The position numbers and the translations under genes were made by a program. The notes under the pieces are model-generated. The model saw only the letters and a list, made by a program, of their open reading frames with translations, searched no databases and was not told where the DNA came from. DNA of 64,000 bases, from contig CAWBZI010000002.1 in NCBI GenBank assembly GCA_963793265.1, forward strand, positions 736,001 to 800,000, given 5' to 3'. This document shows, piece after piece, positions 1 through 64,000 of this stretch (positions within the stretch are counted from its first letter, which is position 1; every line of letters begins with the position of its first letter). The stretch is from an uncultured cyanobacterium (GTDB lineage Bacteria; Cyanobacteriota; Cyanobacteriia; Phormidesmidales; Phormidesmidaceae).

Positions 1-1
1 C

Positions 2-169
2 CCAGATCCTTACGAACTGGGAGATTTTTACGAGGGGCCTGACGGGCGCAAAGGCGAGCCGCCTAGTTTGGAAAAAGCTTTAGTGTTTAGCCTGATGTTG
101 ACGCTGATTATTGTGTTTGGGCCAGGGGCTTATTCACTGGATGCTTTGCTGTTGGGCAGTACGCTGTAA
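2..169 (+). CDS. DoxX-family membrane protein, 3' end (partial, runs in from window edge)
   Basis: Manual translation of frame 2: PDPYELGDFYEGPDGRKGEPPSLEKALVFSLMLTLIIVFGPGAYSLDALLLGSTL*; hydrophobic helix followed by GPGxYSLD is typical of DoxX C-termini. Confidence 0.7.
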   Translation, partial: PDPYELGDFYEGPDGRKGEPPSLEKALVFSLMLTLIIVFGPGAYSLDALLLGSTL

Positions 170-226
170 GTCTTTATACATCGTAAGTTGTTGTTCGCCT
201 TTTAGATTACGACAGCTCAAAAATAC

Positions 227-269
227 TCCGGCTTTGAAGTGTGATGATCCGTTTCAAAGCCGGATTTTT
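227..269 (+). terminator. Intrinsic terminator-like hairpin
   Basis: TCCGGCTTTGAA (227-238) / TTCAAAGCCGGA (253-264) followed by TTTTT. Confidence 0.65.
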
Positions 270-376
270 CATTGCTTTATATGTCTATAGATAGCCTCTA
301 GAAACAGGCTCGTTTGATATTGTAAGGACGCTATAAACCAAATTTGGCCACAGGCTATTCAAAAACAGCGAAGACT

Positions 377-2308
377 ATGAAAATTGGGGCACGTCTGACT
401 GAGGATAACGGCGAGAAAGTCTGTAAGTTTACCGTGTGGGCACCGCTACTTGAAGAGGTTGCCGTTGAGATTGTCCGTACGCCGTCTGAAGCAAAATCAG
501 GATCTGATCTACTGCCGATGATCAAGGGCGATCGCGGCTACTGGCAGGCGATCGCACCCAATATCCCCGCTGGCACCCAATACCGCTACCAGCTAGAAGG
601 CGCTGACTCATGGCCCGATCCTGCCGCCGACTACCAGCCCGAAGGCGTTCACGGCCCCTCTGAAGTGATTGACCACAGCGCGTTTGAGTGGAGCGATCAC
701 ACCTGGCAAGGCATCCCCCTCAACGACTACATCATCTACGAACTGCACGTTGGCACCTTTACAGACGAAGGTACCTTTGAAAGTGCGATCGCCCGTCTGC
801 CCTACTTAGTTGAGCTTGGCATTACCGCCGTGGAGATCATGCCGGTTGCTCAGTTTCCAGGCGATCGCAACTGGGGCTATGACGGCGTATTTCCCTTCGC
901 CGTACAAAACTCATACGGTGGCCCTAATGGACTCAAGCAGCTTGTAAACGCCTGCCACGCGCATGGTTTAGCCGTTGTGCTAGACGTGGTGTACAACCAC
1001 TTCGGCCCCGAAGGCAACTACACCGGCAAGTACGGCCCCTATACCACTGACCGCTACCGCACGCCCTGGGGCAACGCCATCAACTTTGACGATGCCGAAT
1101 CTGGTGGCGTCCGCAACTACTTCATTCAAAACGCGCTGAACTGGCTAGACGACTATCACGTAGACGCCCTTAGACTCGACGCGGTACACGCTATTTACGA
1201 CTTCGGAGCCGAACATTTCTTACAGGCACTCTCTGAAGCCGTTGATGAGCTTGAAAGCACCCAGTCTCGTCCGCTGTACCTGATTGCTGAGAGCGATCTT
1301 AACGATCCCCGGCTCATTCGCAGCACCAGTAAAGGCGGCTACCAGCTAGACGCGCAATGGAGCGATGACTTTCACCATGCCCTCCACTCGCGACTAACGG
1401 ACGAAAAGATCGGCTACTACAGCGACTTCACAAATTTAGAAACGCTCGCTTTCGCTATTCGCAACCGCTTTGTTTACGCCGGACAATACTCACCCTTTCG
1501 TCGCCGTGACCACGGTGGCCCGGCCTTAGATTTGCCCTCAGAAAGGTTCGTAGTGTGCAGCCAAAACCACGATCAGGTAGGCAACCGGATGATGGGCGAT
1601 CGCTTCTCTACCCTGATTTCCTTTGAAGCCCAAAAAATTGCCGCTGCCACCACGATTCTTTCTCCCTACCTGCCGCTTCTCTTTATGGGCGAAGAATATG
1701 GTGAAAACGCACCGTTCCTATACTTTGTAGACCACGGCGAGCCTGATCTTATCGCCGCCGTTCGTGCGGGCAGAAAAGAAGAATTTAAAGACTTTCATGG
1801 CGAAGGCACACCGCCTGATCCAGCGGGCCTAGAAACCCTTGAGAAGTCCACGCTTAACTGGCCTACAGACAAGGACGCGGCCCAAGGTGCAACCTATGCC
1901 TCAGATTGGAAGCCTGAAAAAGGCAATACCCCTGCGCAGCAAATGAAGCTCTTGAAGTTTTACAAGCAGCTAATTAAGGTGCGTAAAGCGTGCAAAATCA
2001 TGAACACCTCTACCGCTTCAGACATCATTACCCAACACACCAACGACCTCCTTTACTACCGCCGCACCCGCCCTGATCCTGGCACGGGCGATTTGCTATT
2101 CATTATCAACTTTGGCGAGCAACCTCACAAAATTGGACTACCCTTAGGCAAACAAACTTGGAGACAAAAAATCAGCTCTTTGAGCACTGAATGGTCTACC
2201 GAAGCGGATAAAACAACTGAACTGCTCCCTGAAGTGCTCACTGCCGAAAGCACCCCTAATACATCTGTGCCCGCGATGAGTTTTGCACTCTACCAGTCAG
2301 ATATCTGA
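377..2308 (+). CDS. treZ: Malto-oligosyltrehalose trehalohydrolase (GH13)
   Basis: FTVWAP, YELHVGTFT, NWGYDGV, LRLDAVHAI, QNHDQVGNR motifs; adjacent to treY; ATG at 377 preferred over TTG at 344. Confidence 0.95.
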   Translation: MKIGARLTEDNGEKVCKFTVWAPLLEEVAVEIVRTPSEAKSGSDLLPMIKGDRGYWQAIAPNIPAGTQYRYQLEGADSWPDPAADYQPEGVHGPSEVIDHSAFEWSDHTWQGIPLNDYIIYELHVGTFTDEGTFESAIARLPYLVELGITAVEIMPVAQFPGDRNWGYDGVFPFAVQNSYGGPNGLKQLVNACHAHGLAVVLDVVYNHFGPEGNYTGKYGPYTTDRYRTPWGNAINFDDAESGGVRNYFIQNALNWLDDYHVDALRLDAVHAIYDFGAEHFLQALSEAVDELESTQSRPLYLIAESDLNDPRLIRSTSKGGYQLDAQWSDDFHHALHSRLTDEKIGYYSDFTNLETLAFAIRNRFVYAGQYSPFRRRDHGGPALDLPSERFVVCSQNHDQVGNRMMGDRFSTLISFEAQKIAAATTILSPYLPLLFMGEEYGENAPFLYFVDHGEPDLIAAVRAGRKEEFKDFHGEGTPPDPAGLETLEKSTLNWPTDKDAAQGATYASDWKPEKGNTPAQQMKLLKFYKQLIKVRKACKIMNTSTASDIITQHTNDLLYYRRTRPDPGTGDLLFIINFGEQPHKIGLPLGKQTWRQKISSLSTEWSTEADKTTELLPEVLTAESTPNTSVPAMSFALYQSDI

Positions 2309-2366
2309 TGCACAACTGTCCTGTCGCCTAGCCCATAACTAGATCCTCTTCTAAAGCGCCTTTCCT

Positions 2367-5180
2367 ATGCGAACTCCTGTTGCTACCTACCGCCTACAGT
2401 TCACGCCCGAATTCGGCTTTAGTAAAGCCAAAGAGATTGTTGAGTATCTCGATCAGCTCGGCATCTCAGACGTGTATGCCTCGCCTATCTTCAAAGCCCG
2501 TAGCGGCTCGCAGCACGGCTACGATGTTGTTGACCAAAATCAAATAAATCCTGAGCTAGGCGGCAGAGAAGGGTTTGATATTCTGGTTGAAGAGCTTCAG
2601 GAGCGCGGCATGGGCTGGCTGCAAGATATCGTACCCAATCATATGGCTTACGATGGCGAAAACCAGTACCTTATGGACGTGCTAGAGCACGGGCCAGAAT
2701 CGCAATATGTAGACTACTTTGATATCGAATGGGAGCATTCTTACGATGACATTCAGGGCAAGGTGCTCGCGCCTATGCTGGGAGACTTTTACGACCGATG
2801 CTTAGAACGGGGCGAGATTCAGCTTAGCTATGGAGAAGATGGCCTCAAGGTTAACTACTATGCCTTACAGTTTCCGGTAAGGGTGGAATCATATGCAAGC
2901 TTTTTGGTGCATGAGATATCGTGGCTGCGTCGGCAAATGGGCAGGCAGCATCCTGACTACATCAAGCTAGTCGGCATTTTAAACACAATTAAAAACACGT
3001 TTCCAGCGTTGCAGGGTCAGGCTCGTAGCGATCAGGCTACCTTTGTAAAACAACTTTTGTGGGATCTCTACGAGTCTAATAATGAGGTTAAGACTTTCGT
3101 TGCTCAAAACATCGAAACCTTTAACGGTCAGCCTGGTCAGCCAACAAGCTTTGATTTGCTTGACAAGCTGCTGCTAGAACAGTTTTATCGGCTCTCCTTT
3201 TGGAAGGTAGGCGCTGAAGAACTCAACTATCGCCGGTTCTTTACGGTGAACGAACTGATTTGCCTGAAGGTAGATAATCCTAAAGTATTCGATCAAACCC
3301 ATGCGCTCGTGCAGGAGCTAGTCAGGGCTAAACAGATCAACGGCCTGCGCATCGATCATATTGACGGGCTCTACGATCCGCTGAAGTATTTGCAGCGGCT
3401 AAATGAAAAGATGAATGGTGTGTACACCGTTATCGAAAAGATTTTGGAGCATGACGAGCAACTGCCTGCGCACTGGCCCGTACAGGGCACCTCTGGCTAC
3501 GAGTTTTTGAACTATGTGAACGGGGTGTTTTATCAGCAGCAAAACCAAAAGCACTTTACGCGCTTTTATAAGCAGTTCAGCGGCGTGCGCGATAGCTACG
3601 AACGGCTTTTTATTGAGAAAAAGCAGCTTATTGCAGATACTAACTTAGTCGGTGATATTGATAATCTTGCACGCTTTTTGAAGAAGGTTGCTAGCCAGTA
3701 TCGCTATGGCCGAGATCTTACGGCGAACGGCCTAAAAACGGCGATCAAAGAAGTGCTCGTCTCTTTTCCTATCTACTGCACCTATATTGATCAGCGGGGC
3801 GGTACAGAGCGAGATCTTAAGTATATTCAGACAGCGATCGCACGAGCCAGGAAACGCATTCCTCAGCTATTGAACGAGCTAGAGCTGATTGAGAAATTCT
3901 TGATGCTTGAGTTTGAAGACTCTTTGCCCGCAGACGAGCGAGCCCAATGGCTTCATTTCGTTATGCGCCTGCAGCAGTTTACCGGCCCGCTGATGGCAAA
4001 AGGACTAGAAGACACCTTGTTTTACGTCTACAACAGATTTATTGGCCTCAATGACGTAGGCGGCGCGCCCGAACACTTCGGCATCGCTCTTAAAGAGTTT
4101 CATCAATACAATCAGTATCAGCAGCAGCACTGGCCAAACGCGCTCAATGCCACCTCTACTCATGACACCAAACGCAGCGAAGACGTCAGGTCGCGCCTTA
4201 GCATCATCTCCGAACTTCCTGACGAATGGGAGAGCGAAGTCAAAGCCTGGAGCGAACTCAATGCCAACAAAAAACAAATCATTCACGATCAGCCCGTTCC
4301 TGAACCAAATGACGAATACTTTTTGTATCAAACCTTAGTGGGCGCGTATCCCTTTAGCGAAAAGGAACTCCCCGAATTTAGAGAGCGTGTAAAAGACTAC
4401 GTAGTTAAAGCCGTCCGTGAAGCCAAAGTGCACACCGCCTGGCTGCGGCCCGATGAAGACTACGAGAATGGCTACGTTCATTTTGTTGAAACTATTCTCA
4501 CGCCTAGCAAAGACAATATCTTTCTTGAAAAGCTTCAGCACTTTCAGTCTAGAGTGGCCGAATACGGCATGTATAACGCACTCTCCCAGCTACTTATCAA
4601 GCTCACAGTGCCCGGCGTACCCGACTTTTACCAGGGCACCGAGCTTTGGGACTTGAGCCTGGTCGATCCTGATAACCGCCGTCCGGTTGACTATTCAAAG
4701 CGCCTTAGCGCCCTGCAAGATATTGACACCCGCTGGAAAAAGCAGCCTGCTACGCTGATTAAAAACTTACTCAAAAACAGGACTGACGGCAGCATCAAGC
4801 TGTTTCTAACGATGAGAGGGCTGGCCGCTCGAAACTACTTCCGCAACGTATTTAGAAGTGGCACCTACCATCCGCTGACCGTCACAGGAGAAAAAGCCGA
4901 TCACATTATCGCCTTTGCTCGGCACAAAGGAGAGCACACTGTTATCACCGTCGTGCCCAGATTTTTGACGAACTTGGTAGAGCCCGGCACCGTTCCAATC
5001 GGCGCAGATGTATGGGGCAATACGGCCATAGAACTACCCGCAGGCGCTCAGGCAAAATGGCAAAACTGGCTGACTGGCGAAGCCGTTGATATTACAGATA
5101 ATCCGAAAGTTGGAGATTTGTTTAAGCAGCTTCCGCTGGCCCTACTGGTTAGTGAAGATCATAGTTTGAACGTGTCTTAG
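2367..5180 (+). CDS. treY: Malto-oligosyltrehalose synthase
   Basis: ATYRLQF, HGYDVVD, DIVPNHM, LRIDHIDGL, STHDTKRSED, SLVDPDNRRPVDY. Confidence 0.96.
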   Translation: MRTPVATYRLQFTPEFGFSKAKEIVEYLDQLGISDVYASPIFKARSGSQHGYDVVDQNQINPELGGREGFDILVEELQERGMGWLQDIVPNHMAYDGENQYLMDVLEHGPESQYVDYFDIEWEHSYDDIQGKVLAPMLGDFYDRCLERGEIQLSYGEDGLKVNYYALQFPVRVESYASFLVHEISWLRRQMGRQHPDYIKLVGILNTIKNTFPALQGQARSDQATFVKQLLWDLYESNNEVKTFVAQNIETFNGQPGQPTSFDLLDKLLLEQFYRLSFWKVGAEELNYRRFFTVNELICLKVDNPKVFDQTHALVQELVRAKQINGLRIDHIDGLYDPLKYLQRLNEKMNGVYTVIEKILEHDEQLPAHWPVQGTSGYEFLNYVNGVFYQQQNQKHFTRFYKQFSGVRDSYERLFIEKKQLIADTNLVGDIDNLARFLKKVASQYRYGRDLTANGLKTAIKEVLVSFPIYCTYIDQRGGTERDLKYIQTAIARARKRIPQLLNELELIEKFLMLEFEDSLPADERAQWLHFVMRLQQFTGPLMAKGLEDTLFYVYNRFIGLNDVGGAPEHFGIALKEFHQYNQYQQQHWPNALNATSTHDTKRSEDVRSRLSIISELPDEWESEVKAWSELNANKKQIIHDQPVPEPNDEYFLYQTLVGAYPFSEKELPEFRERVKDYVVKAVREAKVHTAWLRPDEDYENGYVHFVETILTPSKDNIFLEKLQHFQSRVAEYGMYNALSQLLIKLTVPGVPDFYQGTELWDLSLVDPDNRRPVDYSKRLSALQDIDTRWKKQPATLIKNLLKNRTDGSIKLFLTMRGLAARNYFRNVFRSGTYHPLTVTGEKADHIIAFARHKGEHTVITVVPRFLTNLVEPGTVPIGADVWGNTAIELPAGAQAKWQNWLTGEAVDITDNPKVGDLFKQLPLALLVSEDHSLNVS

Positions 5181-5297
5181 AATTGAGCGTATCTCAGAAG
5201 GCAGCCAGCGAATTCTTAATTCGTGCTTTAGCAGGATACGTCTACGTACGTGAATACGCTAGGATCAAACGAATGCATTCAAAAGGACGATTGTTTC

Positions 5298-5747
5298 ATG
5301 GTAGATAAGGTCATAAAAACGGATGAAGAGTGGAAGGAGCAGCTTACGCCTGAAGCCTATCAGGTAACTCGCAAAGCGGGCACCGAACGTGCCTTCACCA
5401 GCCCACTCAATAACAATAAGAGTGAGGGCATCTACCGTTGCGTTTGCTGCAACTCTGAGCTGTTTGACTCTAGCACCAAGTTTGACTCAGGCACTGGCTG
5501 GCCTAGCTTCTATGCGCCAAGCGAGCCCGAAAACGTTCAGAATAAAAAAGACTTCAGCCACTTCATGATCCGCACAGAAACCGTTTGTGCGGTATGTGAT
5601 GCCCATCTGGGTCATGTCTTTAGCGATGGCCCTAAGCCTACTGGCAAGCGCTACTGCATGAACGGCGCGGCGCTTACCTTTGAAAAGGCCGATATCGACG
5701 GTGACGGACAAATCAGCGAAGGCAAAACAGCTCAAACGGCCAGCTAG
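5298..5747 (+). CDS. msrB: Peptide-methionine (R)-S-oxide reductase
   Basis: [36 protein letters not shown] at 5298. Confidence 0.95.
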
Positions 5748-5750
5748 TCA

Positions 5751-6593
5751 ATGCGGCTGCATACCGAAGTTAAAGGAAGCGGCTTTCCTATCTTGTGCCT
5801 GCACGGGCACCCAGGCAGTGGGAAAGCTATGAGCGTTTTTACAGAACCTTTGTCTGTAGGAACTGCTCAGCTTCCCTCGTTTAGAACAATAGCGCCTGAC
5901 CTTCGAGGCTACGGGCTGAGTAAAACGGCCTATCCTTTCGAGATGAAAAGCCATCTCGACGATTTAACAGAACTCATTGCCCACTACAACATCGAAAAAT
6001 GTGTGGTGCTGGGCTGGTCGCTGGGTGGCATTTTAGCCATGGAGCTAGCGCTGCGAAGACCAGACGTTGTGCAGGGGCTCATATTGGTCGGTACGGCGGC
6101 AAGGCCCAAGGGCTCGCATCCGCCTATTACACTGCAAGACAATGTATTGACTGGTTTAGCAGGTGCGCTGAACTGGGCGCTGCCACGCTGGGAACCCGTG
6201 CAGAAACGGGTGAGAAAGCTGGGGCAAAAGTCTCTTTTCCGCTATCTCATTGGCCAGCATACGCCGCTGGCTTACCAGTATTTGGCTCAAGAAGGCGCAC
6301 CTGCCTATCTACGCACGAGCCGCTACGCCGATTCAGCGCTGTCCATGGCCATTCGTGCGGGCTATAACCGGGTACCGGACGTTAAAACGCTGGCTGTTCC
6401 AGCACTGATGCTTTGTGGAGAGTGCGATCGCCACATCACCGCCGAGTCCAGCCTAGAAACCGCCCGCGCCTTGCCCAACTGTGAAAGCCGCTGCTACCCT
6501 GACACTGCCCACCTTTTCCCCTGGGAAATTCCTAGCCAGGTAAACGCCGATATCAGCCATTGGCTAGTCGCTCACGCCGACATTTGGCAATAA
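5751..6593 (+). CDS. Alpha/beta fold hydrolase
   Basis: LHGHPG, PDLRGYG, GWSLGG nucleophile elbow, C-terminal catalytic His (TAHL). Confidence 0.88.
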   Translation: MRLHTEVKGSGFPILCLHGHPGSGKAMSVFTEPLSVGTAQLPSFRTIAPDLRGYGLSKTAYPFEMKSHLDDLTELIAHYNIEKCVVLGWSLGGILAMELALRRPDVVQGLILVGTAARPKGSHPPITLQDNVLTGLAGALNWALPRWEPVQKRVRKLGQKSLFRYLIGQHTPLAYQYLAQEGAPAYLRTSRYADSALSMAIRAGYNRVPDVKTLAVPALMLCGECDRHITAESSLETARALPNCESRCYPDTAHLFPWEIPSQVNADISHWLVAHADIWQ

Positions 6594-6649
6594 GTTAACA
6601 TCAAACATAAACTAGCTCCTACCCACTCACGCGCTAACGAATCAGCCCC

Positions 6650-8104
6650 ATGTTAATCCAAACTCCAGACTGGGTGAAGCACGCCGTCTTCTACCAAATT
6701 TTTCCTGACCGCTTTGCCCGCACTAGCGATAGCAATTTGCCACCCGAAATGCAGGTACCCCTAGAGCCCTGGCATACGCCCCCAACTCAGCAAGGCTATA
6801 AAGGCGGGGATTTGTGGGGTGTGGCCGAGCGCTTAGACTATCTTCAGGCATTGGGCATCACAGCTATCTACTTCACGCCTATCTTTCAGTCAGCTAGCAA
6901 CCACCGCTACCACACTCACGACTACTACACTGTCGATCCGCTATTAGGTGGCAACGAAGCCTTCTTCGACCTGCTCGAAGCCGCTCACGCTCGCGATATA
7001 AAAGTTGTTCTAGATGGCGTATTTAACCACGCTAGTCGAGGCTTTTTTTACTTCAACGATATTTTAGAAAATGGCCCTAACTCCCCCTGGGTTGACTGGT
7101 TCAAGATTAAGAAGTGGCCACTTTCTGCCTACGATGGCGAGCATCCGGCAAACTACGAAGGCTGGATCAACAATCGCGCGCTGCCTGAGTTTAACCATGA
7201 AAACCCGCAGGCACGAGAGTACATTATGCAGGTGGGCGAGTTTTGGATTGAGCAGGGCGTTGACGGCTGGCGGCTAGATGTGCCGTTTGAGGTAACCGCT
7301 AAAGGATTCTGGACTGAGTTTCGCACGCGAATTAAGGCGATCAATCCTGAAGCCTACATTGTCGGAGAAGTGTGGACAGATTCTCGGCAGTGGCTTGCAG
7401 GCGATCAGTTTGACGGGGTGATGAACTACCTGTTTACAGGGCCAGCGATCGCCTTTGCCGCCAAGCAAAATGTCGATATGTCTTTGGTCGAAACGGTAGA
7501 CTATTTTCCTTACCCAGCGCTGGATGCTAAAGGCTATGCTCAGAAGATTGAAACGCTGCTGAACTTATATGACTGGGAGATTCAACAGGCTCAGTTAAAC
7601 CTGCTATCTAGCCATGATATTGCCAGAGCGCTCAGCGTGATGGGTGAGGACAAAGCCAGCATGGAAATAGCAACTTTGTTACTCTTGACCTTTCCTGGCC
7701 CGCCCAGCATTTACTATGGTGACGAAGTGGGCTTGCCTGGGGGCTTAGATCCTGACTGCCGTAGAACGTTTCCTGAAGAGAAAGCGTGGGATGTGAGTTT
7801 GTTTGAAACTCATAAAACTTTGATTGCGCTGCGACATGAGCATCCGGCGCTGCGTACAGGCACGTATAGAACGCTGGCGGCAGAAGGGGATTGCTATGTG
7901 TTTTCGAGGATACTGGGCGAAGAGATGATGGTCGTGGCGGTGAACTCGGGCGATCGCACTGTTCAAGTGCGCTTAGCTGATATGGATGGAGATAGCGGCG
8001 AGGTTTTGTATGGCGGTGGCAAGGTGGACTGGGTAGGCGATCGCACCGCTATGCTAGAAATTCCGGCTCGCTCAGGCATGATATTAGGCAACCAGCAGGA
8101 TTAA
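6650..8104 (+). CDS. nplT: GH13 neopullulanase/cyclomaltodextrinase-like alpha-amylase
   Basis: FYQIFPDRFA, GGDLWG, SNHRYHT, DGWRLDVP, IVGEVW, IYYGDE, DPDCRR. Confidence 0.85.
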   Translation: MLIQTPDWVKHAVFYQIFPDRFARTSDSNLPPEMQVPLEPWHTPPTQQGYKGGDLWGVAERLDYLQALGITAIYFTPIFQSASNHRYHTHDYYTVDPLLGGNEAFFDLLEAAHARDIKVVLDGVFNHASRGFFYFNDILENGPNSPWVDWFKIKKWPLSAYDGEHPANYEGWINNRALPEFNHENPQAREYIMQVGEFWIEQGVDGWRLDVPFEVTAKGFWTEFRTRIKAINPEAYIVGEVWTDSRQWLAGDQFDGVMNYLFTGPAIAFAAKQNVDMSLVETVDYFPYPALDAKGYAQKIETLLNLYDWEIQQAQLNLLSSHDIARALSVMGEDKASMEIATLLLLTFPGPPSIYYGDEVGLPGGLDPDCRRTFPEEKAWDVSLFETHKTLIALRHEHPALRTGTYRTLAAEGDCYVFSRILGEEMMVVAVNSGDRTVQVRLADMDGDSGEVLYGGGKVDWVGDRTAMLEIPARSGMILGNQQD

Positions 8105-8147
8105 AATCGGTGGCACGATGGCTATAACGCCATTGTGCCACCGATTT
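8104..8147. terminator. Hairpin between convergent genes
   Basis: AAATCGGTGGCACGATGG / CCATTGTGCCACCGATTT near-perfect inverted repeat. Confidence 0.7.
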
Positions 8148-8163
8148 AGCCGCAGATGTCCAT

Positions 8164-9180
8164 CTACTTAACCTTCAGAACAATCTTCCCGGTTTGTTGA
8201 TTAGACTCCAACGCTTCGTGCGCCGCAACAACCTCTTCCAGACTGAAAATTTCACTGATCTTCGGCTTCAGCCGACCGTCTGCAAGTCGTGGCAGCAAAA
8301 AGTCTCTCGCTTCAGCGACAGCATCCGTTTGCTGGGGCATCTCGAACAGTGGATAGCCCGTGTATGCAAAGACGGTGTAGCCATAGAGACTAATGTTCTT
8401 AGCCAAAATTGTCATCACCGGCAGCGTCGGCTCTGCTTGATCCAAAATGCCGTACATGATGTAGCGCCCACCAATTGCGAGGCTGTTGAGTAAAAGCGGG
8501 ATGGTTTTTCCGGCGATCGCATCAAACACCACATTCACACCTTTACCATCCGTAATCTCCTGCACGCGCGCCACTAGATCCTCTTGGCTAGTCACAATCA
8601 CATGATCCGCGCCCGCCTCAGACAGTTGCGCCGCCTTCTCTCGCTTGCGAGTAGTCGCAATAACTGTAGCGCCCAATTGCTTGGCTAGTTCAATGCCAGC
8701 AAAGCCAACGCCACCAGTGGCAGCCGTCAGCAGCACGGTACTGCCCTCGCTCAGTTCTCCCATCGTCTTGAGCGCGAAATAAACTGTTGTATACTGCACG
8801 CCCACACAGGCTGCGGCTTCAGCAGAAAGAGACTCGGGCCAGGGCCATAGCGCGATCGCAGGAACAATCGCAGCCTCGCCATATACGCCGTGCTCAGACT
8901 GAGAGAACGCTGGAATCGTGAGGACGCGATCGCCTACAGCTACATTCGTAACATTTGCCCCAACCGCCTCAACAGTCGCAGCTACGTCATATCCTAGCTT
9001 AGAAGGAAGTTCAGGCGATTCGATGTATTGATCAACACGAAGCATAGCATCTGCCCGATTAAGGCCAATTGCCTCAATTGCAATGCGAACTTCACCAGCA
9101 CCGGGTTCTGGTAGCTCTAGCGTTTCAAGTTTTAGAACGCTGGGTTCGCCAAACTCACTAAATCGGACTATTCGCGTCAT
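8164..9180 (-). CDS. MDR-family NADPH:quinone oxidoreductase-like protein
   Basis: AIGLNRAD, TAATGGVG nucleotide-binding motif, GADHVI, GKIVL C-terminus. Confidence 0.88.
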   Translation of the reverse strand: MTRIVRFSEFGEPSVLKLETLELPEPGAGEVRIAIEAIGLNRADAMLRVDQYIESPELPSKLGYDVAATVEAVGANVTNVAVGDRVLTIPAFSQSEHGVYGEAAIVPAIALWPWPESLSAEAAACVGVQYTTVYFALKTMGELSEGSTVLLTAATGGVGFAGIELAKQLGATVIATTRKREKAAQLSEAGADHVIVTSQEDLVARVQEITDGKGVNVVFDAIAGKTIPLLLNSLAIGGRYIMYGILDQAEPTLPVMTILAKNISLYGYTVFAYTGYPLFEMPQQTDAVAEARDFLLPRLADGRLKPKISEIFSLEEVVAAHEALESNQQTGKIVLKVK

Positions 9181-9389
9181 AGCTATGTAGAGAATATAGA
9201 CTGCAATGAAAGCTTATCAGCAGTAGAGAAATTAGACACAGCTACACTCACAAATAAAAGATGAGACTCATTCCGTTATCTCTTAACAGTCCCTCAACAT
9301 CTTCTCAGCCGATAATCATACGCTAACTAAATCGCTTGTCATGATAGAGAAGAACAAAGCGACCTGACATAAGTATCAGGACTCATTCA

Positions 9390-9653
9390 ATGAAAAGATT
9401 CTTCTTTGCAACAACAATTGCGCTTACAGCTACAGTCAGCACAATTTTAGGCGCTGCTGCACCGGCCTCTCGCGCCTTCGAGGATGCTCAGCCTTTATCC
9501 TTTCAAAAGACAGCTTCAGAAACAGCCCATGAGGCGACAGATCCCAGATTCCAAAAGGAGAAGCCCACTGACAAATCCGAAGTAGAAGTGGGCCAGAGCA
9601 AAGGGCACCGCCGGGGGTTCAGCCGTCGTGGCTTTGGCCGTCGTGGTCACTAA
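9390..9653 (+). CDS. Small secreted protein with Gly/Arg-rich tail
   Basis: MKRFFFATTIALTATVSTILGAAAPASRA signal peptide; AGGA upstream; tail GHRRGFSRRGFGRRGH. Confidence 0.7.
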   Translation: MKRFFFATTIALTATVSTILGAAAPASRAFEDAQPLSFQKTASETAHEATDPRFQKEKPTDKSEVEVGQSKGHRRGFSRRGFGRRGH

Positions 9654-9786
9654 GCTCAACCCTATTTATTCCTCACGCTCAAAATCTAAATCTATAGGTA
9701 GATTTATTAATGCCGCAGTAGACATAGTTTTAAGGGCAATAGATGACTATGCTGAATCGAGCTAGATCAAATAGGAGAAATGGTAG

Positions 9787-10674
9787 GTGCCGACCAAGGA
9801 TAGACACTCATACGCCAAGCCTACCGTACTCGTTAACTGCCATCACCACAACGCCGAAAATCCGCTGTGGCACCCTCACCACAAGCAGATTTACTGGACG
9901 GATATTCCTAACGGCAGGCTGTTTCGCTACGACCCAAACAATGAAGGCTACGAGCAAATTTATTTAGGAGAACCCGTCGGCGGCTTTACTATTCAAGCGG
10001 ATGGCGCGCTGCTCTTGTTTAAGACCCATGGGACGGTAGAGATTTGGAATAAGGGCGAAGTGACCACGGTGATAGCGGAGATTCCTGAGGTGAAGGGAAC
10101 GCGGTTTAATGATGCGATCGCTGATCCTGAAGGCAGGGTATTTTCTGGCACGATGGCCAAAGGCAAAACGCCTGGCAGACTCTATCGTATTGATACTGAT
10201 GGATCGGTTCACGAGATAGTAAAAGATCTTTTAGTACCCAACGGAATGGGATTTTGCGCTGACTACAAGCATTTTTACCTCACCGACTCTGACCAGCGAA
10301 CAATCTACCGATTCGACTACGATCAGGCTACGGGTAGCTTAAGCAATCAACAGGAATTTATCAAAACGCCACCAGACGCAGGCGTTCCTGATGGGATGAC
10401 GGTAGATGATGAAGGCTATATTTGGTCGGCTCGCTGGGGAAATGGCCATGTCTATAGATATAGCCCTGACGGTAAAGAGGTGCTGCGCATTCCGCTGCCG
10501 ACACCTAAAGTAAGCTGCGTCACCTTGGGCACAGAAAGCTACAAGAGACTGATAATTTCCACCGCCCGAGAAGATCAAGATATTGGGATGGACAATGTTG
10601 CAGGCGATTTATTTCATCTACAAGTAGAGGTTAAGGGACGGCCAGAGCTATTGTCTCAGATTACGATTGGTTGA
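9787..10674 (+). CDS. SMP-30/gluconolactonase/LRE family protein
   Basis: ENPLW, RFNDA, PNGMGF, PDGMTVD motifs; GTG start with AGGAGA RBS. Confidence 0.92.
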   Translation: MPTKDRHSYAKPTVLVNCHHHNAENPLWHPHHKQIYWTDIPNGRLFRYDPNNEGYEQIYLGEPVGGFTIQADGALLLFKTHGTVEIWNKGEVTTVIAEIPEVKGTRFNDAIADPEGRVFSGTMAKGKTPGRLYRIDTDGSVHEIVKDLLVPNGMGFCADYKHFYLTDSDQRTIYRFDYDQATGSLSNQQEFIKTPPDAGVPDGMTVDDEGYIWSARWGNGHVYRYSPDGKEVLRIPLPTPKVSCVTLGTESYKRLIISTAREDQDIGMDNVAGDLFHLQVEVKGRPELLSQITIG

Positions 10675-10739
10675 GCTAGATTTTTAATTGGGGCGCTGCC
10701 TAGCCAGCTTACGAATGCTGGCGTTATTTCAGCTAATTT

Positions 10740-10946
10740 ATGATGAGAATAATAGAAAAACGTTTGCGGCGATCGCTAAAATCTATTGCACTCGTTCTAA
10801 CCCTCATCTACCTTACAACCGGACTATTTCTTTTACTCCGCCAGCGCCACCTTATCTACCGTCCCACTTCTCATCTCTCACTATTACCCAGTGCTTCAGA
10901 CTTTGACATGCCTTATGCGGACGTGAACATCAGAATGGTGCCGTGA
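10740..10946 (+). pseudogene. N-terminal fragment of a membrane-anchored alpha/beta hydrolase
   Basis: TM helix then QRHLIYRP...P..F..PY.DV, resembling the start of BEM46/ABHD13-like hydrolases; stops after 68 aa, 8 bp before a convergent gene. Confidence 0.55.
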
Positions 10947-10954
10947 TAAATAGG

Positions 10955-11338
10955 CTACTGAGCGCTTTCAGGACTTGGTTTTGCTGCTTTCATCACTTCC
11001 GAAAAGGCAGGTGCACCGATAAAAAATACATACAGAGCGCCTTTAACAACCGCAAGTAGCGTATTGTCAGGCAGCTTTTCAGTGAGTAACGTGCTCGGTT
11101 GGCTCTGTGGGTTGTTTTTTAGGCGCTGTCGGTAGCGGAAGATGAGGAATGCAGCGATTAGTCCTTCTACCACGTGAATGAGAAGGACAGTTAGAGTGAT
11201 GGGAATTGCGGACTGTAAAAAAGGCGGTACTGGCGCAATTGCGTTCCATAGCTGTAGAGCGATCGCGCTAAAAATCAGCAGCGTCAACCCTATTTTGATT
11301 CGCTTATCCCATACCGAGCTATTCGTTTGGTCAATCAT
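10955..11338 (-). CDS. Hypothetical membrane protein
   Basis: Three hydrophobic segments (LIHVVEGLIAA; GALYVFFIG); ATG at 11338. Confidence 0.7.
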   Translation of the reverse strand: MIDQTNSSVWDKRIKIGLTLLIFSAIALQLWNAIAPVPPFLQSAIPITLTVLLIHVVEGLIAAFLIFRYRQRLKNNPQSQPSTLLTEKLPDNTLLAVVKGALYVFFIGAPAFSEVMKAAKPSPESAQ

Positions 11339-11446
11339 CGTCTTCTCTTGAGCAACCGTCGCTCTTACGCTATCACGCACGGTAAAATCCAGCGCGGGAC
11401 AATAATATAGCGATATATTAAAAGTCATTTACCCTCGTAATTAACT

Positions 11447-13066
11447 GTGGTCAGTCAATCCCTATCACCCGGTTCGCTCACACAACCTCTGCCGCCAAAT
11501 AGCGTGGTGTGGGGTAAACAGCGCGAAGGCGAAGCGCTTAAGCAGATGCAAAAAGAGGCTTGGGCAGGTGCGTTTCGCTCACAGCTACAAGAATTTGACT
11601 ACGAAATTACAGAGATTGAAGGTACCTTACCCGAAGGGCTAAAAGGATCTACGCTCTTTCGTAACGGCCCTGGACGATTCGAGCGTGGCGATCAGCGCGT
11701 GGCCCACTATCTAGATGGCGACGGCTATCTTTCAAAAATTGGCTTTTCGCCCACGGGCAAAGTCTACTTTTCTTCTAAGTTTGTAAAAACCGCAGAGCAT
11801 CAACAAGAAGAAGCCGATAACGCTTTTGGCTTTCGCACAACCTTTGGTAATGCTAAGCCTGGTGGGCCTTTAGCTGCCCTGCTAGATCTCTATCTTAAAA
11901 ATCCTGCCAATACTCATGTTGTGCCCTGGGGCGGCAAGCTTCTGGCACTGTATGAGGCAGGTGCGCCCTATCGGATTGACCCACACTCTCTAGAGACTTT
12001 AGGACTAGAAAATTTAGAAGGCGGCTTGAACCCTCATCCATTGCCAGGCTCCAAGCTGAATGCACTTAAGCGTCGGAGCGCAGGTCAGCAGGCCATGACC
12101 GCGCATCCTCATGTTGATCCGGAGCGTGATCGCCTCGTCACCTGGACATGGGGCATGAACATGAACATTGGTAAACCTAACGAGCTAGTCATTGAGCTAA
12201 TTGAGTACGACGCTCACTGGCAAGCCGTCAGCCGCATGACCTACAAAATGCCAGGAGCTGCCGTTAATCCGCATGACTTTGCGCTCACCCAAAACTACTA
12301 CGTCTTCTTTGAAAACGCGCTGAGCTTCGATATTACACCTTTCCTATTAGGGAAAAAGTCTCCTGCCGACTGTCTCAATCTGTTACCCAAGCCCACCAAA
12401 GTTCACCTGATTCCAAGACCTGATGGTGCCATGGCAAGCACTGAGCCTACTGTATTAGAAACTGAGCAGTGGTTTTCAATTCATCAAGCTTGCGCGAGCG
12501 AGCGGGAAGATGGCAGTGTTGAAGTGTATAGCTCAGGTTGGCCAAAGAGTGAAGGTGGATTTTTGACAAGCTGGGGTGGGTATGCGCCTGACTTTGATGC
12601 GATCGCCCCCACATACCTCTGGCAAACCATCATCAATCCCAACCAACAAAGTGTCATTCACCGCATCGCCCCCGGCACAGAAGGCTACTGCATCGCCCAT
12701 CCACACACAAATCCAAACAAAGAGACACTACCCAGCCGCTACCTTTACATGCCGTACTGCAACAACATCGGAGAATCCTCCCCGCCCATCGGCTACCTGA
12801 AATTAGATACACAGACTCAAGAACAACAGCTTTGGACAGGCCATCCCCTTTGCTTTGCCGAAGAACCCGTCTTCGTACCTAATTCCCAAGGAAACAAAGA
12901 AGACGATGGATGGCTACTCGGGCTAATGTACGACCACCTTAGAGAGCGTTCTTCTCTCGCTATCTTCGATACCACAAACATCAGCGCAGGCCCCATCTGT
13001 CGCCTATGGTTCACCCATCACCTAGCCCACGGCCTACACGGATCATGGTCGAGCCAGTACACATAG
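11447..13066 (+). CDS. Carotenoid oxygenase (RPE65/CCD family)
   Basis: FRNGPG, DGDG, four Fe-ligand His (AHPH, HDF, IHQ, HGLHG), EEPVFVP, EDDGWLL. Confidence 0.92.
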   Translation: MVSQSLSPGSLTQPLPPNSVVWGKQREGEALKQMQKEAWAGAFRSQLQEFDYEITEIEGTLPEGLKGSTLFRNGPGRFERGDQRVAHYLDGDGYLSKIGFSPTGKVYFSSKFVKTAEHQQEEADNAFGFRTTFGNAKPGGPLAALLDLYLKNPANTHVVPWGGKLLALYEAGAPYRIDPHSLETLGLENLEGGLNPHPLPGSKLNALKRRSAGQQAMTAHPHVDPERDRLVTWTWGMNMNIGKPNELVIELIEYDAHWQAVSRMTYKMPGAAVNPHDFALTQNYYVFFENALSFDITPFLLGKKSPADCLNLLPKPTKVHLIPRPDGAMASTEPTVLETEQWFSIHQACASEREDGSVEVYSSGWPKSEGGFLTSWGGYAPDFDAIAPTYLWQTIINPNQQSVIHRIAPGTEGYCIAHPHTNPNKETLPSRYLYMPYCNNIGESSPPIGYLKLDTQTQEQQLWTGHPLCFAEEPVFVPNSQGNKEDDGWLLGLMYDHLRERSSLAIFDTTNISAGPICRLWFTHHLAHGLHGSWSSQYT

Positions 13067-13097
13067 GGAAAAGCAGAACTCTTCAGACGAACCTTTC

Positions 13098-13178
13098 GGG
13101 GGGTCTGGGGGAGGGTTCGGCCCCCAGGCAGCATTTAAAGAAATAAGCAGAGGAGGGGTGCAGGGGAGGAAATCCCCT
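13098..13178 (+). repeat. Two tandem G-rich REP-like hairpins
   Basis: GGGGGGTCTGGGGG-agggttcgg-CCCCCAG (13098-13127) and GGGGTGCAGGGG-aggaaat-CCCCT (13155-13178) between convergent genes. Confidence 0.6.
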
Positions 13179-13204
13179 AATCTTGACGCCTTGCGTTTTG
13201 CTTC

Positions 13205-13597
13205 TTACGACAGCTTCTCAACCAAATCAAACACTCTTCTCTCAATCTCATCCCGAATCTCAGGAAAAATCTCAGGCCGCTCCGCCGGATCATCCAACTC
13301 CCAATCATCAAAATAATCCCTCTTCACCCAAGCCTCCGGCAGACTAACCCCACACCCACACAACGAAACCACCGCATCAAAATCCTCAGCCCTAAAATCC
13401 GCCAACGCATCAGACGACTGAGGCGTAATATCAACCCCCACATCAGCCATCACCGCGATCGCCTCCGCCCTCACCGAACTCGCCTCCAGCCCCGAACTTA
13501 CCACCTCAATCTTCCCCGCCCCAATCCTTCGTGCAAACCCCTCCGCCATCTGCGATCGCGAAGAATTCTTCCTACACACAAACATCACCCTTTTCAC
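13205..13597 (-). CDS. arsC: Arsenate reductase, LMW-PTP fold, glutaredoxin-coupled cyanobacterial type
   Basis: MFVCRKNSSRSQMAEG (CX5R), SLCGCG, DWELDDP; GTG start at 13597. Confidence 0.88.
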   Translation of the reverse strand: MKRVMFVCRKNSSRSQMAEGFARRIGAGKIEVVSSGLEASSVRAEAIAVMADVGVDITPQSSDALADFRAEDFDAVVSLCGCGVSLPEAWVKRDYFDDWELDDPAERPEIFPEIRDEIERRVFDLVEKLS

Positions 13598-13718
13598 CAG
13601 CCAACCCAAAAAACAGCAACACAGCCATTACTCTAGCTTGTTTCACTTTTAGAAACCAGCCCAAACCCAGCCATAAAACCCCTTAGATTAGGCTTACTGT
13701 CACTCAGTCGCAGATAAA

Positions 13719-15152
13719 ATGCAAAACGCAACAGCAAAACTAATCTTGCTACCCCTATTGTTAGGCACCGCCATCAGCCTCAACAAAACCGTCCTCGCCC
13801 AATCGTGGGGCATCGAACCCAGCGAAAACACCGACACCAGCCAAATCTCACCATCCATTGGCCCCTCAACCGAGCCCGCCCCCTTGATCACAAATACCTC
13901 AGAATTCAGGCAATACGGCCAAATCATCGAACGCACCAAATCGATGATCCGCGACCCCGAAGCCCGCCGCCTCGCCGCCAGCCGCGACCTACAGATCATG
14001 GACATCACCTGGGAAGACACCGCCCGCTACGACAACTCCGCCGTCGGCCCCAACATCAGCGACATGACCATCCAAGTAGAACGCCGCGACCCAAGATCCG
14101 GCGACGCTAGCCTCCATCTCATGCCCGTTATCCGGTACCCCAACTTCACCGATACCACCGCCGACGTACCCATACAACAGCTCTCCCTCCTCACCGGCAA
14201 CGAGAAAGGAGAAACCCCACAGCCTATCCTACTTGCCGAATTCCTAGACAACCTGCGCGATCACCTCACCGAACCCGACTCCTGGAAAGGCCGCAAACAA
14301 TCCCTCCTAGCCGAACGCGACTCCCACGTACTCGTCAGCGCCCAAGCCGCCTTCCTCCCCATCCCCGAAAACGGTGAAGCCACCTTCAACCCCGTTTTAT
14401 TCAACTATCAGTCATACGCCGAAAATCCCGCCGTCCTCACCATTCTCGCCACCCGCGAAGGCACCAGCACCACCATCATCGACAACCAGCGCGACGGCTT
14501 CGACGCAGGCCGTACCTGGGGGCAGCGACTATTTTTCAACAAAAACGGCGATCGCGCCAGCCTCACCGGCAAACGCATCAGCGACTTTCGCACTGAGCAA
14601 ACAGGCGAAAGTACAACAGCCCTACCCCCGATAGAAGTTACTGAAGAGGACGGCCTAAATATGGTGATGTTAATTCAAGTCCCGCTTAAGCAAGAAGAGC
14701 GATCGCGCCAATCATTCGGGGCCATGAGCGAAGATATGGTCTTTGAATCTGCCGCCCCCATGGCCGCTAGAGCCGAAAGCAACGTAGAGGCGGCTGTGAT
14801 CGGTCATGGCCCCGTCGAAGGCCCCTTCACAGAGATCGACAACCTCGCCATCGAACGCGATCCTAACTTTCCTATTCGCGTCACCGTGCAGTTCTACAAA
14901 GCCACCAGCAACGGCATTGTTTCCGAACAAGACTTAGCCGAAATCGACGAACAAATCAAACGCATCTACGAAGATGCCGATTATGTGGGTAGCCTAGTCA
15001 CCGACGGGAGAAGCGACCGCCCAACCGAATACACAGGAAACCACGAACAGCCCGAAGACTGGTGGGAAGACTTTTGGCAAAAGAGTCAGAATCGATTGGA
15101 CTTATCCCGTGAAGACGCCCTCAATTTACTCAGACGACTAAGAGGAGAATAA
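13719..15152 (+). CDS. Secreted hypothetical protein
   Basis: 477 aa; Sec signal peptide ending VLA-Q; motif-like blocks ITWEDTARYDNSAVGPNISDMT, FNYQS, IRVTVQFY; followed by a terminator. Confidence 0.8.
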   Translation: MQNATAKLILLPLLLGTAISLNKTVLAQSWGIEPSENTDTSQISPSIGPSTEPAPLITNTSEFRQYGQIIERTKSMIRDPEARRLAASRDLQIMDITWEDTARYDNSAVGPNISDMTIQVERRDPRSGDASLHLMPVIRYPNFTDTTADVPIQQLSLLTGNEKGETPQPILLAEFLDNLRDHLTEPDSWKGRKQSLLAERDSHVLVSAQAAFLPIPENGEATFNPVLFNYQSYAENPAVLTILATREGTSTTIIDNQRDGFDAGRTWGQRLFFNKNGDRASLTGKRISDFRTEQTGESTTALPPIEVTEEDGLNMVMLIQVPLKQEERSRQSFGAMSEDMVFESAAPMAARAESNVEAAVIGHGPVEGPFTEIDNLAIERDPNFPIRVTVQFYKATSNGIVSEQDLAEIDEQIKRIYEDADYVGSLVTDGRSDRPTEYTGNHEQPEDWWEDFWQKSQNRLDLSREDALNLLRRLRGE

Positions 15153-15172
15153 GAAGTAGTTTTACAGCGCAA

Positions 15173-15211
15173 AAAAGCGCGCCTTGGAAAAAATCAGACA
15201 GGCGCGCTTTT
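15173..15211 (+). terminator. Intrinsic terminator
   Basis: AAAAGCGCGCCT / AGGCGCGCTTTT. Confidence 0.7.
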
Positions 15212-15399
15212 CACAGTGATCTACAACAACACTAGCCTGTGAGTTGATAGAGTAGCGCAATAGCCCATTTACGACAGCAGTCCCCATCAAAATTCACACG
15301 TCTGTAAACTTACAATAAATTATCAGTAAATTCCCGGATCTCAGAAAATCGTTGTTACGTCGAAACGTAGTATTGAGGCGCTAAAACAACAACTGCCTC

Positions 15400-18042
15400 A
15401 TGCCTAACGATGCTCTCAGCGCTCCCCTTAGAGCAAATCTCGCCCTAGAAACAACTGACACGCCTTTCATCAACAGTCTCTCAATCACCGATCAAACAAG
15501 CACATATATTGGGCAGAGTGACGCTTCAAACATAGCCAATGCAACCGTTCTAGAAGCTGAAAGACTGATTGCGTCGGAGGCGATCGCACCCATCCCAGCC
15601 TCAGCCCCCAGCCGGGACATCACCGGCAACACGAACCCCGTTTACCGCTACGACAACAAAGACTACTTGCTCACCAGCGGCCTCAAAACCTGGAGCGCCG
15701 CACAGGCCGAAGCAGAAGCACTCGGCGGTAATTTAGTTGCCATCAATGACGCCGCAGAAGAAGCCTGGTTGCAAGAGGTTTTTGGACAGCAAGGGCTTTG
15801 GATAGGGATTAGCGATCGCGCTCAAGAAGGCAGCTTCACCTGGGCCAGCGGTGAAGCCGTTACCTACACCAACTGGGCACCGGGCGAACCCAACGATCAG
15901 CAGGGCAATCAAGACTACGGCTGGATGAACTTCGGAGCCACACAGCAGTGGGACGACAACCACGCCAGCACCATCATGCCAGGCATCATCGAAATTCAGC
16001 GGCCCGCTACCACAGTAACAAACCCCGGCAACATCAGTATCAAGAACAGCAACATCCGCATCGACGAAGACAACGATTCTGTTGAAATCACAGTCCTCCG
16101 CAGCCAGGGCACAGAAGGCACCCTCACCGTTGACTACCGCACCATCGCAGGCACCGCCACCCTCGACGCCGACTACCAGCCGCAAACCGGCACCCTTACC
16201 TTCGCCCCCGGCGAAACCGAAAAATCCGCCTTCATTCCCCTCCTAGCAGATAGTCTTATAGAAGGTGAAGAACAGTTCGCCTTTGCCATCGACAACGTTA
16301 CCGGCGGCGGCACCCTCCTCGCCCCTCGCACCGCCCAAATCACCCTTCTAGACAACGACACCCCAGTCATCTACGAATTTCGCGGCAACACCTATCGGCT
16401 CACCAACAGCGCTAAAAACTGGGGCCAGTCTCAAGCACAGGCTCTACAGCTCGGCGGCAATCTGGTTACCCTCAACAGCGTCGAAGAAGAACAATGGATC
16501 AAACAAACCTTCGGTGACAGCGAAGACTTTTGGATAGGTCTTAACGACCAGCAGCGCGAAGGCAGCTTTGAATGGGCCAGCGGTCAACAGCTCACCTACA
16601 CCAACTGGACACCCGGCGAACCGAATAACCAACAGGGCAACCAGGACTACGCCAGAATGAACTTTGGCAAAGGCTTAGGCAACGGCCAGTGGGACGATAG
16701 CTTCGCCACCGCAGCCTACCGAGGCATTATCGAAATTGGTGGAGACAATACGCCTCCTCAGCCTATCAGCGACACACCGCCCGATGTAGCGCCTACTGCA
16801 ACCACAGTCATCGACGGCCTCAATCTGCCTACCGCGATTGAATGGACACCAGACGGCGACAAAATGTTCATCGCAGAGAAAAACGGTGTCGTCAGAGTCT
16901 ACGAAAACAATCAAATCCTTGACAGTCCATTCATCGACATTTCTCCTCAAGTCAACGAAATCCGGGGTCTACTCGACATTGCCATCCACCCCGACTTTGA
17001 CAACAACCCCTACGTCTACCTACTCTACGCCTACGATCCACCAGACACATTCGCCTTTGACGGCCTTGCAGGCCCCGACGGGTCTGGTAATCGCGCCGCC
17101 CGCCTCACCCGAGTAACCGCCGACGCTGCAACAAACTTCCGCACCGCAGTTCCCGGCAGCGAAGTCATCTTACTCGGCAAAAACAGCACCTGGAAAAACT
17201 TCAACGCCTTCGTAGATAGCACTATAGATCTTGACGAACCCCCTGCTGGCATTTTGCCAGATGGCACTAACCTACAAGATTTTCTCAACGCCGACAGCGA
17301 ATCTCATACCATCGGCTCCGTTGAATTCGGCCTAGATGGCTCTCTCTTTGTCAGCAACGGCGACGGCACCTCCTACAACCAGCTCGACGCCCGCACCACC
17401 CGAGTACAAGACATCGACAATCTCTCCGGCAAAATCCTACGGGTAGATCCGCTCACAGGCGAAGGACTCACCGACAATCCCTTCTACAATGGTGACCCCG
17501 ACGCCAACCGCTCCAAGGTATATCAGCTAGGTCTGCGCAATCCCTTCCGATTCTCTATTCACCCCGAAACCGGCGCACCTGTTATTGGTGACGTAGGCTG
17601 GACAAACTGGGAAGAGGTTAATATTGGCGAGGCAGGCGCTAACTTCGGCTGGCCCTATTACGAAGGCGGCAACGGCGTTAGTATCCAAACAACAGAATAT
17701 CAAGCGCTTCCCGAAGCTCAAGCTTTCTACAACAGCAACGCACCTGTCACGGCTTCTTTCTTAGGACTCAATCATGCGAGTGATGGTATTGACGCGATTG
17801 TAATGGGTGACGTTTATGATGGCGACGCCTACCCTGACCAGTATCGAGGCGACATTTTCCTCAACCATCTCGGTCGTGGCCTCGTACGCAACATCAGTCT
17901 GGATAGTAATGGCAACATTACTGACGTAGGCACCTTTGCTACAGGCGCGAATCTTGTTGTACAAATCAAAACTGGCCCTGATGGCACACTCTATTTCGTA
18001 GACTTAGATGACGGTACTGTTGGTCGGTGGACTTTTGACTAA
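15400..18042 (+). CDS. C-type lectin - Calx-beta - C-type lectin - glucose/sorbosone dehydrogenase-like beta-propeller protein
   Basis: Two CTL domains (WIG...YTNW.PGEPN...QWDD); Calx-beta (TVDYRT..GTA...DY....GTLTFAPGETEK); GSDH motifs (GKILRVDP, GLRNPFR, DVGW, GANFGWP). Confidence 0.85.
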   Translation: MPNDALSAPLRANLALETTDTPFINSLSITDQTSTYIGQSDASNIANATVLEAERLIASEAIAPIPASAPSRDITGNTNPVYRYDNKDYLLTSGLKTWSAAQAEAEALGGNLVAINDAAEEAWLQEVFGQQGLWIGISDRAQEGSFTWASGEAVTYTNWAPGEPNDQQGNQDYGWMNFGATQQWDDNHASTIMPGIIEIQRPATTVTNPGNISIKNSNIRIDEDNDSVEITVLRSQGTEGTLTVDYRTIAGTATLDADYQPQTGTLTFAPGETEKSAFIPLLADSLIEGEEQFAFAIDNVTGGGTLLAPRTAQITLLDNDTPVIYEFRGNTYRLTNSAKNWGQSQAQALQLGGNLVTLNSVEEEQWIKQTFGDSEDFWIGLNDQQREGSFEWASGQQLTYTNWTPGEPNNQQGNQDYARMNFGKGLGNGQWDDSFATAAYRGIIEIGGDNTPPQPISDTPPDVAPTATTVIDGLNLPTAIEWTPDGDKMFIAEKNGVVRVYENNQILDSPFIDISPQVNEIRGLLDIAIHPDFDNNPYVYLLYAYDPPDTFAFDGLAGPDGSGNRAARLTRVTADAATNFRTAVPGSEVILLGKNSTWKNFNAFVDSTIDLDEPPAGILPDGTNLQDFLNADSESHTIGSVEFGLDGSLFVSNGDGTSYNQLDARTTRVQDIDNLSGKILRVDPLTGEGLTDNPFYNGDPDANRSKVYQLGLRNPFRFSIHPETGAPVIGDVGWTNWEEVNIGEAGANFGWPYYEGGNGVSIQTTEYQALPEAQAFYNSNAPVTASFLGLNHASDGIDAIVMGDVYDGDAYPDQYRGDIFLNHLGRGLVRNISLDSNGNITDVGTFATGANLVVQIKTGPDGTLYFVDLDDGTVGRWTFD

Positions 18043-18190
18043 ATGAGATTCCTTTCAGCGACCGACATTAACTCAAGTGGCTGAGAGCGATCGCCCACCT
18101 CCATCTATGCATTTGCAGACTATTTCGGCCCTTCATGGTGGATACTGTTGAAGGGCTATAAGATAGAGCTAAGTTGATGCGTACCGAACT

Positions 18191-18775
18191 ATGACTGTCG
18201 CAACCCAAAAGTTAACGTTCAAAGAATACCTAACTTATACAGATGGCACTGATACACGTTACGAACTTGTTGACGGGGAATTAGTCGCCATGGGCATTGG
18301 TAGCGGTTTGCACGGCGCTATTCTAAAATTTTTAGAAAAACTATTCGATGCTGAGATCGCGCGGCTCGGTTTGGAGCTTGTCGCTCTACAGGCGGCGGTC
18401 GGTGTCAGGTCACCCCGTAGCGGACGCTGGGACACAAGCCGTATTCCCGATGTCAGTGTAATTGCAGCAAGTCAATGGCAAAATCTACGGCTAAAAGAGG
18501 CCGTTATAGAACTCAATGAGCCACCGCCAAAGTTAGTTGTTGAGGTTGTTAGCCCAAGTACTTGCAGCGCAGACTACCGAGCAAAGCGCGCGGAATATAC
18601 GGTACTAGGCATTGAGGAATATTGGATTGTTGATATAGGTAGCGCAAAGGTTACTGTACTGACGCTAGTGGATGACTGGTACGAAGCGGTAGAGTACAAA
18701 GAGGATATGCTGATTGAATCTGAACTATTTTCTGAGCTAAAAGTATGTGCTTCTCAGATTTTAGAAGGTAGATAG
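18191..18775 (+). CDS. Uma2 family endonuclease
   Basis: RYELVDGEL, PDVSV, LVVEVVSPS, GIEEYWIVD. Confidence 0.92.
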   Translation: MTVATQKLTFKEYLTYTDGTDTRYELVDGELVAMGIGSGLHGAILKFLEKLFDAEIARLGLELVALQAAVGVRSPRSGRWDTSRIPDVSVIAASQWQNLRLKEAVIELNEPPPKLVVEVVSPSTCSADYRAKRAEYTVLGIEEYWIVDIGSAKVTVLTLVDDWYEAVEYKEDMLIESELFSELKVCASQILEGR

Positions 18776-18812
18776 TAAGCTTACATAACGTGCAGGATGA
18801 AGAGAACGGACG

Positions 18813-19043
18813 ATGAGCATTGATGATGCAGCTATAGAGACAATGCAGACTTTGCCACCTGAAGGAAAGCAACAGCTCTTAGAGTATGCTCGGTCGTTGC
18901 AACAGCAGATGGTAGCCGCGCAGGGTTCTTATGAAAAGATTAATCTGCGATCGCATCCCGCTTTTGGGCTATGGAAAGACAGAGAAGACCTGAATAACAG
19001 GAAGAGATGGCGAGAACAGATAATGAATGATACATCAAGCTAA
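18813..19043 (+). CDS. Small antitoxin-like protein (DUF2281-like), no adjacent cognate toxin
   Basis: LPPE.KQQLLEYARSL N-terminus and HPAFGLWKDRED segment resemble antitoxins usually paired with PIN toxins. Confidence 0.55.
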   Translation: MSIDDAAIETMQTLPPEGKQQLLEYARSLQQQMVAAQGSYEKINLRSHPAFGLWKDREDLNNRKRWREQIMNDTSS

Positions 19044-19114
19044 TGCCTTGAAGTTTTCAGAACATGGCAAAGCGAGCCTATCAAAATAGAAGAATCTTTG
19101 GAAGCGATTGAGTT

Positions 19115-19339
19115 ATGTCAAACTTATTGGAACGCATCACAATTAATCCTAAGCAGTGTGGCGGTCGCCCTTGCATTCGAGGAATGAGAATTCGCGTTAC
19201 TGACGTACTAGACCTCTTTGCGGCAGGGCTAAGTGCTGAAGATATTCTAGAAGACTTACCAGATCTAGAGATGGATGACCTAAAAGCGTCTCTGACATAC
19301 GCATCCCATCGACTAGATCATCCAAGATTAGTAGCGTGA
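19115..19339 (+). CDS. DUF433 antitoxin
   Basis: RITINPKQCGGRPCIRGMRIRV signature. Confidence 0.92.
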   Translation: MSNLLERITINPKQCGGRPCIRGMRIRVTDVLDLFAAGLSAEDILEDLPDLEMDDLKASLTYASHRLDHPRLVA

Positions 19340-19677
19340 TAACTGTCTGGATAGATGCCCACTTATCGCCAGCAATAGCCACCTGGATCACAAGCACTTT
19401 TGAATTAACAGCGTTCGCACTGCGCGACCTAGCCCTTAGAGATGCTGAAGACCTAGAGATTTTTAAGGCGGCCAAGGCTCAAAACGTGATTCTTCTCACA
19501 AAAGACAGCGATTTTGTGGATTTGGTTGGAAGATTAGGATCACCGCCAAAAATCATATGGCTTACCTGTGGCAATACATCTAACAAAAGGCTCAGAGAAA
19601 TTTTAAAGTCGGCTCTACCAGAAGCCATAGAACTTCTTCAATCTGGCGAAGCACTCGTCGAAATTAGCGGAGTCTAA
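19336..19677 (+). CDS. DUF5615 PIN-like toxin
   Basis: WIDAHLSP, DAEDLEIF, LTKDSDF, WLTCGN; 4-bp overlap with the DUF433 gene. Confidence 0.9.
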   Translation: MITVWIDAHLSPAIATWITSTFELTAFALRDLALRDAEDLEIFKAAKAQNVILLTKDSDFVDLVGRLGSPPKIIWLTCGNTSNKRLREILKSALPEAIELLQSGEALVEISGV

Positions 19678-20402
19678 GACTTTAAATTCATTCGCGCCGC
19701 CACTCGCAAAATCTGACCTGCCAAGATCGCCGCCCCAAACCCATTATCAATATTCACGACTCCAATCCCCGTCGCACAAGAATTCAGCATCGTCAGCAGC
19801 GGCGCTAGCCCGCTAAAGCTCGCCCCATAGCCCACACTCGTCGGCACCGCCACCACCGGACAATCCGCCAATCCTGCCACCACGCTCGGCAAAGCCCCCT
19901 CCATCCCTGCCGCCACAATCAACACATCCGACTCATCAATCACATGCTGATTACTCAGCAGCCGGTGAATACCTGCCACGCCCACATCCCACAGCCGCGT
20001 CACCTCAAAGCCACAGAGTTCCGCCGTCACTGCCGCCTCCTCAGCCACCGGCAAATCAGCAGTCCCCGCTGTCAAAATGCTCAGCCGACCAGGCCGAACC
20101 GGCAAAGGCTCCTGTGGCTGAATTGCACAAATTCGGGCCATTTCAAAATAAGTCACCTGCGGCAGCACCGACTGAATTTGTGCACTCTTTTCCTCATTCA
20201 CCCGCGTCGCCATCACCACCGGATGCTTAGACTCCATCGCCCGCATAATCTCTACAATCTGCGCCGCCGTCTTATCCTGTCCCCAAATCACCTCCGGGAA
20301 GCCAGTACGCGCCGTCCGCGTATGGTCAATTTTGGCAAAGTCACCGACTGACTCGTACTGCTGGACTGAAAGTAATTCACGGGAGGCGTCAGGCTGGATC
20401 AC
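19674..20402 (-). CDS. larB: Nickel pincer cofactor biosynthesis protein LarB (CpmA-like)
   Basis: RTGFPEVI, AGTADLPVAEEA, DVGVAGIHRL, AGMEGALPSVV, VPTSVGYG, VVNIDNGFGA. Confidence 0.93.
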   Translation of the reverse strand: MIQPDASRELLSVQQYESVGDFAKIDHTRTARTGFPEVIWGQDKTAAQIVEIMRAMESKHPVVMATRVNEEKSAQIQSVLPQVTYFEMARICAIQPQEPLPVRPGRLSILTAGTADLPVAEEAAVTAELCGFEVTRLWDVGVAGIHRLLSNQHVIDESDVLIVAAGMEGALPSVVAGLADCPVVAVPTSVGYGASFSGLAPLLTMLNSCATGIGVVNIDNGFGAAILAGQILRVAARMNLKS

Positions 20403-20475
20403 AGAGCTTACAAATCAAAAAAGTTTAACTGTAATAGGCTAACGTGATCTAGTTAGTTTTAGATGGTTTGGTTCT

Positions 20476-21762
20476 ATGCCTGCTGCGCTCGAACCCATAG
20501 ATATTGTGATTTTGTCCAATGGCCCCGGTGAAGTGGCCACCTGGGTAAAGCCGGTAGCGCGATCGCTCCAAACGCAAGCTGCCGCCCAAAAACACAATAT
20601 CCGCCTCTCCGTCATCCTCTCCCCCTGCCCCCACGCCTCTGGACAAGAAGCCACCACCGTCGCTAACTATCCTGAAATCGATCGCGTCCAAAGCGCCAAT
20701 CACTTTTTCAAATTCCTCCTTACGGGTAAGACCGCTGACGGCTGGGACTGGCACCCAAAAGGCATCGTTGTCTTTCTCGGTGGTGACCAGCTCTACACCG
20801 TCCTGGTTGCTAAGCGCCTCGGCTATCGTACTATCACCTACGCAGAATGGGACGCTCGCTGGCCCCAATGGATTGATAGCTTCGGGGCTATGCAGCCTGA
20901 ACTCATCGAAAAAGTCCCGCAGAAGCATCAGCACAAGTTCACTGTCGTTGGCGACTTGATGGCTGACGTACAGGCTACTGCCGATCGCGCGGAAATTACA
21001 GACCGGCTAGGATGCTCGCCAGAGGATGAAATTATTGGATTTTTGCCAGGGTCGAAACCGACCAAGCTGAGTATGGGGGTGCCTTTGCTGCTTGCGATCG
21101 CCCAAACTCTCCACACCCAACGCCCCCAGTCCCAATACGTCATCGGCGTCGCCCCCAACGTCACCCCCGCCGAAATCATGCGCTACACCGACCCAGCGCA
21201 CAATCCGGCCATGGCAATCATCCCCTGCCCCCCAGCCGAACTCATCGAACCCACCTCAGCGCTGCCCTACATTCAAGTTAAAAACGGCCCCAAGATCTTC
21301 CTCTGGCAGTCCTTCCCCGCCCTCGATCTCTTCTCTCAATGCGCCCTCTGCTTCACTACCATCGGCGCAAACACCGCCCAGCTCGGCGCACTTGCTGTCC
21401 CTATGCTCGTACTCATTCCCACCCAGCAAATAGACGGCCTCAGGCTCTTAGATGGCCCGCCAGGTCTACTCGTCAGGCTACCTGGCGTAGATGTCCTCGC
21501 CCGAAAGTTCATCAGTCCGCTGGTTATTAAGGCCGTGCAAAAATCAGGCAGGCTGTTTGCCTGGCCGAACATTTGGGCCAGAAAAGAAGTAGTGCCGGAG
21601 CTACTAGGGCCAATTACGGCTGAAGACGTGAGTGCGATCGCTCAAAACTACCTCACCCACCCCGAAAAACTTGACCACATGCGCCATACCCTTCAAAGCT
21701 TGCGCGGCCCAGCAGGAGCAGCCGACAAAATGGCCAGCCTTATTTTAGAGACGGTATCCTAA
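20476..21762 (+). CDS. Lipid-A-disaccharide synthase-related glycosyltransferase
   Basis: LSNGPGE, FLGGDQ, VGDLMAD, FLPGSK, GANTAQL, FAWPNIWA..EVVPEL. Confidence 0.8.
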   Translation: MPAALEPIDIVILSNGPGEVATWVKPVARSLQTQAAAQKHNIRLSVILSPCPHASGQEATTVANYPEIDRVQSANHFFKFLLTGKTADGWDWHPKGIVVFLGGDQLYTVLVAKRLGYRTITYAEWDARWPQWIDSFGAMQPELIEKVPQKHQHKFTVVGDLMADVQATADRAEITDRLGCSPEDEIIGFLPGSKPTKLSMGVPLLLAIAQTLHTQRPQSQYVIGVAPNVTPAEIMRYTDPAHNPAMAIIPCPPAELIEPTSALPYIQVKNGPKIFLWQSFPALDLFSQCALCFTTIGANTAQLGALAVPMLVLIPTQQIDGLRLLDGPPGLLVRLPGVDVLARKFISPLVIKAVQKSGRLFAWPNIWARKEVVPELLGPITAEDVSAIAQNYLTHPEKLDHMRHTLQSLRGPAGAADKMASLILETVS

Positions 21763-21785
21763 ATAAAACCTCGCCCCGCTCGCCC

Positions 21786-23867
21786 ATGCCTCTCTCCTAT
21801 CCCACCACCCGCACCACCGACACCACCGACACCTACCACGGCATTCAGGTCAGCGACCCCTACCGCTGGCTCGAAGATCCCAACGCCCCCGAAACCGAAG
21901 ACTGGGTACAGGCTCAAAACAAAGTCACCTTTGGCTATCTCAGCAACCTGCCAGGCCGTGACAAAATCAACGCCCGCCTCACCGAACTCTGGGACTACGA
22001 ACGCTACGGCATCCCTTTCAAACAGGGCGATAGCGAAAGCGCTGACCATCCGGTTCGCTACTTCTACTACAAAAACAACGGCCTTCAAAACCAATCCGTC
22101 CTCTACACCCAGCCCACCCTCGACGCCGAACCCACCGTCCTTCTAGACCCCAACACCCTCTCCGAAGACGGCACCGTCGCCCTCTCCGGCATCTCCATCA
22201 GCGAAAACGGCCAGTACCTCGCCTACGGCCTTTCCACCGCAGGCTCCGACTGGATGGAATGGAAAGTTCGCAACATCGAAACCGGCGAAGACACCGATGA
22301 CCTCGTGCAGTGGGTCAAATTCTCCGGCGCATCTTGGACACACGATCACAAAGGCTTCTTCTACAGCCGCTACGACGAGCCCAAAGAAAACACCAAGCTA
22401 GAAGACGTTAACCGCTACCAAAAGCTCTACTACCACACCCTCGGCACCCCTCAAGCCGAAGACACGCTGATTTATGAACGCGCTGATCAGCCCGACTGGG
22501 GATTTGGCGCTGGCGTCACCGAAGACGGCGGCTATTTAATCATCTCTGTATGGCTTGGCACCTCTCCTCAAAATCTGTTGTTCTACAAAGATCTGAAGAA
22601 TCCTGAGAGTGAAGTTGTTGAACTTATCTCAGAGTTTGAAGCGCAATACAGCATGATCGATAACGAAGGCCCTGTCTTCTGGTTTCAAACCGATCTCGAT
22701 GCGCCTAAAGGAAAGGTGATCGCCATCGATATTACCGATCCAGATCGCACAAACTGGAAGACCATCATTCCCGAGGTAGAAGAGACTTTAGAATCTGTTG
22801 GCCTGATCAACAATCAGTTTGTTGCCGACTACATCAAAGACGCCTACACACAAATAAAAATCTTTGACCTAGCAGGCACCTTCGTCCGTGAGGTAGAGTT
22901 ACCCGGCATCGGCTCAGCAGGCGGCTTCGACGGCAAACGCATGGACACCGAAACCTTCTACAGCTTCACTAGCTTCACCGTCCCAAGCCGCATCTACCGC
23001 TACAACCTCCTCACAGGCGAAAGCACACTCTTCCGCGAGCCCAACATTCCTTTTGACCCCGACGCCTATGAAACCAAGCAAGTCTTCTACCCCAGCAAAG
23101 ACGGCACCAAAATCCCAATGTTCATCACCGCTAAAAAAGGATTGGAACTCAATGGTGAAAATCCAGCGCTGCTCTATGGCTACGGTGGCTTCAACATCTC
23201 GCTTACCCCTAGCTTCTCAATCAGCACTTTAGTCTGGTTAGAGATGGGCGGCGTCTATGCTGTTGCAAATCTTCGTGGCGGTGGTGAATATGGGGAAGCT
23301 TGGCACCAGGCAGGCATTAAAACGAGCAAACAGAACGTATTTGATGACTTTATTAGCGCGGGTGAGTGGCTGATAGAAGAGAAGTATACGAAGGCTGAGA
23401 AACTGGCGATCGCAGGCGGCAGCAACGGCGGTCTTCTCGTCGGAGCCTGTATCACCCAGCGCCCCGATCTCTTCGGCGCAGCCCTCCCCGCAGTCGGCGT
23501 TCTAGACATGCTTCGCTTCAACCAGTTCACCATCGGCTGGGCCTGGGAATCCGACTATGGCTCTCCGGCAAACGAAGACGAATTCAAAGCCCTCTACGCC
23601 TACTCCCCCCTGCACAACCTTAAGCCCGGCACAGAATATCCACCTACGATGATCACCACCGCTGACCACGACGATCGCGTAGTTCCAGCCCACAGCTTCA
23701 AGTTTGCCGCTGCCTTGCAAGCTGCGCACACGGGAGACAATCCTGTGCTTATCCGCATCGAAACTAAAGCAGGTCACGGCGCAGGCAAGCCGACCACTAA
23801 GCAAATCGAAGAGGCCACCGATAAGTGGGCCTTTCTAGCGCATGAGCTGGGCGTCTCGGTTGAATAA
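21786..23867 (+). CDS. Prolyl oligopeptidase (S9A)
   Basis: DPYRWLED, YGYGGF, RGGGEYG, GGSNGG, DHDDRV, AGHG catalytic triad motifs. Confidence 0.96.
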   Translation: MPLSYPTTRTTDTTDTYHGIQVSDPYRWLEDPNAPETEDWVQAQNKVTFGYLSNLPGRDKINARLTELWDYERYGIPFKQGDSESADHPVRYFYYKNNGLQNQSVLYTQPTLDAEPTVLLDPNTLSEDGTVALSGISISENGQYLAYGLSTAGSDWMEWKVRNIETGEDTDDLVQWVKFSGASWTHDHKGFFYSRYDEPKENTKLEDVNRYQKLYYHTLGTPQAEDTLIYERADQPDWGFGAGVTEDGGYLIISVWLGTSPQNLLFYKDLKNPESEVVELISEFEAQYSMIDNEGPVFWFQTDLDAPKGKVIAIDITDPDRTNWKTIIPEVEETLESVGLINNQFVADYIKDAYTQIKIFDLAGTFVREVELPGIGSAGGFDGKRMDTETFYSFTSFTVPSRIYRYNLLTGESTLFREPNIPFDPDAYETKQVFYPSKDGTKIPMFITAKKGLELNGENPALLYGYGGFNISLTPSFSISTLVWLEMGGVYAVANLRGGGEYGEAWHQAGIKTSKQNVFDDFISAGEWLIEEKYTKAEKLAIAGGSNGGLLVGACITQRPDLFGAALPAVGVLDMLRFNQFTIGWAWESDYGSPANEDEFKALYAYSPLHNLKPGTEYPPTMITTADHDDRVVPAHSFKFAAALQAAHTGDNPVLIRIETKAGHGAGKPTTKQIEEATDKWAFLAHELGVSVE

Positions 23868-23922
23868 TGGCCAACAAGCACTAGAATGACTAAAACACCT
23901 GTACTTCCATTTGGCTCTACCG

Positions 23923-24912
23923 ATGGTCGCCTCGCCTACTCGCAAAAGCACTCAGTCCAAAGCCCAATCTAAGGCTCAAGCCGATACTAAGTCGGATGCT
24001 GAGTCCAAATCCCGCGTAGTCAATAGGCCAGAAGTCGTCTGGGAAAAGCTGCCTGAAGACTTCATCCTTCCTGACGATCCTGTGGATAATATCAACCAGC
24101 CTGCGATCGCCGCTGCCCTCACTGACAGTCTTAGCCAGTCCGGCTACCTCTCAGAGACAGCGGCCACGACAACCAACTACGGCATCTGCGCCAAGGTCGA
24201 AGGAAAAACGGTCGTTAAGGCTCCTGACTGGTCATGGATTCCAGCCATTTCCGTGCCCAAATCAGAAGTTGAACGCAGCTACACACCCATGCTCGAAGGC
24301 GATATTCCCCTCGTCGTCATGGAATTTCTTTCCGAGACAGAAGGCGGCGAATACTCCATCAAGCCTAGCTATCCGCCTGGTAAGTGGTTCTACTACGAAC
24401 GTGTGCTCCAAGTTCCTAACTACGTCATCTTTGATCTGAAAAGCGGAGCTATTGAGTTCTATCGATTTGATGAAAGGGGCCTTTATAAGCCTCAAGAATC
24501 TGATGAGGATGGGCGATACTGGTTGCCAGAAGCCAGCCTATTTCTAGGCTTGTGGGATGGTAGCCGTCACGGGCGTTCTGGCCTTTGGCTGCGGTGGTGG
24601 GACGCCGATGGGAAAATGCTGCTGTGGGGACAGGAAGCGGCTGAGCTAGAACGGCAGCAAACGCAGCAGGCGCAGCAACAGGCTGAGCAGGAGCGTCAGA
24701 GGGCCGAGCAAGAGCGTCAGAAGGCCGAGCAGGCGCAGCAACAAGCTGAGCAAGAGCGTCAGAAGGCTGACCAATCGGAGCAAAGGGCTGATAAGGCTGA
24801 GCAGACTCAGGTAAAGGCGATCGCAAAACTCATTGACCTCGGTTTGAGCGTTAAGCAAGTAGCCGATACACTGGGCCTATCGGTTAAAAAAGTGCAGAAC
24901 TTGCTGAAATGA
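23923..24912 (+). CDS. Uma2-like endonuclease with C-terminal Q/E/R coiled-coil repeats
   Basis: LPDDPVDN, KAPDW, VMEFLS, YYERVLQVPNY, WLRWWD; tail repeats AEQERQ(R/K). Confidence 0.85.
   Translation: MVASPTRKSTQSKAQSKAQADTKSDAESKSRVVNRPEVVWEKLPEDFILPDDPVDNINQPAIAAALTDSLSQSGYLSETAATTTNYGICAKVEGKTVVKAPDWSWIPAISVPKSEVERSYTPMLEGDIPLVVMEFLSETEGGEYSIKPSYPPGKWFYYERVLQVPNYVIFDLKSGAIEFYRFDERGLYKPQESDEDGRYWLPEASLFLGLWDGSRHGRSGLWLRWWDADGKMLLWGQEAAELERQQTQQAQQQAEQERQRAEQERQKAEQAQQQAEQERQKADQSEQRADKAEQTQVKAIAKLIDLGLSVKQVADTLGLSVKKVQNLLK
24650..24810 (+). repeat. Coding tandem repeat (AEQERQ / AQQQ units)
   Basis: Repeated GCTGAGCA(G/A)GAGCGTCAGA units. Confidence 0.8.
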
Positions 24913-25274
24913 CAAACGCCCAACCCGCGCCCCAACCTACCTTGAAAGAAACGAACGTAGAGGTTTTAGCTCAACGGCTCGCCACCGACCCAGAGGCGCT
25001 TCAGCTCATAGACGTGCGCGAGCCCCATGAGATAGAAATTGCGAGTGTACCTAATTTCATTAACCTACCGCTTAGCCAGTTTCCAGCTTGGGCACCCACA
25101 ATCAGCACTCAGTTCGATCCAAATGCCGAAACCATTGTGATGTGCCATTTAGGAATGCGTTCGGCCCAAATGTGTCAGTGGCTCATGGATCAGGGGTTTA
25201 CGGATGTTAAAAATCTATCAGGCGGCATTGATGCCTACAGCCGCCTAATTGACCGATCTATACCCATCTACTAA
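24909..25274 (+). CDS. Rhodanese-like domain protein
   Basis: LIDVREPHE, CHLGMRS, NLSGGIDAY. Confidence 0.92.
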   Translation: MTNAQPAPQPTLKETNVEVLAQRLATDPEALQLIDVREPHEIEIASVPNFINLPLSQFPAWAPTISTQFDPNAETIVMCHLGMRSAQMCQWLMDQGFTDVKNLSGGIDAYSRLIDRSIPIY

Positions 25275-25325
25275 CGCCTTAGCAGCTTAGAAAACTAAAG
25301 CCAGCCGATAAACAGCTTTAGCGCC

Positions 25326-27008
25326 ATGTCAAAGGCCGAACAATCTTCAGAACAGCATTCAGGCACAGCCCTAACCGACTACCGCTTACTCAAGCTAGTC
25401 GGCCAGGGTCAGTTTGCTCAAGTATATTTCGCGATTCATCGGCACACTGGGCAGCTAGCTGCCATCAAACAAACGCGCCACGCCCCCCAGCAGGCGTCTC
25501 AAGAGCCGTTTATTCTCGCTGAAATTCACCACCCAAACTTAGTCAACTGCCGCGCCATTGTTCAAACCGATCAAGGCTATCGGTTTGTATTGGAATATTG
25601 CGAAGGCGGCACCTTGCGATCGCACCTCACCGCCCAACTCACCGCCGCAGCTCCGCTCGCTTCCACCCAAACCAAATCTCTCATCACCAACATCCTTCAG
25701 GGCCTCAGCTACCTTCACCAGCAGGGCATTATCCACAACGACCTCAAGCCCGAAAACATTCTCCTCACCCATTCCGAGCAACCGTTGGATTCTAAAAGAT
25801 ACTCAATAGAAGCCAAAATTGGTGACTTCGGCAGCGCTCGCTTCATCAAATTTCCTAGCCGCTCCCATCGTGAAATTGGCTCTCCTACCTACGCTGCCCC
25901 CGAACGCTTCAACGGTCAGTCCTCCATCGCCTCAGACCTCTACTCAGTCGGCGTCATTACCTACGAAATGCTGCTAGGCGATCGCCCTTTCTCCGGCTCC
26001 CCTTCTGCCCTTCTCCAAGCCCACCAACACCAACCTATCCCTCTACCTGACACGCTCTCTCCCGCCCTCCGACATTTCTTTTCCACCGCCCTACACAAGC
26101 AGCCAGAACACCGATTTCCGAGTGCCAACGCCATGCTTGCAGCCTTGCATTCCTGCCATTTCACGCACCAAGCAACAATTCAAGCAGCAACAATTCCTAC
26201 TGCCTCTGTCAGCCAAACGCTCTTGACTTTCCACACGATAGATATTCTCGATACTGTTGAAGAATTAATAGCCGTACCCCAAGGTTGTTATATCGTTACT
26301 CAAAAATCTCTTCACTTCATAAGCCATAAACAACAGCTATCAGCCCTAGATAGGTTCAAAGAAAACGTATGGACGGCAATAGATCCTTACGGCAACTGGT
26401 TTGTTACGCTACCTCACCAGCCGGGGCAAGCGCAATTTTATAGTTTTTGCGCTGGGAAAGCCCAGAACCCGAAGCCAATTTCTTTAACCAGCTCGCTCCG
26501 TACAGCCTTGCGATCTAAAGTTGTTCAACTCCTTGCAGTCAGCTCTCGCCACCTGATCAAGATCCGTGCCTCTCAAAGCCGTCCTAAAACTTACTTTGAA
26601 TTATTCACCCGTAAAGGCCAACTGCTCGGACAGCTTACTGCCAACTTATCGATAGCCCAAGCAGTGCTCACGGCTATTCCATACCAACTCATTGCCCGCA
26701 CGGCTGCGAGTAAGTCAGCCGAATCTGAAGTTGTTCTAATTACCTTAAATCCCTTTCAAATTAAGCACTTAGGCTATCAACAGCCACAGCAAATAAGCAC
26801 CCTACCTTGGGGTAATATTATCGGCTTTCAACACCATTCTCTCTTACTTGATCGCTCTGCTGATCCTGTTAGCGCCCTGAGCGGACTGCCGCCGTATAGC
26901 GCGATCGCTTCACTGGGCGATCGCAACCTTCTAATAGCAACCACCAGCAGCCCACCCACTCTACTAACAGCCGACCTCAAAGAAATAGACCTCGGACTAA
27001 TCTTCTAG
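25326..27008 (+). CDS. Serine/threonine protein kinase
   Basis: GQGQFAQVY, AIK, HNDLKPEN, DFG, APE, DLYSVG. Confidence 0.92.
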   Translation: MSKAEQSSEQHSGTALTDYRLLKLVGQGQFAQVYFAIHRHTGQLAAIKQTRHAPQQASQEPFILAEIHHPNLVNCRAIVQTDQGYRFVLEYCEGGTLRSHLTAQLTAAAPLASTQTKSLITNILQGLSYLHQQGIIHNDLKPENILLTHSEQPLDSKRYSIEAKIGDFGSARFIKFPSRSHREIGSPTYAAPERFNGQSSIASDLYSVGVITYEMLLGDRPFSGSPSALLQAHQHQPIPLPDTLSPALRHFFSTALHKQPEHRFPSANAMLAALHSCHFTHQATIQAATIPTASVSQTLLTFHTIDILDTVEELIAVPQGCYIVTQKSLHFISHKQQLSALDRFKENVWTAIDPYGNWFVTLPHQPGQAQFYSFCAGKAQNPKPISLTSSLRTALRSKVVQLLAVSSRHLIKIRASQSRPKTYFELFTRKGQLLGQLTANLSIAQAVLTAIPYQLIARTAASKSAESEVVLITLNPFQIKHLGYQQPQQISTLPWGNIIGFQHHSLLLDRSADPVSALSGLPPYSAIASLGDRNLLIATTSSPPTLLTADLKEIDLGLIF

Positions 27009-28663
27009 CGAATATACTCCACACGAGCATCTAGATCATAGTCTTCCAACAATCGCTGCCGATCCTCCGCCTCGTCTTCAGTCGGGAAAGCCCCCACCTG
27101 CATCACCGTTCTCCCCTCAAACTGAGTCCGAAAGGCATCCGGCACCACCGACCGCACTTCATCTTGCATGAAAGGATCAGATGCATTGACAAACACTCGG
27201 TAGTAAAGCCCCAAAGCCTGAGCCCGAGACGGCGGCGCAGGTGGAGAGCCTACCCCACCCCTCGGCGGTGAAAAGATTGTTCCCGAGCCGCCGCCGATTG
27301 GAATACTGCTGTTAGGAACTGCCAAGCGATTGTTGTTGCTCGGTGGTGCGGGTCTTGATTCAGGTCGGCTAGGCGATCGCCCAGGTCTATTCTCAGGCTC
27401 ACGATCGGGGCGAGGATTACGAATGCGACGGGGCCTAATTGTAGGAGAATCATCTCTCGCATCGCTGGCAGCTCTAGATGCCGCAATCGGAACGCCAGAA
27501 CTCAAAGCACTAGAACTTTCACCACCAGCATTCGGAGTCCCCGCACGTAAAGCCGCCAGCGCTGCACCCGGAGCCCCAGCCTGCGGTTCAGAAGTCGAGG
27601 CTTGGGCGATAACCTCAACTTCCTGAAAATCTGTCTCCTCAAGCGCTTCCACGCTATCTGGCTCTATCGCTGGCTCCGGCTCTTCAAAAGCTGCAAGCGT
27701 CGCAGATGCCTCGTCTGACACCGCACCAGGCCAAGGCTCTTTTTCAAATATTTCTTCATCTGCCAAAACAGTCGAAGACATGATGTCTCGAGTTCTGGCT
27801 GAAACTGCCACCACATCATCACGACGGTTTCCCACAACTCTGTTGTCACGCACAATTGGGCTAGCATCCCCAATCAGCACCAAGCTAGCATCGTTGTTGG
27901 TCATGCTGTTACCGACAATTTCAGGCGTCGCGCCATCTACCACTCGAATAGCGTCTCCTGTGCTATCGAACGTATTGCCGTGAATAGTGGCACTAGAAAC
28001 GCCAAAAACAATCATCCCAGCAACTTTGTTGCCCGAAAAAAAGCTGCCCTGCACCCGAGGCGAACTGTCTGTTACATAGATACCGGCCCGGCGGCTACCG
28101 ACAAACGCGCTCTCTATAATAGTGGGACTGGCAGACTCAACCCAAAGGCCGTATCCATCAGGGTTGGAAACGGCAACTTGGGCAATACCGGCTCTATCGG
28201 CGGCAACAATCGTTGCGTTCTGTTGCGATCGCGTCGCACTCTCAAACTCACCGCCCCCTTGAATAATCGCCGTGCGATTACCCGAACCCGGTGTGCCCTG
28301 AATCGTCACACCCGGCTTCAGTTGCAGTGGAAACACCTCGCCCGAAGCCTGCGTATAAAGCCCTGGTGCTAACACAATCACCGTATTTGGAGAAGCGACT
28401 TCCAACGCGTGTGTCACCGTTTGTAGGGGCTGACTCTCTAAGCCTTCAGCGCGATCGCTACCCGCCGCCGCATTCACAAAAATCGTCTGAATCTCAGCTT
28501 GAGCCGAAGCAATCGTTTGAGTCGTTTCAAAACTTCCAGCCTGCCCAGCCGCTGCTCTTTGCTGCTGCGCTTGCACCTCGCCTGCCGCACCAAAAAATAC
28601 CGCACCAGCTACCAAAGCCGCCGCCACCTGAGAATATCCTGCAAACATACGTTGATTCAGCAT
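27005..28663 (-). CDS. DUF1565 beta-helix secreted protein with C-terminal SPOR-like domain
   Basis: Signal peptide; LAPGLYTQASGEVFPL; parallel beta-helix repeats; C-terminal YRVFV...VPDAF...MQVGAF. Confidence 0.82.
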   Translation of the reverse strand: MLNQRMFAGYSQVAAALVAGAVFFGAAGEVQAQQQRAAAGQAGSFETTQTIASAQAEIQTIFVNAAAGSDRAEGLESQPLQTVTHALEVASPNTVIVLAPGLYTQASGEVFPLQLKPGVTIQGTPGSGNRTAIIQGGGEFESATRSQQNATIVAADRAGIAQVAVSNPDGYGLWVESASPTIIESAFVGSRRAGIYVTDSSPRVQGSFFSGNKVAGMIVFGVSSATIHGNTFDSTGDAIRVVDGATPEIVGNSMTNNDASLVLIGDASPIVRDNRVVGNRRDDVVAVSARTRDIMSSTVLADEEIFEKEPWPGAVSDEASATLAAFEEPEPAIEPDSVEALEETDFQEVEVIAQASTSEPQAGAPGAALAALRAGTPNAGGESSSALSSGVPIAASRAASDARDDSPTIRPRRIRNPRPDREPENRPGRSPSRPESRPAPPSNNNRLAVPNSSIPIGGGSGTIFSPPRGGVGSPPAPPSRAQALGLYYRVFVNASDPFMQDEVRSVVPDAFRTQFEGRTVMQVGAFPTEDEAEDRQRLLEDYDLDARVEYIR

Positions 28664-28686
28664 GGGAAATACACCTCCGCCTTAGC

Positions 28687-28722
28687 GAAATAAGCCCTGA
28701 AATAAGCCCTGAAATAAGCCCT
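28687..28722. repeat. Perfect 12-bp tandem repeat x3 (GAAATAAGCCCT)
   Basis: Copies at 28687, 28699 and 28711, just upstream of the DUF1565 gene start. Confidence 0.95.
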
Positions 28723-29041
28723 GGGAAGAACCGACAGAACATGCGTCAACAGGGCAAGACGCATCAAGGAAAATTATCGTAAGTTGCCTGTGTGAAATAT
28801 GCGACTTTATACCTAAGCTTGTCAAGCCCGCCGATGTCTGATAAGTCACGTCTAAGCCATAGCAGCGTCACATCCAGCTCAGTCGCACCACCAAAAACAA
28901 CCCGTCACCTCACACACTTTTGACATATCAAACTTTTCGCATATAAAGTCTTCCCATCCAGCACTGCAAAACGTTATCAGGCCAAAATACCGTACGAAAT
29001 ATTGCTATGACTATGGGAGACAAACACAGCCCTACCCGCAT

Positions 29042-30139
29042 ATGACCATACCGAGTAACCTATCCGACCAGCGCATCCTCTTCCGTATCCTGGATGCCAA
29101 CCTTGATCGCGCTCGCGAAGGCATCCGCACGGTTGAAGAATGGTGTCGCTTTGGCCTTAACGACGAAGCCACCACCGCCCAGCTCAAAGATCTGCGTCAG
29201 GGCATCGCTCACTGGCACACCCCCGAAATTCGCCTCGCTCGCGACACCCCTGGCGACTTAGGCACTGCGCTCACCCATCCGCAAGAATCTACCCGCAGCG
29301 ATGTCACCGAAATTTTGCAGGTAAACTTCGCTCGTATTCAAGAAGCCCTGCGAGTCTTAGAAGAGTACGGCAAGCTACATAGCCTTGAAATGGCTGCTGC
29401 TTTCAAGCAAATGCGCTACAAAATCTACACGCTTGATAGTCAGATTGTCGGGCCGTTACTGGCGAAAGCAGATCGTTCATCTGATCAAAAGCAGTCTCGT
29501 CACCAACAGCTTATGCAGGCGCGCACTTACCTAGTCACCTCACCAGTGCCAGGCCCCATTGAAAACTTTCTTAGCGTTATAGAAGCCGCGCTTAAAGGCG
29601 GAATTGCGATCGTTCAATACCGTGAAAAAACAGCCGACGACAGCACTCGCCTTGAGATTGCCAAACGAATGCGATCACTCTGCCACCAGTACAACGCCCT
29701 TTTCATCGTCAACGACCGGGTAGACATTGCCGCTGCTGCTGGTGCTGACGGCGTTCACTTAGGCCAGCACGATCTGCCTATGGACATCGCCCGCAAAATC
29801 CTCGGCCCCAATAAAATCGTCGGTCGCTCCACCACTAACCCTGACGAACTCAAACGCGCCCTCGACGAAAAAGCCGACTACATCGGCGTCGGCCCCGTCC
29901 ACGAAACCCCAACTAAACCCGGCAAATCAGCCTCCGGCAACGAATACGTCCGTTACGCCGCCCAGCACGCCACCATGCCCTGGTTCACCATCGGCGGCCT
30001 GAATGCTGAGAACTTAGGCCCCACCCTTGCAGCCGGTGCCACCCGAGTCGCCGTCGTTAGAGCCCTCATGCAGGCCGATGACCCTACTGCGATCGCACAA
30101 TCTCTCGTTCAGCAAACCCAACAGGCCCAACCCATCTAA
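29042..30139 (+). CDS. thiE: Thiamine phosphate synthase (cyanobacterial long form)
   Basis: RILDANLDRAREG N-domain; VQYREK, NDRVD, GVHLGQ, TPTKP. Confidence 0.95.
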   Translation: MTIPSNLSDQRILFRILDANLDRAREGIRTVEEWCRFGLNDEATTAQLKDLRQGIAHWHTPEIRLARDTPGDLGTALTHPQESTRSDVTEILQVNFARIQEALRVLEEYGKLHSLEMAAAFKQMRYKIYTLDSQIVGPLLAKADRSSDQKQSRHQQLMQARTYLVTSPVPGPIENFLSVIEAALKGGIAIVQYREKTADDSTRLEIAKRMRSLCHQYNALFIVNDRVDIAAAAGADGVHLGQHDLPMDIARKILGPNKIVGRSTTNPDELKRALDEKADYIGVGPVHETPTKPGKSASGNEYVRYAAQHATMPWFTIGGLNAENLGPTLAAGATRVAVVRALMQADDPTAIAQSLVQQTQQAQPI

Positions 30140-30169
30140 AATTAGAGCGAACCGAACCGAACAATCCGC

Positions 30170-30391
30170 ATGAACAATCTGTCAGGCACCATTGAACTCC
30201 AGGTCAACGGTGAAACCAAAAGCTGCCCCGTAGGCACCCACCTACCCGATTTCTTAACTCAGGTAGGACTCAACCCCAAGCTGATTGCAGTTGAATACAA
30301 CGGCGAAATCCTGGCGCGATCGCTATGGCAAACCACACAGCTTCAGCCCGACGACCAGCTCGAAGTCGTCACTATCGTTGGCGGTGGCTAG
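30170..30391 (+). CDS. thiS: Sulfur carrier protein ThiS
   Basis: VNGE, AVEYNGEI, C-terminal VGGG; follows thiE. Confidence 0.94.
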   Translation: MNNLSGTIELQVNGETKSCPVGTHLPDFLTQVGLNPKLIAVEYNGEILARSLWQTTQLQPDDQLEVVTIVGGG

Positions 30392-30517
30392 ATCATAAAA
30401 GAGTACGGCAATCCCGCCCTTTTGGTAGAGCCCGCAACCGTGATCGCGTCTTATAAAAGCGTTAAAGTAGGTACAAATCTAAAACCAAAACAAAAGAGAG
30501 CGCGTCAACAACCCATC

Positions 30518-31537
30518 ATGATCAAAAGCATGAAAACCCGCCTAAATTCATACCGGACTATCGTCTTCGATAGACTTAAGCCGGTGATGAAGTCCCTATT
30601 TGTCTTCGGCCTAGCCGCACTGCTGATCTTCTCGCAAGCAGATGGCGCACTTGCCGCTCGTGGGGGCGGACGAATAGGCGGCGGTAGCTTCCGTGCCCCT
30701 AGCCGTTCATATTCCTCACCGAGTCGTTCACGCGGGCCCTCAGGTTACGGTGGCGGCTATGGCGGTGGCTATGGTAGAGGCTACTACCCCGGCGGTGGCT
30801 TCGGATTTCCCTTCATTCTGCCGTTCGTTGGCTTTGGTGGGGCGGGTGGCCTGTTTGGTATTTTCATTGCAATTGCGATCGCTAACTTCCTCATCCGCAG
30901 CTTCCGCAACGCGGGCGTCGGTGGCGACGAACTTGGCGGCTACGGCGACACCGCCAACCCCACCGTCTCAGTGGCCCGTGTCCAAATTGGCCTCCTTGCC
31001 CAAGCCCGTGAGCTACAGGTTGATCTCAACCAGCTAGCTAACACAGCCGATACTGGCACCTCAGCCGGACTCACCAAAATTCTGCAAGAAACCACCCTGT
31101 CTTTACTCCGAAATCCAGAGTACTGGGCCTACGCCGATATTGAGTCCGACCAGACCAGGCTCTTAGCCGCCGAGCAGGCTTTCAACCAGTTAGCCATCGC
31201 AGAGCGCAGCAAGTTCACCGGAGAAACCCTTTCCAACGTCAACGCTCAGCTTACTCAGGCCAAAGCTAAGGCTGCTCTGAACAGCACTGGCGAGCTAGCT
31301 ACTCAAAATGAACCCGGAGAGTACATCGTTGCGACAATTCTGGTGGCTAGTCAAGGTAAGCTAAATCTGCCTGAAGCTAGCAGCGTAGACAACGTGCGTA
31401 GCGCCCTCAACAAGATTGGTTCTATCTCTAGCGATCAGCTCATGGCCGTAGAGGTGCTCTGGACGCCGCAGGTATCTGGTGAAACCCTCACAGCCGATGA
31501 ACTCATCGCTGAATATCCTAATCTTCAGCTTGTGTAA
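30518..31537 (+). CDS. DUF1517 family membrane protein (FLAP1-like)
   Basis: GGRIGGGSF, Gly-rich region, TM segment, LLRNPEYW, ERSKF, VEVLWTPQ. Confidence 0.88.
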   Translation: MIKSMKTRLNSYRTIVFDRLKPVMKSLFVFGLAALLIFSQADGALAARGGGRIGGGSFRAPSRSYSSPSRSRGPSGYGGGYGGGYGRGYYPGGGFGFPFILPFVGFGGAGGLFGIFIAIAIANFLIRSFRNAGVGGDELGGYGDTANPTVSVARVQIGLLAQARELQVDLNQLANTADTGTSAGLTKILQETTLSLLRNPEYWAYADIESDQTRLLAAEQAFNQLAIAERSKFTGETLSNVNAQLTQAKAKAALNSTGELATQNEPGEYIVATILVASQGKLNLPEASSVDNVRSALNKIGSISSDQLMAVEVLWTPQVSGETLTADELIAEYPNLQLV

Positions 31538-31592
31538 AAACGCGCAAACAACTCAGTGGTTGCGGTACTGATAGCAATCGCTAAATACCCGG

Positions 31593-31626
31593 AAAACGGA
31601 GGTCTTGCAAAGGGCTTCCGTTTTTC
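31593..31626 (+). terminator. Intrinsic terminator
   Basis: AAAACGGA...TCCGTTTTT. Confidence 0.55.
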
Positions 31627-31711
31627 TATAGATGAAATGATTCAAATATGCTTAACTTTTTCAACAAAAGTGGTTAAATGAAGCCGGTTGCTGTTGTCAA
31701 GAGAGACAGAA

Positions 31712-32812
31712 ATGCTGGTATTGCTCACTCGTGTACTGCTATGGGCCTCGGTAGGGGTTCTCATTTGGTACATTCTCGCTAGAATCATTCCCAAAAAATT
31801 TCTCACCTGGTTCGGTGGGGTCATCCTCATCCTGCTATTGGTGCTATCTTTTGCCGACCCCGACGACAGCACCGTCAGCGTTATCTGGCAAATATTATCA
31901 TTTCCACTAACGCCCTTAGGTGCGGCCATCGTCTTCTTAGGCGCAGCCCTCACAGAAGGGCCTAAAAAGCCTAGAGGCACACCAGCGGCGATCGCTCTGG
32001 CCATTCTCATCTTCTCCAGCATCCCAATCTTCTCGCAATGGATCGTCAGCGATGCCGAGCAATCTGTCAGAACAGCCTACGCCCAGCGCGTCGAACTTTG
32101 TGAGGGCGTTTGCCGCAATGATGAAATTCCGGCACAGGGGAACCTAGCCGAAGCTGGGGCGATTGTAGTGATAGGTGACAGCGCCGACATTGACCGGGCT
32201 ATTGACGTATCTAGCGCACCGGGCGATGCCTCCGTCAACACCTCATTGGCACCCAGGCTCATTTATGCCGCGAGCCTCTACCAACAAGCACGCGACCGAG
32301 GCGCTTCTCCCGTTGTCATCGTCACCGCCGGAACCGGCGAAGAAAACTCAGATCAGCGCGATGTCATCCGCACAATCCTGTCGCAAAGCAATGTCCCTAA
32401 CAGCGCGGTTCAGATCGAAGATACTGGCTTAGACATTTACCGCACTGCTAGAGAAGTCGAAGAACAGCTTGAGTCCAGGCAAATTATCTCACCACGCGCT
32501 GTCCGCAGAGCCCAAGGCACAGACGACGATCGCCGCATATTTCTAGTCGCCCCTGCCATCTTGATCCAAAGAGCAGCCCTCACGTTTGAAAAAAGAGGCT
32601 TAGAAGTTGTGGCCAAACCCACCGATTTCTACACAGCCCCATTCAGCACCTCCGGCGACGTTCTCGACAGACTCCCTGATATTCTCCCCAGCGTAGACGC
32701 CCTACAGCTCACTACCCGCTACTGGAACGAGTTGCTCAACTCGCTCTACTACTTCCTTAGAGGCTGGCTACCTAACTTCAACTTCGGTTGGGATCCTAGT
32801 ATTGAGGTCTAG
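31712..32812 (+). CDS. YdcF/DUF218-like membrane protein
   Basis: N-terminal TM helices; RLIYAASLY, VIVTAG, FEKRGLEVVAKPTDF, LPSVDAL. Confidence 0.72.
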   Translation: MLVLLTRVLLWASVGVLIWYILARIIPKKFLTWFGGVILILLLVLSFADPDDSTVSVIWQILSFPLTPLGAAIVFLGAALTEGPKKPRGTPAAIALAILIFSSIPIFSQWIVSDAEQSVRTAYAQRVELCEGVCRNDEIPAQGNLAEAGAIVVIGDSADIDRAIDVSSAPGDASVNTSLAPRLIYAASLYQQARDRGASPVVIVTAGTGEENSDQRDVIRTILSQSNVPNSAVQIEDTGLDIYRTAREVEEQLESRQIISPRAVRRAQGTDDDRRIFLVAPAILIQRAALTFEKRGLEVVAKPTDFYTAPFSTSGDVLDRLPDILPSVDALQLTTRYWNELLNSLYYFLRGWLPNFNFGWDPSIEV

Positions 32813-32939
32813 CCGTTGAAGACAAAGCAGTGAACCAGGTTTTGAAGTTTGACCGTCAAAATCTAGCTCTACCGATGCTTAGCAAGCGGCTCGCTATCCA
32901 AGTATCATCAGTAGCTTAGGTCACACAATCTCCGCTTCT

Positions 32940-34685
32940 ATGGCTCAGTCCTCAAAATTCGTCCGACTCGCCTCTTATCTCAGGCCCCACTGGAAAGAAG
33001 TAAGCCTGGGCCTTATTGCCCTGCTAGTCGTCAACGCCATTGGCGTCACCATTCCGCTCACCATTGGTAGAGTTGTCGATGAGCTGACAGTCGCCTTCAC
33101 CACGGAACAGGTGATTCGCTCAGTCATACTGGTGCTGATTCTCGCCAGCATCATGTGGGTCATTCGCATGGCCTCGCGGATCTTTCTATTCGGCGCGGGT
33201 CGCAAAGTTGAATTCGACCTCAAGCAGCGTATCTTCGAGCACCTGTTGACGCTAGAACCTGCCTACTTCGCCCGCAATACCATTGGCGATCTCATCAACC
33301 GCGCCACCAGCGATGTAGACAATATCCGTCGCCTGCTCGGCTTTGCCATACTCAGCATGGCCAACACACTATTCGCCTATCTTCTAATTATCCCGGCGAT
33401 GGTCAATCTCAACGGCAGCGTGGCCTTCTTCTCTTTAGCGGTCTATCCCTTTATGTTTGCCGTTGTTGCTGTGTTTGGCGATCGCCTCCGCAAGCAGCAG
33501 CTAGACGTTCAACAAAAAATCTCTAGCCTCAGCGATCTCATCCAAGAAGACATGGGCGGCATCTCCCTCGTCAAAATCTACGCCCAAGAAGACAACGAAC
33601 GCCGCGCCTTCAGCCAGCGCAACCAAAGGCTTCTCACCGCCAATCTCGCCCTTGCCAAAACCCGCAACACCCTATTCCCCCTCCTCGGCGGCTTTGCCAG
33701 CCTCAGCCTGGTCATCGCCCTTGCCATCGGCTCCCAGGCCATCATCGCCGGACAGCTCAGCGCAGGTGATTTCGTCGCCATCATCCTCTTCATTCAGCAG
33801 CTCGTCTTTCCCACTGCGCTACTGGGCTTCACCATCACCGCCTACCAGCGCGGCGAAGTCAGCCTTGACCGCATTGAAACCATCTTCGACGCCCAACCCA
33901 AAATTCGAGACACCACCGACGCTATCTCTCTGCCTCATCCAGTCGGTCGCCTCGAAGCTCGCAACCTCGCCTTTACCTATCCAGGCTCCAACCGCCCTGC
34001 TATAGACCACGTTAATTTCACCATTGAGCCAGGGCAAACCGTCGCCGTTGTTGGCCCGATTGGCTCAGGCAAATCTACCTTAGCTATGGCGCTACCTCGT
34101 CTGTTGGAGATAGACCCAAACGAACTGTTTTTGGACGGGCATGATGTCACGAAAGTTGAGCTGAGTGATTTGAGAGGTGCGATCGCCTTCGTTCCCCAAG
34201 ACAGCTTCCTATTTAGCACCACCGTTAAAAACAACATCCGCTACGGCAAGCCACTATCTGAGCAAATCGACGTAGAACACGCTGCCAAAGAAGCCCAAAT
34301 CTACGACGAAGTACTCAACTTTCCCAGCCAGTTCAAAACCCTTGTAGGCGAACGCGGCATTACCCTTTCAGGCGGTCAACGTCAGCGCTCAGCCCTTTCT
34401 CGTGCGCTTTTAGTAGATGCCCCTATTTTGGTACTAGATGACGCCCTCTCTAGCGTGGACAATCAGACGGCAACTCAGATTTTAGACAATCTTTCTAGTG
34501 AAACTCAGAAGAAGACGGTTATCTTTGTTTCTCATCAGATGTCAGCAGCGGCTTCGTGCGATCGCATCCTGGTCATGAACGAAGGCCGCATTGCCCAGTC
34601 CGGCACCCACGATCAGCTCGTCACCCAGCCCGGCCTCTACCAAGATCTTTGGAACCAGCACAAGCTCAAAGAAGTTCTGCAATAA
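32940..34685 (+). CDS. ABC exporter, fused permease and ATPase
   Basis: TMD plus GPIGSGKS, LSGGQRQR, LVLDDALS. Confidence 0.94.
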   Translation: MAQSSKFVRLASYLRPHWKEVSLGLIALLVVNAIGVTIPLTIGRVVDELTVAFTTEQVIRSVILVLILASIMWVIRMASRIFLFGAGRKVEFDLKQRIFEHLLTLEPAYFARNTIGDLINRATSDVDNIRRLLGFAILSMANTLFAYLLIIPAMVNLNGSVAFFSLAVYPFMFAVVAVFGDRLRKQQLDVQQKISSLSDLIQEDMGGISLVKIYAQEDNERRAFSQRNQRLLTANLALAKTRNTLFPLLGGFASLSLVIALAIGSQAIIAGQLSAGDFVAIILFIQQLVFPTALLGFTITAYQRGEVSLDRIETIFDAQPKIRDTTDAISLPHPVGRLEARNLAFTYPGSNRPAIDHVNFTIEPGQTVAVVGPIGSGKSTLAMALPRLLEIDPNELFLDGHDVTKVELSDLRGAIAFVPQDSFLFSTTVKNNIRYGKPLSEQIDVEHAAKEAQIYDEVLNFPSQFKTLVGERGITLSGGQRQRSALSRALLVDAPILVLDDALSSVDNQTATQILDNLSSETQKKTVIFVSHQMSAAASCDRILVMNEGRIAQSGTHDQLVTQPGLYQDLWNQHKLKEVLQ

Positions 34686-34805
34686 GACGGCATATCTTAC
34701 GTAAGTTGACGCATTTAAGCCAACTACTCGGCCAATTGGGAATTTTTAGCTTAAGGAAAATCCTTTAAGCGCCCATAGCCGAGAGGCTTATGGAAACCAC
34801 CAACT

Positions 34806-35402
34806 ATGTCAACTATTTTATTCTTTGTGCTGATCATCGTCGGCGTTGTTCTTTCATTAGCAGGCGGTATTATCGGCATTGCTCAGTCGTTCAGCGAAAG
34901 CCTCGTCTGGGGATTGCTCTACTTATTCGTGCCATTCGCGTCTCTTGTCTTCCTCATCAAGTTCTGGAAGCAGCGCGAATGGGTACGCAAAGCCGTCTAT
35001 GCGAGCATTGCAGGTACCGTAGCTATGTTTTTAAGCATACTCGTCGCCCCTCAAGACAGCGGCTTCTATGCAGAGCTTGAAGCACAAAATGCAAACTACG
35101 AAGCAGGTTTTGAAGACGACTACCTTTCAGTCACGACCGAAAGCGGCACCTCTGCAACCTACTCAACGCAACCTACAAACGGCAGCGAGTTCAGAGACGC
35201 CATCAACTTAGCAACCGCAGCCGCTAACCAAACTCAAACCGCTAAAACCAAAGAAGAATGGAGTGCAGTTGCCTTCACTTGGCAAAACTCCATAGAACTT
35301 CTCAAAGCTGTCCCCACTAACGATCCAAACTACGCTACAGCCCAAACTAAAATCAATAGTTACAGCGCGAACCTCGCCTACGCCCAGCAAAACGCAAAAT
35401 AA
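34806..35402 (+). CDS. Hypothetical membrane protein
   Basis: Three N-terminal TM segments; C-terminal helical domain (AINLA..A...QTA....W......W..SIELLKAVP..DPNY..AQ.K). Confidence 0.75.
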   Translation: MSTILFFVLIIVGVVLSLAGGIIGIAQSFSESLVWGLLYLFVPFASLVFLIKFWKQREWVRKAVYASIAGTVAMFLSILVAPQDSGFYAELEAQNANYEAGFEDDYLSVTTESGTSATYSTQPTNGSEFRDAINLATAAANQTQTAKTKEEWSAVAFTWQNSIELLKAVPTNDPNYATAQTKINSYSANLAYAQQNAK

Positions 35403-35423
35403 CCCGCCTGCCACACTACAAGC

Positions 35424-35463
35424 AAAAAGGCCCAGACTTTCGCACAAAAGCCTGGGCCTTTTT
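35424..35463. terminator. Bidirectional terminator
   Basis: AAAAAGGCCCAG...CTGGGCCTTTTT between convergent genes. Confidence 0.75.
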
Positions 35464-35477
35464 AGCGGTATCGCATC

Positions 35478-35756
35478 CTAGTCGTGAACGAGGATCAAAG
35501 AAAGTTCATTAGGAACATCAGCTACGATTCCATCAGTGATGCAATCAGCTAGGTATTCGTCTATTGTCTCTTGAAAATCCTGCTTGGTTTCAGCAGGTGT
35601 CTCACCTCTAAAGGTAATAGTATCTCGCTCTACATTGATCACTAGGCCATGAATTAAATTATCGTCAGCATCAACAACTAAACGGCCCACATAGCCTTTG
35701 TACTCAAATGTGTTAGGCGTATTGCAACATGTTTCGGCTTCGCTATCATTATTCAA
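35478..35756 (-). CDS. hicB: HicB-family antitoxin, short and possibly degenerate
   Basis: YKGY.G......D....HG.V.....TITF.G......QDFQETIDEYL..C; TTG start; no C-terminal DNA-binding domain. Confidence 0.7.
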   Translation of the reverse strand: MNNDSEAETCCNTPNTFEYKGYVGRLVVDADDNLIHGLVINVERDTITFRGETPAETKQDFQETIDEYLADCITDGIVADVPNELSLILVHD

Positions 35757-36787
35757 AGCTCTTGCTCCATTCTTTCCATCAAAAATTCAACGAGTAGAAC
35801 ATCACTGTCATAAAGAATAGCAATGCCAATGTCTTCTATGTAGCTTTGCATCTCCCATTTAGCCTTCACGTACTCTCCTTTTCTATGGTGGCGATAACCT
35901 TCATAGCTCGCCTTCCAAAGATTATCACCGCAGTTTGACCTGGTATAAGATGTAGGAATTTCATCCATCGTCTTCCGTTCTTCTGCCTCTTCCCAAAGCA
36001 CATTGCAAGCTTCTTCTAAAAGTCGATCAGCCTTGTCCGGCTCACCCGCTTCAGTCTGCACGATCCAGCGCAGCACATAATCGTTTGCTAAACCGCGTTC
36101 TCTTTCTTCATGCGAAGCTATAAGCAGCTCAACTGTTTCTAGAGCATCACTATAGTTACCATCGAACGTTTGAAACAGTGTGAGCACTCTATAATCTTCT
36201 CTGGGCGGTTGATATAGATCCGGGTTTCTAGCTTCAATAGAGCGCTTATTGCCTTCTATAATCCCAATGGCTATGCGAATGTCTTCGTAGGCTTGAGTCT
36301 TGTTCCCTAAGACCCAATTAATCATCGCTCGTTGGTAGGTAAACTCATGAAAATGTCCAGAGGCTAATCGATCATTCAACACATTAAGATAGTTCGGCAG
36401 CGAATAATATTCTTCCGCAGATAAACCACTTTCAAGATGAATGACGGTGCTCTCATCCTGCCAATTCCATTGCGCACCTGCCCCATATAGCCGCCCAACA
36501 CTAAAGAAAACATTAGAAAACGTCACTTCTCCCGTTCCATTTTCGCCCTCCACCTGTAGCGTGAACGATGAATCACATCCATCTCCGAAGGCACAGCTAC
36601 GGTCTTTCTCTCCAATCAGTTCAGTGCCTAGTATTTCACCCGTATCTTCTAAAATTATTTCGTTCTGCACAGCCCATTTCCTAGCAGCGCGCTCAACATT
36701 TGATCCTGCGATCAGAGCAATAGCCACAACACCAGCAACACCAGCCAAACAAATCCTGTATTTTTTCTGAAATAACGGTTTCGGCAT
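35753..36787 (-). CDS. Hypothetical membrane-anchored protein with TPR-like helical C-terminal region
   Basis: N-terminal TM helix (ICLAGVAGVVAIALIAG), beta-rich domain, then helical repeats; AT-richer than flanks; ATG at 36787. Confidence 0.65.
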   Translation of the reverse strand: MPKPLFQKKYRICLAGVAGVVAIALIAGSNVERAARKWAVQNEIILEDTGEILGTELIGEKDRSCAFGDGCDSSFTLQVEGENGTGEVTFSNVFFSVGRLYGAGAQWNWQDESTVIHLESGLSAEEYYSLPNYLNVLNDRLASGHFHEFTYQRAMINWVLGNKTQAYEDIRIAIGIIEGNKRSIEARNPDLYQPPREDYRVLTLFQTFDGNYSDALETVELLIASHEERERGLANDYVLRWIVQTEAGEPDKADRLLEEACNVLWEEAEERKTMDEIPTSYTRSNCGDNLWKASYEGYRHHRKGEYVKAKWEMQSYIEDIGIAILYDSDVLLVEFLMERMEQEL

Positions 36788-36860
36788 TATCAAGCACAGT
36801 ACGTAGAAGATTATATACAAGTAGTCTGATTCACTACGGTACCTTCTACGCGAAAAAATC

Positions 36861-36899
36861 AATAAAGCCTGAACTTACTACATAAGTTCAGGCTTTATT
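36861..36899 (-). terminator. Terminator after pilC
   Basis: AATAAAGCCTGAACTTA / TAAGTTCAGGCTTTATT perfect 17-bp inverted repeat. Confidence 0.8.
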
Positions 36900-36940
36900 C
36901 AAAGATCTAATTTATTTAGCAGAATTAGCTGTTCGCTTGT

Positions 36941-38161
36941 CTATCCCAAGTGATCCATCACCGAGAACATCGGCAAATACATGGCCACCAGAATCGAACC
37001 CACCATGCCACCAAGCACCACAATCATAATCGGCTCCATAATACTCGTCAGAGCCTTCACCGCCTGCTCCACCTCATCCTCATAAAAATCCGCCACCTTC
37101 ATGAGCATCTGATCCAGCTCACCCGTTTCCTCACCAATGCTAATCATCTGAATCGCCATCACCGGAAATACCCCGTGCTCCTGCAAAGCCAAACTAATCA
37201 TTCCACCCGACTGAATCTCTGCCTGTGCCGCATTAATCGCATTCGCAATCACCTGATTACCCGACGTATCGCGCACAATCTCCAACGCCGTTAAAATCGG
37301 CACCCCCGAGCGAGACAGTGAGCCAAACGTCCGACAAAAACGCGCCGTTGCCGACTTTTGCGCCAAATCACCAAACAAAGGCATCTTCAAAAAGAAACCG
37401 TCCATTGTCACTCGGCCTACTGGCGTCTTGTAATACTGCTTGTACACAAACACCAGCACAGAGATAATCGCAATCAAACCCAACGTCAGATACCAGGTTC
37501 GCAGCATCTTACTAATCGCCATCAGCGCCCGCGTAAACAAAGGCAATGGCGCACCCAAGTCTTCAAAAATCTCCGCAAAAATTGGCAGCAGGAAAACTGT
37601 CATACCGACGAAAATAGTCACAGCCAAAAAGCCCACCGTTACCGGATAGGCCATTGCCGACTTAATTTGGTTCTGCAAGCGGTTCAGATCTTCTAGTAAC
37701 TTCGCCAAACGGTTAAGTACTTCGTCAAGCACACCACCGACCTCGCCCGCCTGAACCATGCTCACGTACAGGTTATCGAAGCACTTAGGATGCTTGCGCA
37801 TCGAGTCAGAAAGGTTAGTTCCCTGCTGAACGTCTGAATTGATGACCTGCAAAGCCTGCTTCATTTTAGGGTTAGGGCACTGGTCGGCCAAAATACCAAT
37901 ACCTCGAACCAGGGCCACACCCGAAGTCACCAAAGCCGCAAACTGACGAGAGAAAACGGCTTTGTCCTTTACCGTCACCTTCGCCATAGAAGTCGAAATA
38001 TCAGCCATATTAAAGCTGATACCGCGATTCTCTTTAATGTCTTGAACGTGCATACCCTGCTGCGACATCAGCGTACGTGCCTCAGAGACAGAAGGCGCTT
38101 CTATTTTCTGGCGGACAGCTTTACCAGTGGTATTTCGACCCGTAACAACGTAGGTAGGCAT
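36941..38161 (-). CDS. pilC: Type IV pilus platform protein
   Basis: FSRQFA.L..SGV, AGEVGGVLD, SAMAYP, IGEETGELD, EPIMIV, MYLPMF. Confidence 0.95.
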   Translation of the reverse strand: MPTYVVTGRNTTGKAVRQKIEAPSVSEARTLMSQQGMHVQDIKENRGISFNMADISTSMAKVTVKDKAVFSRQFAALVTSGVALVRGIGILADQCPNPKMKQALQVINSDVQQGTNLSDSMRKHPKCFDNLYVSMVQAGEVGGVLDEVLNRLAKLLEDLNRLQNQIKSAMAYPVTVGFLAVTIFVGMTVFLLPIFAEIFEDLGAPLPLFTRALMAISKMLRTWYLTLGLIAIISVLVFVYKQYYKTPVGRVTMDGFFLKMPLFGDLAQKSATARFCRTFGSLSRSGVPILTALEIVRDTSGNQVIANAINAAQAEIQSGGMISLALQEHGVFPVMAIQMISIGEETGELDQMLMKVADFYEDEVEQAVKALTSIMEPIMIVVLGGMVGSILVAMYLPMFSVMDHLG

Positions 38162-38301
38162 CTATTCTCTCTTCTGCTCTGGTGAATTAAGGTGTAGCAA
38201 TAGTTTTATTGATAGCTATAGCGATAGCAGCGATGCCTCCTAACGCGCACCCATACATTCACGGATAAACAAGCTAGAGGGCATCTACTGTGTGGTTATA
38301 T

Positions 38302-39408
38302 CTAGCGACGAGCTGCTTTAGCCGCAGCCGCAGGGGCACCGCCAATCAGGCGTTGAAGCTCCTCGGGGCGAGAAGTTTTCGCCATTGCCGACTCAAAACT
38401 AATCACTTTGTTCTTATAAAGCTCACCTAGCGCCATCTCTAGCGTTTGCATCGAAAGTCTGCCGCCAGTCTGAATCGCACCGTAGATTTGAGCGGTTTTA
38501 CCCTCGCGAATCATGTTAGAAATACCAGGGGTAACAACCATGATCTCTTGCGCCATCACTCGGCCAAACTCGCCGGGCTTAGGATTTGCTTTACTCACTA
38601 AGCACTGACTCAAAACAGCCACCAAGGAGTTAGAAAGCTGTACTCTAATCTGCTGGTGTTGTGCGGGTGGAAACACATCTACAATTCTGTCTACGGTCTG
38701 TGCTGCCGAGCTAGTGTGCAGCGTACCGAAAACTAAGTGACCCGTTTCTGCTGCCGAAATTGCCAGAGAGATTGTCTCCAAGTCACGCATCTCACCCACC
38801 AGAATCACATCTGGATCTTCACGCAAAGCACCTTTCAATGCATTAGAGAAGCTTTTCGTATCTTCTCCGACCTGCCTTTGGTGAATCAAACTCTTAATGG
38901 GTTCGTACACAAACTCAATCGGATCTTCAACAGTTAGAATATGCTCCGCCCGAGTCAAGTTAATGTTGTTGATCATCGAAGCTAGGGTTGTTGTTTTACC
39001 CGAGCCAGTTGGGCCGGTCACCAATACTAAGCCGCGTGGCTTCTCTGACAGCTCAGTCACAATCGGCGGCAGGCATAGCACGTCCATGCTAGGGATTTTA
39101 GAACTTAGTGCACGTAAGCAGGCAGCATAAGTACCTCTGTCCTTATATACGTTCACCCTGAATCGAGCGAGCCCCTTTACGCCATATGAGCAGTCCAACT
39201 CCCACGTTTGCTCAAGAATCTTACGCTGAGAGTTGTTCAACATGCTGAAAATCAGCCGTTGACACTGGTCGGCGGTCATGACTGGGTGGTCAGTCGCGGT
39301 TAAGTGGCCGCTGATGCGGATGTATGGAGGGAGGCCGGTTGAGAGGTGAAGGTCAGAGCCGCCGCGCTCTACGACTTCTTCCATCAGGTCTTCAATCATT
39401 AATTCCAT
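38302..39408 (-). CDS. pilT: Twitching motility retraction ATPase
   Basis: GSDLHL, GPTGSGKTTT, EDPIE, LREDPD, AAETGHLV. Confidence 0.96.
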   Translation of the reverse strand: MELMIEDLMEEVVERGGSDLHLSTGLPPYIRISGHLTATDHPVMTADQCQRLIFSMLNNSQRKILEQTWELDCSYGVKGLARFRVNVYKDRGTYAACLRALSSKIPSMDVLCLPPIVTELSEKPRGLVLVTGPTGSGKTTTLASMINNINLTRAEHILTVEDPIEFVYEPIKSLIHQRQVGEDTKSFSNALKGALREDPDVILVGEMRDLETISLAISAAETGHLVFGTLHTSSAAQTVDRIVDVFPPAQHQQIRVQLSNSLVAVLSQCLVSKANPKPGEFGRVMAQEIMVVTPGISNMIREGKTAQIYGAIQTGGRLSMQTLEMALGELYKNKVISFESAMAKTSRPEELQRLIGGAPAAAAKAARR

Positions 39409-39481
39409 GAGATTTTTCCTCGGTTGAATGGTGTAGTTATCAGGATTTGAATTTTGAAATATGAGTGGGGAGAGGCGATCG

Positions 39482-41491
39482 CTAATCCTTGTATCGAGGT
39501 GTCAAACAATAAGGACAATCGATCCACTCGTGATGTAGCGCCGCATTACAGGTCGTACAGGATAGAACGCTCTTACGCTTAGCCTTTAGCTCAGCTTCTA
39601 GCCCCTTATCTGTAAAGGTTACGCGCTCTACTTCTTCAAGCGTGGTGTGCCCGGCCTTCACCAAGTTCAAGCTATAGGCCAGCAGCGTATGCATACCGTC
39701 TTCTACAGCCGCCTCCTTAATTTGCTCAGTCGGCGCATTGTCAGAAATCATCTGCTGCACCCTTTCGGTCACACGCATCACTTCATACACGCCAACTCGG
39801 CCTTTATACCCGCCGCCCTGACACTTTCCACAAAGCTCGCCCGACTCTCTGAGTTCAGCGATTTGCTCATTAGGCACCTTGTTAGCCTTATAAAAGGTCA
39901 TCTCAAAGTCACCTGAAGCCGTCATACCAAACCGCGCCAGTTCTTCGTGAGTCGGCGTATAGCCCACCCGACACTCACCGCACACCCGGCGCACCAGTCT
40001 TTGCGCCAGCACACCAATCAAAGAACTCGATACCTGGAAAGGCTCAACGCCCATCTCACCGAGTCTCGAAACCGCGCCTGCCGCGTCGTTAGTGTGCAGC
40101 GTCGTCAGTACGAGGTGCCCAGTTAAGGCAGCTTCAATTGCAGTTTTCGCCGTCTCAGGGTCGCGCGTCTCACCCACTAGGATCACGTCTGGATCTTGTC
40201 TTAAGAAAGCTCTCAAAATAGAGGCAAAGTTCATGCCCTTCTCTCGAATCACCTGCACCTGAGTAATCCCTGGCAGCGCGTACTCAATCGGGTCTTCTGC
40301 CGTGCTGATATTCACACCAGGGTCGTTACGCTCAGAAAGCACCGAATACAGCGTCGTTGTTTTACCCGAGCCTGTCGGCCCCGTTACCAAAATCAGGCCA
40401 AACGGCTTCTTAGCCATGTCCTGCACAATTTTCAGCGTCTCATCGTCGGTAATCAAAGCCCCTAAGCCCAACTGAGTCGCAGAGTTGTCCAAAATTCGCA
40501 GTACAACTTTTTCGCCATATCGACTCGGCAGCGTACTCACGCGAAAGTCTACCTTACGCTCCTGAAACACCCGGCGAATTCTGCCGTCTTGAGGCATCCG
40601 ACGCTCAGCAATATCCAGCTCAGAGATGATCTTAAAGCGAGCGGTTACCGCCGGAATAATCTTCTTCGGCAGCGCTGGAAAAGCCTCCTTCAAAACGCCG
40701 TCCTTACGAAAGCGAATTCGCAAAAACTCTTCTTGTGGCTCAACGTGGATGTCAGATACTTCTTCCTGTAGCGCCTTCACCAAGATCTTATTGACTAAGG
40801 CAATAACCGGAGCCGCGCCTGCATCTTGGAGTGCCGCACCCAAATCCGCATCTTCTTCAACGACATCTTCTAATCCATTGCCATCCAGATCGAGATCGTC
40901 TAGGTCGGTAGCTACATCGACCGCTTTAGCAGAATCGCGCTGCTTTTCTTTGGCCACCTGCTCGTCTAAATACTTCGCCATCAGGCGCTGATAATCTTCA
41001 ACGGTGATCACCATGCGCCGCAGCTTTATTTTCAGCGGTCGAAGAATGCGGTTCAAGTCATCTTGCGCCTCTAGGTTCTCTGGATCGACCATCGCCACCA
41101 GCACAGATTCAGTGCCGTCCTCTGTCGTCTTAGATAAAGGGACGAGGCGGTGGCGGCGACAAATATCTACTGATATCAAGCTGCCAATTAAGCCTGTTAC
41201 CTGCGAATCCGATATACTCTCAACTTCAGGATCAAGGGATTCGACGCCATAGAGAATTTTTAGCTCAAAGAGCTGCTGCTTTTTGTACTGACGCAAAAGC
41301 TCGGGTGAGAGCTGCTGCCCGGTCATAGACTCTAAAACGTCGGTTAAAGAACGACCTGTTTTGCGACTTTCGACCAGTGCTTGCTGCATTTGGCTGCCGT
41401 CTACAAAGCCTGCTTCGACGAGCTTGTTGCTAAAAGGCGAAAAGCTCTTTTGTAGGACAAGGGCCTTCCGCGTAGATGAAGAGTTTGTCAT
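39482..41491 (-). CDS. pilB: Type IV pilus assembly ATPase
   Basis: SDIHVEP, ERRMPQDG, GPTGSGKTTT, LRQDPD; C-terminal CxxC...CPYC extension. Confidence 0.95.
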   Translation of the reverse strand: MTNSSSTRKALVLQKSFSPFSNKLVEAGFVDGSQMQQALVESRKTGRSLTDVLESMTGQQLSPELLRQYKKQQLFELKILYGVESLDPEVESISDSQVTGLIGSLISVDICRRHRLVPLSKTTEDGTESVLVAMVDPENLEAQDDLNRILRPLKIKLRRMVITVEDYQRLMAKYLDEQVAKEKQRDSAKAVDVATDLDDLDLDGNGLEDVVEEDADLGAALQDAGAAPVIALVNKILVKALQEEVSDIHVEPQEEFLRIRFRKDGVLKEAFPALPKKIIPAVTARFKIISELDIAERRMPQDGRIRRVFQERKVDFRVSTLPSRYGEKVVLRILDNSATQLGLGALITDDETLKIVQDMAKKPFGLILVTGPTGSGKTTTLYSVLSERNDPGVNISTAEDPIEYALPGITQVQVIREKGMNFASILRAFLRQDPDVILVGETRDPETAKTAIEAALTGHLVLTTLHTNDAAGAVSRLGEMGVEPFQVSSSLIGVLAQRLVRRVCGECRVGYTPTHEELARFGMTASGDFEMTFYKANKVPNEQIAELRESGELCGKCQGGGYKGRVGVYEVMRVTERVQQMISDNAPTEQIKEAAVEDGMHTLLAYSLNLVKAGHTTLEEVERVTFTDKGLEAELKAKRKSVLSCTTCNAALHHEWIDCPYCLTPRYKD

Positions 41492-41586
41492 GGTCGATGC
41501 GAAAAAATCTCACACCATTGTGCCCACTCAGCTCAAACCGCTACACAGCAAGGCGTCTGTGCTAGCACTTAATCCTATCGGGCGAA

Positions 41587-41595
41587 ATCATACCC
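41587..41595 (-). promoter_or_regulatory. Candidate group-3 sigma (SigF/SigJ-type) extended -10 for pilB
   Basis: Minus-strand GGGTATGAT about 95 nt upstream of the pilB ATG resembles the GGG-led -10 of cyanobacterial motility genes; short motif, inference only. Confidence 0.3.
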
Positions 41596-41778
41596 GTGCT
41601 GAACTATGAAAAGGCTGTGAAGCGGGGGAAAACCCGTTACGGAAAACCGTTCCGCAAGTTGACGTGCTGCCGCCTAATATGGACAGGGTAAACGGGCTTA
41701 GGTAGGATCTGTCTAACCTAGAGAAGGCTATGAGAAAAGCCTGAAAATGAGCCGTATTAAATGGAGGGTTTTGTACAA

Positions 41779-42498
41779 ATGGTAGATGCAGACACTAATG
41801 ACAACCAAAAGGGCGCGGATGAAAGTCCTGAAGGTATTGAGGAGCTTCGGCTAGAAGATGCCGCAACCGATATCGATTTCGATAAGGTGTTTGATGAAGA
41901 AGGCCAGGTGACAGGCGAACAGGCGGCAGATGAGGCTAACGATGGCTTAGAGGATATTTCGGCAGAGGATGCTTTTGCCGCAGAGGCTGGTGGTCGCGCG
42001 GCGTTGCAGCAGCAGATCAGCCAGTTGCAGGCGCAGCTCGAAGATCGTACGGGCCAATTTACTCGGCTGACGGCTGACTTTGATAACTTTCGTAAGCGCA
42101 CGGCGACTGAAAGAGAGAATCTAGAAACTCAGGTTAAGTGCAATACCATTAGCGGTCTGTTGGAAGTCATTGACAACTTTCAAAGAGCCAGATCGCAAAT
42201 CAAACCACAGACTGATGGCGAGATGAGTATTCATAAAAGTTACCAGGGCGTTTATAAGCAGTTTATCGAAGCACTCAAAAAACTTGGTGTATCGCCCATG
42301 CGGTGCGAAGGGCAGGAGTTTGATCCGAACCTGCACGAGGCTGTAATGCGCGAGCCGACTGACGAGTATCCCGAAGGGACTGTTATTGATGAGTTCGTGC
42401 GTGGGTATGTTTTAGGGGAACGTGTTTTGCGCCATGCCATGGTCAAAGTGGCAACACCCCTCGATCCTTCTGCTGAATCTGGCGAACCATCTTCTTAG
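41779..42498 (+). CDS. grpE: Nucleotide exchange factor GrpE
   Basis: ADFDNFRKR, VIDNFQRA, FDPNLHEAV, GYVLGERVLRHAMVKV; GGAGG upstream of ATG 41779. Confidence 0.95.
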   Translation: MVDADTNDNQKGADESPEGIEELRLEDAATDIDFDKVFDEEGQVTGEQAADEANDGLEDISAEDAFAAEAGGRAALQQQISQLQAQLEDRTGQFTRLTADFDNFRKRTATERENLETQVKCNTISGLLEVIDNFQRARSQIKPQTDGEMSIHKSYQGVYKQFIEALKKLGVSPMRCEGQEFDPNLHEAVMREPTDEYPEGTVIDEFVRGYVLGERVLRHAMVKVATPLDPSAESGEPSS

Positions 42499-42655
42499 GG
42501 CTTAATGGGCCGCGTACATGAGCTTTAAAGTGTCTGGCTATTAAAAGGATGTTTTAAAGCTTGGGCGTTGATGGAAGCCGATGTTTTTGGAAGAAGGGCT
42601 TGTGTAAGTGTGACGCGATCGCAAGCAACCTTCATTCAAAACGTTCAAACGGATT

Positions 42656-44710
42656 ATGGGAAAAGTTATTGGCATCGACTTGGGCACCACAAATAGCTGC
42701 GTAGCTGTACTGGAAGGTGGGAAGCCGGTGGTTATTCCCAACACCGAAGGAGGGCGCACGACGCCGAGTATTGTGGGCTTTGCTAAAGGCGGGGAGCGCT
42801 TGGTCGGTCAGTTGGCTAAGCGGCAGGCCGTCACGAACGCGGAGAATACTGTCTATAGTATTAAGCGCTTTATTGGGCGGCGCTGGAACGATACCGAAAC
42901 TGAGCGATCACGCGTCCCCTACAAATGCACCCCCGGCAAAGACGAAACCGTCGATGTCATGATCCGCGCCAAAAGCTTCACCCCGCAAGAAGTGTCAGCC
43001 ATGACCCTTCAAAAGCTTAAAAACGACGCAGAAGCCTACTTAGGCGAAGCCGTTAGCCAGGCCGTGATTACGGTACCGGCTTATTTCACAGACGCACAAA
43101 GGCAGGCGACTAAAGACGCTGGAACCATTGCCGGACTAGAAGTTCTTAGAATCATCAACGAGCCAACGGCAGCAGCGCTTTCCTACGGCTTAGACAAGCA
43201 AGATCAAGATCAGACTGTCTTAGTGTTTGACTTAGGCGGCGGCACTTTTGACGTGTCCATTTTGCAGCTAGGCGACGGCGTCTTTGAAGTCAGAGCGACT
43301 TCAGGTAACAACCATTTAGGCGGCGACGACTTCGATAACTGCATCGTTACCTGGATGACTGAAGCCTTCCAGCAGCAAGAGAAAATGGATCTCACCAACG
43401 ATCGGATGGCGCTTCAGCGCATTCGTGAGGCGGCTGAAAAGGCAAAGGTTGAGCTTTCAAGCATGGCTAAAACCTCGATTAACCTGCCGTTTATTGCAGC
43501 AGATGAAACCGGGCCTAAGCATTTAGAGATGGAGTTGACGCGATCGCAGTTCGAAGAACTCGCCGCCGAACTTGTCCAAAACACCCTAGAGCCCGTTAAA
43601 CAGGCTCTAAAAGACGCTGAACTTACCGCCGAAGACATCGAACGCATCCTTCTTGTCGGCGGCTCCACCCGCATTCCCGCCGTCCAAGCAGCCATCACCG
43701 CCTTCTTTAACGGCCAAACCCCCGACCGCTCCGTCAACCCAGACGAAGCGGTCGCTTTAGGAGCCTCCATTCAGGCAGGCGTTCTAGGCGGCGAGGTCAA
43801 AGACCTGCTGCTACTAGACGTAACGCCGCTCTCTATGGGCATCGAAACTTTAGGAGAAGTGTTCACAAAAGTCATTGAGCGCAACACAACTATTCCAACC
43901 AGCAGAACTCAGGTGTTCTCAACGGCAACCGATGGTCAGACCTCTGTAGAGGTACACGCGCTACAGGGCGAACGTGCCATGGCTAGAGATAATAAAAGTC
44001 TAGGTCGGTTTGAACTCACGGGGATTCCACCTGCGCCTAGAGGCGTTCCACAAATTGAAGTCTCTTTTGAGATTGACGCTGACGGCATTTTGCAGGTAGC
44101 GGCCAAGGACAGAGGCACGAACCGAGAGCAAAGCATCAAAATTACTAACCGGGGCGGACTGACACCTGCTGAAATCGCGCGGATGAAAGAGGAAGCCGAG
44201 ATGTTCGCAGGTGAAGACGAGCAGCGGAAGATTATCGCTGAGCTGCAAAACAAAGCTGACTCGCTCTTCTATAGCTACGAAACCGCGCTGCGTGATAGTG
44301 CAGGCACGATTTCTGAAGCCTTGAAGACCCAGGCCGAGACTGAAGCTGAAGCGCTAAGAGTAGCCGTCGCTAATAAGAATGTCGAGCCCGCCGAACTTAC
44401 CCAGAAGCTAGAAGCCCTACAGCAAACTATCTTTAATATCGGGGCTGGCCTCTACCAGCAGACTAACGAAGACGGCCATAGCTCCAGTAGCAATGAAATG
44501 CCAGGAGCCAACATACCAAACGCTGCACCAGCGGCATCAGCACCGCCTACGTCACCTAGCCCGCCCTCTGCACCTCCTACGCCTCCAGTACCTACGCCCA
44601 GACCTGAACCTGTCGCTGTCGCTACGCCCGCTGCTGCATATAGCAATGCCAGCGAAGAGGAGTTTGATATCGACAGCACAGTTGCCGCCGACTATGAAGC
44701 GATTGAGTAA
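42656..44710 (+). CDS. dnaK: Molecular chaperone DnaK
   Basis: [32 protein letters not shown]; Pro-rich tail. Confidence 0.97.
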
Positions 44711-44761
44711 GCAATTAAGCAAACACCGTTTCTAGCGTTATTCCCTACGATCAAAGCCCTC

Positions 44762-44787
44762 ACGCGCCTCTTTCAGGCGCGTTTTTT
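44762..44787 (+). terminator. Intrinsic terminator after dnaK
   Basis: ACGCGCCT-ctttc-AGGCGCGT followed by a T run. Confidence 0.75.
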
Positions 44788-44917
44788 ATGGCAAGACTCT
44801 GAAAGCGCAGGCTAAAGCATAAACTGGAACGAAAGCGGGCTAATGCATCAGGATGTTTGCTATACAATGATTCAATGCGTGTTGATTTGTGACCTGCTAG
44901 TTCTTTTTCGTGACTGA

Positions 44918-46291
<1,374 letters not shown>

Positions 46292-46295
<4 letters not shown>

Positions 46296-47470
46296 CTTCA
46301 GATGCTGTGACTTCAGATGCTGTAGCTTCGGATTTTGAAGATTTATCGGTGGTTGCTGGGGCTTGGGTAGGAACGGTAGTGGCTATTCAGGCTAACTACT
46401 ATTCGGTGCAGCTAGATGAGGTGCCTGGGCTAGATAAGGTGAGGAAGCAGGCTGATTTGCCGGTTTTTTTGCTGTGTATTCGGCGAGGATTGCTCAAAAA
46501 GCTGGGCCAGCAGATTATGGTGGGCGATCGCGTGGCTGTAGAAGAACCCGACTGGCAGGGAATGAGGGGTGCGATCGCGACCGTCTACCCCCGTAAAACC
46601 TCCCTAGACCGCCCGCCCATCGCCAACGTAGACCAAATCCTTCTCGTATTCGCCCTGGCCGAACCTCAGCTAGATCCTCATCAGCTCAGCCGATTTCTAA
46701 TCAAGGCAGAATCTACCGGCATGGGCATCACGCTATGCCTCAATAAGCGCGATCTCATCGACGATAAAGCCGTCAGCTATTGGCAAAACAGAATTCAAGA
46801 ATGGGGCTACCAGGCTCTACTCGTCAGCATCCGCGACGATGACCAGCTCGAAACCGACCTCATCGCGGAGCTGCAAAGTAAAATCACAGTCGTCGCAGGC
46901 CCCTCTGGCGTAGGCAAATCCAGTCTTACTAACCGACTCATTCCCGATCAAGATCTTCGGGTTAATGCCGTTTCAGGAAAACTAGGCCGAGGCCGTCACA
47001 CCACTCGCCACGTAGAGCTATTTGAGCTTCCCAACGGCGGCTTTTTAGCAGACACCCCCGGCTTCAATCACCCTGACATCAATTGCTCTCCCGAAGAACT
47101 CAGTCAGTACTTCCCAGAAATTCGGCAGCGGCAGGCAGTAGCAAACTGTCAGTTCAACAACTGCCTGCATAGAGACGAGCCTGGCTGTATCGTACGCGGC
47201 AGTTGGGAAAGGTACGAACACTACCTCACGGTGCTAACAGAGGTGATTCAGCAGCAGCAAAACCTTTTGCATCAGCCGGATGCAGAGGCTACCGACAAAG
47301 TGAAGATGGTAGAAGACGGCAAGGTGCTGCGTGAGCCTAGATTGGAAGCTAAAAAATACCGCCGCACCTCACGAAAAACGCGCAATCAAGCTTTTCAAGA
47401 GCTGTGCATAGATCTTTCAGCCGTTGAGGATCTTGAAGACCTCGAAGATTTAGAGGATATTAGCCGGTAG
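46292..47470 (+). CDS. rsgA: Small ribosomal subunit biogenesis GTPase RsgA
   Basis: VGDRV, NKRD, GPSGVGKSS, GRHTT, DTPG, CQFNNCLH..EPGC. Confidence 0.94.
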
Positions 47471-47477
47471 CCAGCGC

Positions 47478-47867
47478 TTAGTCGCCGCAGTAGACTATTA
47501 AATCAATTTCAACGTCGCCAAATCCAGCTAAGGCAGTGATGCCTACGGTCGTGCGCCCCGGATATCTACCGGCTGTAAAACGGCTGGAATAAATACGATT
47601 GACCGTCTCGTAGTAGCGAAAATCAGTCACAAAAATGCGAGACATCACTACTTTCTCGAAGCTAGTACCGGCATGTTCTAGCACCAACCGCAGGTTATCC
47701 ATCACCCGCTCCGTTTGAGCCTCAATCGAGTCTTTCACAACTTCACCTGTATCAGGATCTTCGGCTAGCTGCCCAGTCACAAACAAAAAGTCACCGGCTC
47801 GAACCGCATGAGAATAGGGGGCAACTGGCGGCAGCTTACCATCGGGAAGATTAATAAATTCCAGCAT
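47478..47867 (-). CDS. RidA/YjgF family protein
   Basis: PYSHAV, VTGQL, PGRT, VEID. Confidence 0.9.
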   Translation of the reverse strand: MLEFINLPDGKLPPVAPYSHAVRAGDFLFVTGQLAEDPDTGEVVKDSIEAQTERVMDNLRLVLEHAGTSFEKVVMSRIFVTDFRYYETVNRIYSSRFTAGRYPGRTTVGITALAGFGDVEIDLIVYCGD

Positions 47868-47898
47868 GTTTCATAGGTTCTTTTACTGCTTTTGTAGC

Positions 47899-49344
47899 CT
47901 AGCGATGCCAGGAGGTAACGCCACCCGGCTTGTCGATCAAGCTAATCCCCTGAGCGCTCAACTCATCTCGAATCCGATCTGATTCGGCGTAGTTTTTAGC
48001 CTGCTTTGCAGCTTTACGCTGCTCAATTAGTCGCTCAATATCTGCATCGCTCATTCCATCATCTGATGTAGACACTTCAATTGCTTGAGCTTCTAGTCCC
48101 AGAACACTCGCAAGCTCCACCAGCGTTTTCCACTGCTGCTGGAGATCTGCGCTATCCGCATCGGGCTTGCCCTCGTGAACAATCACATTACCTTGGCGCT
48201 GAAGCTCCTTGGCTAAGCCGAACAGCACAGCAACCGCGCCGGGCGTATTGAAGTCATCGTCCATAGATAATTTGAACTGTGCGATCGCTTCCTCATTCAC
48301 CTTAGCGCTATCTCCTTGCCAGCCCAGCTTCTCGCCGTACTGCCCACCAAAGTTTAACCCTTCATTCAGCGTCGCCCAGCCGTTCATTGCAGCCGCGATC
48401 GCCTCCTCTGTAAAGTCCAAAGGCATTCGATACTGCGACTGCATCACAAACATCCGAATCGCCATTGGATCGGGCGCATCAGGCGCGTCTAAGAGGCCGC
48501 GAATGGTAGTGAAGTTGCCCAGTGATTTAGACATTTTGGTACCGTCTACATTCACCATGCCGTTGTGCATCCAGTAAACCGATAAAGGCTTGCCGGTAGC
48601 AGCTTCGGACTGGGCAATTTCGTTTTCGTGATGGGGGAACTGAAGGTCTGCGCCGCCCATGTGGATGTCGATGGTGTCACCGAGGCGATCGCGCACCATT
48701 GCCGAACACTCAATATGCCAGCCCGGTCGCCCCGGCCCCCAAGGCGACTCCCAAGCAGGCTCATCCGCCTTCGCCGCCTTCCACAGCGCAAAATCAAACG
48801 GATCTTGCTTAATCTGCGTCTGCTCAGCATCCATCCGACCGCTCTCCCCGGCCCGCATATCCTCTAGCTTGCGCCCCGAAAGCTTGCCATACCCCTCAAA
48901 CTTACGCACCGAGTAGTACACGTCACCCTCAGCCGGATAGGCATAGCCCTTCTGCTCCAGCTCATGAATTAATCGCTTGATGCCATCAATCGTATGCGTA
49001 GCGTACGTATACTCATCGGCCTCTAAAATATTCAGCCGCGCCATATCTTCAAAATAAGCCGCCGTATACTTCTCGGCTACCGCCTTCATAGAAGTGCTTT
49101 CTTTGCGAGCGCGATTGAGGATTTTATCGTCAATATCGGTAAAATTTTGGATGTAGCGAACGTCATATCCCCGCCAGCTCAGATATCGTCGCACTGTATC
49201 CCACACGATGTACGAACGAGCATGGCCTAAGTGGCAGTAGTCATACACCGTCACGCCGCAGCAATACATTTTCACCTGATCGGGTATCAGGGTGTTAAAG
49301 GCTTCCTTTTGGCGAGAAAGCGTGTTGTAAATAGCGACGCTCAT
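47899..49344 (-). CDS. cysS: Cysteine--tRNA ligase
   Basis: CGVTVYD..HLGH, DFALWK, GRPGWHIECS, FPHHENE, KMSKS. Confidence 0.97.
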   Translation of the reverse strand: MSVAIYNTLSRQKEAFNTLIPDQVKMYCCGVTVYDYCHLGHARSYIVWDTVRRYLSWRGYDVRYIQNFTDIDDKILNRARKESTSMKAVAEKYTAAYFEDMARLNILEADEYTYATHTIDGIKRLIHELEQKGYAYPAEGDVYYSVRKFEGYGKLSGRKLEDMRAGESGRMDAEQTQIKQDPFDFALWKAAKADEPAWESPWGPGRPGWHIECSAMVRDRLGDTIDIHMGGADLQFPHHENEIAQSEAATGKPLSVYWMHNGMVNVDGTKMSKSLGNFTTIRGLLDAPDAPDPMAIRMFVMQSQYRMPLDFTEEAIAAAMNGWATLNEGLNFGGQYGEKLGWQGDSAKVNEEAIAQFKLSMDDDFNTPGAVAVLFGLAKELQRQGNVIVHEGKPDADSADLQQQWKTLVELASVLGLEAQAIEVSTSDDGMSDADIERLIEQRKAAKQAKNYAESDRIRDELSAQGISLIDKPGGVTSWHR

Positions 49345-49543
49345 AGGGATCGAGGTGACGAAAAATAGCTTGGAGCAATCTTAATAGTAGATTGAAACCA
49401 GTAGATTAAAACCTGTGGCTCAACGCCGCTACCAGAGCCGCTATTTCTGTAGGCGCAAATACTTTAATTGACGTGAAGTTACACGCCCAAGTTTTGATAG
49501 ATGCGTGATAATTAATCTTTGGAAGTCACCGAAGTAGATTTTT

Positions 49544-50746
49544 ATGACTGCTACGACAATTGCCTCTAGCCCTTCAAACGTCCCGTCAATGGATGCCTCT
49601 AAGCATGGGCTACCCGTCACGATTATCACCGGCTTTTTGGGCAGCGGAAAAACCACTCTGCTCAACCACATTTTGACAAACCAGGACGGGCTAAAAACGG
49701 CAGTACTCGTAAATGAATTTGGTGAGGTCGGCATTGATAACGATCTGCTGATCACCACGGGCGACGACAATATGGTGGAGCTAAGCAACGGCTGCATCTG
49801 CTGCACTATTAACAATGACTTGCTAGAAGCCGTCTATAAGGTTCTAGAGCGCTCAGACAAAATTGACTACCTCGTTGTAGAAACCACTGGCCTTGCCGAC
49901 CCGCTACCTGTTGCCCTTACCTTCTTAGGCACCGAGCTACGCGACCTTACCCGGCTAGATTCGATTGTGACCGTAGTCGATGCCGAAAACTACAGCCTTG
50001 ACCTGTTCAACTCGCAAGCTGCCTACAACCAGATTGCCTACGGCGACATCATTTTGCTTAACAAAATGGATGTCGTAGATGAGGCCGATGCGGACATATT
50101 AGAAGTCAAACTGCGCGACATTAAGCAAGACGCTCGCATTCTGCGCACCGACCACTCAAATGTGCCACTACCGCTGATTCTGAGCGTAGGATTGTTTGAG
50201 TCAGACAAGTACTTTGGTGACAAAGACGAGCCGAAAGCAGATAGTCACGATCATTCAGCTCATAATCACGAATCTCATGACCATTCAGCGCATGAGCACG
50301 ACGCGCACGATCATGATAGCCACGAGTCTCATGACCACAGCAGTCACGAAGACCATTCTGACTGCGATCATGACCACGGGCACTGCGAACACGATCACGA
50401 CCACAGCGCCCATTCCCACCTGGATATAGACGGATTCACCTCGGTTTCCTTCGACCGCGACCAGCCCTTAGCCATTCGCAAGTTTCAGCATTTTCTAGAC
50501 AACCAGTTGCCCGCGTCAGTCTTTAGAGCCAAAGGCATTCTGTGGTTTGATGAAAGCCCTAAGCGCCACGTGTTTCATCTGAGCGGCAAGCGGTTTTCGC
50601 TGGAAGATGAAGAATGGAACGGCAGACCTAAGAAAAGCCAGATCGTGTTTATTGGTCAGGATTTGGATGAAGAGACGATTAGAAAGCAGGTTGAGAGCTG
50701 TTTTTGTATTGAGTCTGCCGATAGGGGTAAGGGATTTGGTAGGTAG
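49544..50746 (+). CDS. CobW/COG0523 metallochaperone GTPase with long His-rich insert
   Basis: GFLGSGKTT, NEFGE, GCICC, ETTGLADP, His/Asp-rich tract, RAKGIL. Confidence 0.93.
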   Translation: MTATTIASSPSNVPSMDASKHGLPVTIITGFLGSGKTTLLNHILTNQDGLKTAVLVNEFGEVGIDNDLLITTGDDNMVELSNGCICCTINNDLLEAVYKVLERSDKIDYLVVETTGLADPLPVALTFLGTELRDLTRLDSIVTVVDAENYSLDLFNSQAAYNQIAYGDIILLNKMDVVDEADADILEVKLRDIKQDARILRTDHSNVPLPLILSVGLFESDKYFGDKDEPKADSHDHSAHNHESHDHSAHEHDAHDHDSHESHDHSSHEDHSDCDHDHGHCEHDHDHSAHSHLDIDGFTSVSFDRDQPLAIRKFQHFLDNQLPASVFRAKGILWFDESPKRHVFHLSGKRFSLEDEEWNGRPKKSQIVFIGQDLDEETIRKQVESCFCIESADRGKGFGR

Positions 50747-50999
50747 CGCAGTACAACATGTGCGGATGGCAAACTAATCGGTCAGATTAGGAAGTTGAAT
50801 CAGTGGGTGAGTGCGATCACAAAAACCACCGAACTTTCCGTAACAAAGGCAGCATATTTGCATCTCAATAAATCTTAATATTCAGTAGAGTCGCTAATTG
50901 AACTTGACAATATAGCGAAAAGCCGGGGTTCGCATTCTCAATCGCCCTGTTACTGTAAAAAAGTATTAAGATGCTGCAATAAAGGCAATTATCTGCACT

Positions 51000-51830
51000 A
51001 TGTCCGCATGTAACTTTTCAATTAACGCGGTTCAGCCGTCTGAAAGCGCTATTGCCTCCAAGCAGGTTGCTGTGCCCAAACAAGTTGTTTTCTGCGATTT
51101 TGACGGCCCTATCGTTGATGTTTCGGAGCGCTACTACCAAACGTACCGTCAGGGCTTGCTAGCAATTGAACAGCAGTACGGGCAGGAACACTTGTCGTCT
51201 TCTAGGTCAACTTTCCACATTCGCCCGCTATCGAAAGCGCAGTTTTGGCAGATGAAGCAAAACAGAGTTGCCGATCTTGAAATTGCCCTGCGTTCAGGAC
51301 TGCCCACTGATTTGTTTGAGCCTTTCATGCATCGGGTGGTACAAATTGTGAACCATCCAAGCTTGCTGCGGTGGGACTGTTTGCAGCCCAAAGCGCAGAT
51401 TGCTTTGAACTACTTTAGAGCGTGCAATATGCGCTTAGTTCTAGTGACTTTGCGTCACCCCGAGCAGGTTCAGGAATTTTTGCAGGCTCAGGGGCTAGAG
51501 CACTTGGTCGCTGAAGTGTATGGGGCTTTGGATGTGAATGCGGCTCATGCCAATCGGGTGGAGCAGAAGCAGGCGCTGTTGAGTAAAGCGATCGCGCAGC
51601 AGAAAGCCCAAGGCTACCTCACTCAAAACGACTGGCAAAATAGCTGGATGATTGGCGACACCGAAGCTGACGTATTAGCCGCTCAAGCCATGGGTCTTCC
51701 AAGCGCTGCCCTTTGCTGCGGTGTTCGTAGCCGCACCTACTTGCAAAACCTAGCACCTTCAAAAATGTACAACTGCTTGATGACAGCCGCTCGCGACCTT
51801 GCCCAAGCACCGCTACTTCAAGCTGCATAA
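51000..51830 (+). CDS. HAD family hydrolase
   Basis: FCDFDGPIVD motif I, MIGDTEAD motif IV. Confidence 0.88.
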   Translation: MSACNFSINAVQPSESAIASKQVAVPKQVVFCDFDGPIVDVSERYYQTYRQGLLAIEQQYGQEHLSSSRSTFHIRPLSKAQFWQMKQNRVADLEIALRSGLPTDLFEPFMHRVVQIVNHPSLLRWDCLQPKAQIALNYFRACNMRLVLVTLRHPEQVQEFLQAQGLEHLVAEVYGALDVNAAHANRVEQKQALLSKAIAQQKAQGYLTQNDWQNSWMIGDTEADVLAAQAMGLPSAALCCGVRSRTYLQNLAPSKMYNCLMTAARDLAQAPLLQAA

Positions 51831-51847
51831 AAAACGCGCTTTCAAAG

Positions 51848-52438
51848 TCACTCACTCACGCGGTATCGTTCCCACCAGCGCTTGAGCGGATAGTAAAGCG
51901 CAGGAGCCCAAAGGCTGCTCAAAATAGCTGAGCTGAGCGCAACCCTTTGGTGATAGCCCCATACAGAGCCTAGTCCGCCATAGAGCGGTTCTTTGCCAAA
52001 TAGATATTGTGCGCTGAGCTGTAGTGCGATCGCTGTCTCAGCTAGTACGGCCAGGCCAAACACTATCAGCGCAATTGAAATCAAATCTTCTTGGATAAAT
52101 CGGCGTTGCTGCAATCGGGCGGTAAGAATACCGGCTAGCATGAGCCCTAGCGCGTGAGTTGGAAATGAAATGAGGAAATTGGATTGAAGCGGGACGGTGA
52201 GGCTGTCTTGGAGGAGTCCTAAGACGAGGCCAGCGATCGCGCCCTCAAAAGGCGTACGGCTAATGCTCCAAGCGACGATCCAAATCAATAGCCAGTTAGG
52301 CCCAACCCCCAAAATATCCATGCCAGGTAGCCGCATCGGCAAAATCAGCAGGCAAAAATAAACTGAGCCAATCGTTACCAGCCAGTTCCAAAACTGCTTG
52401 CGAGAATCTGAACGCCGCCGGGGCCGAAAAGAGGTCAT
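51848..52438 (-). CDS. mreD: Rod shape-determining protein MreD
   Basis: Hydrophobic; PNWLLIW, GLLQDSLT; last gene of mreBCD. Confidence 0.9.
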   Translation of the reverse strand: MTSFRPRRRSDSRKQFWNWLVTIGSVYFCLLILPMRLPGMDILGVGPNWLLIWIVAWSISRTPFEGAIAGLVLGLLQDSLTVPLQSNFLISFPTHALGLMLAGILTARLQQRRFIQEDLISIALIVFGLAVLAETAIALQLSAQYLFGKEPLYGGLGSVWGYHQRVALSSAILSSLWAPALYYPLKRWWERYRVSE

Positions 52439-52468
52439 AGGTAAAAATTACCGGCTAAAGACCACCGG

Positions 52469-53260
52469 CTAAGGATTATCGTCCGTCACAATCTCAGCCG
52501 GGGCTGCGTCTACATCTAACTTTGGTGAATAAGGATGAATCGTGACCCATTCCAAATTACTCAGCGGCACCGATAGCTGCACAACGGCCTCGGGAGCTGG
52601 GCTTTTCTCTAAATTGATAGAAGCAACCCTGCCGATCGGCACGTCTTGAGGAAAAAGCCGACTGAAAGAAGACGTGACTAAAACATCGCCCGCTTCAACA
52701 TCAGGATCTTTCTCAAAGAACTGCATCTTAACTTCGCTGCCCATTTCGCCTCGAATGTAGCCAGTTGCCCGGCTGCGGCTAACCTTAGCCCCAATTTGGC
52801 TAGTTGGATCGCTCAGCAGCAAAAGACGAGACGTATTCGGCGTAACGCTGACAACTCTACCGACTAGCCCACCGGGGCCAGTTGCAATATCACCGACTTT
52901 CACATTAGCGCTGCTGCCTTTATTCACTATGAGCTGCTGCCACCAGTGATCAGCGCTGCGCCCAATCACAGCCGCCAGCGTCGTCGTATCTAAATTACTG
53001 CCTTTCTCATAGTCAATCAGCTCGCGCAGCTTTTGATTCTGATTTTCTAGCTCAACCACGCGCTGCTGTAGCTCTAGCACGTAAGCATTTTCTATTTGCT
53101 TGGTCGTTGAAGGGCGCTGAAAAGGGCGCGTGATCACCTGATAGGTTTCATCAACTAGGGCTCCGTTTGTTTGACGAATACCCCAAGCCGTACCGATCGC
53201 TAAAAAGATCAGCCCGGCTTTGAGCGCATTTTTATCCCACCATCGTCTTAAAGCAAACAT
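52469..53260 (-). CDS. mreC: Rod shape-determining protein MreC
   Basis: TM plus coiled coil; VIGRSADHWW, GGLVGRV, GDVLVTS. Confidence 0.92.
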   Translation of the reverse strand: MFALRRWWDKNALKAGLIFLAIGTAWGIRQTNGALVDETYQVITRPFQRPSTTKQIENAYVLELQQRVVELENQNQKLRELIDYEKGSNLDTTTLAAVIGRSADHWWQQLIVNKGSSANVKVGDIATGPGGLVGRVVSVTPNTSRLLLLSDPTSQIGAKVSRSRATGYIRGEMGSEVKMQFFEKDPDVEAGDVLVTSSFSRLFPQDVPIGRVASINLEKSPAPEAVVQLSVPLSNLEWVTIHPYSPKLDVDAAPAEIVTDDNP

Positions 53261-53320
53261 GTATGCAGATGCATTATCTATCTTTTGGCAAACTCAACCC
53301 GTCAACGCTAAGCAATCGCA

Positions 53321-54364
53321 CTACAGATCTCTCGATCTCGCACTGAACACCCGCTCCATCTGGCTAAAGTTCTCAAGCACCCGGCCCGTCCCCAACACCA
53401 CACAGCTCAACGGATCGGCAGCGACATGAACCACAATGCCTGTCTCATGAGAAATCAGCGTATCGAGTCCTTTGAGTAGCGCGCCACCGCCCGCAAGCAT
53501 GATACCGCGATCAATAATGTCTGCGGCTAGCTCAGGGGGCGTTTTCTCGAGTGTCCGCTTTACCGCTTCTACAATCACAGAGAGCGGTTCAGCCATACTT
53601 TCACGAATTTCTGGGCTCTTGACGGTCACCGTTCTCGGCAGGCCAGAGAGCATGTGCACGCCGCGAACTTCTAGCGAAATTTCATCGTCATCAGGGCTAG
53701 GGTAGGCAGAGCTAATTTTGACCTTTATTTCTTCGGCAGTGCGATCGCCAATCTCCAGATTATTCACCTTCCGCATATAGTGCTTAATCGAATCGGTCAG
53801 CTCATCACCCGCCACCCGCACCGACTCACTCAGCACCGTGCCCTGCAAGCTCAGCACCGCCACTTCAGTCGTGCCGCCGCCAATATCCACGATCATGTTG
53901 CCCGTAGGCTCATCTACTGGTAGCCCGGCTCCAATTGCTGCCGCCACCGGCTCATCAATTAAGTACACCATCCGCGCCCCAGCCTGAAGCGCCGCATCCA
54001 TTACCGCCCTACGCTCTACGCCCGTCACACCACTAGGAATACCAATCACAACCTTCGGTGAAACCAGTGCCTTGTTTTCATGTACGCGGCGGATAAAGTG
54101 CTTTAGCATCACCTCTGCAATGTCAAAGTCTGCAATCACGCCATCCCTGAGCGGGCGAATGGCTCTGATATTATCCGGCGTTCGGCCTAGCATTTGCTTT
54201 GCTTCTTCGCCAACGGCTAATGGTTTACCTGTGGTTTCATCAATAGCAACGACGGAAGGCTCTTGTAAAACAACCCCTCGTCCCGACACGTAAACTAAGG
54301 TATTTGCCGTTCCGAGGTCGATACCCATGTCACGGGAGAGGGATAAGCGATTGAATAATGCCAC
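53321..54364 (-). CDS. mreB: Actin-like protein MreB
   Basis: GIDLGTANT, PLRDGVIAD, DIGGGTTE, GGGALL. Confidence 0.97.
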   Translation of the reverse strand: MALFNRLSLSRDMGIDLGTANTLVYVSGRGVVLQEPSVVAIDETTGKPLAVGEEAKQMLGRTPDNIRAIRPLRDGVIADFDIAEVMLKHFIRRVHENKALVSPKVVIGIPSGVTGVERRAVMDAALQAGARMVYLIDEPVAAAIGAGLPVDEPTGNMIVDIGGGTTEVAVLSLQGTVLSESVRVAGDELTDSIKHYMRKVNNLEIGDRTAEEIKVKISSAYPSPDDDEISLEVRGVHMLSGLPRTVTVKSPEIRESMAEPLSVIVEAVKRTLEKTPPELAADIIDRGIMLAGGGALLKGLDTLISHETGIVVHVAADPLSCVVLGTGRVLENFSQMERVFSARSRDL

Positions 54365-54697
54365 AAGCTAAGGGCCCCTATAGAGCTTTGATGTTGACGA
54401 ACTGACGAGTCGAATGGATTTTATTACGTTTCATATCAAGCCGTCTAGTCGGTTTGATAAAATCTATGTTCTATCAAAATGATGAATATCCGTGCGCTTT
54501 GATAGGTTTTCGTAACCAATGTTTGAATGAATACGCGCTATGGGCGGTTATACCTGGCAGGCGTAGCGAGTCCAAGTTTGCGTAATTGGCCTAAATCTAT
54601 AGTGACTGGCCTAATTGTACAGAGGTTAGGGCCGCTTATACTGGAAATATAAAGGCTTTTTGAGAGTTTACGGGTTACTCATGCAAGTCGCTACAAT

Positions 54698-54711
54698 AGT
54701 AAATAAGTACT
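54698..54711 (+). promoter_or_regulatory. Putative cyanobacterial LexA box next to a -10 element (TACAAT, 54692-54697)
   Basis: AGTAAATAAGTACT is one mismatch from RGTAC-NNN-DGTWCB; 28 nt upstream of ssb. Confidence 0.55.
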
Positions 54712-54739
54712 TAGATTAATTCCAGGAACATAAACGGTT

Positions 54740-55099
54740 ATGAGTGTAAATGTAGTCACTTTGGTTGGGCGTGTTGGGAGAGATCCAGAGGTTCGCTATT
54801 TTGAATCTGGAAATGTGCTGGCAAAGTGCGGCTTGGCGGTTAATAGACGTACCCGCAATAGCGATCAGCCTGATTGGTTCAATCTAGAAATTTGGGGGAA
54901 AACAGCAGAAATCGCAGCTAATTACGTTCGTAAAGGCAGCTTGATTGGTGTTACAGGCTCTATCAAGCTTGATAGCTGGCAGGATCGCTCTACGGGGGCT
55001 TTGCGTACGAGCCCAGTGATTCGCGTAGCACAGCTAGATCTATTGGGATCCAAGCGGGATAATGCGGCTCCGATGGACTACGGTAACGACGAGTTCTAA
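54740..55099 (+). CDS. ssb: Single-stranded DNA-binding protein
   Basis: NVVTLVGRVGRDPEVRYF, WGKTAE, KGSLIG; acidic C-terminus ending DEF. Confidence 0.95.
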   Translation: MSVNVVTLVGRVGRDPEVRYFESGNVLAKCGLAVNRRTRNSDQPDWFNLEIWGKTAEIAANYVRKGSLIGVTGSIKLDSWQDRSTGALRTSPVIRVAQLDLLGSKRDNAAPMDYGNDEF

Positions 55100-55133
55100 A
55101 GGGTAGAAAAACTATCTAGAAGCCCAGATATTT

Positions 55134-55169
55134 AAAAGCCCGTAACGATCAAATTCGTTGCGGGCTTTT
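55134..55169. terminator. Bidirectional terminator between ssb and mfd
   Basis: AAAAGCCCGTAACGA / TCGTTGCGGGCTTTT. Confidence 0.75.
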
Positions 55170-55178
55170 GCGATTTCT

Positions 55179-58100
55179 TTAGGCAGAAACGCTCGACAAA
55201 GCCGGTTTTTTCAAAGCGCCCTGCATTTGCCCAAGCCAGTCGATCAAGCTTTCAATTTGCTTGTCGGGGCTAAGTACGCCCAGTCCGCGAACGGTAACCT
55301 TGCCGGGTGCGTAGACGAAACGCGATCGCAAATGACTCGGCAGCTTTTCTTGCAGCAAATTCCAGGCAGGCTTCTCCATCGGCGTTTCCATAATCACATT
55401 CTGCTTGCCCTCTAGCTTAATTCGTGAAAAACCAAGCGGCTTAGCCATCTGCTTAATCTCAAGCACTTTCACAAGCTGACCCACCGCAGGCGGCAAAGTG
55501 CCGTAGCGGTCGTTCAAATCCGCCACAATTTCCATCAGTTCCCGCCGCGTACCCGCAGAGACTAAATCGCGGTAGATACTCATTTTCTGATCGACATCAG
55601 GAATGTAGTCGGCAGGAATAAAGGCCGTGACCTTAAGATCCACCTGAGTTTCATCGACCTGTGGAATTTCTTGACCGCGAATCTCTGCAATCGATTCTTC
55701 GAGCATGTCCATGTACAGATCGAAGCCGATCACTTCCATTTGCCCAGACTGCTGCGCACCGAGTAAGTTACCAATGCCGCGAATTTCCATATCTCGCATC
55801 GCAAGCTGATAGCCAGAGCCCAACTGAGTAAATTCTTGAATGGCACGAAGCCGCTTACGAGCCTTGTCTGAAAGCTTGTTCTGAGCGGGGAAAAGTAGCC
55901 AGGCGTGAGCTTGAATACCCGAACGACCCACGCGACCTCTAAGTTGATAGAGCTGAGAAAGCCCGAACTTATGAGCGTCTTCAATGATGATGGTGTTCAC
56001 TCTAGGAATATCGAGTCCTGACTCGATGATGGTAGTGCAAACCATCAGATCGGCCTCGCCACTGCCGAAGGTGAGCATGGTGGCTTCTAGTTCGCCTTCA
56101 GGCATTTGACCATGGGCGATCGCTAACCGAATCCCCGGCACCGCCTCCCGAATCCGCCCAGCCACTTCCTCAATGCCGTCCACCCGAGGCACCACATAGA
56201 ATATCTGCCCCCCGCGATCTAGCTCCTGACGAATCGCCGCTCTCACCTTCTCAGGATCATAGGGCGATAGGTGCGTCTTAATCGGACGGCGAGACGGCGG
56301 TGGTGTGGTAATCAGGCTCATTTCTCGTACACCTGAAAGCGCCATATAAAGCGTTCTAGGAATCGGCGTTGCACTCAGCGTCAGAACATCTACCTGAGCC
56401 TTCATCGCCTTAATTTTCTCCTTTTGGTTCACTCCAAACCGCTGCTCTTCATCCACCACCAGCAGGCCCAAATCCTTAAACTTGACGACCTTGCCGAGTA
56501 GCTGATGAGTACCAACAACCACGTCGAGTTCACCAGAAAGCAAACGCTTGAGAATGTCTTTGCGTTCAGAGGCGCTACGGAAGCGGTTGAGTAGCCCAAT
56601 TTGGATGGGATAAGGTGCGAAGCGTTCTTTGAGCGTGTGGTAGTGCTGCTGCGTCAAAATAGTCGTGGGCGCAAGTAAAGCAACCTGCTTGCCTGCGGTG
56701 ATTGCTTTGAAGATGGCACGCAGAGCAACTTCTGTTTTGCCAAAACCCACATCGCCACAGACTAAGCGATCCATCGGGCGATCGCTCTCCATATCTCGTT
56801 TCACATCCTGCGTCGCCTTGAGCTGATCTGGCGTGGGATCGTAAGGAAATGAATCCTCTAGCTCCTGCTGCCAGGGCATATCTTGGGGATAGGTAAAGCC
56901 TTCCATTTGCGATCGCTTAGCATACAGCTTCAGCAAATCGACCGCCACCTTCTGAATGGCCTTACGCGCCTTACCCTTGGTTTTCTCCCAAGTTTTGCCC
57001 GTCATCTTATTGAGCTGAGGCCGCTGATCTACCGACGTGCGATAGCGCGACAGCGAAGCCATCTGATCAACCGCCACCCGCAGCAAACCATCCGCGTACT
57101 GAATGACTAAGATATTCGCGCGTTTTGTTATCAACGGTGATGCTATCAAGCCGTAGAAACTGACCGATCCCGTGGTTACGATGAACTACATAGTCCTTCG
57201 GATTGAGCTTGTTGGGATCAACCTGTTTAGAGGCTGCGCGACGGCGTTTGCGAACGTAGCTAGGCGTCGCTAGCGTGTGCTGCCCAAAGAATTCGCGGTC
57301 AGTAACGACCACAATGCGAAAGGTCGGCAGGATGAATCCTTCAAGCTCAGCGAGTCCTGAATACTTGACGGCAATAGGAATCCGCTGATTTTGCAGCTTA
57401 TCAATCGCGGGATAGTCTTTGGGAGTTCGGAATAAACTGAGCCGGGCAGTCGTGCTCTTGCAGCAGGGCAACTGAGCGGGAGGGTTGAGCAGAAATGAGC
57501 CAGGGGGTGAACTTGCGATCGCGCTCTGCCCTCAAAATATCAGCCAGCTTCCCAAACTGATGCGGGATCGTCGGAATAGGCCGACTCGCCAAATTCAGCC
57601 CCACCCCTTCCTCTGCAATTTCTGAAAGTCCAACCTGCTGAAACAGGCTCAGCTCCTCAAGCACTTCAGCATAAGGCTTATGAATCCTAGGCAATCCCTG
57701 AGCAGGCAGCTTAACGTCAGGATGTTTTTCCAAAGCCTCCTGAGCCTCTGCCCAACGCTCCTCCATCGTCTCGATCCAGCGATCGGCATGAGCCTGGCAC
57801 TGCGCAGGCTCATCAATCGCAATCATTGTATCTTCAGGCAGATAGTCCAGCAGCGAGGCAGGCGACTCGAACGCCAATCCCGTGAACCGCCGGACGCCTT
57901 CTACCTGCTGACTGGTCGCGAAACTTTCTTGATCTTCTGGCACGAGAAGGTCTTCAAGCAGACCCTTTTTATCAAGTGCCTCAGAAATGATGGGGCTATA
58001 GTCGGTGGTTGTGAGTAAAAGGGTTTCGATTTTGTCGAGCGATCGCTGACTAGCCGGATCAAACTCCCTCAGCCGTTCCAGCTCATCCCCAAACAGTTCC

Positions 58101-58723
58101 AGCCGCACCGGCAGCTCAGCCGCCACAGGAAACACATCAATAATGTCTCCTCTCTGGCTCCACTGCCCCTCAGTCTCCACCGTCGCCACTTTCGCATAGC
58201 CCAGCTTAGCCAAACTAATCGAAAGATCCTTCAGGTTCAGCTCCATCCCCAGCGTAATTTCCAGGCAGTAAGGCCGAAACACCTCAACCGGCGGTAGATG
58301 CGGCTGCAACGCCCTTTCAGTAGCCACAATCGCCATCGACCCCAAATGCTTCGAGCCCGGCGGCATCTCACCGCTATACGCCTTGCCATTAATCAGATCT
58401 GAGAGCACCTGAAGCTGTCCCCAGGTCAACTCCGACTCCTGATCGAACCCGTCATAAGGAGAAGACTCCGAGGTGGGATAAAACGAAACCGTCTCCCAGC
58501 CCATCGCCTCTAGCTGCGCGGCCCACCGACCTGCTTCTTCTAGCGTGGCCGCGATCGCTAACATCGGTCGCTGCTGCGCCTGAGCCAAAGCAGACACCAC
58601 CAACCCTTTCGGCAGTCTAGGCACACCGTTAAGCTGTAGCTGCTGCTGCTTTCCGAGCTTATTTACCAGCTCTTGGCCAAGAGCCGTTCGGGCTAGCGCG
58701 CGCGTAATCGAAGAAAAGGCCAT
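55179..58723 (-). pseudogene. mfd: Transcription-repair coupling factor, split in three by two +1 frameshifts (real or sequence error)
   Basis: ORFs 57401-58723, 57067-57471 and 55179-57149 join into one Mfd ([49 protein letters not shown] domain). Confidence 0.9.
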
Positions 58724-58805
58724 GGGTCAATTTAAGTGCGATCGCCACCTAAAACAAACAGAGTTTCATTCTAGAAGGCATCGCCTCAAAAATGCATCAT
58801 CCCCG

Positions 58806-58830
58806 GTAGGGGCGTAAGGTCTTACGCCCT
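58806..58830 (+). repeat. GTAG-type REP-like palindrome
   Basis: GTAG-GGGCGTAAG-GT-CTTACGCCC-T, flanked by CCGG on both sides, in the pgi-mfd intergenic region. Confidence 0.65.
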
Positions 58831-58867
58831 CCGGCAGCAATTCACCAGATCTTCGACCCGCGAAAAA

Positions 58868-60454
58868 CTAAGCCGCCGAAACCTTCAGCGCCTCAGGCTT
58901 ACTAGGATCACCCTCTATCTTCACACCCCGATTATTGGCATCCAAATGCCGCACAATCTTATAGATATTCTCAATTCTATCCGTCGCCGCAATCTTCTCT
59001 GCAATCTCACTCAAAGACAAAGGCTTATCCGCTCCCTTCAGCGCGTCCTTCACCTGATTTTGCAGATCCAGTACAGCCGCCGCCGCCTTCTTACCCGCTT
59101 CCACGCCCGGCTGATGATAGGCATTGATATTCACCAAATGAGCATACAAACTCACTGCCCGTTCATAGAGCGCAATCAAAGCTCCCACCATACGAGCGCT
59201 CACATCCGGCACCGTAATGGTAATCGAATCGCGATGATTGTCATACAAAGCGCTGCGCGTACCCTGAAGCAATCCAGACAGATAGTCACCTGAAGTCACA
59301 CCAGGCTCCACCTCCACCGAAACACCCTCACGGTCTTGCAACACCTCAATCAATGTGGCAAAAAAGTTAGGCACCCCTTCGCGAAGCTGCTGAACGTAAG
59401 CATGTTGGTCAGTTGAACCTTTATTGCCATATACCGCAATCCCCTGGTAAACCGTATTGCCATCTAAGTCCTTTTCCTTACCCAAAGACTCCATCACAAG
59501 CTGTTGCAGATAGCGACTAAAGAGGAAAAGGCTGTCCTTGTAAGGCAGCACAACCATATCTTTTTCGCCCTTGCCATTCCCTGAGAAATACCAGGCCATT
59601 GCCAAAAGAGCCGCAGGATTTTCACGAACGTTTGCCACGCGGGTCGCATCGTCCATTTCTTTTGCGCCGTCTAGCATCGCTTGAATATCAATACCTTGCA
59701 AAGCCGCCGGTAAAAGCCCTACTGCCGACAGTTCAGAAGTTCGTCCACCAATCCAGTCGTACATCGGGAACGTAGTTAGCCAACCTTCTGACGTTGCAAC
59801 CTTGTCTAATTTGCTGCCTTCTCCGGTAACTGCAACCGCTTGTTTAGCAAAGTCGAGCCCGGCTTTTTCAAAAGCAGCCTTGCTCTCTACCATGCCGTTT
59901 CTAGTTTCGGGTGTGCCACCAGATTTAGAAACGATCAAGACGAGGGTGGTTTTGAGGCGATCGCCAATCTCATCGAAAACGTGGTCGATCCCTACAGGAT
60001 CAGTATTGTCAATAAAGTGAATATTGACCGCTGGATTAGCTTCCACCAATGCCTGAGAAACAAACTGCGGGCCTAAAGCAGATCCACCGATTCCGACAGA
60101 GAGCACGTCTGTAAAGCGATCGCCTCCTGGCGGCTTAATCTCACCGTTCAAAACCTTCGTGGCAAACTCTTTTACAGAACTCAGCGTTTCAGTAACTGCT
60201 TTCTTAAGTTCTTCGGTTGGGGCCAAATCCGCATTTCGCAGCCAGTAATGGCCGACCATGCGATTTTCATCGGGGTTAGCGATCGCACCCCCTTCCAATT
60301 CCACCATCGCCTCAAACGCCTCATCAAACCTTGGCGTGAGCTGTTTTACAAACGCATCGTCAAAACTCATCCGACTAATATCGATATAGATACCGAGCCC
60401 TTTGTGATAATAAAGCCAGTCTTGATAGCGTTTCCAGAGTGCAGCCGCGTCCAT
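58868..60454 (-). CDS. pgi: Glucose-6-phosphate isomerase
   Basis: [57 protein letters not shown] at 60454. Confidence 0.96.
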
Positions 60455-60669
60455 AATGATTCTCTTTTGTGTGCTGGAATTGAAATGATATAAGCCATCG
60501 CTAATACATATAGAGCCTGATAGACATTTTTCGCAAAAGGTCGGCAGGATTTTAATATTCGTAGCTTTTGCCACCCTTTAGTAGCCGTGATTACAAAGCT
60601 CTACCCTAAGATAGAAGTAGGGCCAAGCCTCAAACTTAAAACAGCGTGAATTATTTAGTAGTGCTCTCT

Positions 60670-61704
60670 ATGGATCTCACTTCTCTAAACCTGGCAACTC
60701 TAGAAAGCTGGCTAGACAACGCCGCTTTCGCCGTACTGTTCGCAACGATGCTGGCATATTGGAGCGGACTGGCCTTCGAGAAAGCCAAGATTTTGCCGAT
60801 CATCGGCGGCGCAGGTATGGCCGTTGGCAATCTGTGTTTGGCAGCGCTCTTGACTGCTAGATGGATAGAAGGCGGCTACTTTCCCCTAAGTAATCTCTAC
60901 GAATCGCTATTTTTCATCGCCTGGGGCATCACTGCCATGCACTTTGTCGCTGAGCGTATGAGTGGCAGTCGCTGGGTCGGTGCGGTAACCTCACCTGTTG
61001 CTATGGGCATCTCAGCTTTTGCAGCGCTCACCCTACCAGATGCAATGCAGGTTTCAGAGCCTTTAGTACCCGCACTAAAGTCTAACTGGCTAATGATGCA
61101 CGTGAGCGTGATGCTGTTGAGCTATTCGGCGCTGATGGTAGGGGCATTGATTGCGATCGCCTTCCTGATTGTCACCCGAGGCCAAAATGTAGAACTCAAA
61201 GGCAGCTCTGTCGGCACCGGAGGCTTCAGGGATCGCAAGTACCAGCTCAAAAAAGCAGACGATACCCCAGCCCCCGAACCGCTACCAACACTCTCAATGT
61301 CTAGGGCAATGTCCGGTGGCGGTACCGCTGTTCTAGAAGCACCTGCAAAAACAACCGCAGCCGTTGCCCTCTCCCCTCAGCGCCTAACCCTAGCCGACAC
61401 GCTAGACAACATCAGCTATCGCATCATTGGCTTAGGCTTTCCCCTCCTCACTATCGGCATCATTGCCGGTGCCGTATGGGCCAACGAAGCTTGGGGATCG
61501 TACTGGAGCTGGGATCCTAAAGAAACCTGGGCGTTGATCACTTGGCTAGTATTTGCAGCCTACCTTCATGCTCGCATCACCAAAGGATGGCAGGGCAGAA
61601 GGCCCGCAATTTTAGCCGCTTCAGGCTTCGTCGTTGTCTGGATTTGCTATCTGGGCGTCAACCTTTTAGGTAAAGGTCTACACAGCTACGGCTGGTTCTT
61701 TTAA
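60670..61704 (+). CDS. ccsA: Cytochrome c biogenesis protein (system II, CcsA/CcsB)
   Basis: [42 protein letters not shown]. Confidence 0.95.
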
Positions 61705-61713
61705 GCAGCCTTT

Positions 61714-62373
61714 CTAGCCGACGCTAGCAAATAGGATAGGCAAAGGCTGCGGTGCGGCAGTTTCACTGGTGACCACTTCCAACACCTTGTTTTTGGCCGT
61801 GGGCTGACTTACGGCCTCAGCACAAATCTCAGCCACCTTTTGCCGAGGAATGCTGCCCTCAAATAGCGTGTCAGCAGCAGACATCACAATAGCCTGATCG
61901 TTATTTTCATTCTTCAGCCCACCCGGACGCACGATCGTATAGGGCACACCGCTGTTCTTCAGATAGTCTTCAGCCTGCTGCTTCCAATAGAGCACACCCC
62001 AAAACAGATTCAGCGGGTGAAAGATCTTAGAAACGCATAGAGACGAAACCATCACAAACTGCTCAACGTTAGCCGTCTTCGCGGCGTCTACCAGATTCTT
62101 ATTGCCTTCGTAGTCAACTTTATAGGGCCCAGTTGGATCAAAGCTAGGAGCCGCACCTGTCGCACTCAGCAAAACCTGACAACCAGCCAAAGCCGCCGTC
62201 AGCGTTTCGGGCTTAAGCACATCCCCTACCACAACTTCAACGCCCTCTGGCAAGCTGGCGTCCGCTTTAGATTCGGCTCTTACTAAAGCTCTTACCTGAA
62301 TATTTCGGGCAAGGAGCTGTTCGACGATGTGGCTACCCGTCTGACCTGTTGCACCTGCGACTAGAGCTTTCAT
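61714..62373 (-). CDS. Atypical SDR / NAD(P)-binding oxidoreductase
   Basis: VAGATGQTG, VDYEGNKNL, YTIVRPGGL. Confidence 0.9.
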   Translation of the reverse strand: MKALVAGATGQTGSHIVEQLLARNIQVRALVRAESKADASLPEGVEVVVGDVLKPETLTAALAGCQVLLSATGAAPSFDPTGPYKVDYEGNKNLVDAAKTANVEQFVMVSSLCVSKIFHPLNLFWGVLYWKQQAEDYLKNSGVPYTIVRPGGLKNENNDQAIVMSAADTLFEGSIPRQKVAEICAEAVSQPTAKNKVLEVVTSETAAPQPLPILFASVG

Positions 62374-62778
62374 TAGCTATACCCCTTTTGAAAAAAGTTA
62401 GATAAACTATCGATTACGGAAAGCAGTATAGGTGCTTCAGTTGCCACCAACATCCCCTCTAAAGGCATTCTTTCTACGTACTTTTGTTAGCTCATTGATG
62501 CTGTAGATATCCGTATAACAACGAAGGTCGCTGCCGAACTTCAGTAGCTACGTTTAGTGAAAGGTATAGTTTAGAACGCATCAAGCTCTCTTTATACGTA
62601 AAAAACGCAGTTCGCTTCGCTAACCAGTCACTTTTCTACTGTTGACTTAATTTTTGAATTGGTTTCGTAAGTAACAGACGCCGCCATCTATGTATCAGAT
62701 GCTGTAGTCGTCAGTTTGATTGAAAAGCGCTGCGCAGCCTCGACAAGAAATACTAAATCCCTATCTCTATTCAGCCTC

Positions 62779-63477
62779 ATGCAAATTTCTTCTGACGCAT
62801 CTTCCTCCCAGGTAGGCTCCCAATTTCTGAAAGCGGGTGCTAGTGTGATTGAAGGTAAAAAAACTTCACACGCAGAATTTTCTTCGAAAGAGACATTGCA
62901 CTTCCAAGGCGACTATATCGGCCAAATGGAGATGTACGCGGATGCAGCCAGTGTTGCGAAATATCTAGACGCACACCAAGAATGGTTTCATCGCTGCGCT
63001 CAGCCCATGACTGTAGAGCCCATTGGCGAAAATGGCTATGGATTAACGGTGGGCAAATTTAAGAGCTTAAACCACGAGGTTGAGCCCAAAATAGGTCTGC
63101 ATCTGCTGCCTCAAGAAGAAGGCATTTATCGTATTGAAACGATCCCAGTGCCCGGCTACGAACCAGCAGGTTATGATGTCGACTTCAAAGCTTCTATGAC
63201 GCTATGCGAAGGCGCTGCCGAAGATTTGCCTAAAGATTTAGAGATTGAGAAGGCAACTCATGTGGAGTGGGAGTTAACGCTATCGACTTGGGTTGAGGTG
63301 CCTCGATTTATTCAGGTATTGCCTGATAACTTGGTCAAGGCGTCAGGCGATAAGCTGCTAAATCAAATTGTTCGCCAGGTGTCTAAGCGGCTGACGAAGA
63401 AGGTGCAGCAGGAGTTTCACACGTCTTTGAATTTGCCTGTGCCTAATGAAAACAAGCGACGCTTTTGGCAGAGATAG
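62779..63477 (+). CDS. DUF1997 family protein
   Basis: YLDAHQEWFHRCAQPM, VEPKIGL.LLP, GDKLLNQIVRQVSKRLT. Confidence 0.85.
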   Translation: MQISSDASSSQVGSQFLKAGASVIEGKKTSHAEFSSKETLHFQGDYIGQMEMYADAASVAKYLDAHQEWFHRCAQPMTVEPIGENGYGLTVGKFKSLNHEVEPKIGLHLLPQEEGIYRIETIPVPGYEPAGYDVDFKASMTLCEGAAEDLPKDLEIEKATHVEWELTLSTWVEVPRFIQVLPDNLVKASGDKLLNQIVRQVSKRLTKKVQQEFHTSLNLPVPNENKRRFWQR

Positions 63478-63501
63478 CAGCTTTGTACAAGCGAAAAAGT
63501 T

Positions 63502-63537
63502 AAAACCCTCCGTCGAGTAACTTGACGGAGGGTTTTT
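63502..63537. terminator. Bidirectional terminator
   Basis: AAAACCCTCCGTC / GACGGAGGGTTTT. Confidence 0.75.
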
Positions 63538-63551
63538 AATATGAGGATTTT

Positions 63552-64000
63552 CTACTGTAAAGCGAATCGATCCGTAGCTTCAATCAAAGCGCTTCTGATG
63601 CCTGGCTCTGTCGCAGAGTGGCCCGCGTTCGCGATAACCGTAAGCTCAGCTTCAGGCCAAGCACGATGCAGATCCCAGGCGGAAGCCATCGGGCACACCA
63701 CGTCGTATCGGCCCTGAATGATGACGGTTGGAATATGGCGGATACGGTTTACGCTGTCGAGAAGCTGATTTTCGTTCTCGAAAAAGCCTTTGTTAATGAA
63801 GTAGTGGCACTCAATGCGCGCGAAGGCATCGGCAAAGCTACCGCTGCCAAACCGCTCAATTAAGCCTTCGTCCAGGATTAGCTTACTGGTGCTGGCCTCC
63901 CAAATTGACCAAGCGCGAGCGGCTGTCTGTCGAATATCAGCATCGTCGCTGGTCAGGCGTTTGTAGTAAGCCGCAACTAAGTTATCTCGTTCGGCTTCAG
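63552..64000 (-). CDS. pip: Proline iminopeptidase, 3' part (runs off window edge)
   Basis: Manual translation ...RIRHIPTVIIQGRYDVVCPMASAWDLHRAWPEAELTVIANAGHSATEPGIRSALIEATDRFALQ*; not in the supplied ORF track. Confidence 0.9.
   Translation of the reverse strand, partial: EAERDNLVAAYYKRLTSDDADIRQTAARAWSIWEASTSKLILDEGLIERFGSGSFADAFARIECHYFINKGFFENENQLLDSVNRIRHIPTVIIQGRYDVVCPMASAWDLHRAWPEAELTVIANAGHSATEPGIRSALIEATDRFALQ

What the first reader, a model, noticed from the sequence alone, without database searches (positions are those of the whole stretch)
528..61160. GC skew flips at HIP1 sites: G-rich 5', C-rich 3', regardless of gene strand
Seen, by hand count of 60 nt each side on the + strand (upstream vs downstream): site 12599 (+ gene) G22/C8 vs G5/C24; 21094 (+ gene) G19/C12 vs G8/C30; 46571 (+ gene) G25/C10 vs G9/C27; 58039 (- gene) G20/C7 vs G10/C25; 60279 (- gene) G17/C16 vs G8/C24. 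These five were chosen because they stood out by eye. The same switch is visible at 6424, 8513, 20559, 25616, 34179, 43540, 48685, 53741 and 56116. It occurs mid-gene, and both strands show the same polarity because HIP1 is palindromic. Some sites (3834, 10114) show little effect. Established: HIP1 overlaps methyltransferase targets (GATC, CGATCG) and its function is unresolved. Inference: repeated nicking or cutting at HIP1 followed by 5'->3' resection would leave the complementary strand single-stranded on its 5' side of the site. Deamination there (C->T, A->G) gives exactly this polarity. It would be the mutational footprint of a HIP1-anchored repair or recombination system.
Basis: partly seen in the sequence, partly recalled or inferred. 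Interest (0 to 1): 0.85.

Follow-up and report, generated by a model that had tools for sequence, protein, structure and literature searches.

The report
Polar strand bias anchored at HIP1
In this cyanobacterium the silent DNA letters are G-rich just before and C-rich just after most copies of the abundant palindrome HIP1; the bias seems to build up after a copy appears, fades over about 100 bases, and runs backwards around the substitute palindrome of one distant relative, which points to a one-way DNA repair or recombination process that starts at this long-unexplained word.

Summary
Observation confirmed and genome-wide. 62 of 69 window sites and 5,946 of 6,884 genome sites have the polarity (random positions 47%). 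At four-fold codon positions the skew is +0.68 just 5' and -0.67 just 3' of HIP1, decays over about 100-120 nt, is equal on both gene strands and in both replichore backgrounds, and is present between genes. GATC or CGATCG away from HIP1, 141 control palindromes and most one-off variants show none; no hairpin. New here: (1) newly gained sites are weakly skewed, lost sites keep it; (2) a second HIP1 40-100 nt behind the first adds almost nothing; (3) synonymous divergence near HIP1 is not raised (0.96, CI 0.87-1.05) and lost C goes to G, so deamination alone fails; (4) one Thermostichales genome has the mirror-image skew at its substitute GGGATCCC (159 of 186). Strength varies by lineage. Best reading: mismatches near HIP1 are settled by rewriting the strand 3' of the nearest site (0.4); no enzyme found; added gap mutagenesis, conversion bias and selection stay open. 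Not found in ten library searches. This scan noted the basic skew before in five other windows, two in this genome.

The parts
528..61160 (.). 69 copies of HIP1 (GCGATCGC), 1.08 per kb; each is the centre of a mirror-image compositional gradient (G/T-rich 5', C/A-rich 3', about 100-120 nt decay on each side)
12539..12666 (+). example site 12599 in a + strand carotenoid-cleavage-dioxygenase-like gene: G22/C8 before, G5/C24 after
21034..21161 (+). example site 21094 in a + strand gene: G19/C12 before, G8/C30 after
46511..46638 (+). example site 46571 in rsgA (+), with a second HIP1 47 nt upstream at 46524: G25/C10 before, G9/C27 after
57979..58106 (-). example site 58039 in a - strand gene (N-terminal part of mfd): same + strand polarity, G20/C7 before, G10/C25 after
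60219..60346 (-). example site 60279 in pgi (-): G17/C16 before, G8/C24 after

Best explanation
SHOWN: each HIP1 octamer biases which base ends up fixed at near-neutral positions within about 100-200 nt; on any strand the part 5' of the site gains G (and T at two-fold sites), the part 3' of it gains C and A; mainly the nearest site on each side counts; the bias builds up after a site is gained; total substitution rate is about unchanged. INFERRED: mismatches near a HIP1 that escape ordinary repair are settled from the nearest HIP1. A factor bound there opens one strand and the strand running 3' from the site is excised and recopied over a patch of about 100 nt, whether it was the new or the old strand. 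An error made in that strand is erased (rate x (1-f)); an error made in the partner strand is copied and fixed (rate x (1+f)), with f about 0.25-0.3 within 60 nt and higher next to the site. If the common polymerase errors put G opposite T or G and T opposite G (recalled, not from a call), the strand 5' of the site drifts to G/T and the strand 3' of it to C/A at no net cost in rate. It works like MutH-directed repair from the nearest GATC but with a preferred direction and without full strand discrimination. Lineages with balanced two-way excision would show no skew, and one with 3'->5' excision the mirror image (G063). The nicking or binding factor is unidentified.
For: Needs the whole octamer: GATC (n = 9,489) and CGATCG (n = 530) more than 300 nt from HIP1 give +0.002 and -0.006; of 12 one-off variants only GTGATCGC, the expected decay product of the methylated C, keeps near-full skew. 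Lag after gain: sites in 1 of 3 Phormidesmis-like genomes 2.5+-1.8 (n = 22) against 6.5+-1.9 in 2 of 3 (n = 24) and 6.5+-0.9 in 3 of 3 (n = 83); Laspinema 1 of 4 -2.8+-3.5 (n = 12), 3 of 4 11.1+-4.0 (n = 21), 4 of 4 7.2+-2.0 (n = 62); G000-only sites 9.0 in G000 but 2.1 at the same place in relatives (n = 40). Nearest-site rule: with a second HIP1 40-100 nt behind the first, logit 0.97+-0.06 against 0.92+-0.02 at 20-50 nt and 0.64+-0.05 against 0.63+-0.01 at 50-100 nt, where adding would give roughly +0.3 to +0.5; opposing left and right sites do add. E. coli repair uses the nearest GATC, either side, efficiency falling with distance (PMC1616947 passages). Rate unchanged: 0.256 (n = 3,163) against 0.262 (n = 13,448), gene-matched ratio 0.96 (CI 0.87-1.05); changes toward C up (T>C 1.49, G>C 1.51) and toward G down (A>G 0.69, C>G 0.70). 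The symmetric four-parameter model has the best likelihood of the five constrained model types at <=30 and <=60 nt. Independent of gene strand and local replichore skew. Sign can reverse. MutL found in 27 of 30 genomes incl. G000 and G063.
Against: The likelihood test does not separate this model from a four-rate add-only model or from a fixation-bias model: within about 5 units at <=60 nt, and at <=100 nt the symmetric model is 2-3 units worse than both. Its best fit pushes one of four f values to the bound (0.95), and sites were treated as independent. The per-base ratios assume reversibility and are tied to composition; polarised counts with outgroups were too few to confirm them. The gain classes are small and '1 of 3' includes double losses. 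Shielding is incomplete: +0.07 to +0.13 at 100-300 nt and +0.35+-0.12 for pairs under 40 nt apart. No enzyme: Vsr 0 of 26, NucS not in G000 or G063, mutH reported absent from all 76 cyanobacteria studied (PMC5101192 passages); RecJ in 26 of 26 and xseA in 22 of 26 do not track the skew. Several HIP1-rich genomes show no long-range skew. The one paper read on reciprocal mispairs (PMC7498342 passages) shows a context where template C is the error-prone side, so the mispair ranking that I rely on is not universal.
Confidence: 0.4

Rival explanations
1. Strand-polar conversion bias in recombination heteroduplex. HIP1 starts or ends strand exchange (natural transformation, or exchange between copies of a polyploid chromosome). 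The invading strand has a fixed polarity relative to the site and mismatch repair treats reciprocal mismatches unequally, so C and A alleles are driven on the strand 3' of the site, like GC-biased gene conversion but strand-specific.
For: A three-parameter fixation-bias model fits as well as any (best at <=100 nt) and predicts the unchanged rate; G+C is slightly raised near HIP1. Homologous or methylated HIP1 raises transformation up to about 130-fold in Synechococcus PCC 7002 (10.1101/2024.09.10.611283, parts 1-3 of 4 read); HIP1 abundance co-evolves with pilus and competence genes (PMC13756078 discussion). Repair efficiency in transformation differs by mismatch type (PMC3375284 passages).
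Against: No sign that phylogenetic patterns break at HIP1 once a same-side control is used: matched difference -0.011 (CI -0.030 to 0.007, 63 sites), +0.009 (52 sites), -0.007 (14 sites). The same pneumococcal paper found no effect of mismatch repair on genome-wide transfer, and tracts of 2.3 kb mean, far longer than 100 nt. The Synechocystis PCC 6803 plasmid pSYSM shows no long-range skew (32 sites) although 6803 is reported to gain from HIP1 methylation.
Confidence: 0.2
2. Added mutagenesis in a single-stranded gap. Nicking or cutting at HIP1 and 5'->3' resection expose the strand 5' of the site; damage and error-prone fill-in add A->G, C->G, C->A and C->T on it, as at meiotic break hotspots.
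For: Sign and spectrum match human hotspots, where the forward strand left of the break gains C>N and A>N changes, with C>G and A>G prominent (PMC7615360 passages). A four-rate add-only model is within 2-5 log-likelihood units of the best model in all three distance classes. Two-fold sites show T>C on the 3' strand up about 1.5-fold.
Against: It predicts observed divergence up by 9-11%; measured 0.98 raw and 0.96 (CI 0.87-1.05) gene-matched, though requiring a shared HIP1 may select conserved stretches. The deamination-only form is 12-18 units worse than the best model; T does not rise on the 5' strand and G+C rises; the fitted A->G increase (about 2-fold) exceeds C->T (about 1.1-1.35-fold), the reverse of spontaneous deamination chemistry (recalled). 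No trinucleotide signature beyond single-base effects. Needs reversed resection in G063.
Confidence: 0.2
3. Weak selection on flank composition: a protein that loads at HIP1 and moves along one strand works better with G-rich DNA behind and C-rich DNA ahead, and silent sites are tuned accordingly.
For: Mathematically the same as the fixation-bias model, which fits well; rate unchanged; HIP1 itself is under selection (PMC5861425 passages); lag after gain is also expected.
Against: No mirror complementarity across the site, so no hairpin (observed at or below permuted values at all distances); no motif beyond single-base effects; amino-acid use is distorted in the same direction (T, P, Q, H 3'; V, G, W, M 5'), which looks like a load; strength ranges from strong to zero to reversed among lineages; decayed GTGATCGC sites keep the skew.
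Confidence: 0.15
4. Strict methyl-directed repair (Elhai's GmeC model with a 5'->3' limit): hemimethylated HIP1 only improves repair of the new strand 3' of the site.
For: Predicts the sign in HIP1 genomes and the nearest-site rule; proposed in PMC4390886 section 3.4; G000 has several C5 methyltransferases.
Against: The reduce-only model is 12-16 log-likelihood units worse than the best model and predicts a divergence ratio of 0.81-0.86, below the measured interval. G063 has a strong skew with no C5 methyltransferase found (incomplete genome). The rCCGGy genome G066, one of Elhai's GmeC types, has no long-range skew (507 sites).
Confidence: 0.05

Closest known systems
HIP1 and alternative HIP sequences of cyanobacteria; Elhai's hypothetical GmeC-directed mismatch repair (PMC4390886)
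   Same: Same octamer and density (1.2 per kb); the idea that a nick at the site directs excision of one strand and can fix rather than erase a change.
   Different: That model explains how HIP1 is created; in the parts read it does not report or predict a flanking gradient, assumes a reach of about 1,000 nt and needs m5C. Here the reach is about 100-120 nt and polar, a GmeC-type rCCGGy genome lacks it, and a GGGATCCC genome without a detected C5 methylase has it reversed.
Dam/MutH methyl-directed mismatch repair of E. coli (PMC1616947)
   Same: Use of the nearest site on either side of a mismatch; efficiency falling with distance; exonucleases of either polarity.
   Different: GATC alone has no effect here; MutH is reported absent from cyanobacteria; E. 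coli repair is two-way and strand-true, so it is not expected to leave a mirror-image skew.
Strand-asymmetric mutation around meiotic double-strand-break hotspots (Hinch et al. 2023, PMC7615360)
   Same: Rotationally symmetric footprint around a short motif; C>G, A>G and C>T on the strand 5' of the site.
   Different: There the rate is raised several-fold over 1-2 kb; here the reach is about 100 nt, the total rate is unchanged, and the organism is a bacterium with about 7,000 sites.
Replication-associated GC skew (sign change at origin and terminus)
   Same: Same base pattern (G and T against C and A); each HIP1 looks like a tiny terminus, each GGGATCCC of G063 like a tiny origin.
   Different: Scale of 100 nt rather than megabases; both sides shift equally whatever the local replichore skew.
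Chi sites / DNA uptake sequences
   Same: Abundant short motif tied to recombination or transformation (HIP1 raises transformation in PCC 7002).
   Different: Chi is non-palindromic and strand-biased (PMC5861425 passage); the HIP1 effect on transformation survives addAB deletion; no breakpoint signal at HIP1; I found no report of a flanking skew for Chi or uptake sequences (one search returned nothing).

Membership tests
HIP1 | GCGATCGC strongly over-represented, about 1 per kb, in a cyanobacterium | tested here: met
   6,888 copies in 5.68 Mb; best MreB hits are Phormidesmis-like cyanobacteria
HIP1 | CGATCG-specific C5 and GATC-specific N6 methyltransferases present | tested here: inconclusive
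   8 C5-methylase matches in G000 and 2 N6-type candidates by motif; specificities not determined
Dam/MutH methyl-directed mismatch repair | GATC is the signal | tested here: not met
   9,489 GATC more than 300 nt from HIP1 show skew +0.002
Dam/MutH methyl-directed mismatch repair | MutH present | not tested
   not searched in G000; reported absent from all 76 cyanobacteria studied (PMC5101192 passages). MutL present
Dam/MutH methyl-directed mismatch repair | nearest site on each side governs | tested here: met
   second same-side HIP1 40-100 nt away adds about 0 within 100 nt; opposite sides add; incomplete at longer range
Very-short-patch repair (Vsr) | Vsr endonuclease present | tested here: not met
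   0 of 26 genomes incl. G000 (99% complete); control rings in E. coli and Caulobacter
NucS/EndoMS mismatch endonuclease repair | NucS present | tested here: not met
   none in G000 or G063; weak C-domain matches in 4 of 26
Single-strand deamination at resected breaks | raised substitution rate next to the site | tested here: not met
   ratio 0.96, CI 0.87-1.05; add-only models predict 1.08-1.11; modest margin
Single-strand deamination at resected breaks | C->T dominates and G+C falls | tested here: not met
   T not raised on the 5' strand, G+C OR 1.12; deamination-only model 12-18 lnL worse than the best
Single-strand deamination at resected breaks | nicks or single-stranded DNA at the site in vivo | not testable with these tools
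   only assembled contigs were served for this species
Replication-associated skew | sign or side depends on fork direction | tested here: not met
   right shift +0.88 to +0.95, left shift -0.82 to -1.01 logit in all four background classes of 143 40-kb windows
Transcription-associated skew or codon selection | depends on gene strand | tested here: not met
   mirror values 5' and 3' on the sense strand, same for + and - genes; present between genes
Chi-like recombination hotspot | recombination tracts begin or end at the motif | tested here: inconclusive
   apparent drop in concordance across HIP1 vanished with a same-side control; low power at 80-92% identity
Quasi-palindrome / hairpin correction | position-by-position complementarity across the site | tested here: not met
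   observed at or below permutation from 1 to 60 nt, n = 6,883

The most novel reading that the evidence does not exclude
Cyanobacteria own an undescribed site-specific strand-opening system that reads the whole HIP octamer (GCGATCGC, or GGGATCCC in Thermostichales) and uses it, independently of cytosine methylation, as the entry point for short one-way rewriting of DNA. It decides the fate of mismatches and heteroduplex by position rather than by strand age, and its direction is a lineage trait that can be 5'->3', balanced, or 3'->5'. The skew is its fossil record at thousands of sites and could be used to find the enzyme by phylogenetic profiling of sign and strength.
Probability: 0.35. Interest if true: 0.92.

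Novelty: new variant of a known kind. Interest (0 to 1): 0.8.

Why it matters
HIP1 has lacked an established function for about 30 years (PMC13756078 abstract). The footprint shows that something acts directionally from each site, gives its reach (about 100-120 nt), its specificity (whole octamer, not GATC or CGATCG), a nearest-site rule, and lineages with strong, zero and reversed effect. That turns the question into direct experiments (side-dependent mismatch resolution, mutation accumulation, nick mapping) and says which strains to use: the Synechocystis PCC 6803 plasmid sampled shows no long-range skew, whereas Phormidesmis-, Leptothoe-, Nodosilinea- and Laspinema-type genomes do. It also means that codon use and even amino-acid use in these genomes are set partly by distance to a DNA motif, which bears on codon-bias, selection and replication-origin analyses in cyanobacteria.

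Tried and rejected
Hairpin or cruciform selection: no mirror complementarity. Amino-acid or reading-frame artefact: four-fold, two-fold and intergenic sites all show it. Generic palindrome effect: 16 tetramers, 59 hexamers, 142 octamers tested; the smaller signals at GATC, CGATCG, TCGCGA and ATCGCGAT vanish away from HIP1. Okazaki-fragment or lagging-strand origin: both flanks shift in every replichore background. UV- or APOBEC-like context: trinucleotide ratios are close to products of single-base ratios. Recombination breakpoints at HIP1: a first test looked positive in 2 of 3 sets but failed the same-side control. Enzyme profiling: MutL 27 of 30, RecJ 26 of 26, Vsr 0 of 26, NucS 4 of 26 weak, xseA 22 of 26; none tracks the skew. 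xseA was not found in G063 but also not in G107, G125, G066, and G063 is an incomplete genome. Strain variation: four runs gave contigs only, 40 of 284 differences were listed, too few and selected, so no spectrum test. G000 has no close relative (best dnaK identity 82% of 45 genus genomes), so rates come from pairs of other genus members at 85-94%. Polarised counts with outgroups were too small to decide. More DNA of G063, G085, G116 and the methylase neighbourhoods of G000 was not obtained, so the reversed case rests on 133 kb and the methylase context is unexamined. Literature: searches.
Full report
OBSERVATION. The window (G000:C2:736001-800000) holds 69 GCGATCGC sites. In the whole genome 5,946 of 6,884 scorable sites are positive. 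Folding both flanks on to the strand that runs 3' from the site, GC skew is -0.35, -0.48, -0.42 at 1-3 nt, -0.29 at 6-10, -0.17 at 16-30, -0.11 at 41-60, -0.07 at 81-100 and -0.03 at 151-200 nt; AT skew is about +0.05. The organism is a cyanobacterium whose MreB is 92-98% identical to Phormidesmis-like genomes.

SPECIFICITY. Among 142 palindromic octamers with at least 30 copies HIP1 gives -0.145 at 11-60 nt; the other 141 average +0.004 (SD 0.019). GATC (9,489 copies) and CGATCG (530) more than 300 nt from HIP1 give +0.002 and -0.006. Of 12 one-off variants, scored more than 150 nt from any HIP1, GTGATCGC keeps +0.126/-0.107 (n = 554), GCAATCGC a part (+0.039/-0.063), the rest little or no mirror signal. 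GTGATCGC is what deamination of the methylated C gives and is a common loss product in relatives (9 of the 33 losses listed for two genus trios), so these are probably recently dead sites. There is no position-by-position complementarity across the site.

ANATOMY. With my own gene calls (4,904 genes, 86% coding), four-fold third positions on the sense strand have GC skew +0.68, +0.59, +0.47, +0.31, +0.17 at 1-3, 4-10, 11-20, 46-60, 101-150 nt 5' of HIP1 and -0.67, -0.60, -0.48, -0.33, -0.17 3' of it, alike for + and - genes; NNY codons end in C 0.31 against 0.60 and NNR codons in G 0.64 against 0.39 at 11-20 nt; intergenic DNA shows -0.44 to -0.07 over the first 60 nt; amino acids shift the same way. 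Best single decay length 100-120 nt, amplitude 1.3-1.6 logit; a small tail (0.1-0.2 logit) persists at 250-600 nt. Both flanks shift equally in 40-kb windows of any background skew. A second HIP1 40-100 nt behind the nearest adds 0.05+-0.06 at 20-50 nt and 0.01+-0.05 at 50-100 nt where addition would give roughly 0.3-0.5, while sites on opposite sides cancel as predicted; the shielding is incomplete beyond 100 nt and for pairs under 40 nt apart.

CAUSE OR CONSEQUENCE. In two trios of the genus, isolated sites present in 1 of 3 genomes score 2.5+-1.8 (n = 22), in 2 of 3 6.5+-1.9 (n = 24), in 3 of 3 6.5+-0.9 (n = 83). In four Laspinema genomes 1 of 4 gives -2.8+-3.5 (n = 12), 2 of 4 -6.2+-5.8 (n = 4), 3 of 4 11.1+-4.0 (n = 21), 4 of 4 7.2+-2.0 (n = 62). 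Sites shared by G000 and two distant genus members score 12.5 and 7.5 (n = 72); G000-only sites 9.0 in G000 and 2.1 in the relative (n = 40); relative-only sites 5.7 and 4.0 (n = 28). The skew follows the site with a lag; samples are small.

RATES. In ten pairs of relatives at 85-94% identity, four-fold divergence within 60 nt of a shared HIP1 is 0.256 (n = 3,163) against 0.262 beyond 300 nt (n = 13,448); gene-matched ratio 0.96, CI 0.87-1.05 (97 genes). On the 3' strand inferred rates toward C rise (T>C 1.49, G>C 1.51, A>C 1.14), toward G fall (A>G 0.69, C>G 0.70), G>A and C>T stay near 0.94; these assume reversibility. Laspinema also shows flat divergence. Likelihoods at <=60 / <=100 / <=30 nt: deamination only -35592.5 / -39816.5 / -32344.4; reduce-only -35589.9 / -39814.8 / -32340.0; add-only with four rates -35580.1 / -39799.9 / -32330.9 (predicts ratio 1.09-1.11); symmetric (1+f)/(1-f) with four f -35575.1 / -39802.0 / -32328.0 (0.94-0.96); fixation bias with three parameters -35579.7 / -39798.6 / -32332.4. 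So deamination alone and pure extra repair lose; the other three cannot be told apart. Within G000 genes, G+C at four-fold sites is higher near HIP1 (0.598 against 0.567, OR 1.12, 2,354 genes) and on the 5' strand C falls to 0.167, G rises to 0.43, T does not rise.

OTHER GENOMES. Of 107 loci examined (80 named mreB loci, 26 unnamed 20-kb pieces, one 50-kb plasmid piece), 66 had at least 10 scorable HIP1; 59 have the same sign, 32 reach z of 2, 22 reach 3, none is significantly opposite (kin and a shared region, so not independent). Strong: Phormidesmis-, Leptothoe-, Nodosilinea-, Laspinema/Oscillatoria-type loci and Leptolyngbya PCC 6406; the Laspinema profile is flatter, longer and G/C only. 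None beyond 3 nt: pSYSM of Synechocystis PCC 6803, two 2.7-Mb genomes with 2.5 HIP1 per kb (G029, G116), G125, G133, G149, and loci rich in bare CGATCG. G066 (Microcoleus vaginatus WJT46 MAG), which has GCCGGC/rCCGGy instead of HIP1, shows no long-range skew (238 and 507 sites). The Thermostichales MAG G063 (locus L106), which uses GGGATCCC, shows the mirror image: 3' side GC skew +0.165, AT skew -0.097, z = -14, 159 of 186 sites, all 7 pieces z -5.6 to -8.7, four-fold -0.33 5' and +0.42 3', with NNY and NNR mirrored too. Other GGGATCCC genomes are weakly reversed (G062 z -3.5 in 200 kb; G085 z -2.6) or flat (G027, G072, G073, G074, G075, G079, G082; 11-20 kb each). No C5 methylase was found in G063 or G062.

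MECHANISM. Shown: a motif-specific, polar, short-range, mostly nearest-site bias in what gets fixed, at unchanged total rate, whose sign is a lineage trait. Inferred: the simplest process with all these traits is resolution of mismatches from the nearest HIP by excising and recopying the strand 3' of it without full regard to strand age, which multiplies reciprocal rates by (1-f) and (1+f) (0.4). Rivals: polar conversion bias in recombination heteroduplex (0.2), added gap mutagenesis including C->G (0.2), weak selection (0.15), strict methyl-directed repair (0.05). The ranking of polymerase mispairs used to get the sign is recalled; PMC7498342 (passages) shows a counter-example context. No enzyme was identified.

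LITERATURE SEEN. PMC4390886: passages and section 3.4 part 1 of 2; it notes short palindromic extensions and the GmeC repair model; the word 'skew' does not occur in its main text. PMC5861425: passages, 'skew', 'asymmetr' and 'polarity' absent. PMC13756078: abstract, passages, discussion, nothing on flanks in these parts. bioRxiv 10.1101/2024.09.10.611283: parts 1-3 of 4. PMC7615360, PMC5101192, PMC3375284, PMC7498342, PMC1616947: passages only. Ten searches listed no paper whose title or abstract start describes a flanking skew at HIP1 or GGGATCCC. No supplement was read (Elhai's flank tables could bear on the first few bases), and subscription papers such as the 1990s HIP1 work are outside the library. 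This scan's notes hold five earlier reports of the basic skew, two from this genome; the word GGGATCCC was met in no note. I read them only after forming my reading (one search returned nothing).

VERDICT. Interest 0.8; filed as a new variant of a known kind (site-anchored strand-asymmetric repair or conversion footprint), with a 0.35 chance that it marks a system of a new kind.

Noticed in passing
L106, L136-L141 (G063): GGGATCCC replaces HIP1 and carries the mirror-image skew (C-rich 5', G/T-rich 3'); AGGATCCC keeps most of it (-9.1+-1.8, n = 17). xseA and C5 methylases were not found in this incomplete genome, while the five other Thermostichales-family genomes searched have xseA.
   Followed up: partly
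Laspinema and genus trios (L165-L341): Lineage-specific HIP1 sites differ from the nearest other genome by 2 or more bases in 28 of 48 cases, about 13.5 expected from arbitrary lineage-specific octamers: rapid two-step gain or one-step writing of sites; wobble positions and parallel losses may inflate it.
   Followed up: partly
window 25532-25589: Eight strain differences in 58 nt (runs X1 and X2) end 27 nt before the HIP1 at 25616, and an X4 contig piece with 25 differences in 265 nt spans 25590-25854: a possible imported tract beside a HIP1; single case.
   Followed up: no
window 55179-58723 (-): mfd (transcription-repair coupling factor) lies in two ORFs: 57401-58723 matches model positions 1-163, 55179-57149 positions 339-907. 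Split gene or frameshift in the assembly.
   Followed up: no
window 36941-41491 (-): pilB-pilT-pilC type IV pilus operon next to grpE-dnaK-dnaJ; relevant to competence but not tied to the skew.
   Followed up: no
G000:C5:248504-250147 and C6:55889-57079: One RecJ of G000, G043, G102 and G089 sits in a frame of 1,069-1,139 aa against 680-900 aa in the other genomes searched; the second RecJ of G000 is in a 488-aa frame, perhaps broken.
   Followed up: no
window 13090-13207: Contig depth piles up and many loose ends start here in all runs: a short multi-copy element.
   Followed up: no
window 1-64000: GGCGCC does not occur once in 64 kb, and several six-base palindromes are rare genome-wide: restriction-site avoidance.
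   Followed up: no
L052, L053, L348 (G110), L352 (G126), L358 (G104), L359 (G103): Cyanobacterial loci without HIP1 (L052, L053) or with no HIP1 among their frequent octamers; G103 has CAGGCCTG (8 in 20 kb) with a G-rich first 3 nt on the 3' side and a non-significant reversed trend further out.
   Followed up: partly
L342 (pSYSM), L360, L351: A strong G-5'/C-3' bias in the first 1-3 nt (GGCGATCGCC extension) occurs without the long-range gradient, so the two components are separable.
   Followed up: partly
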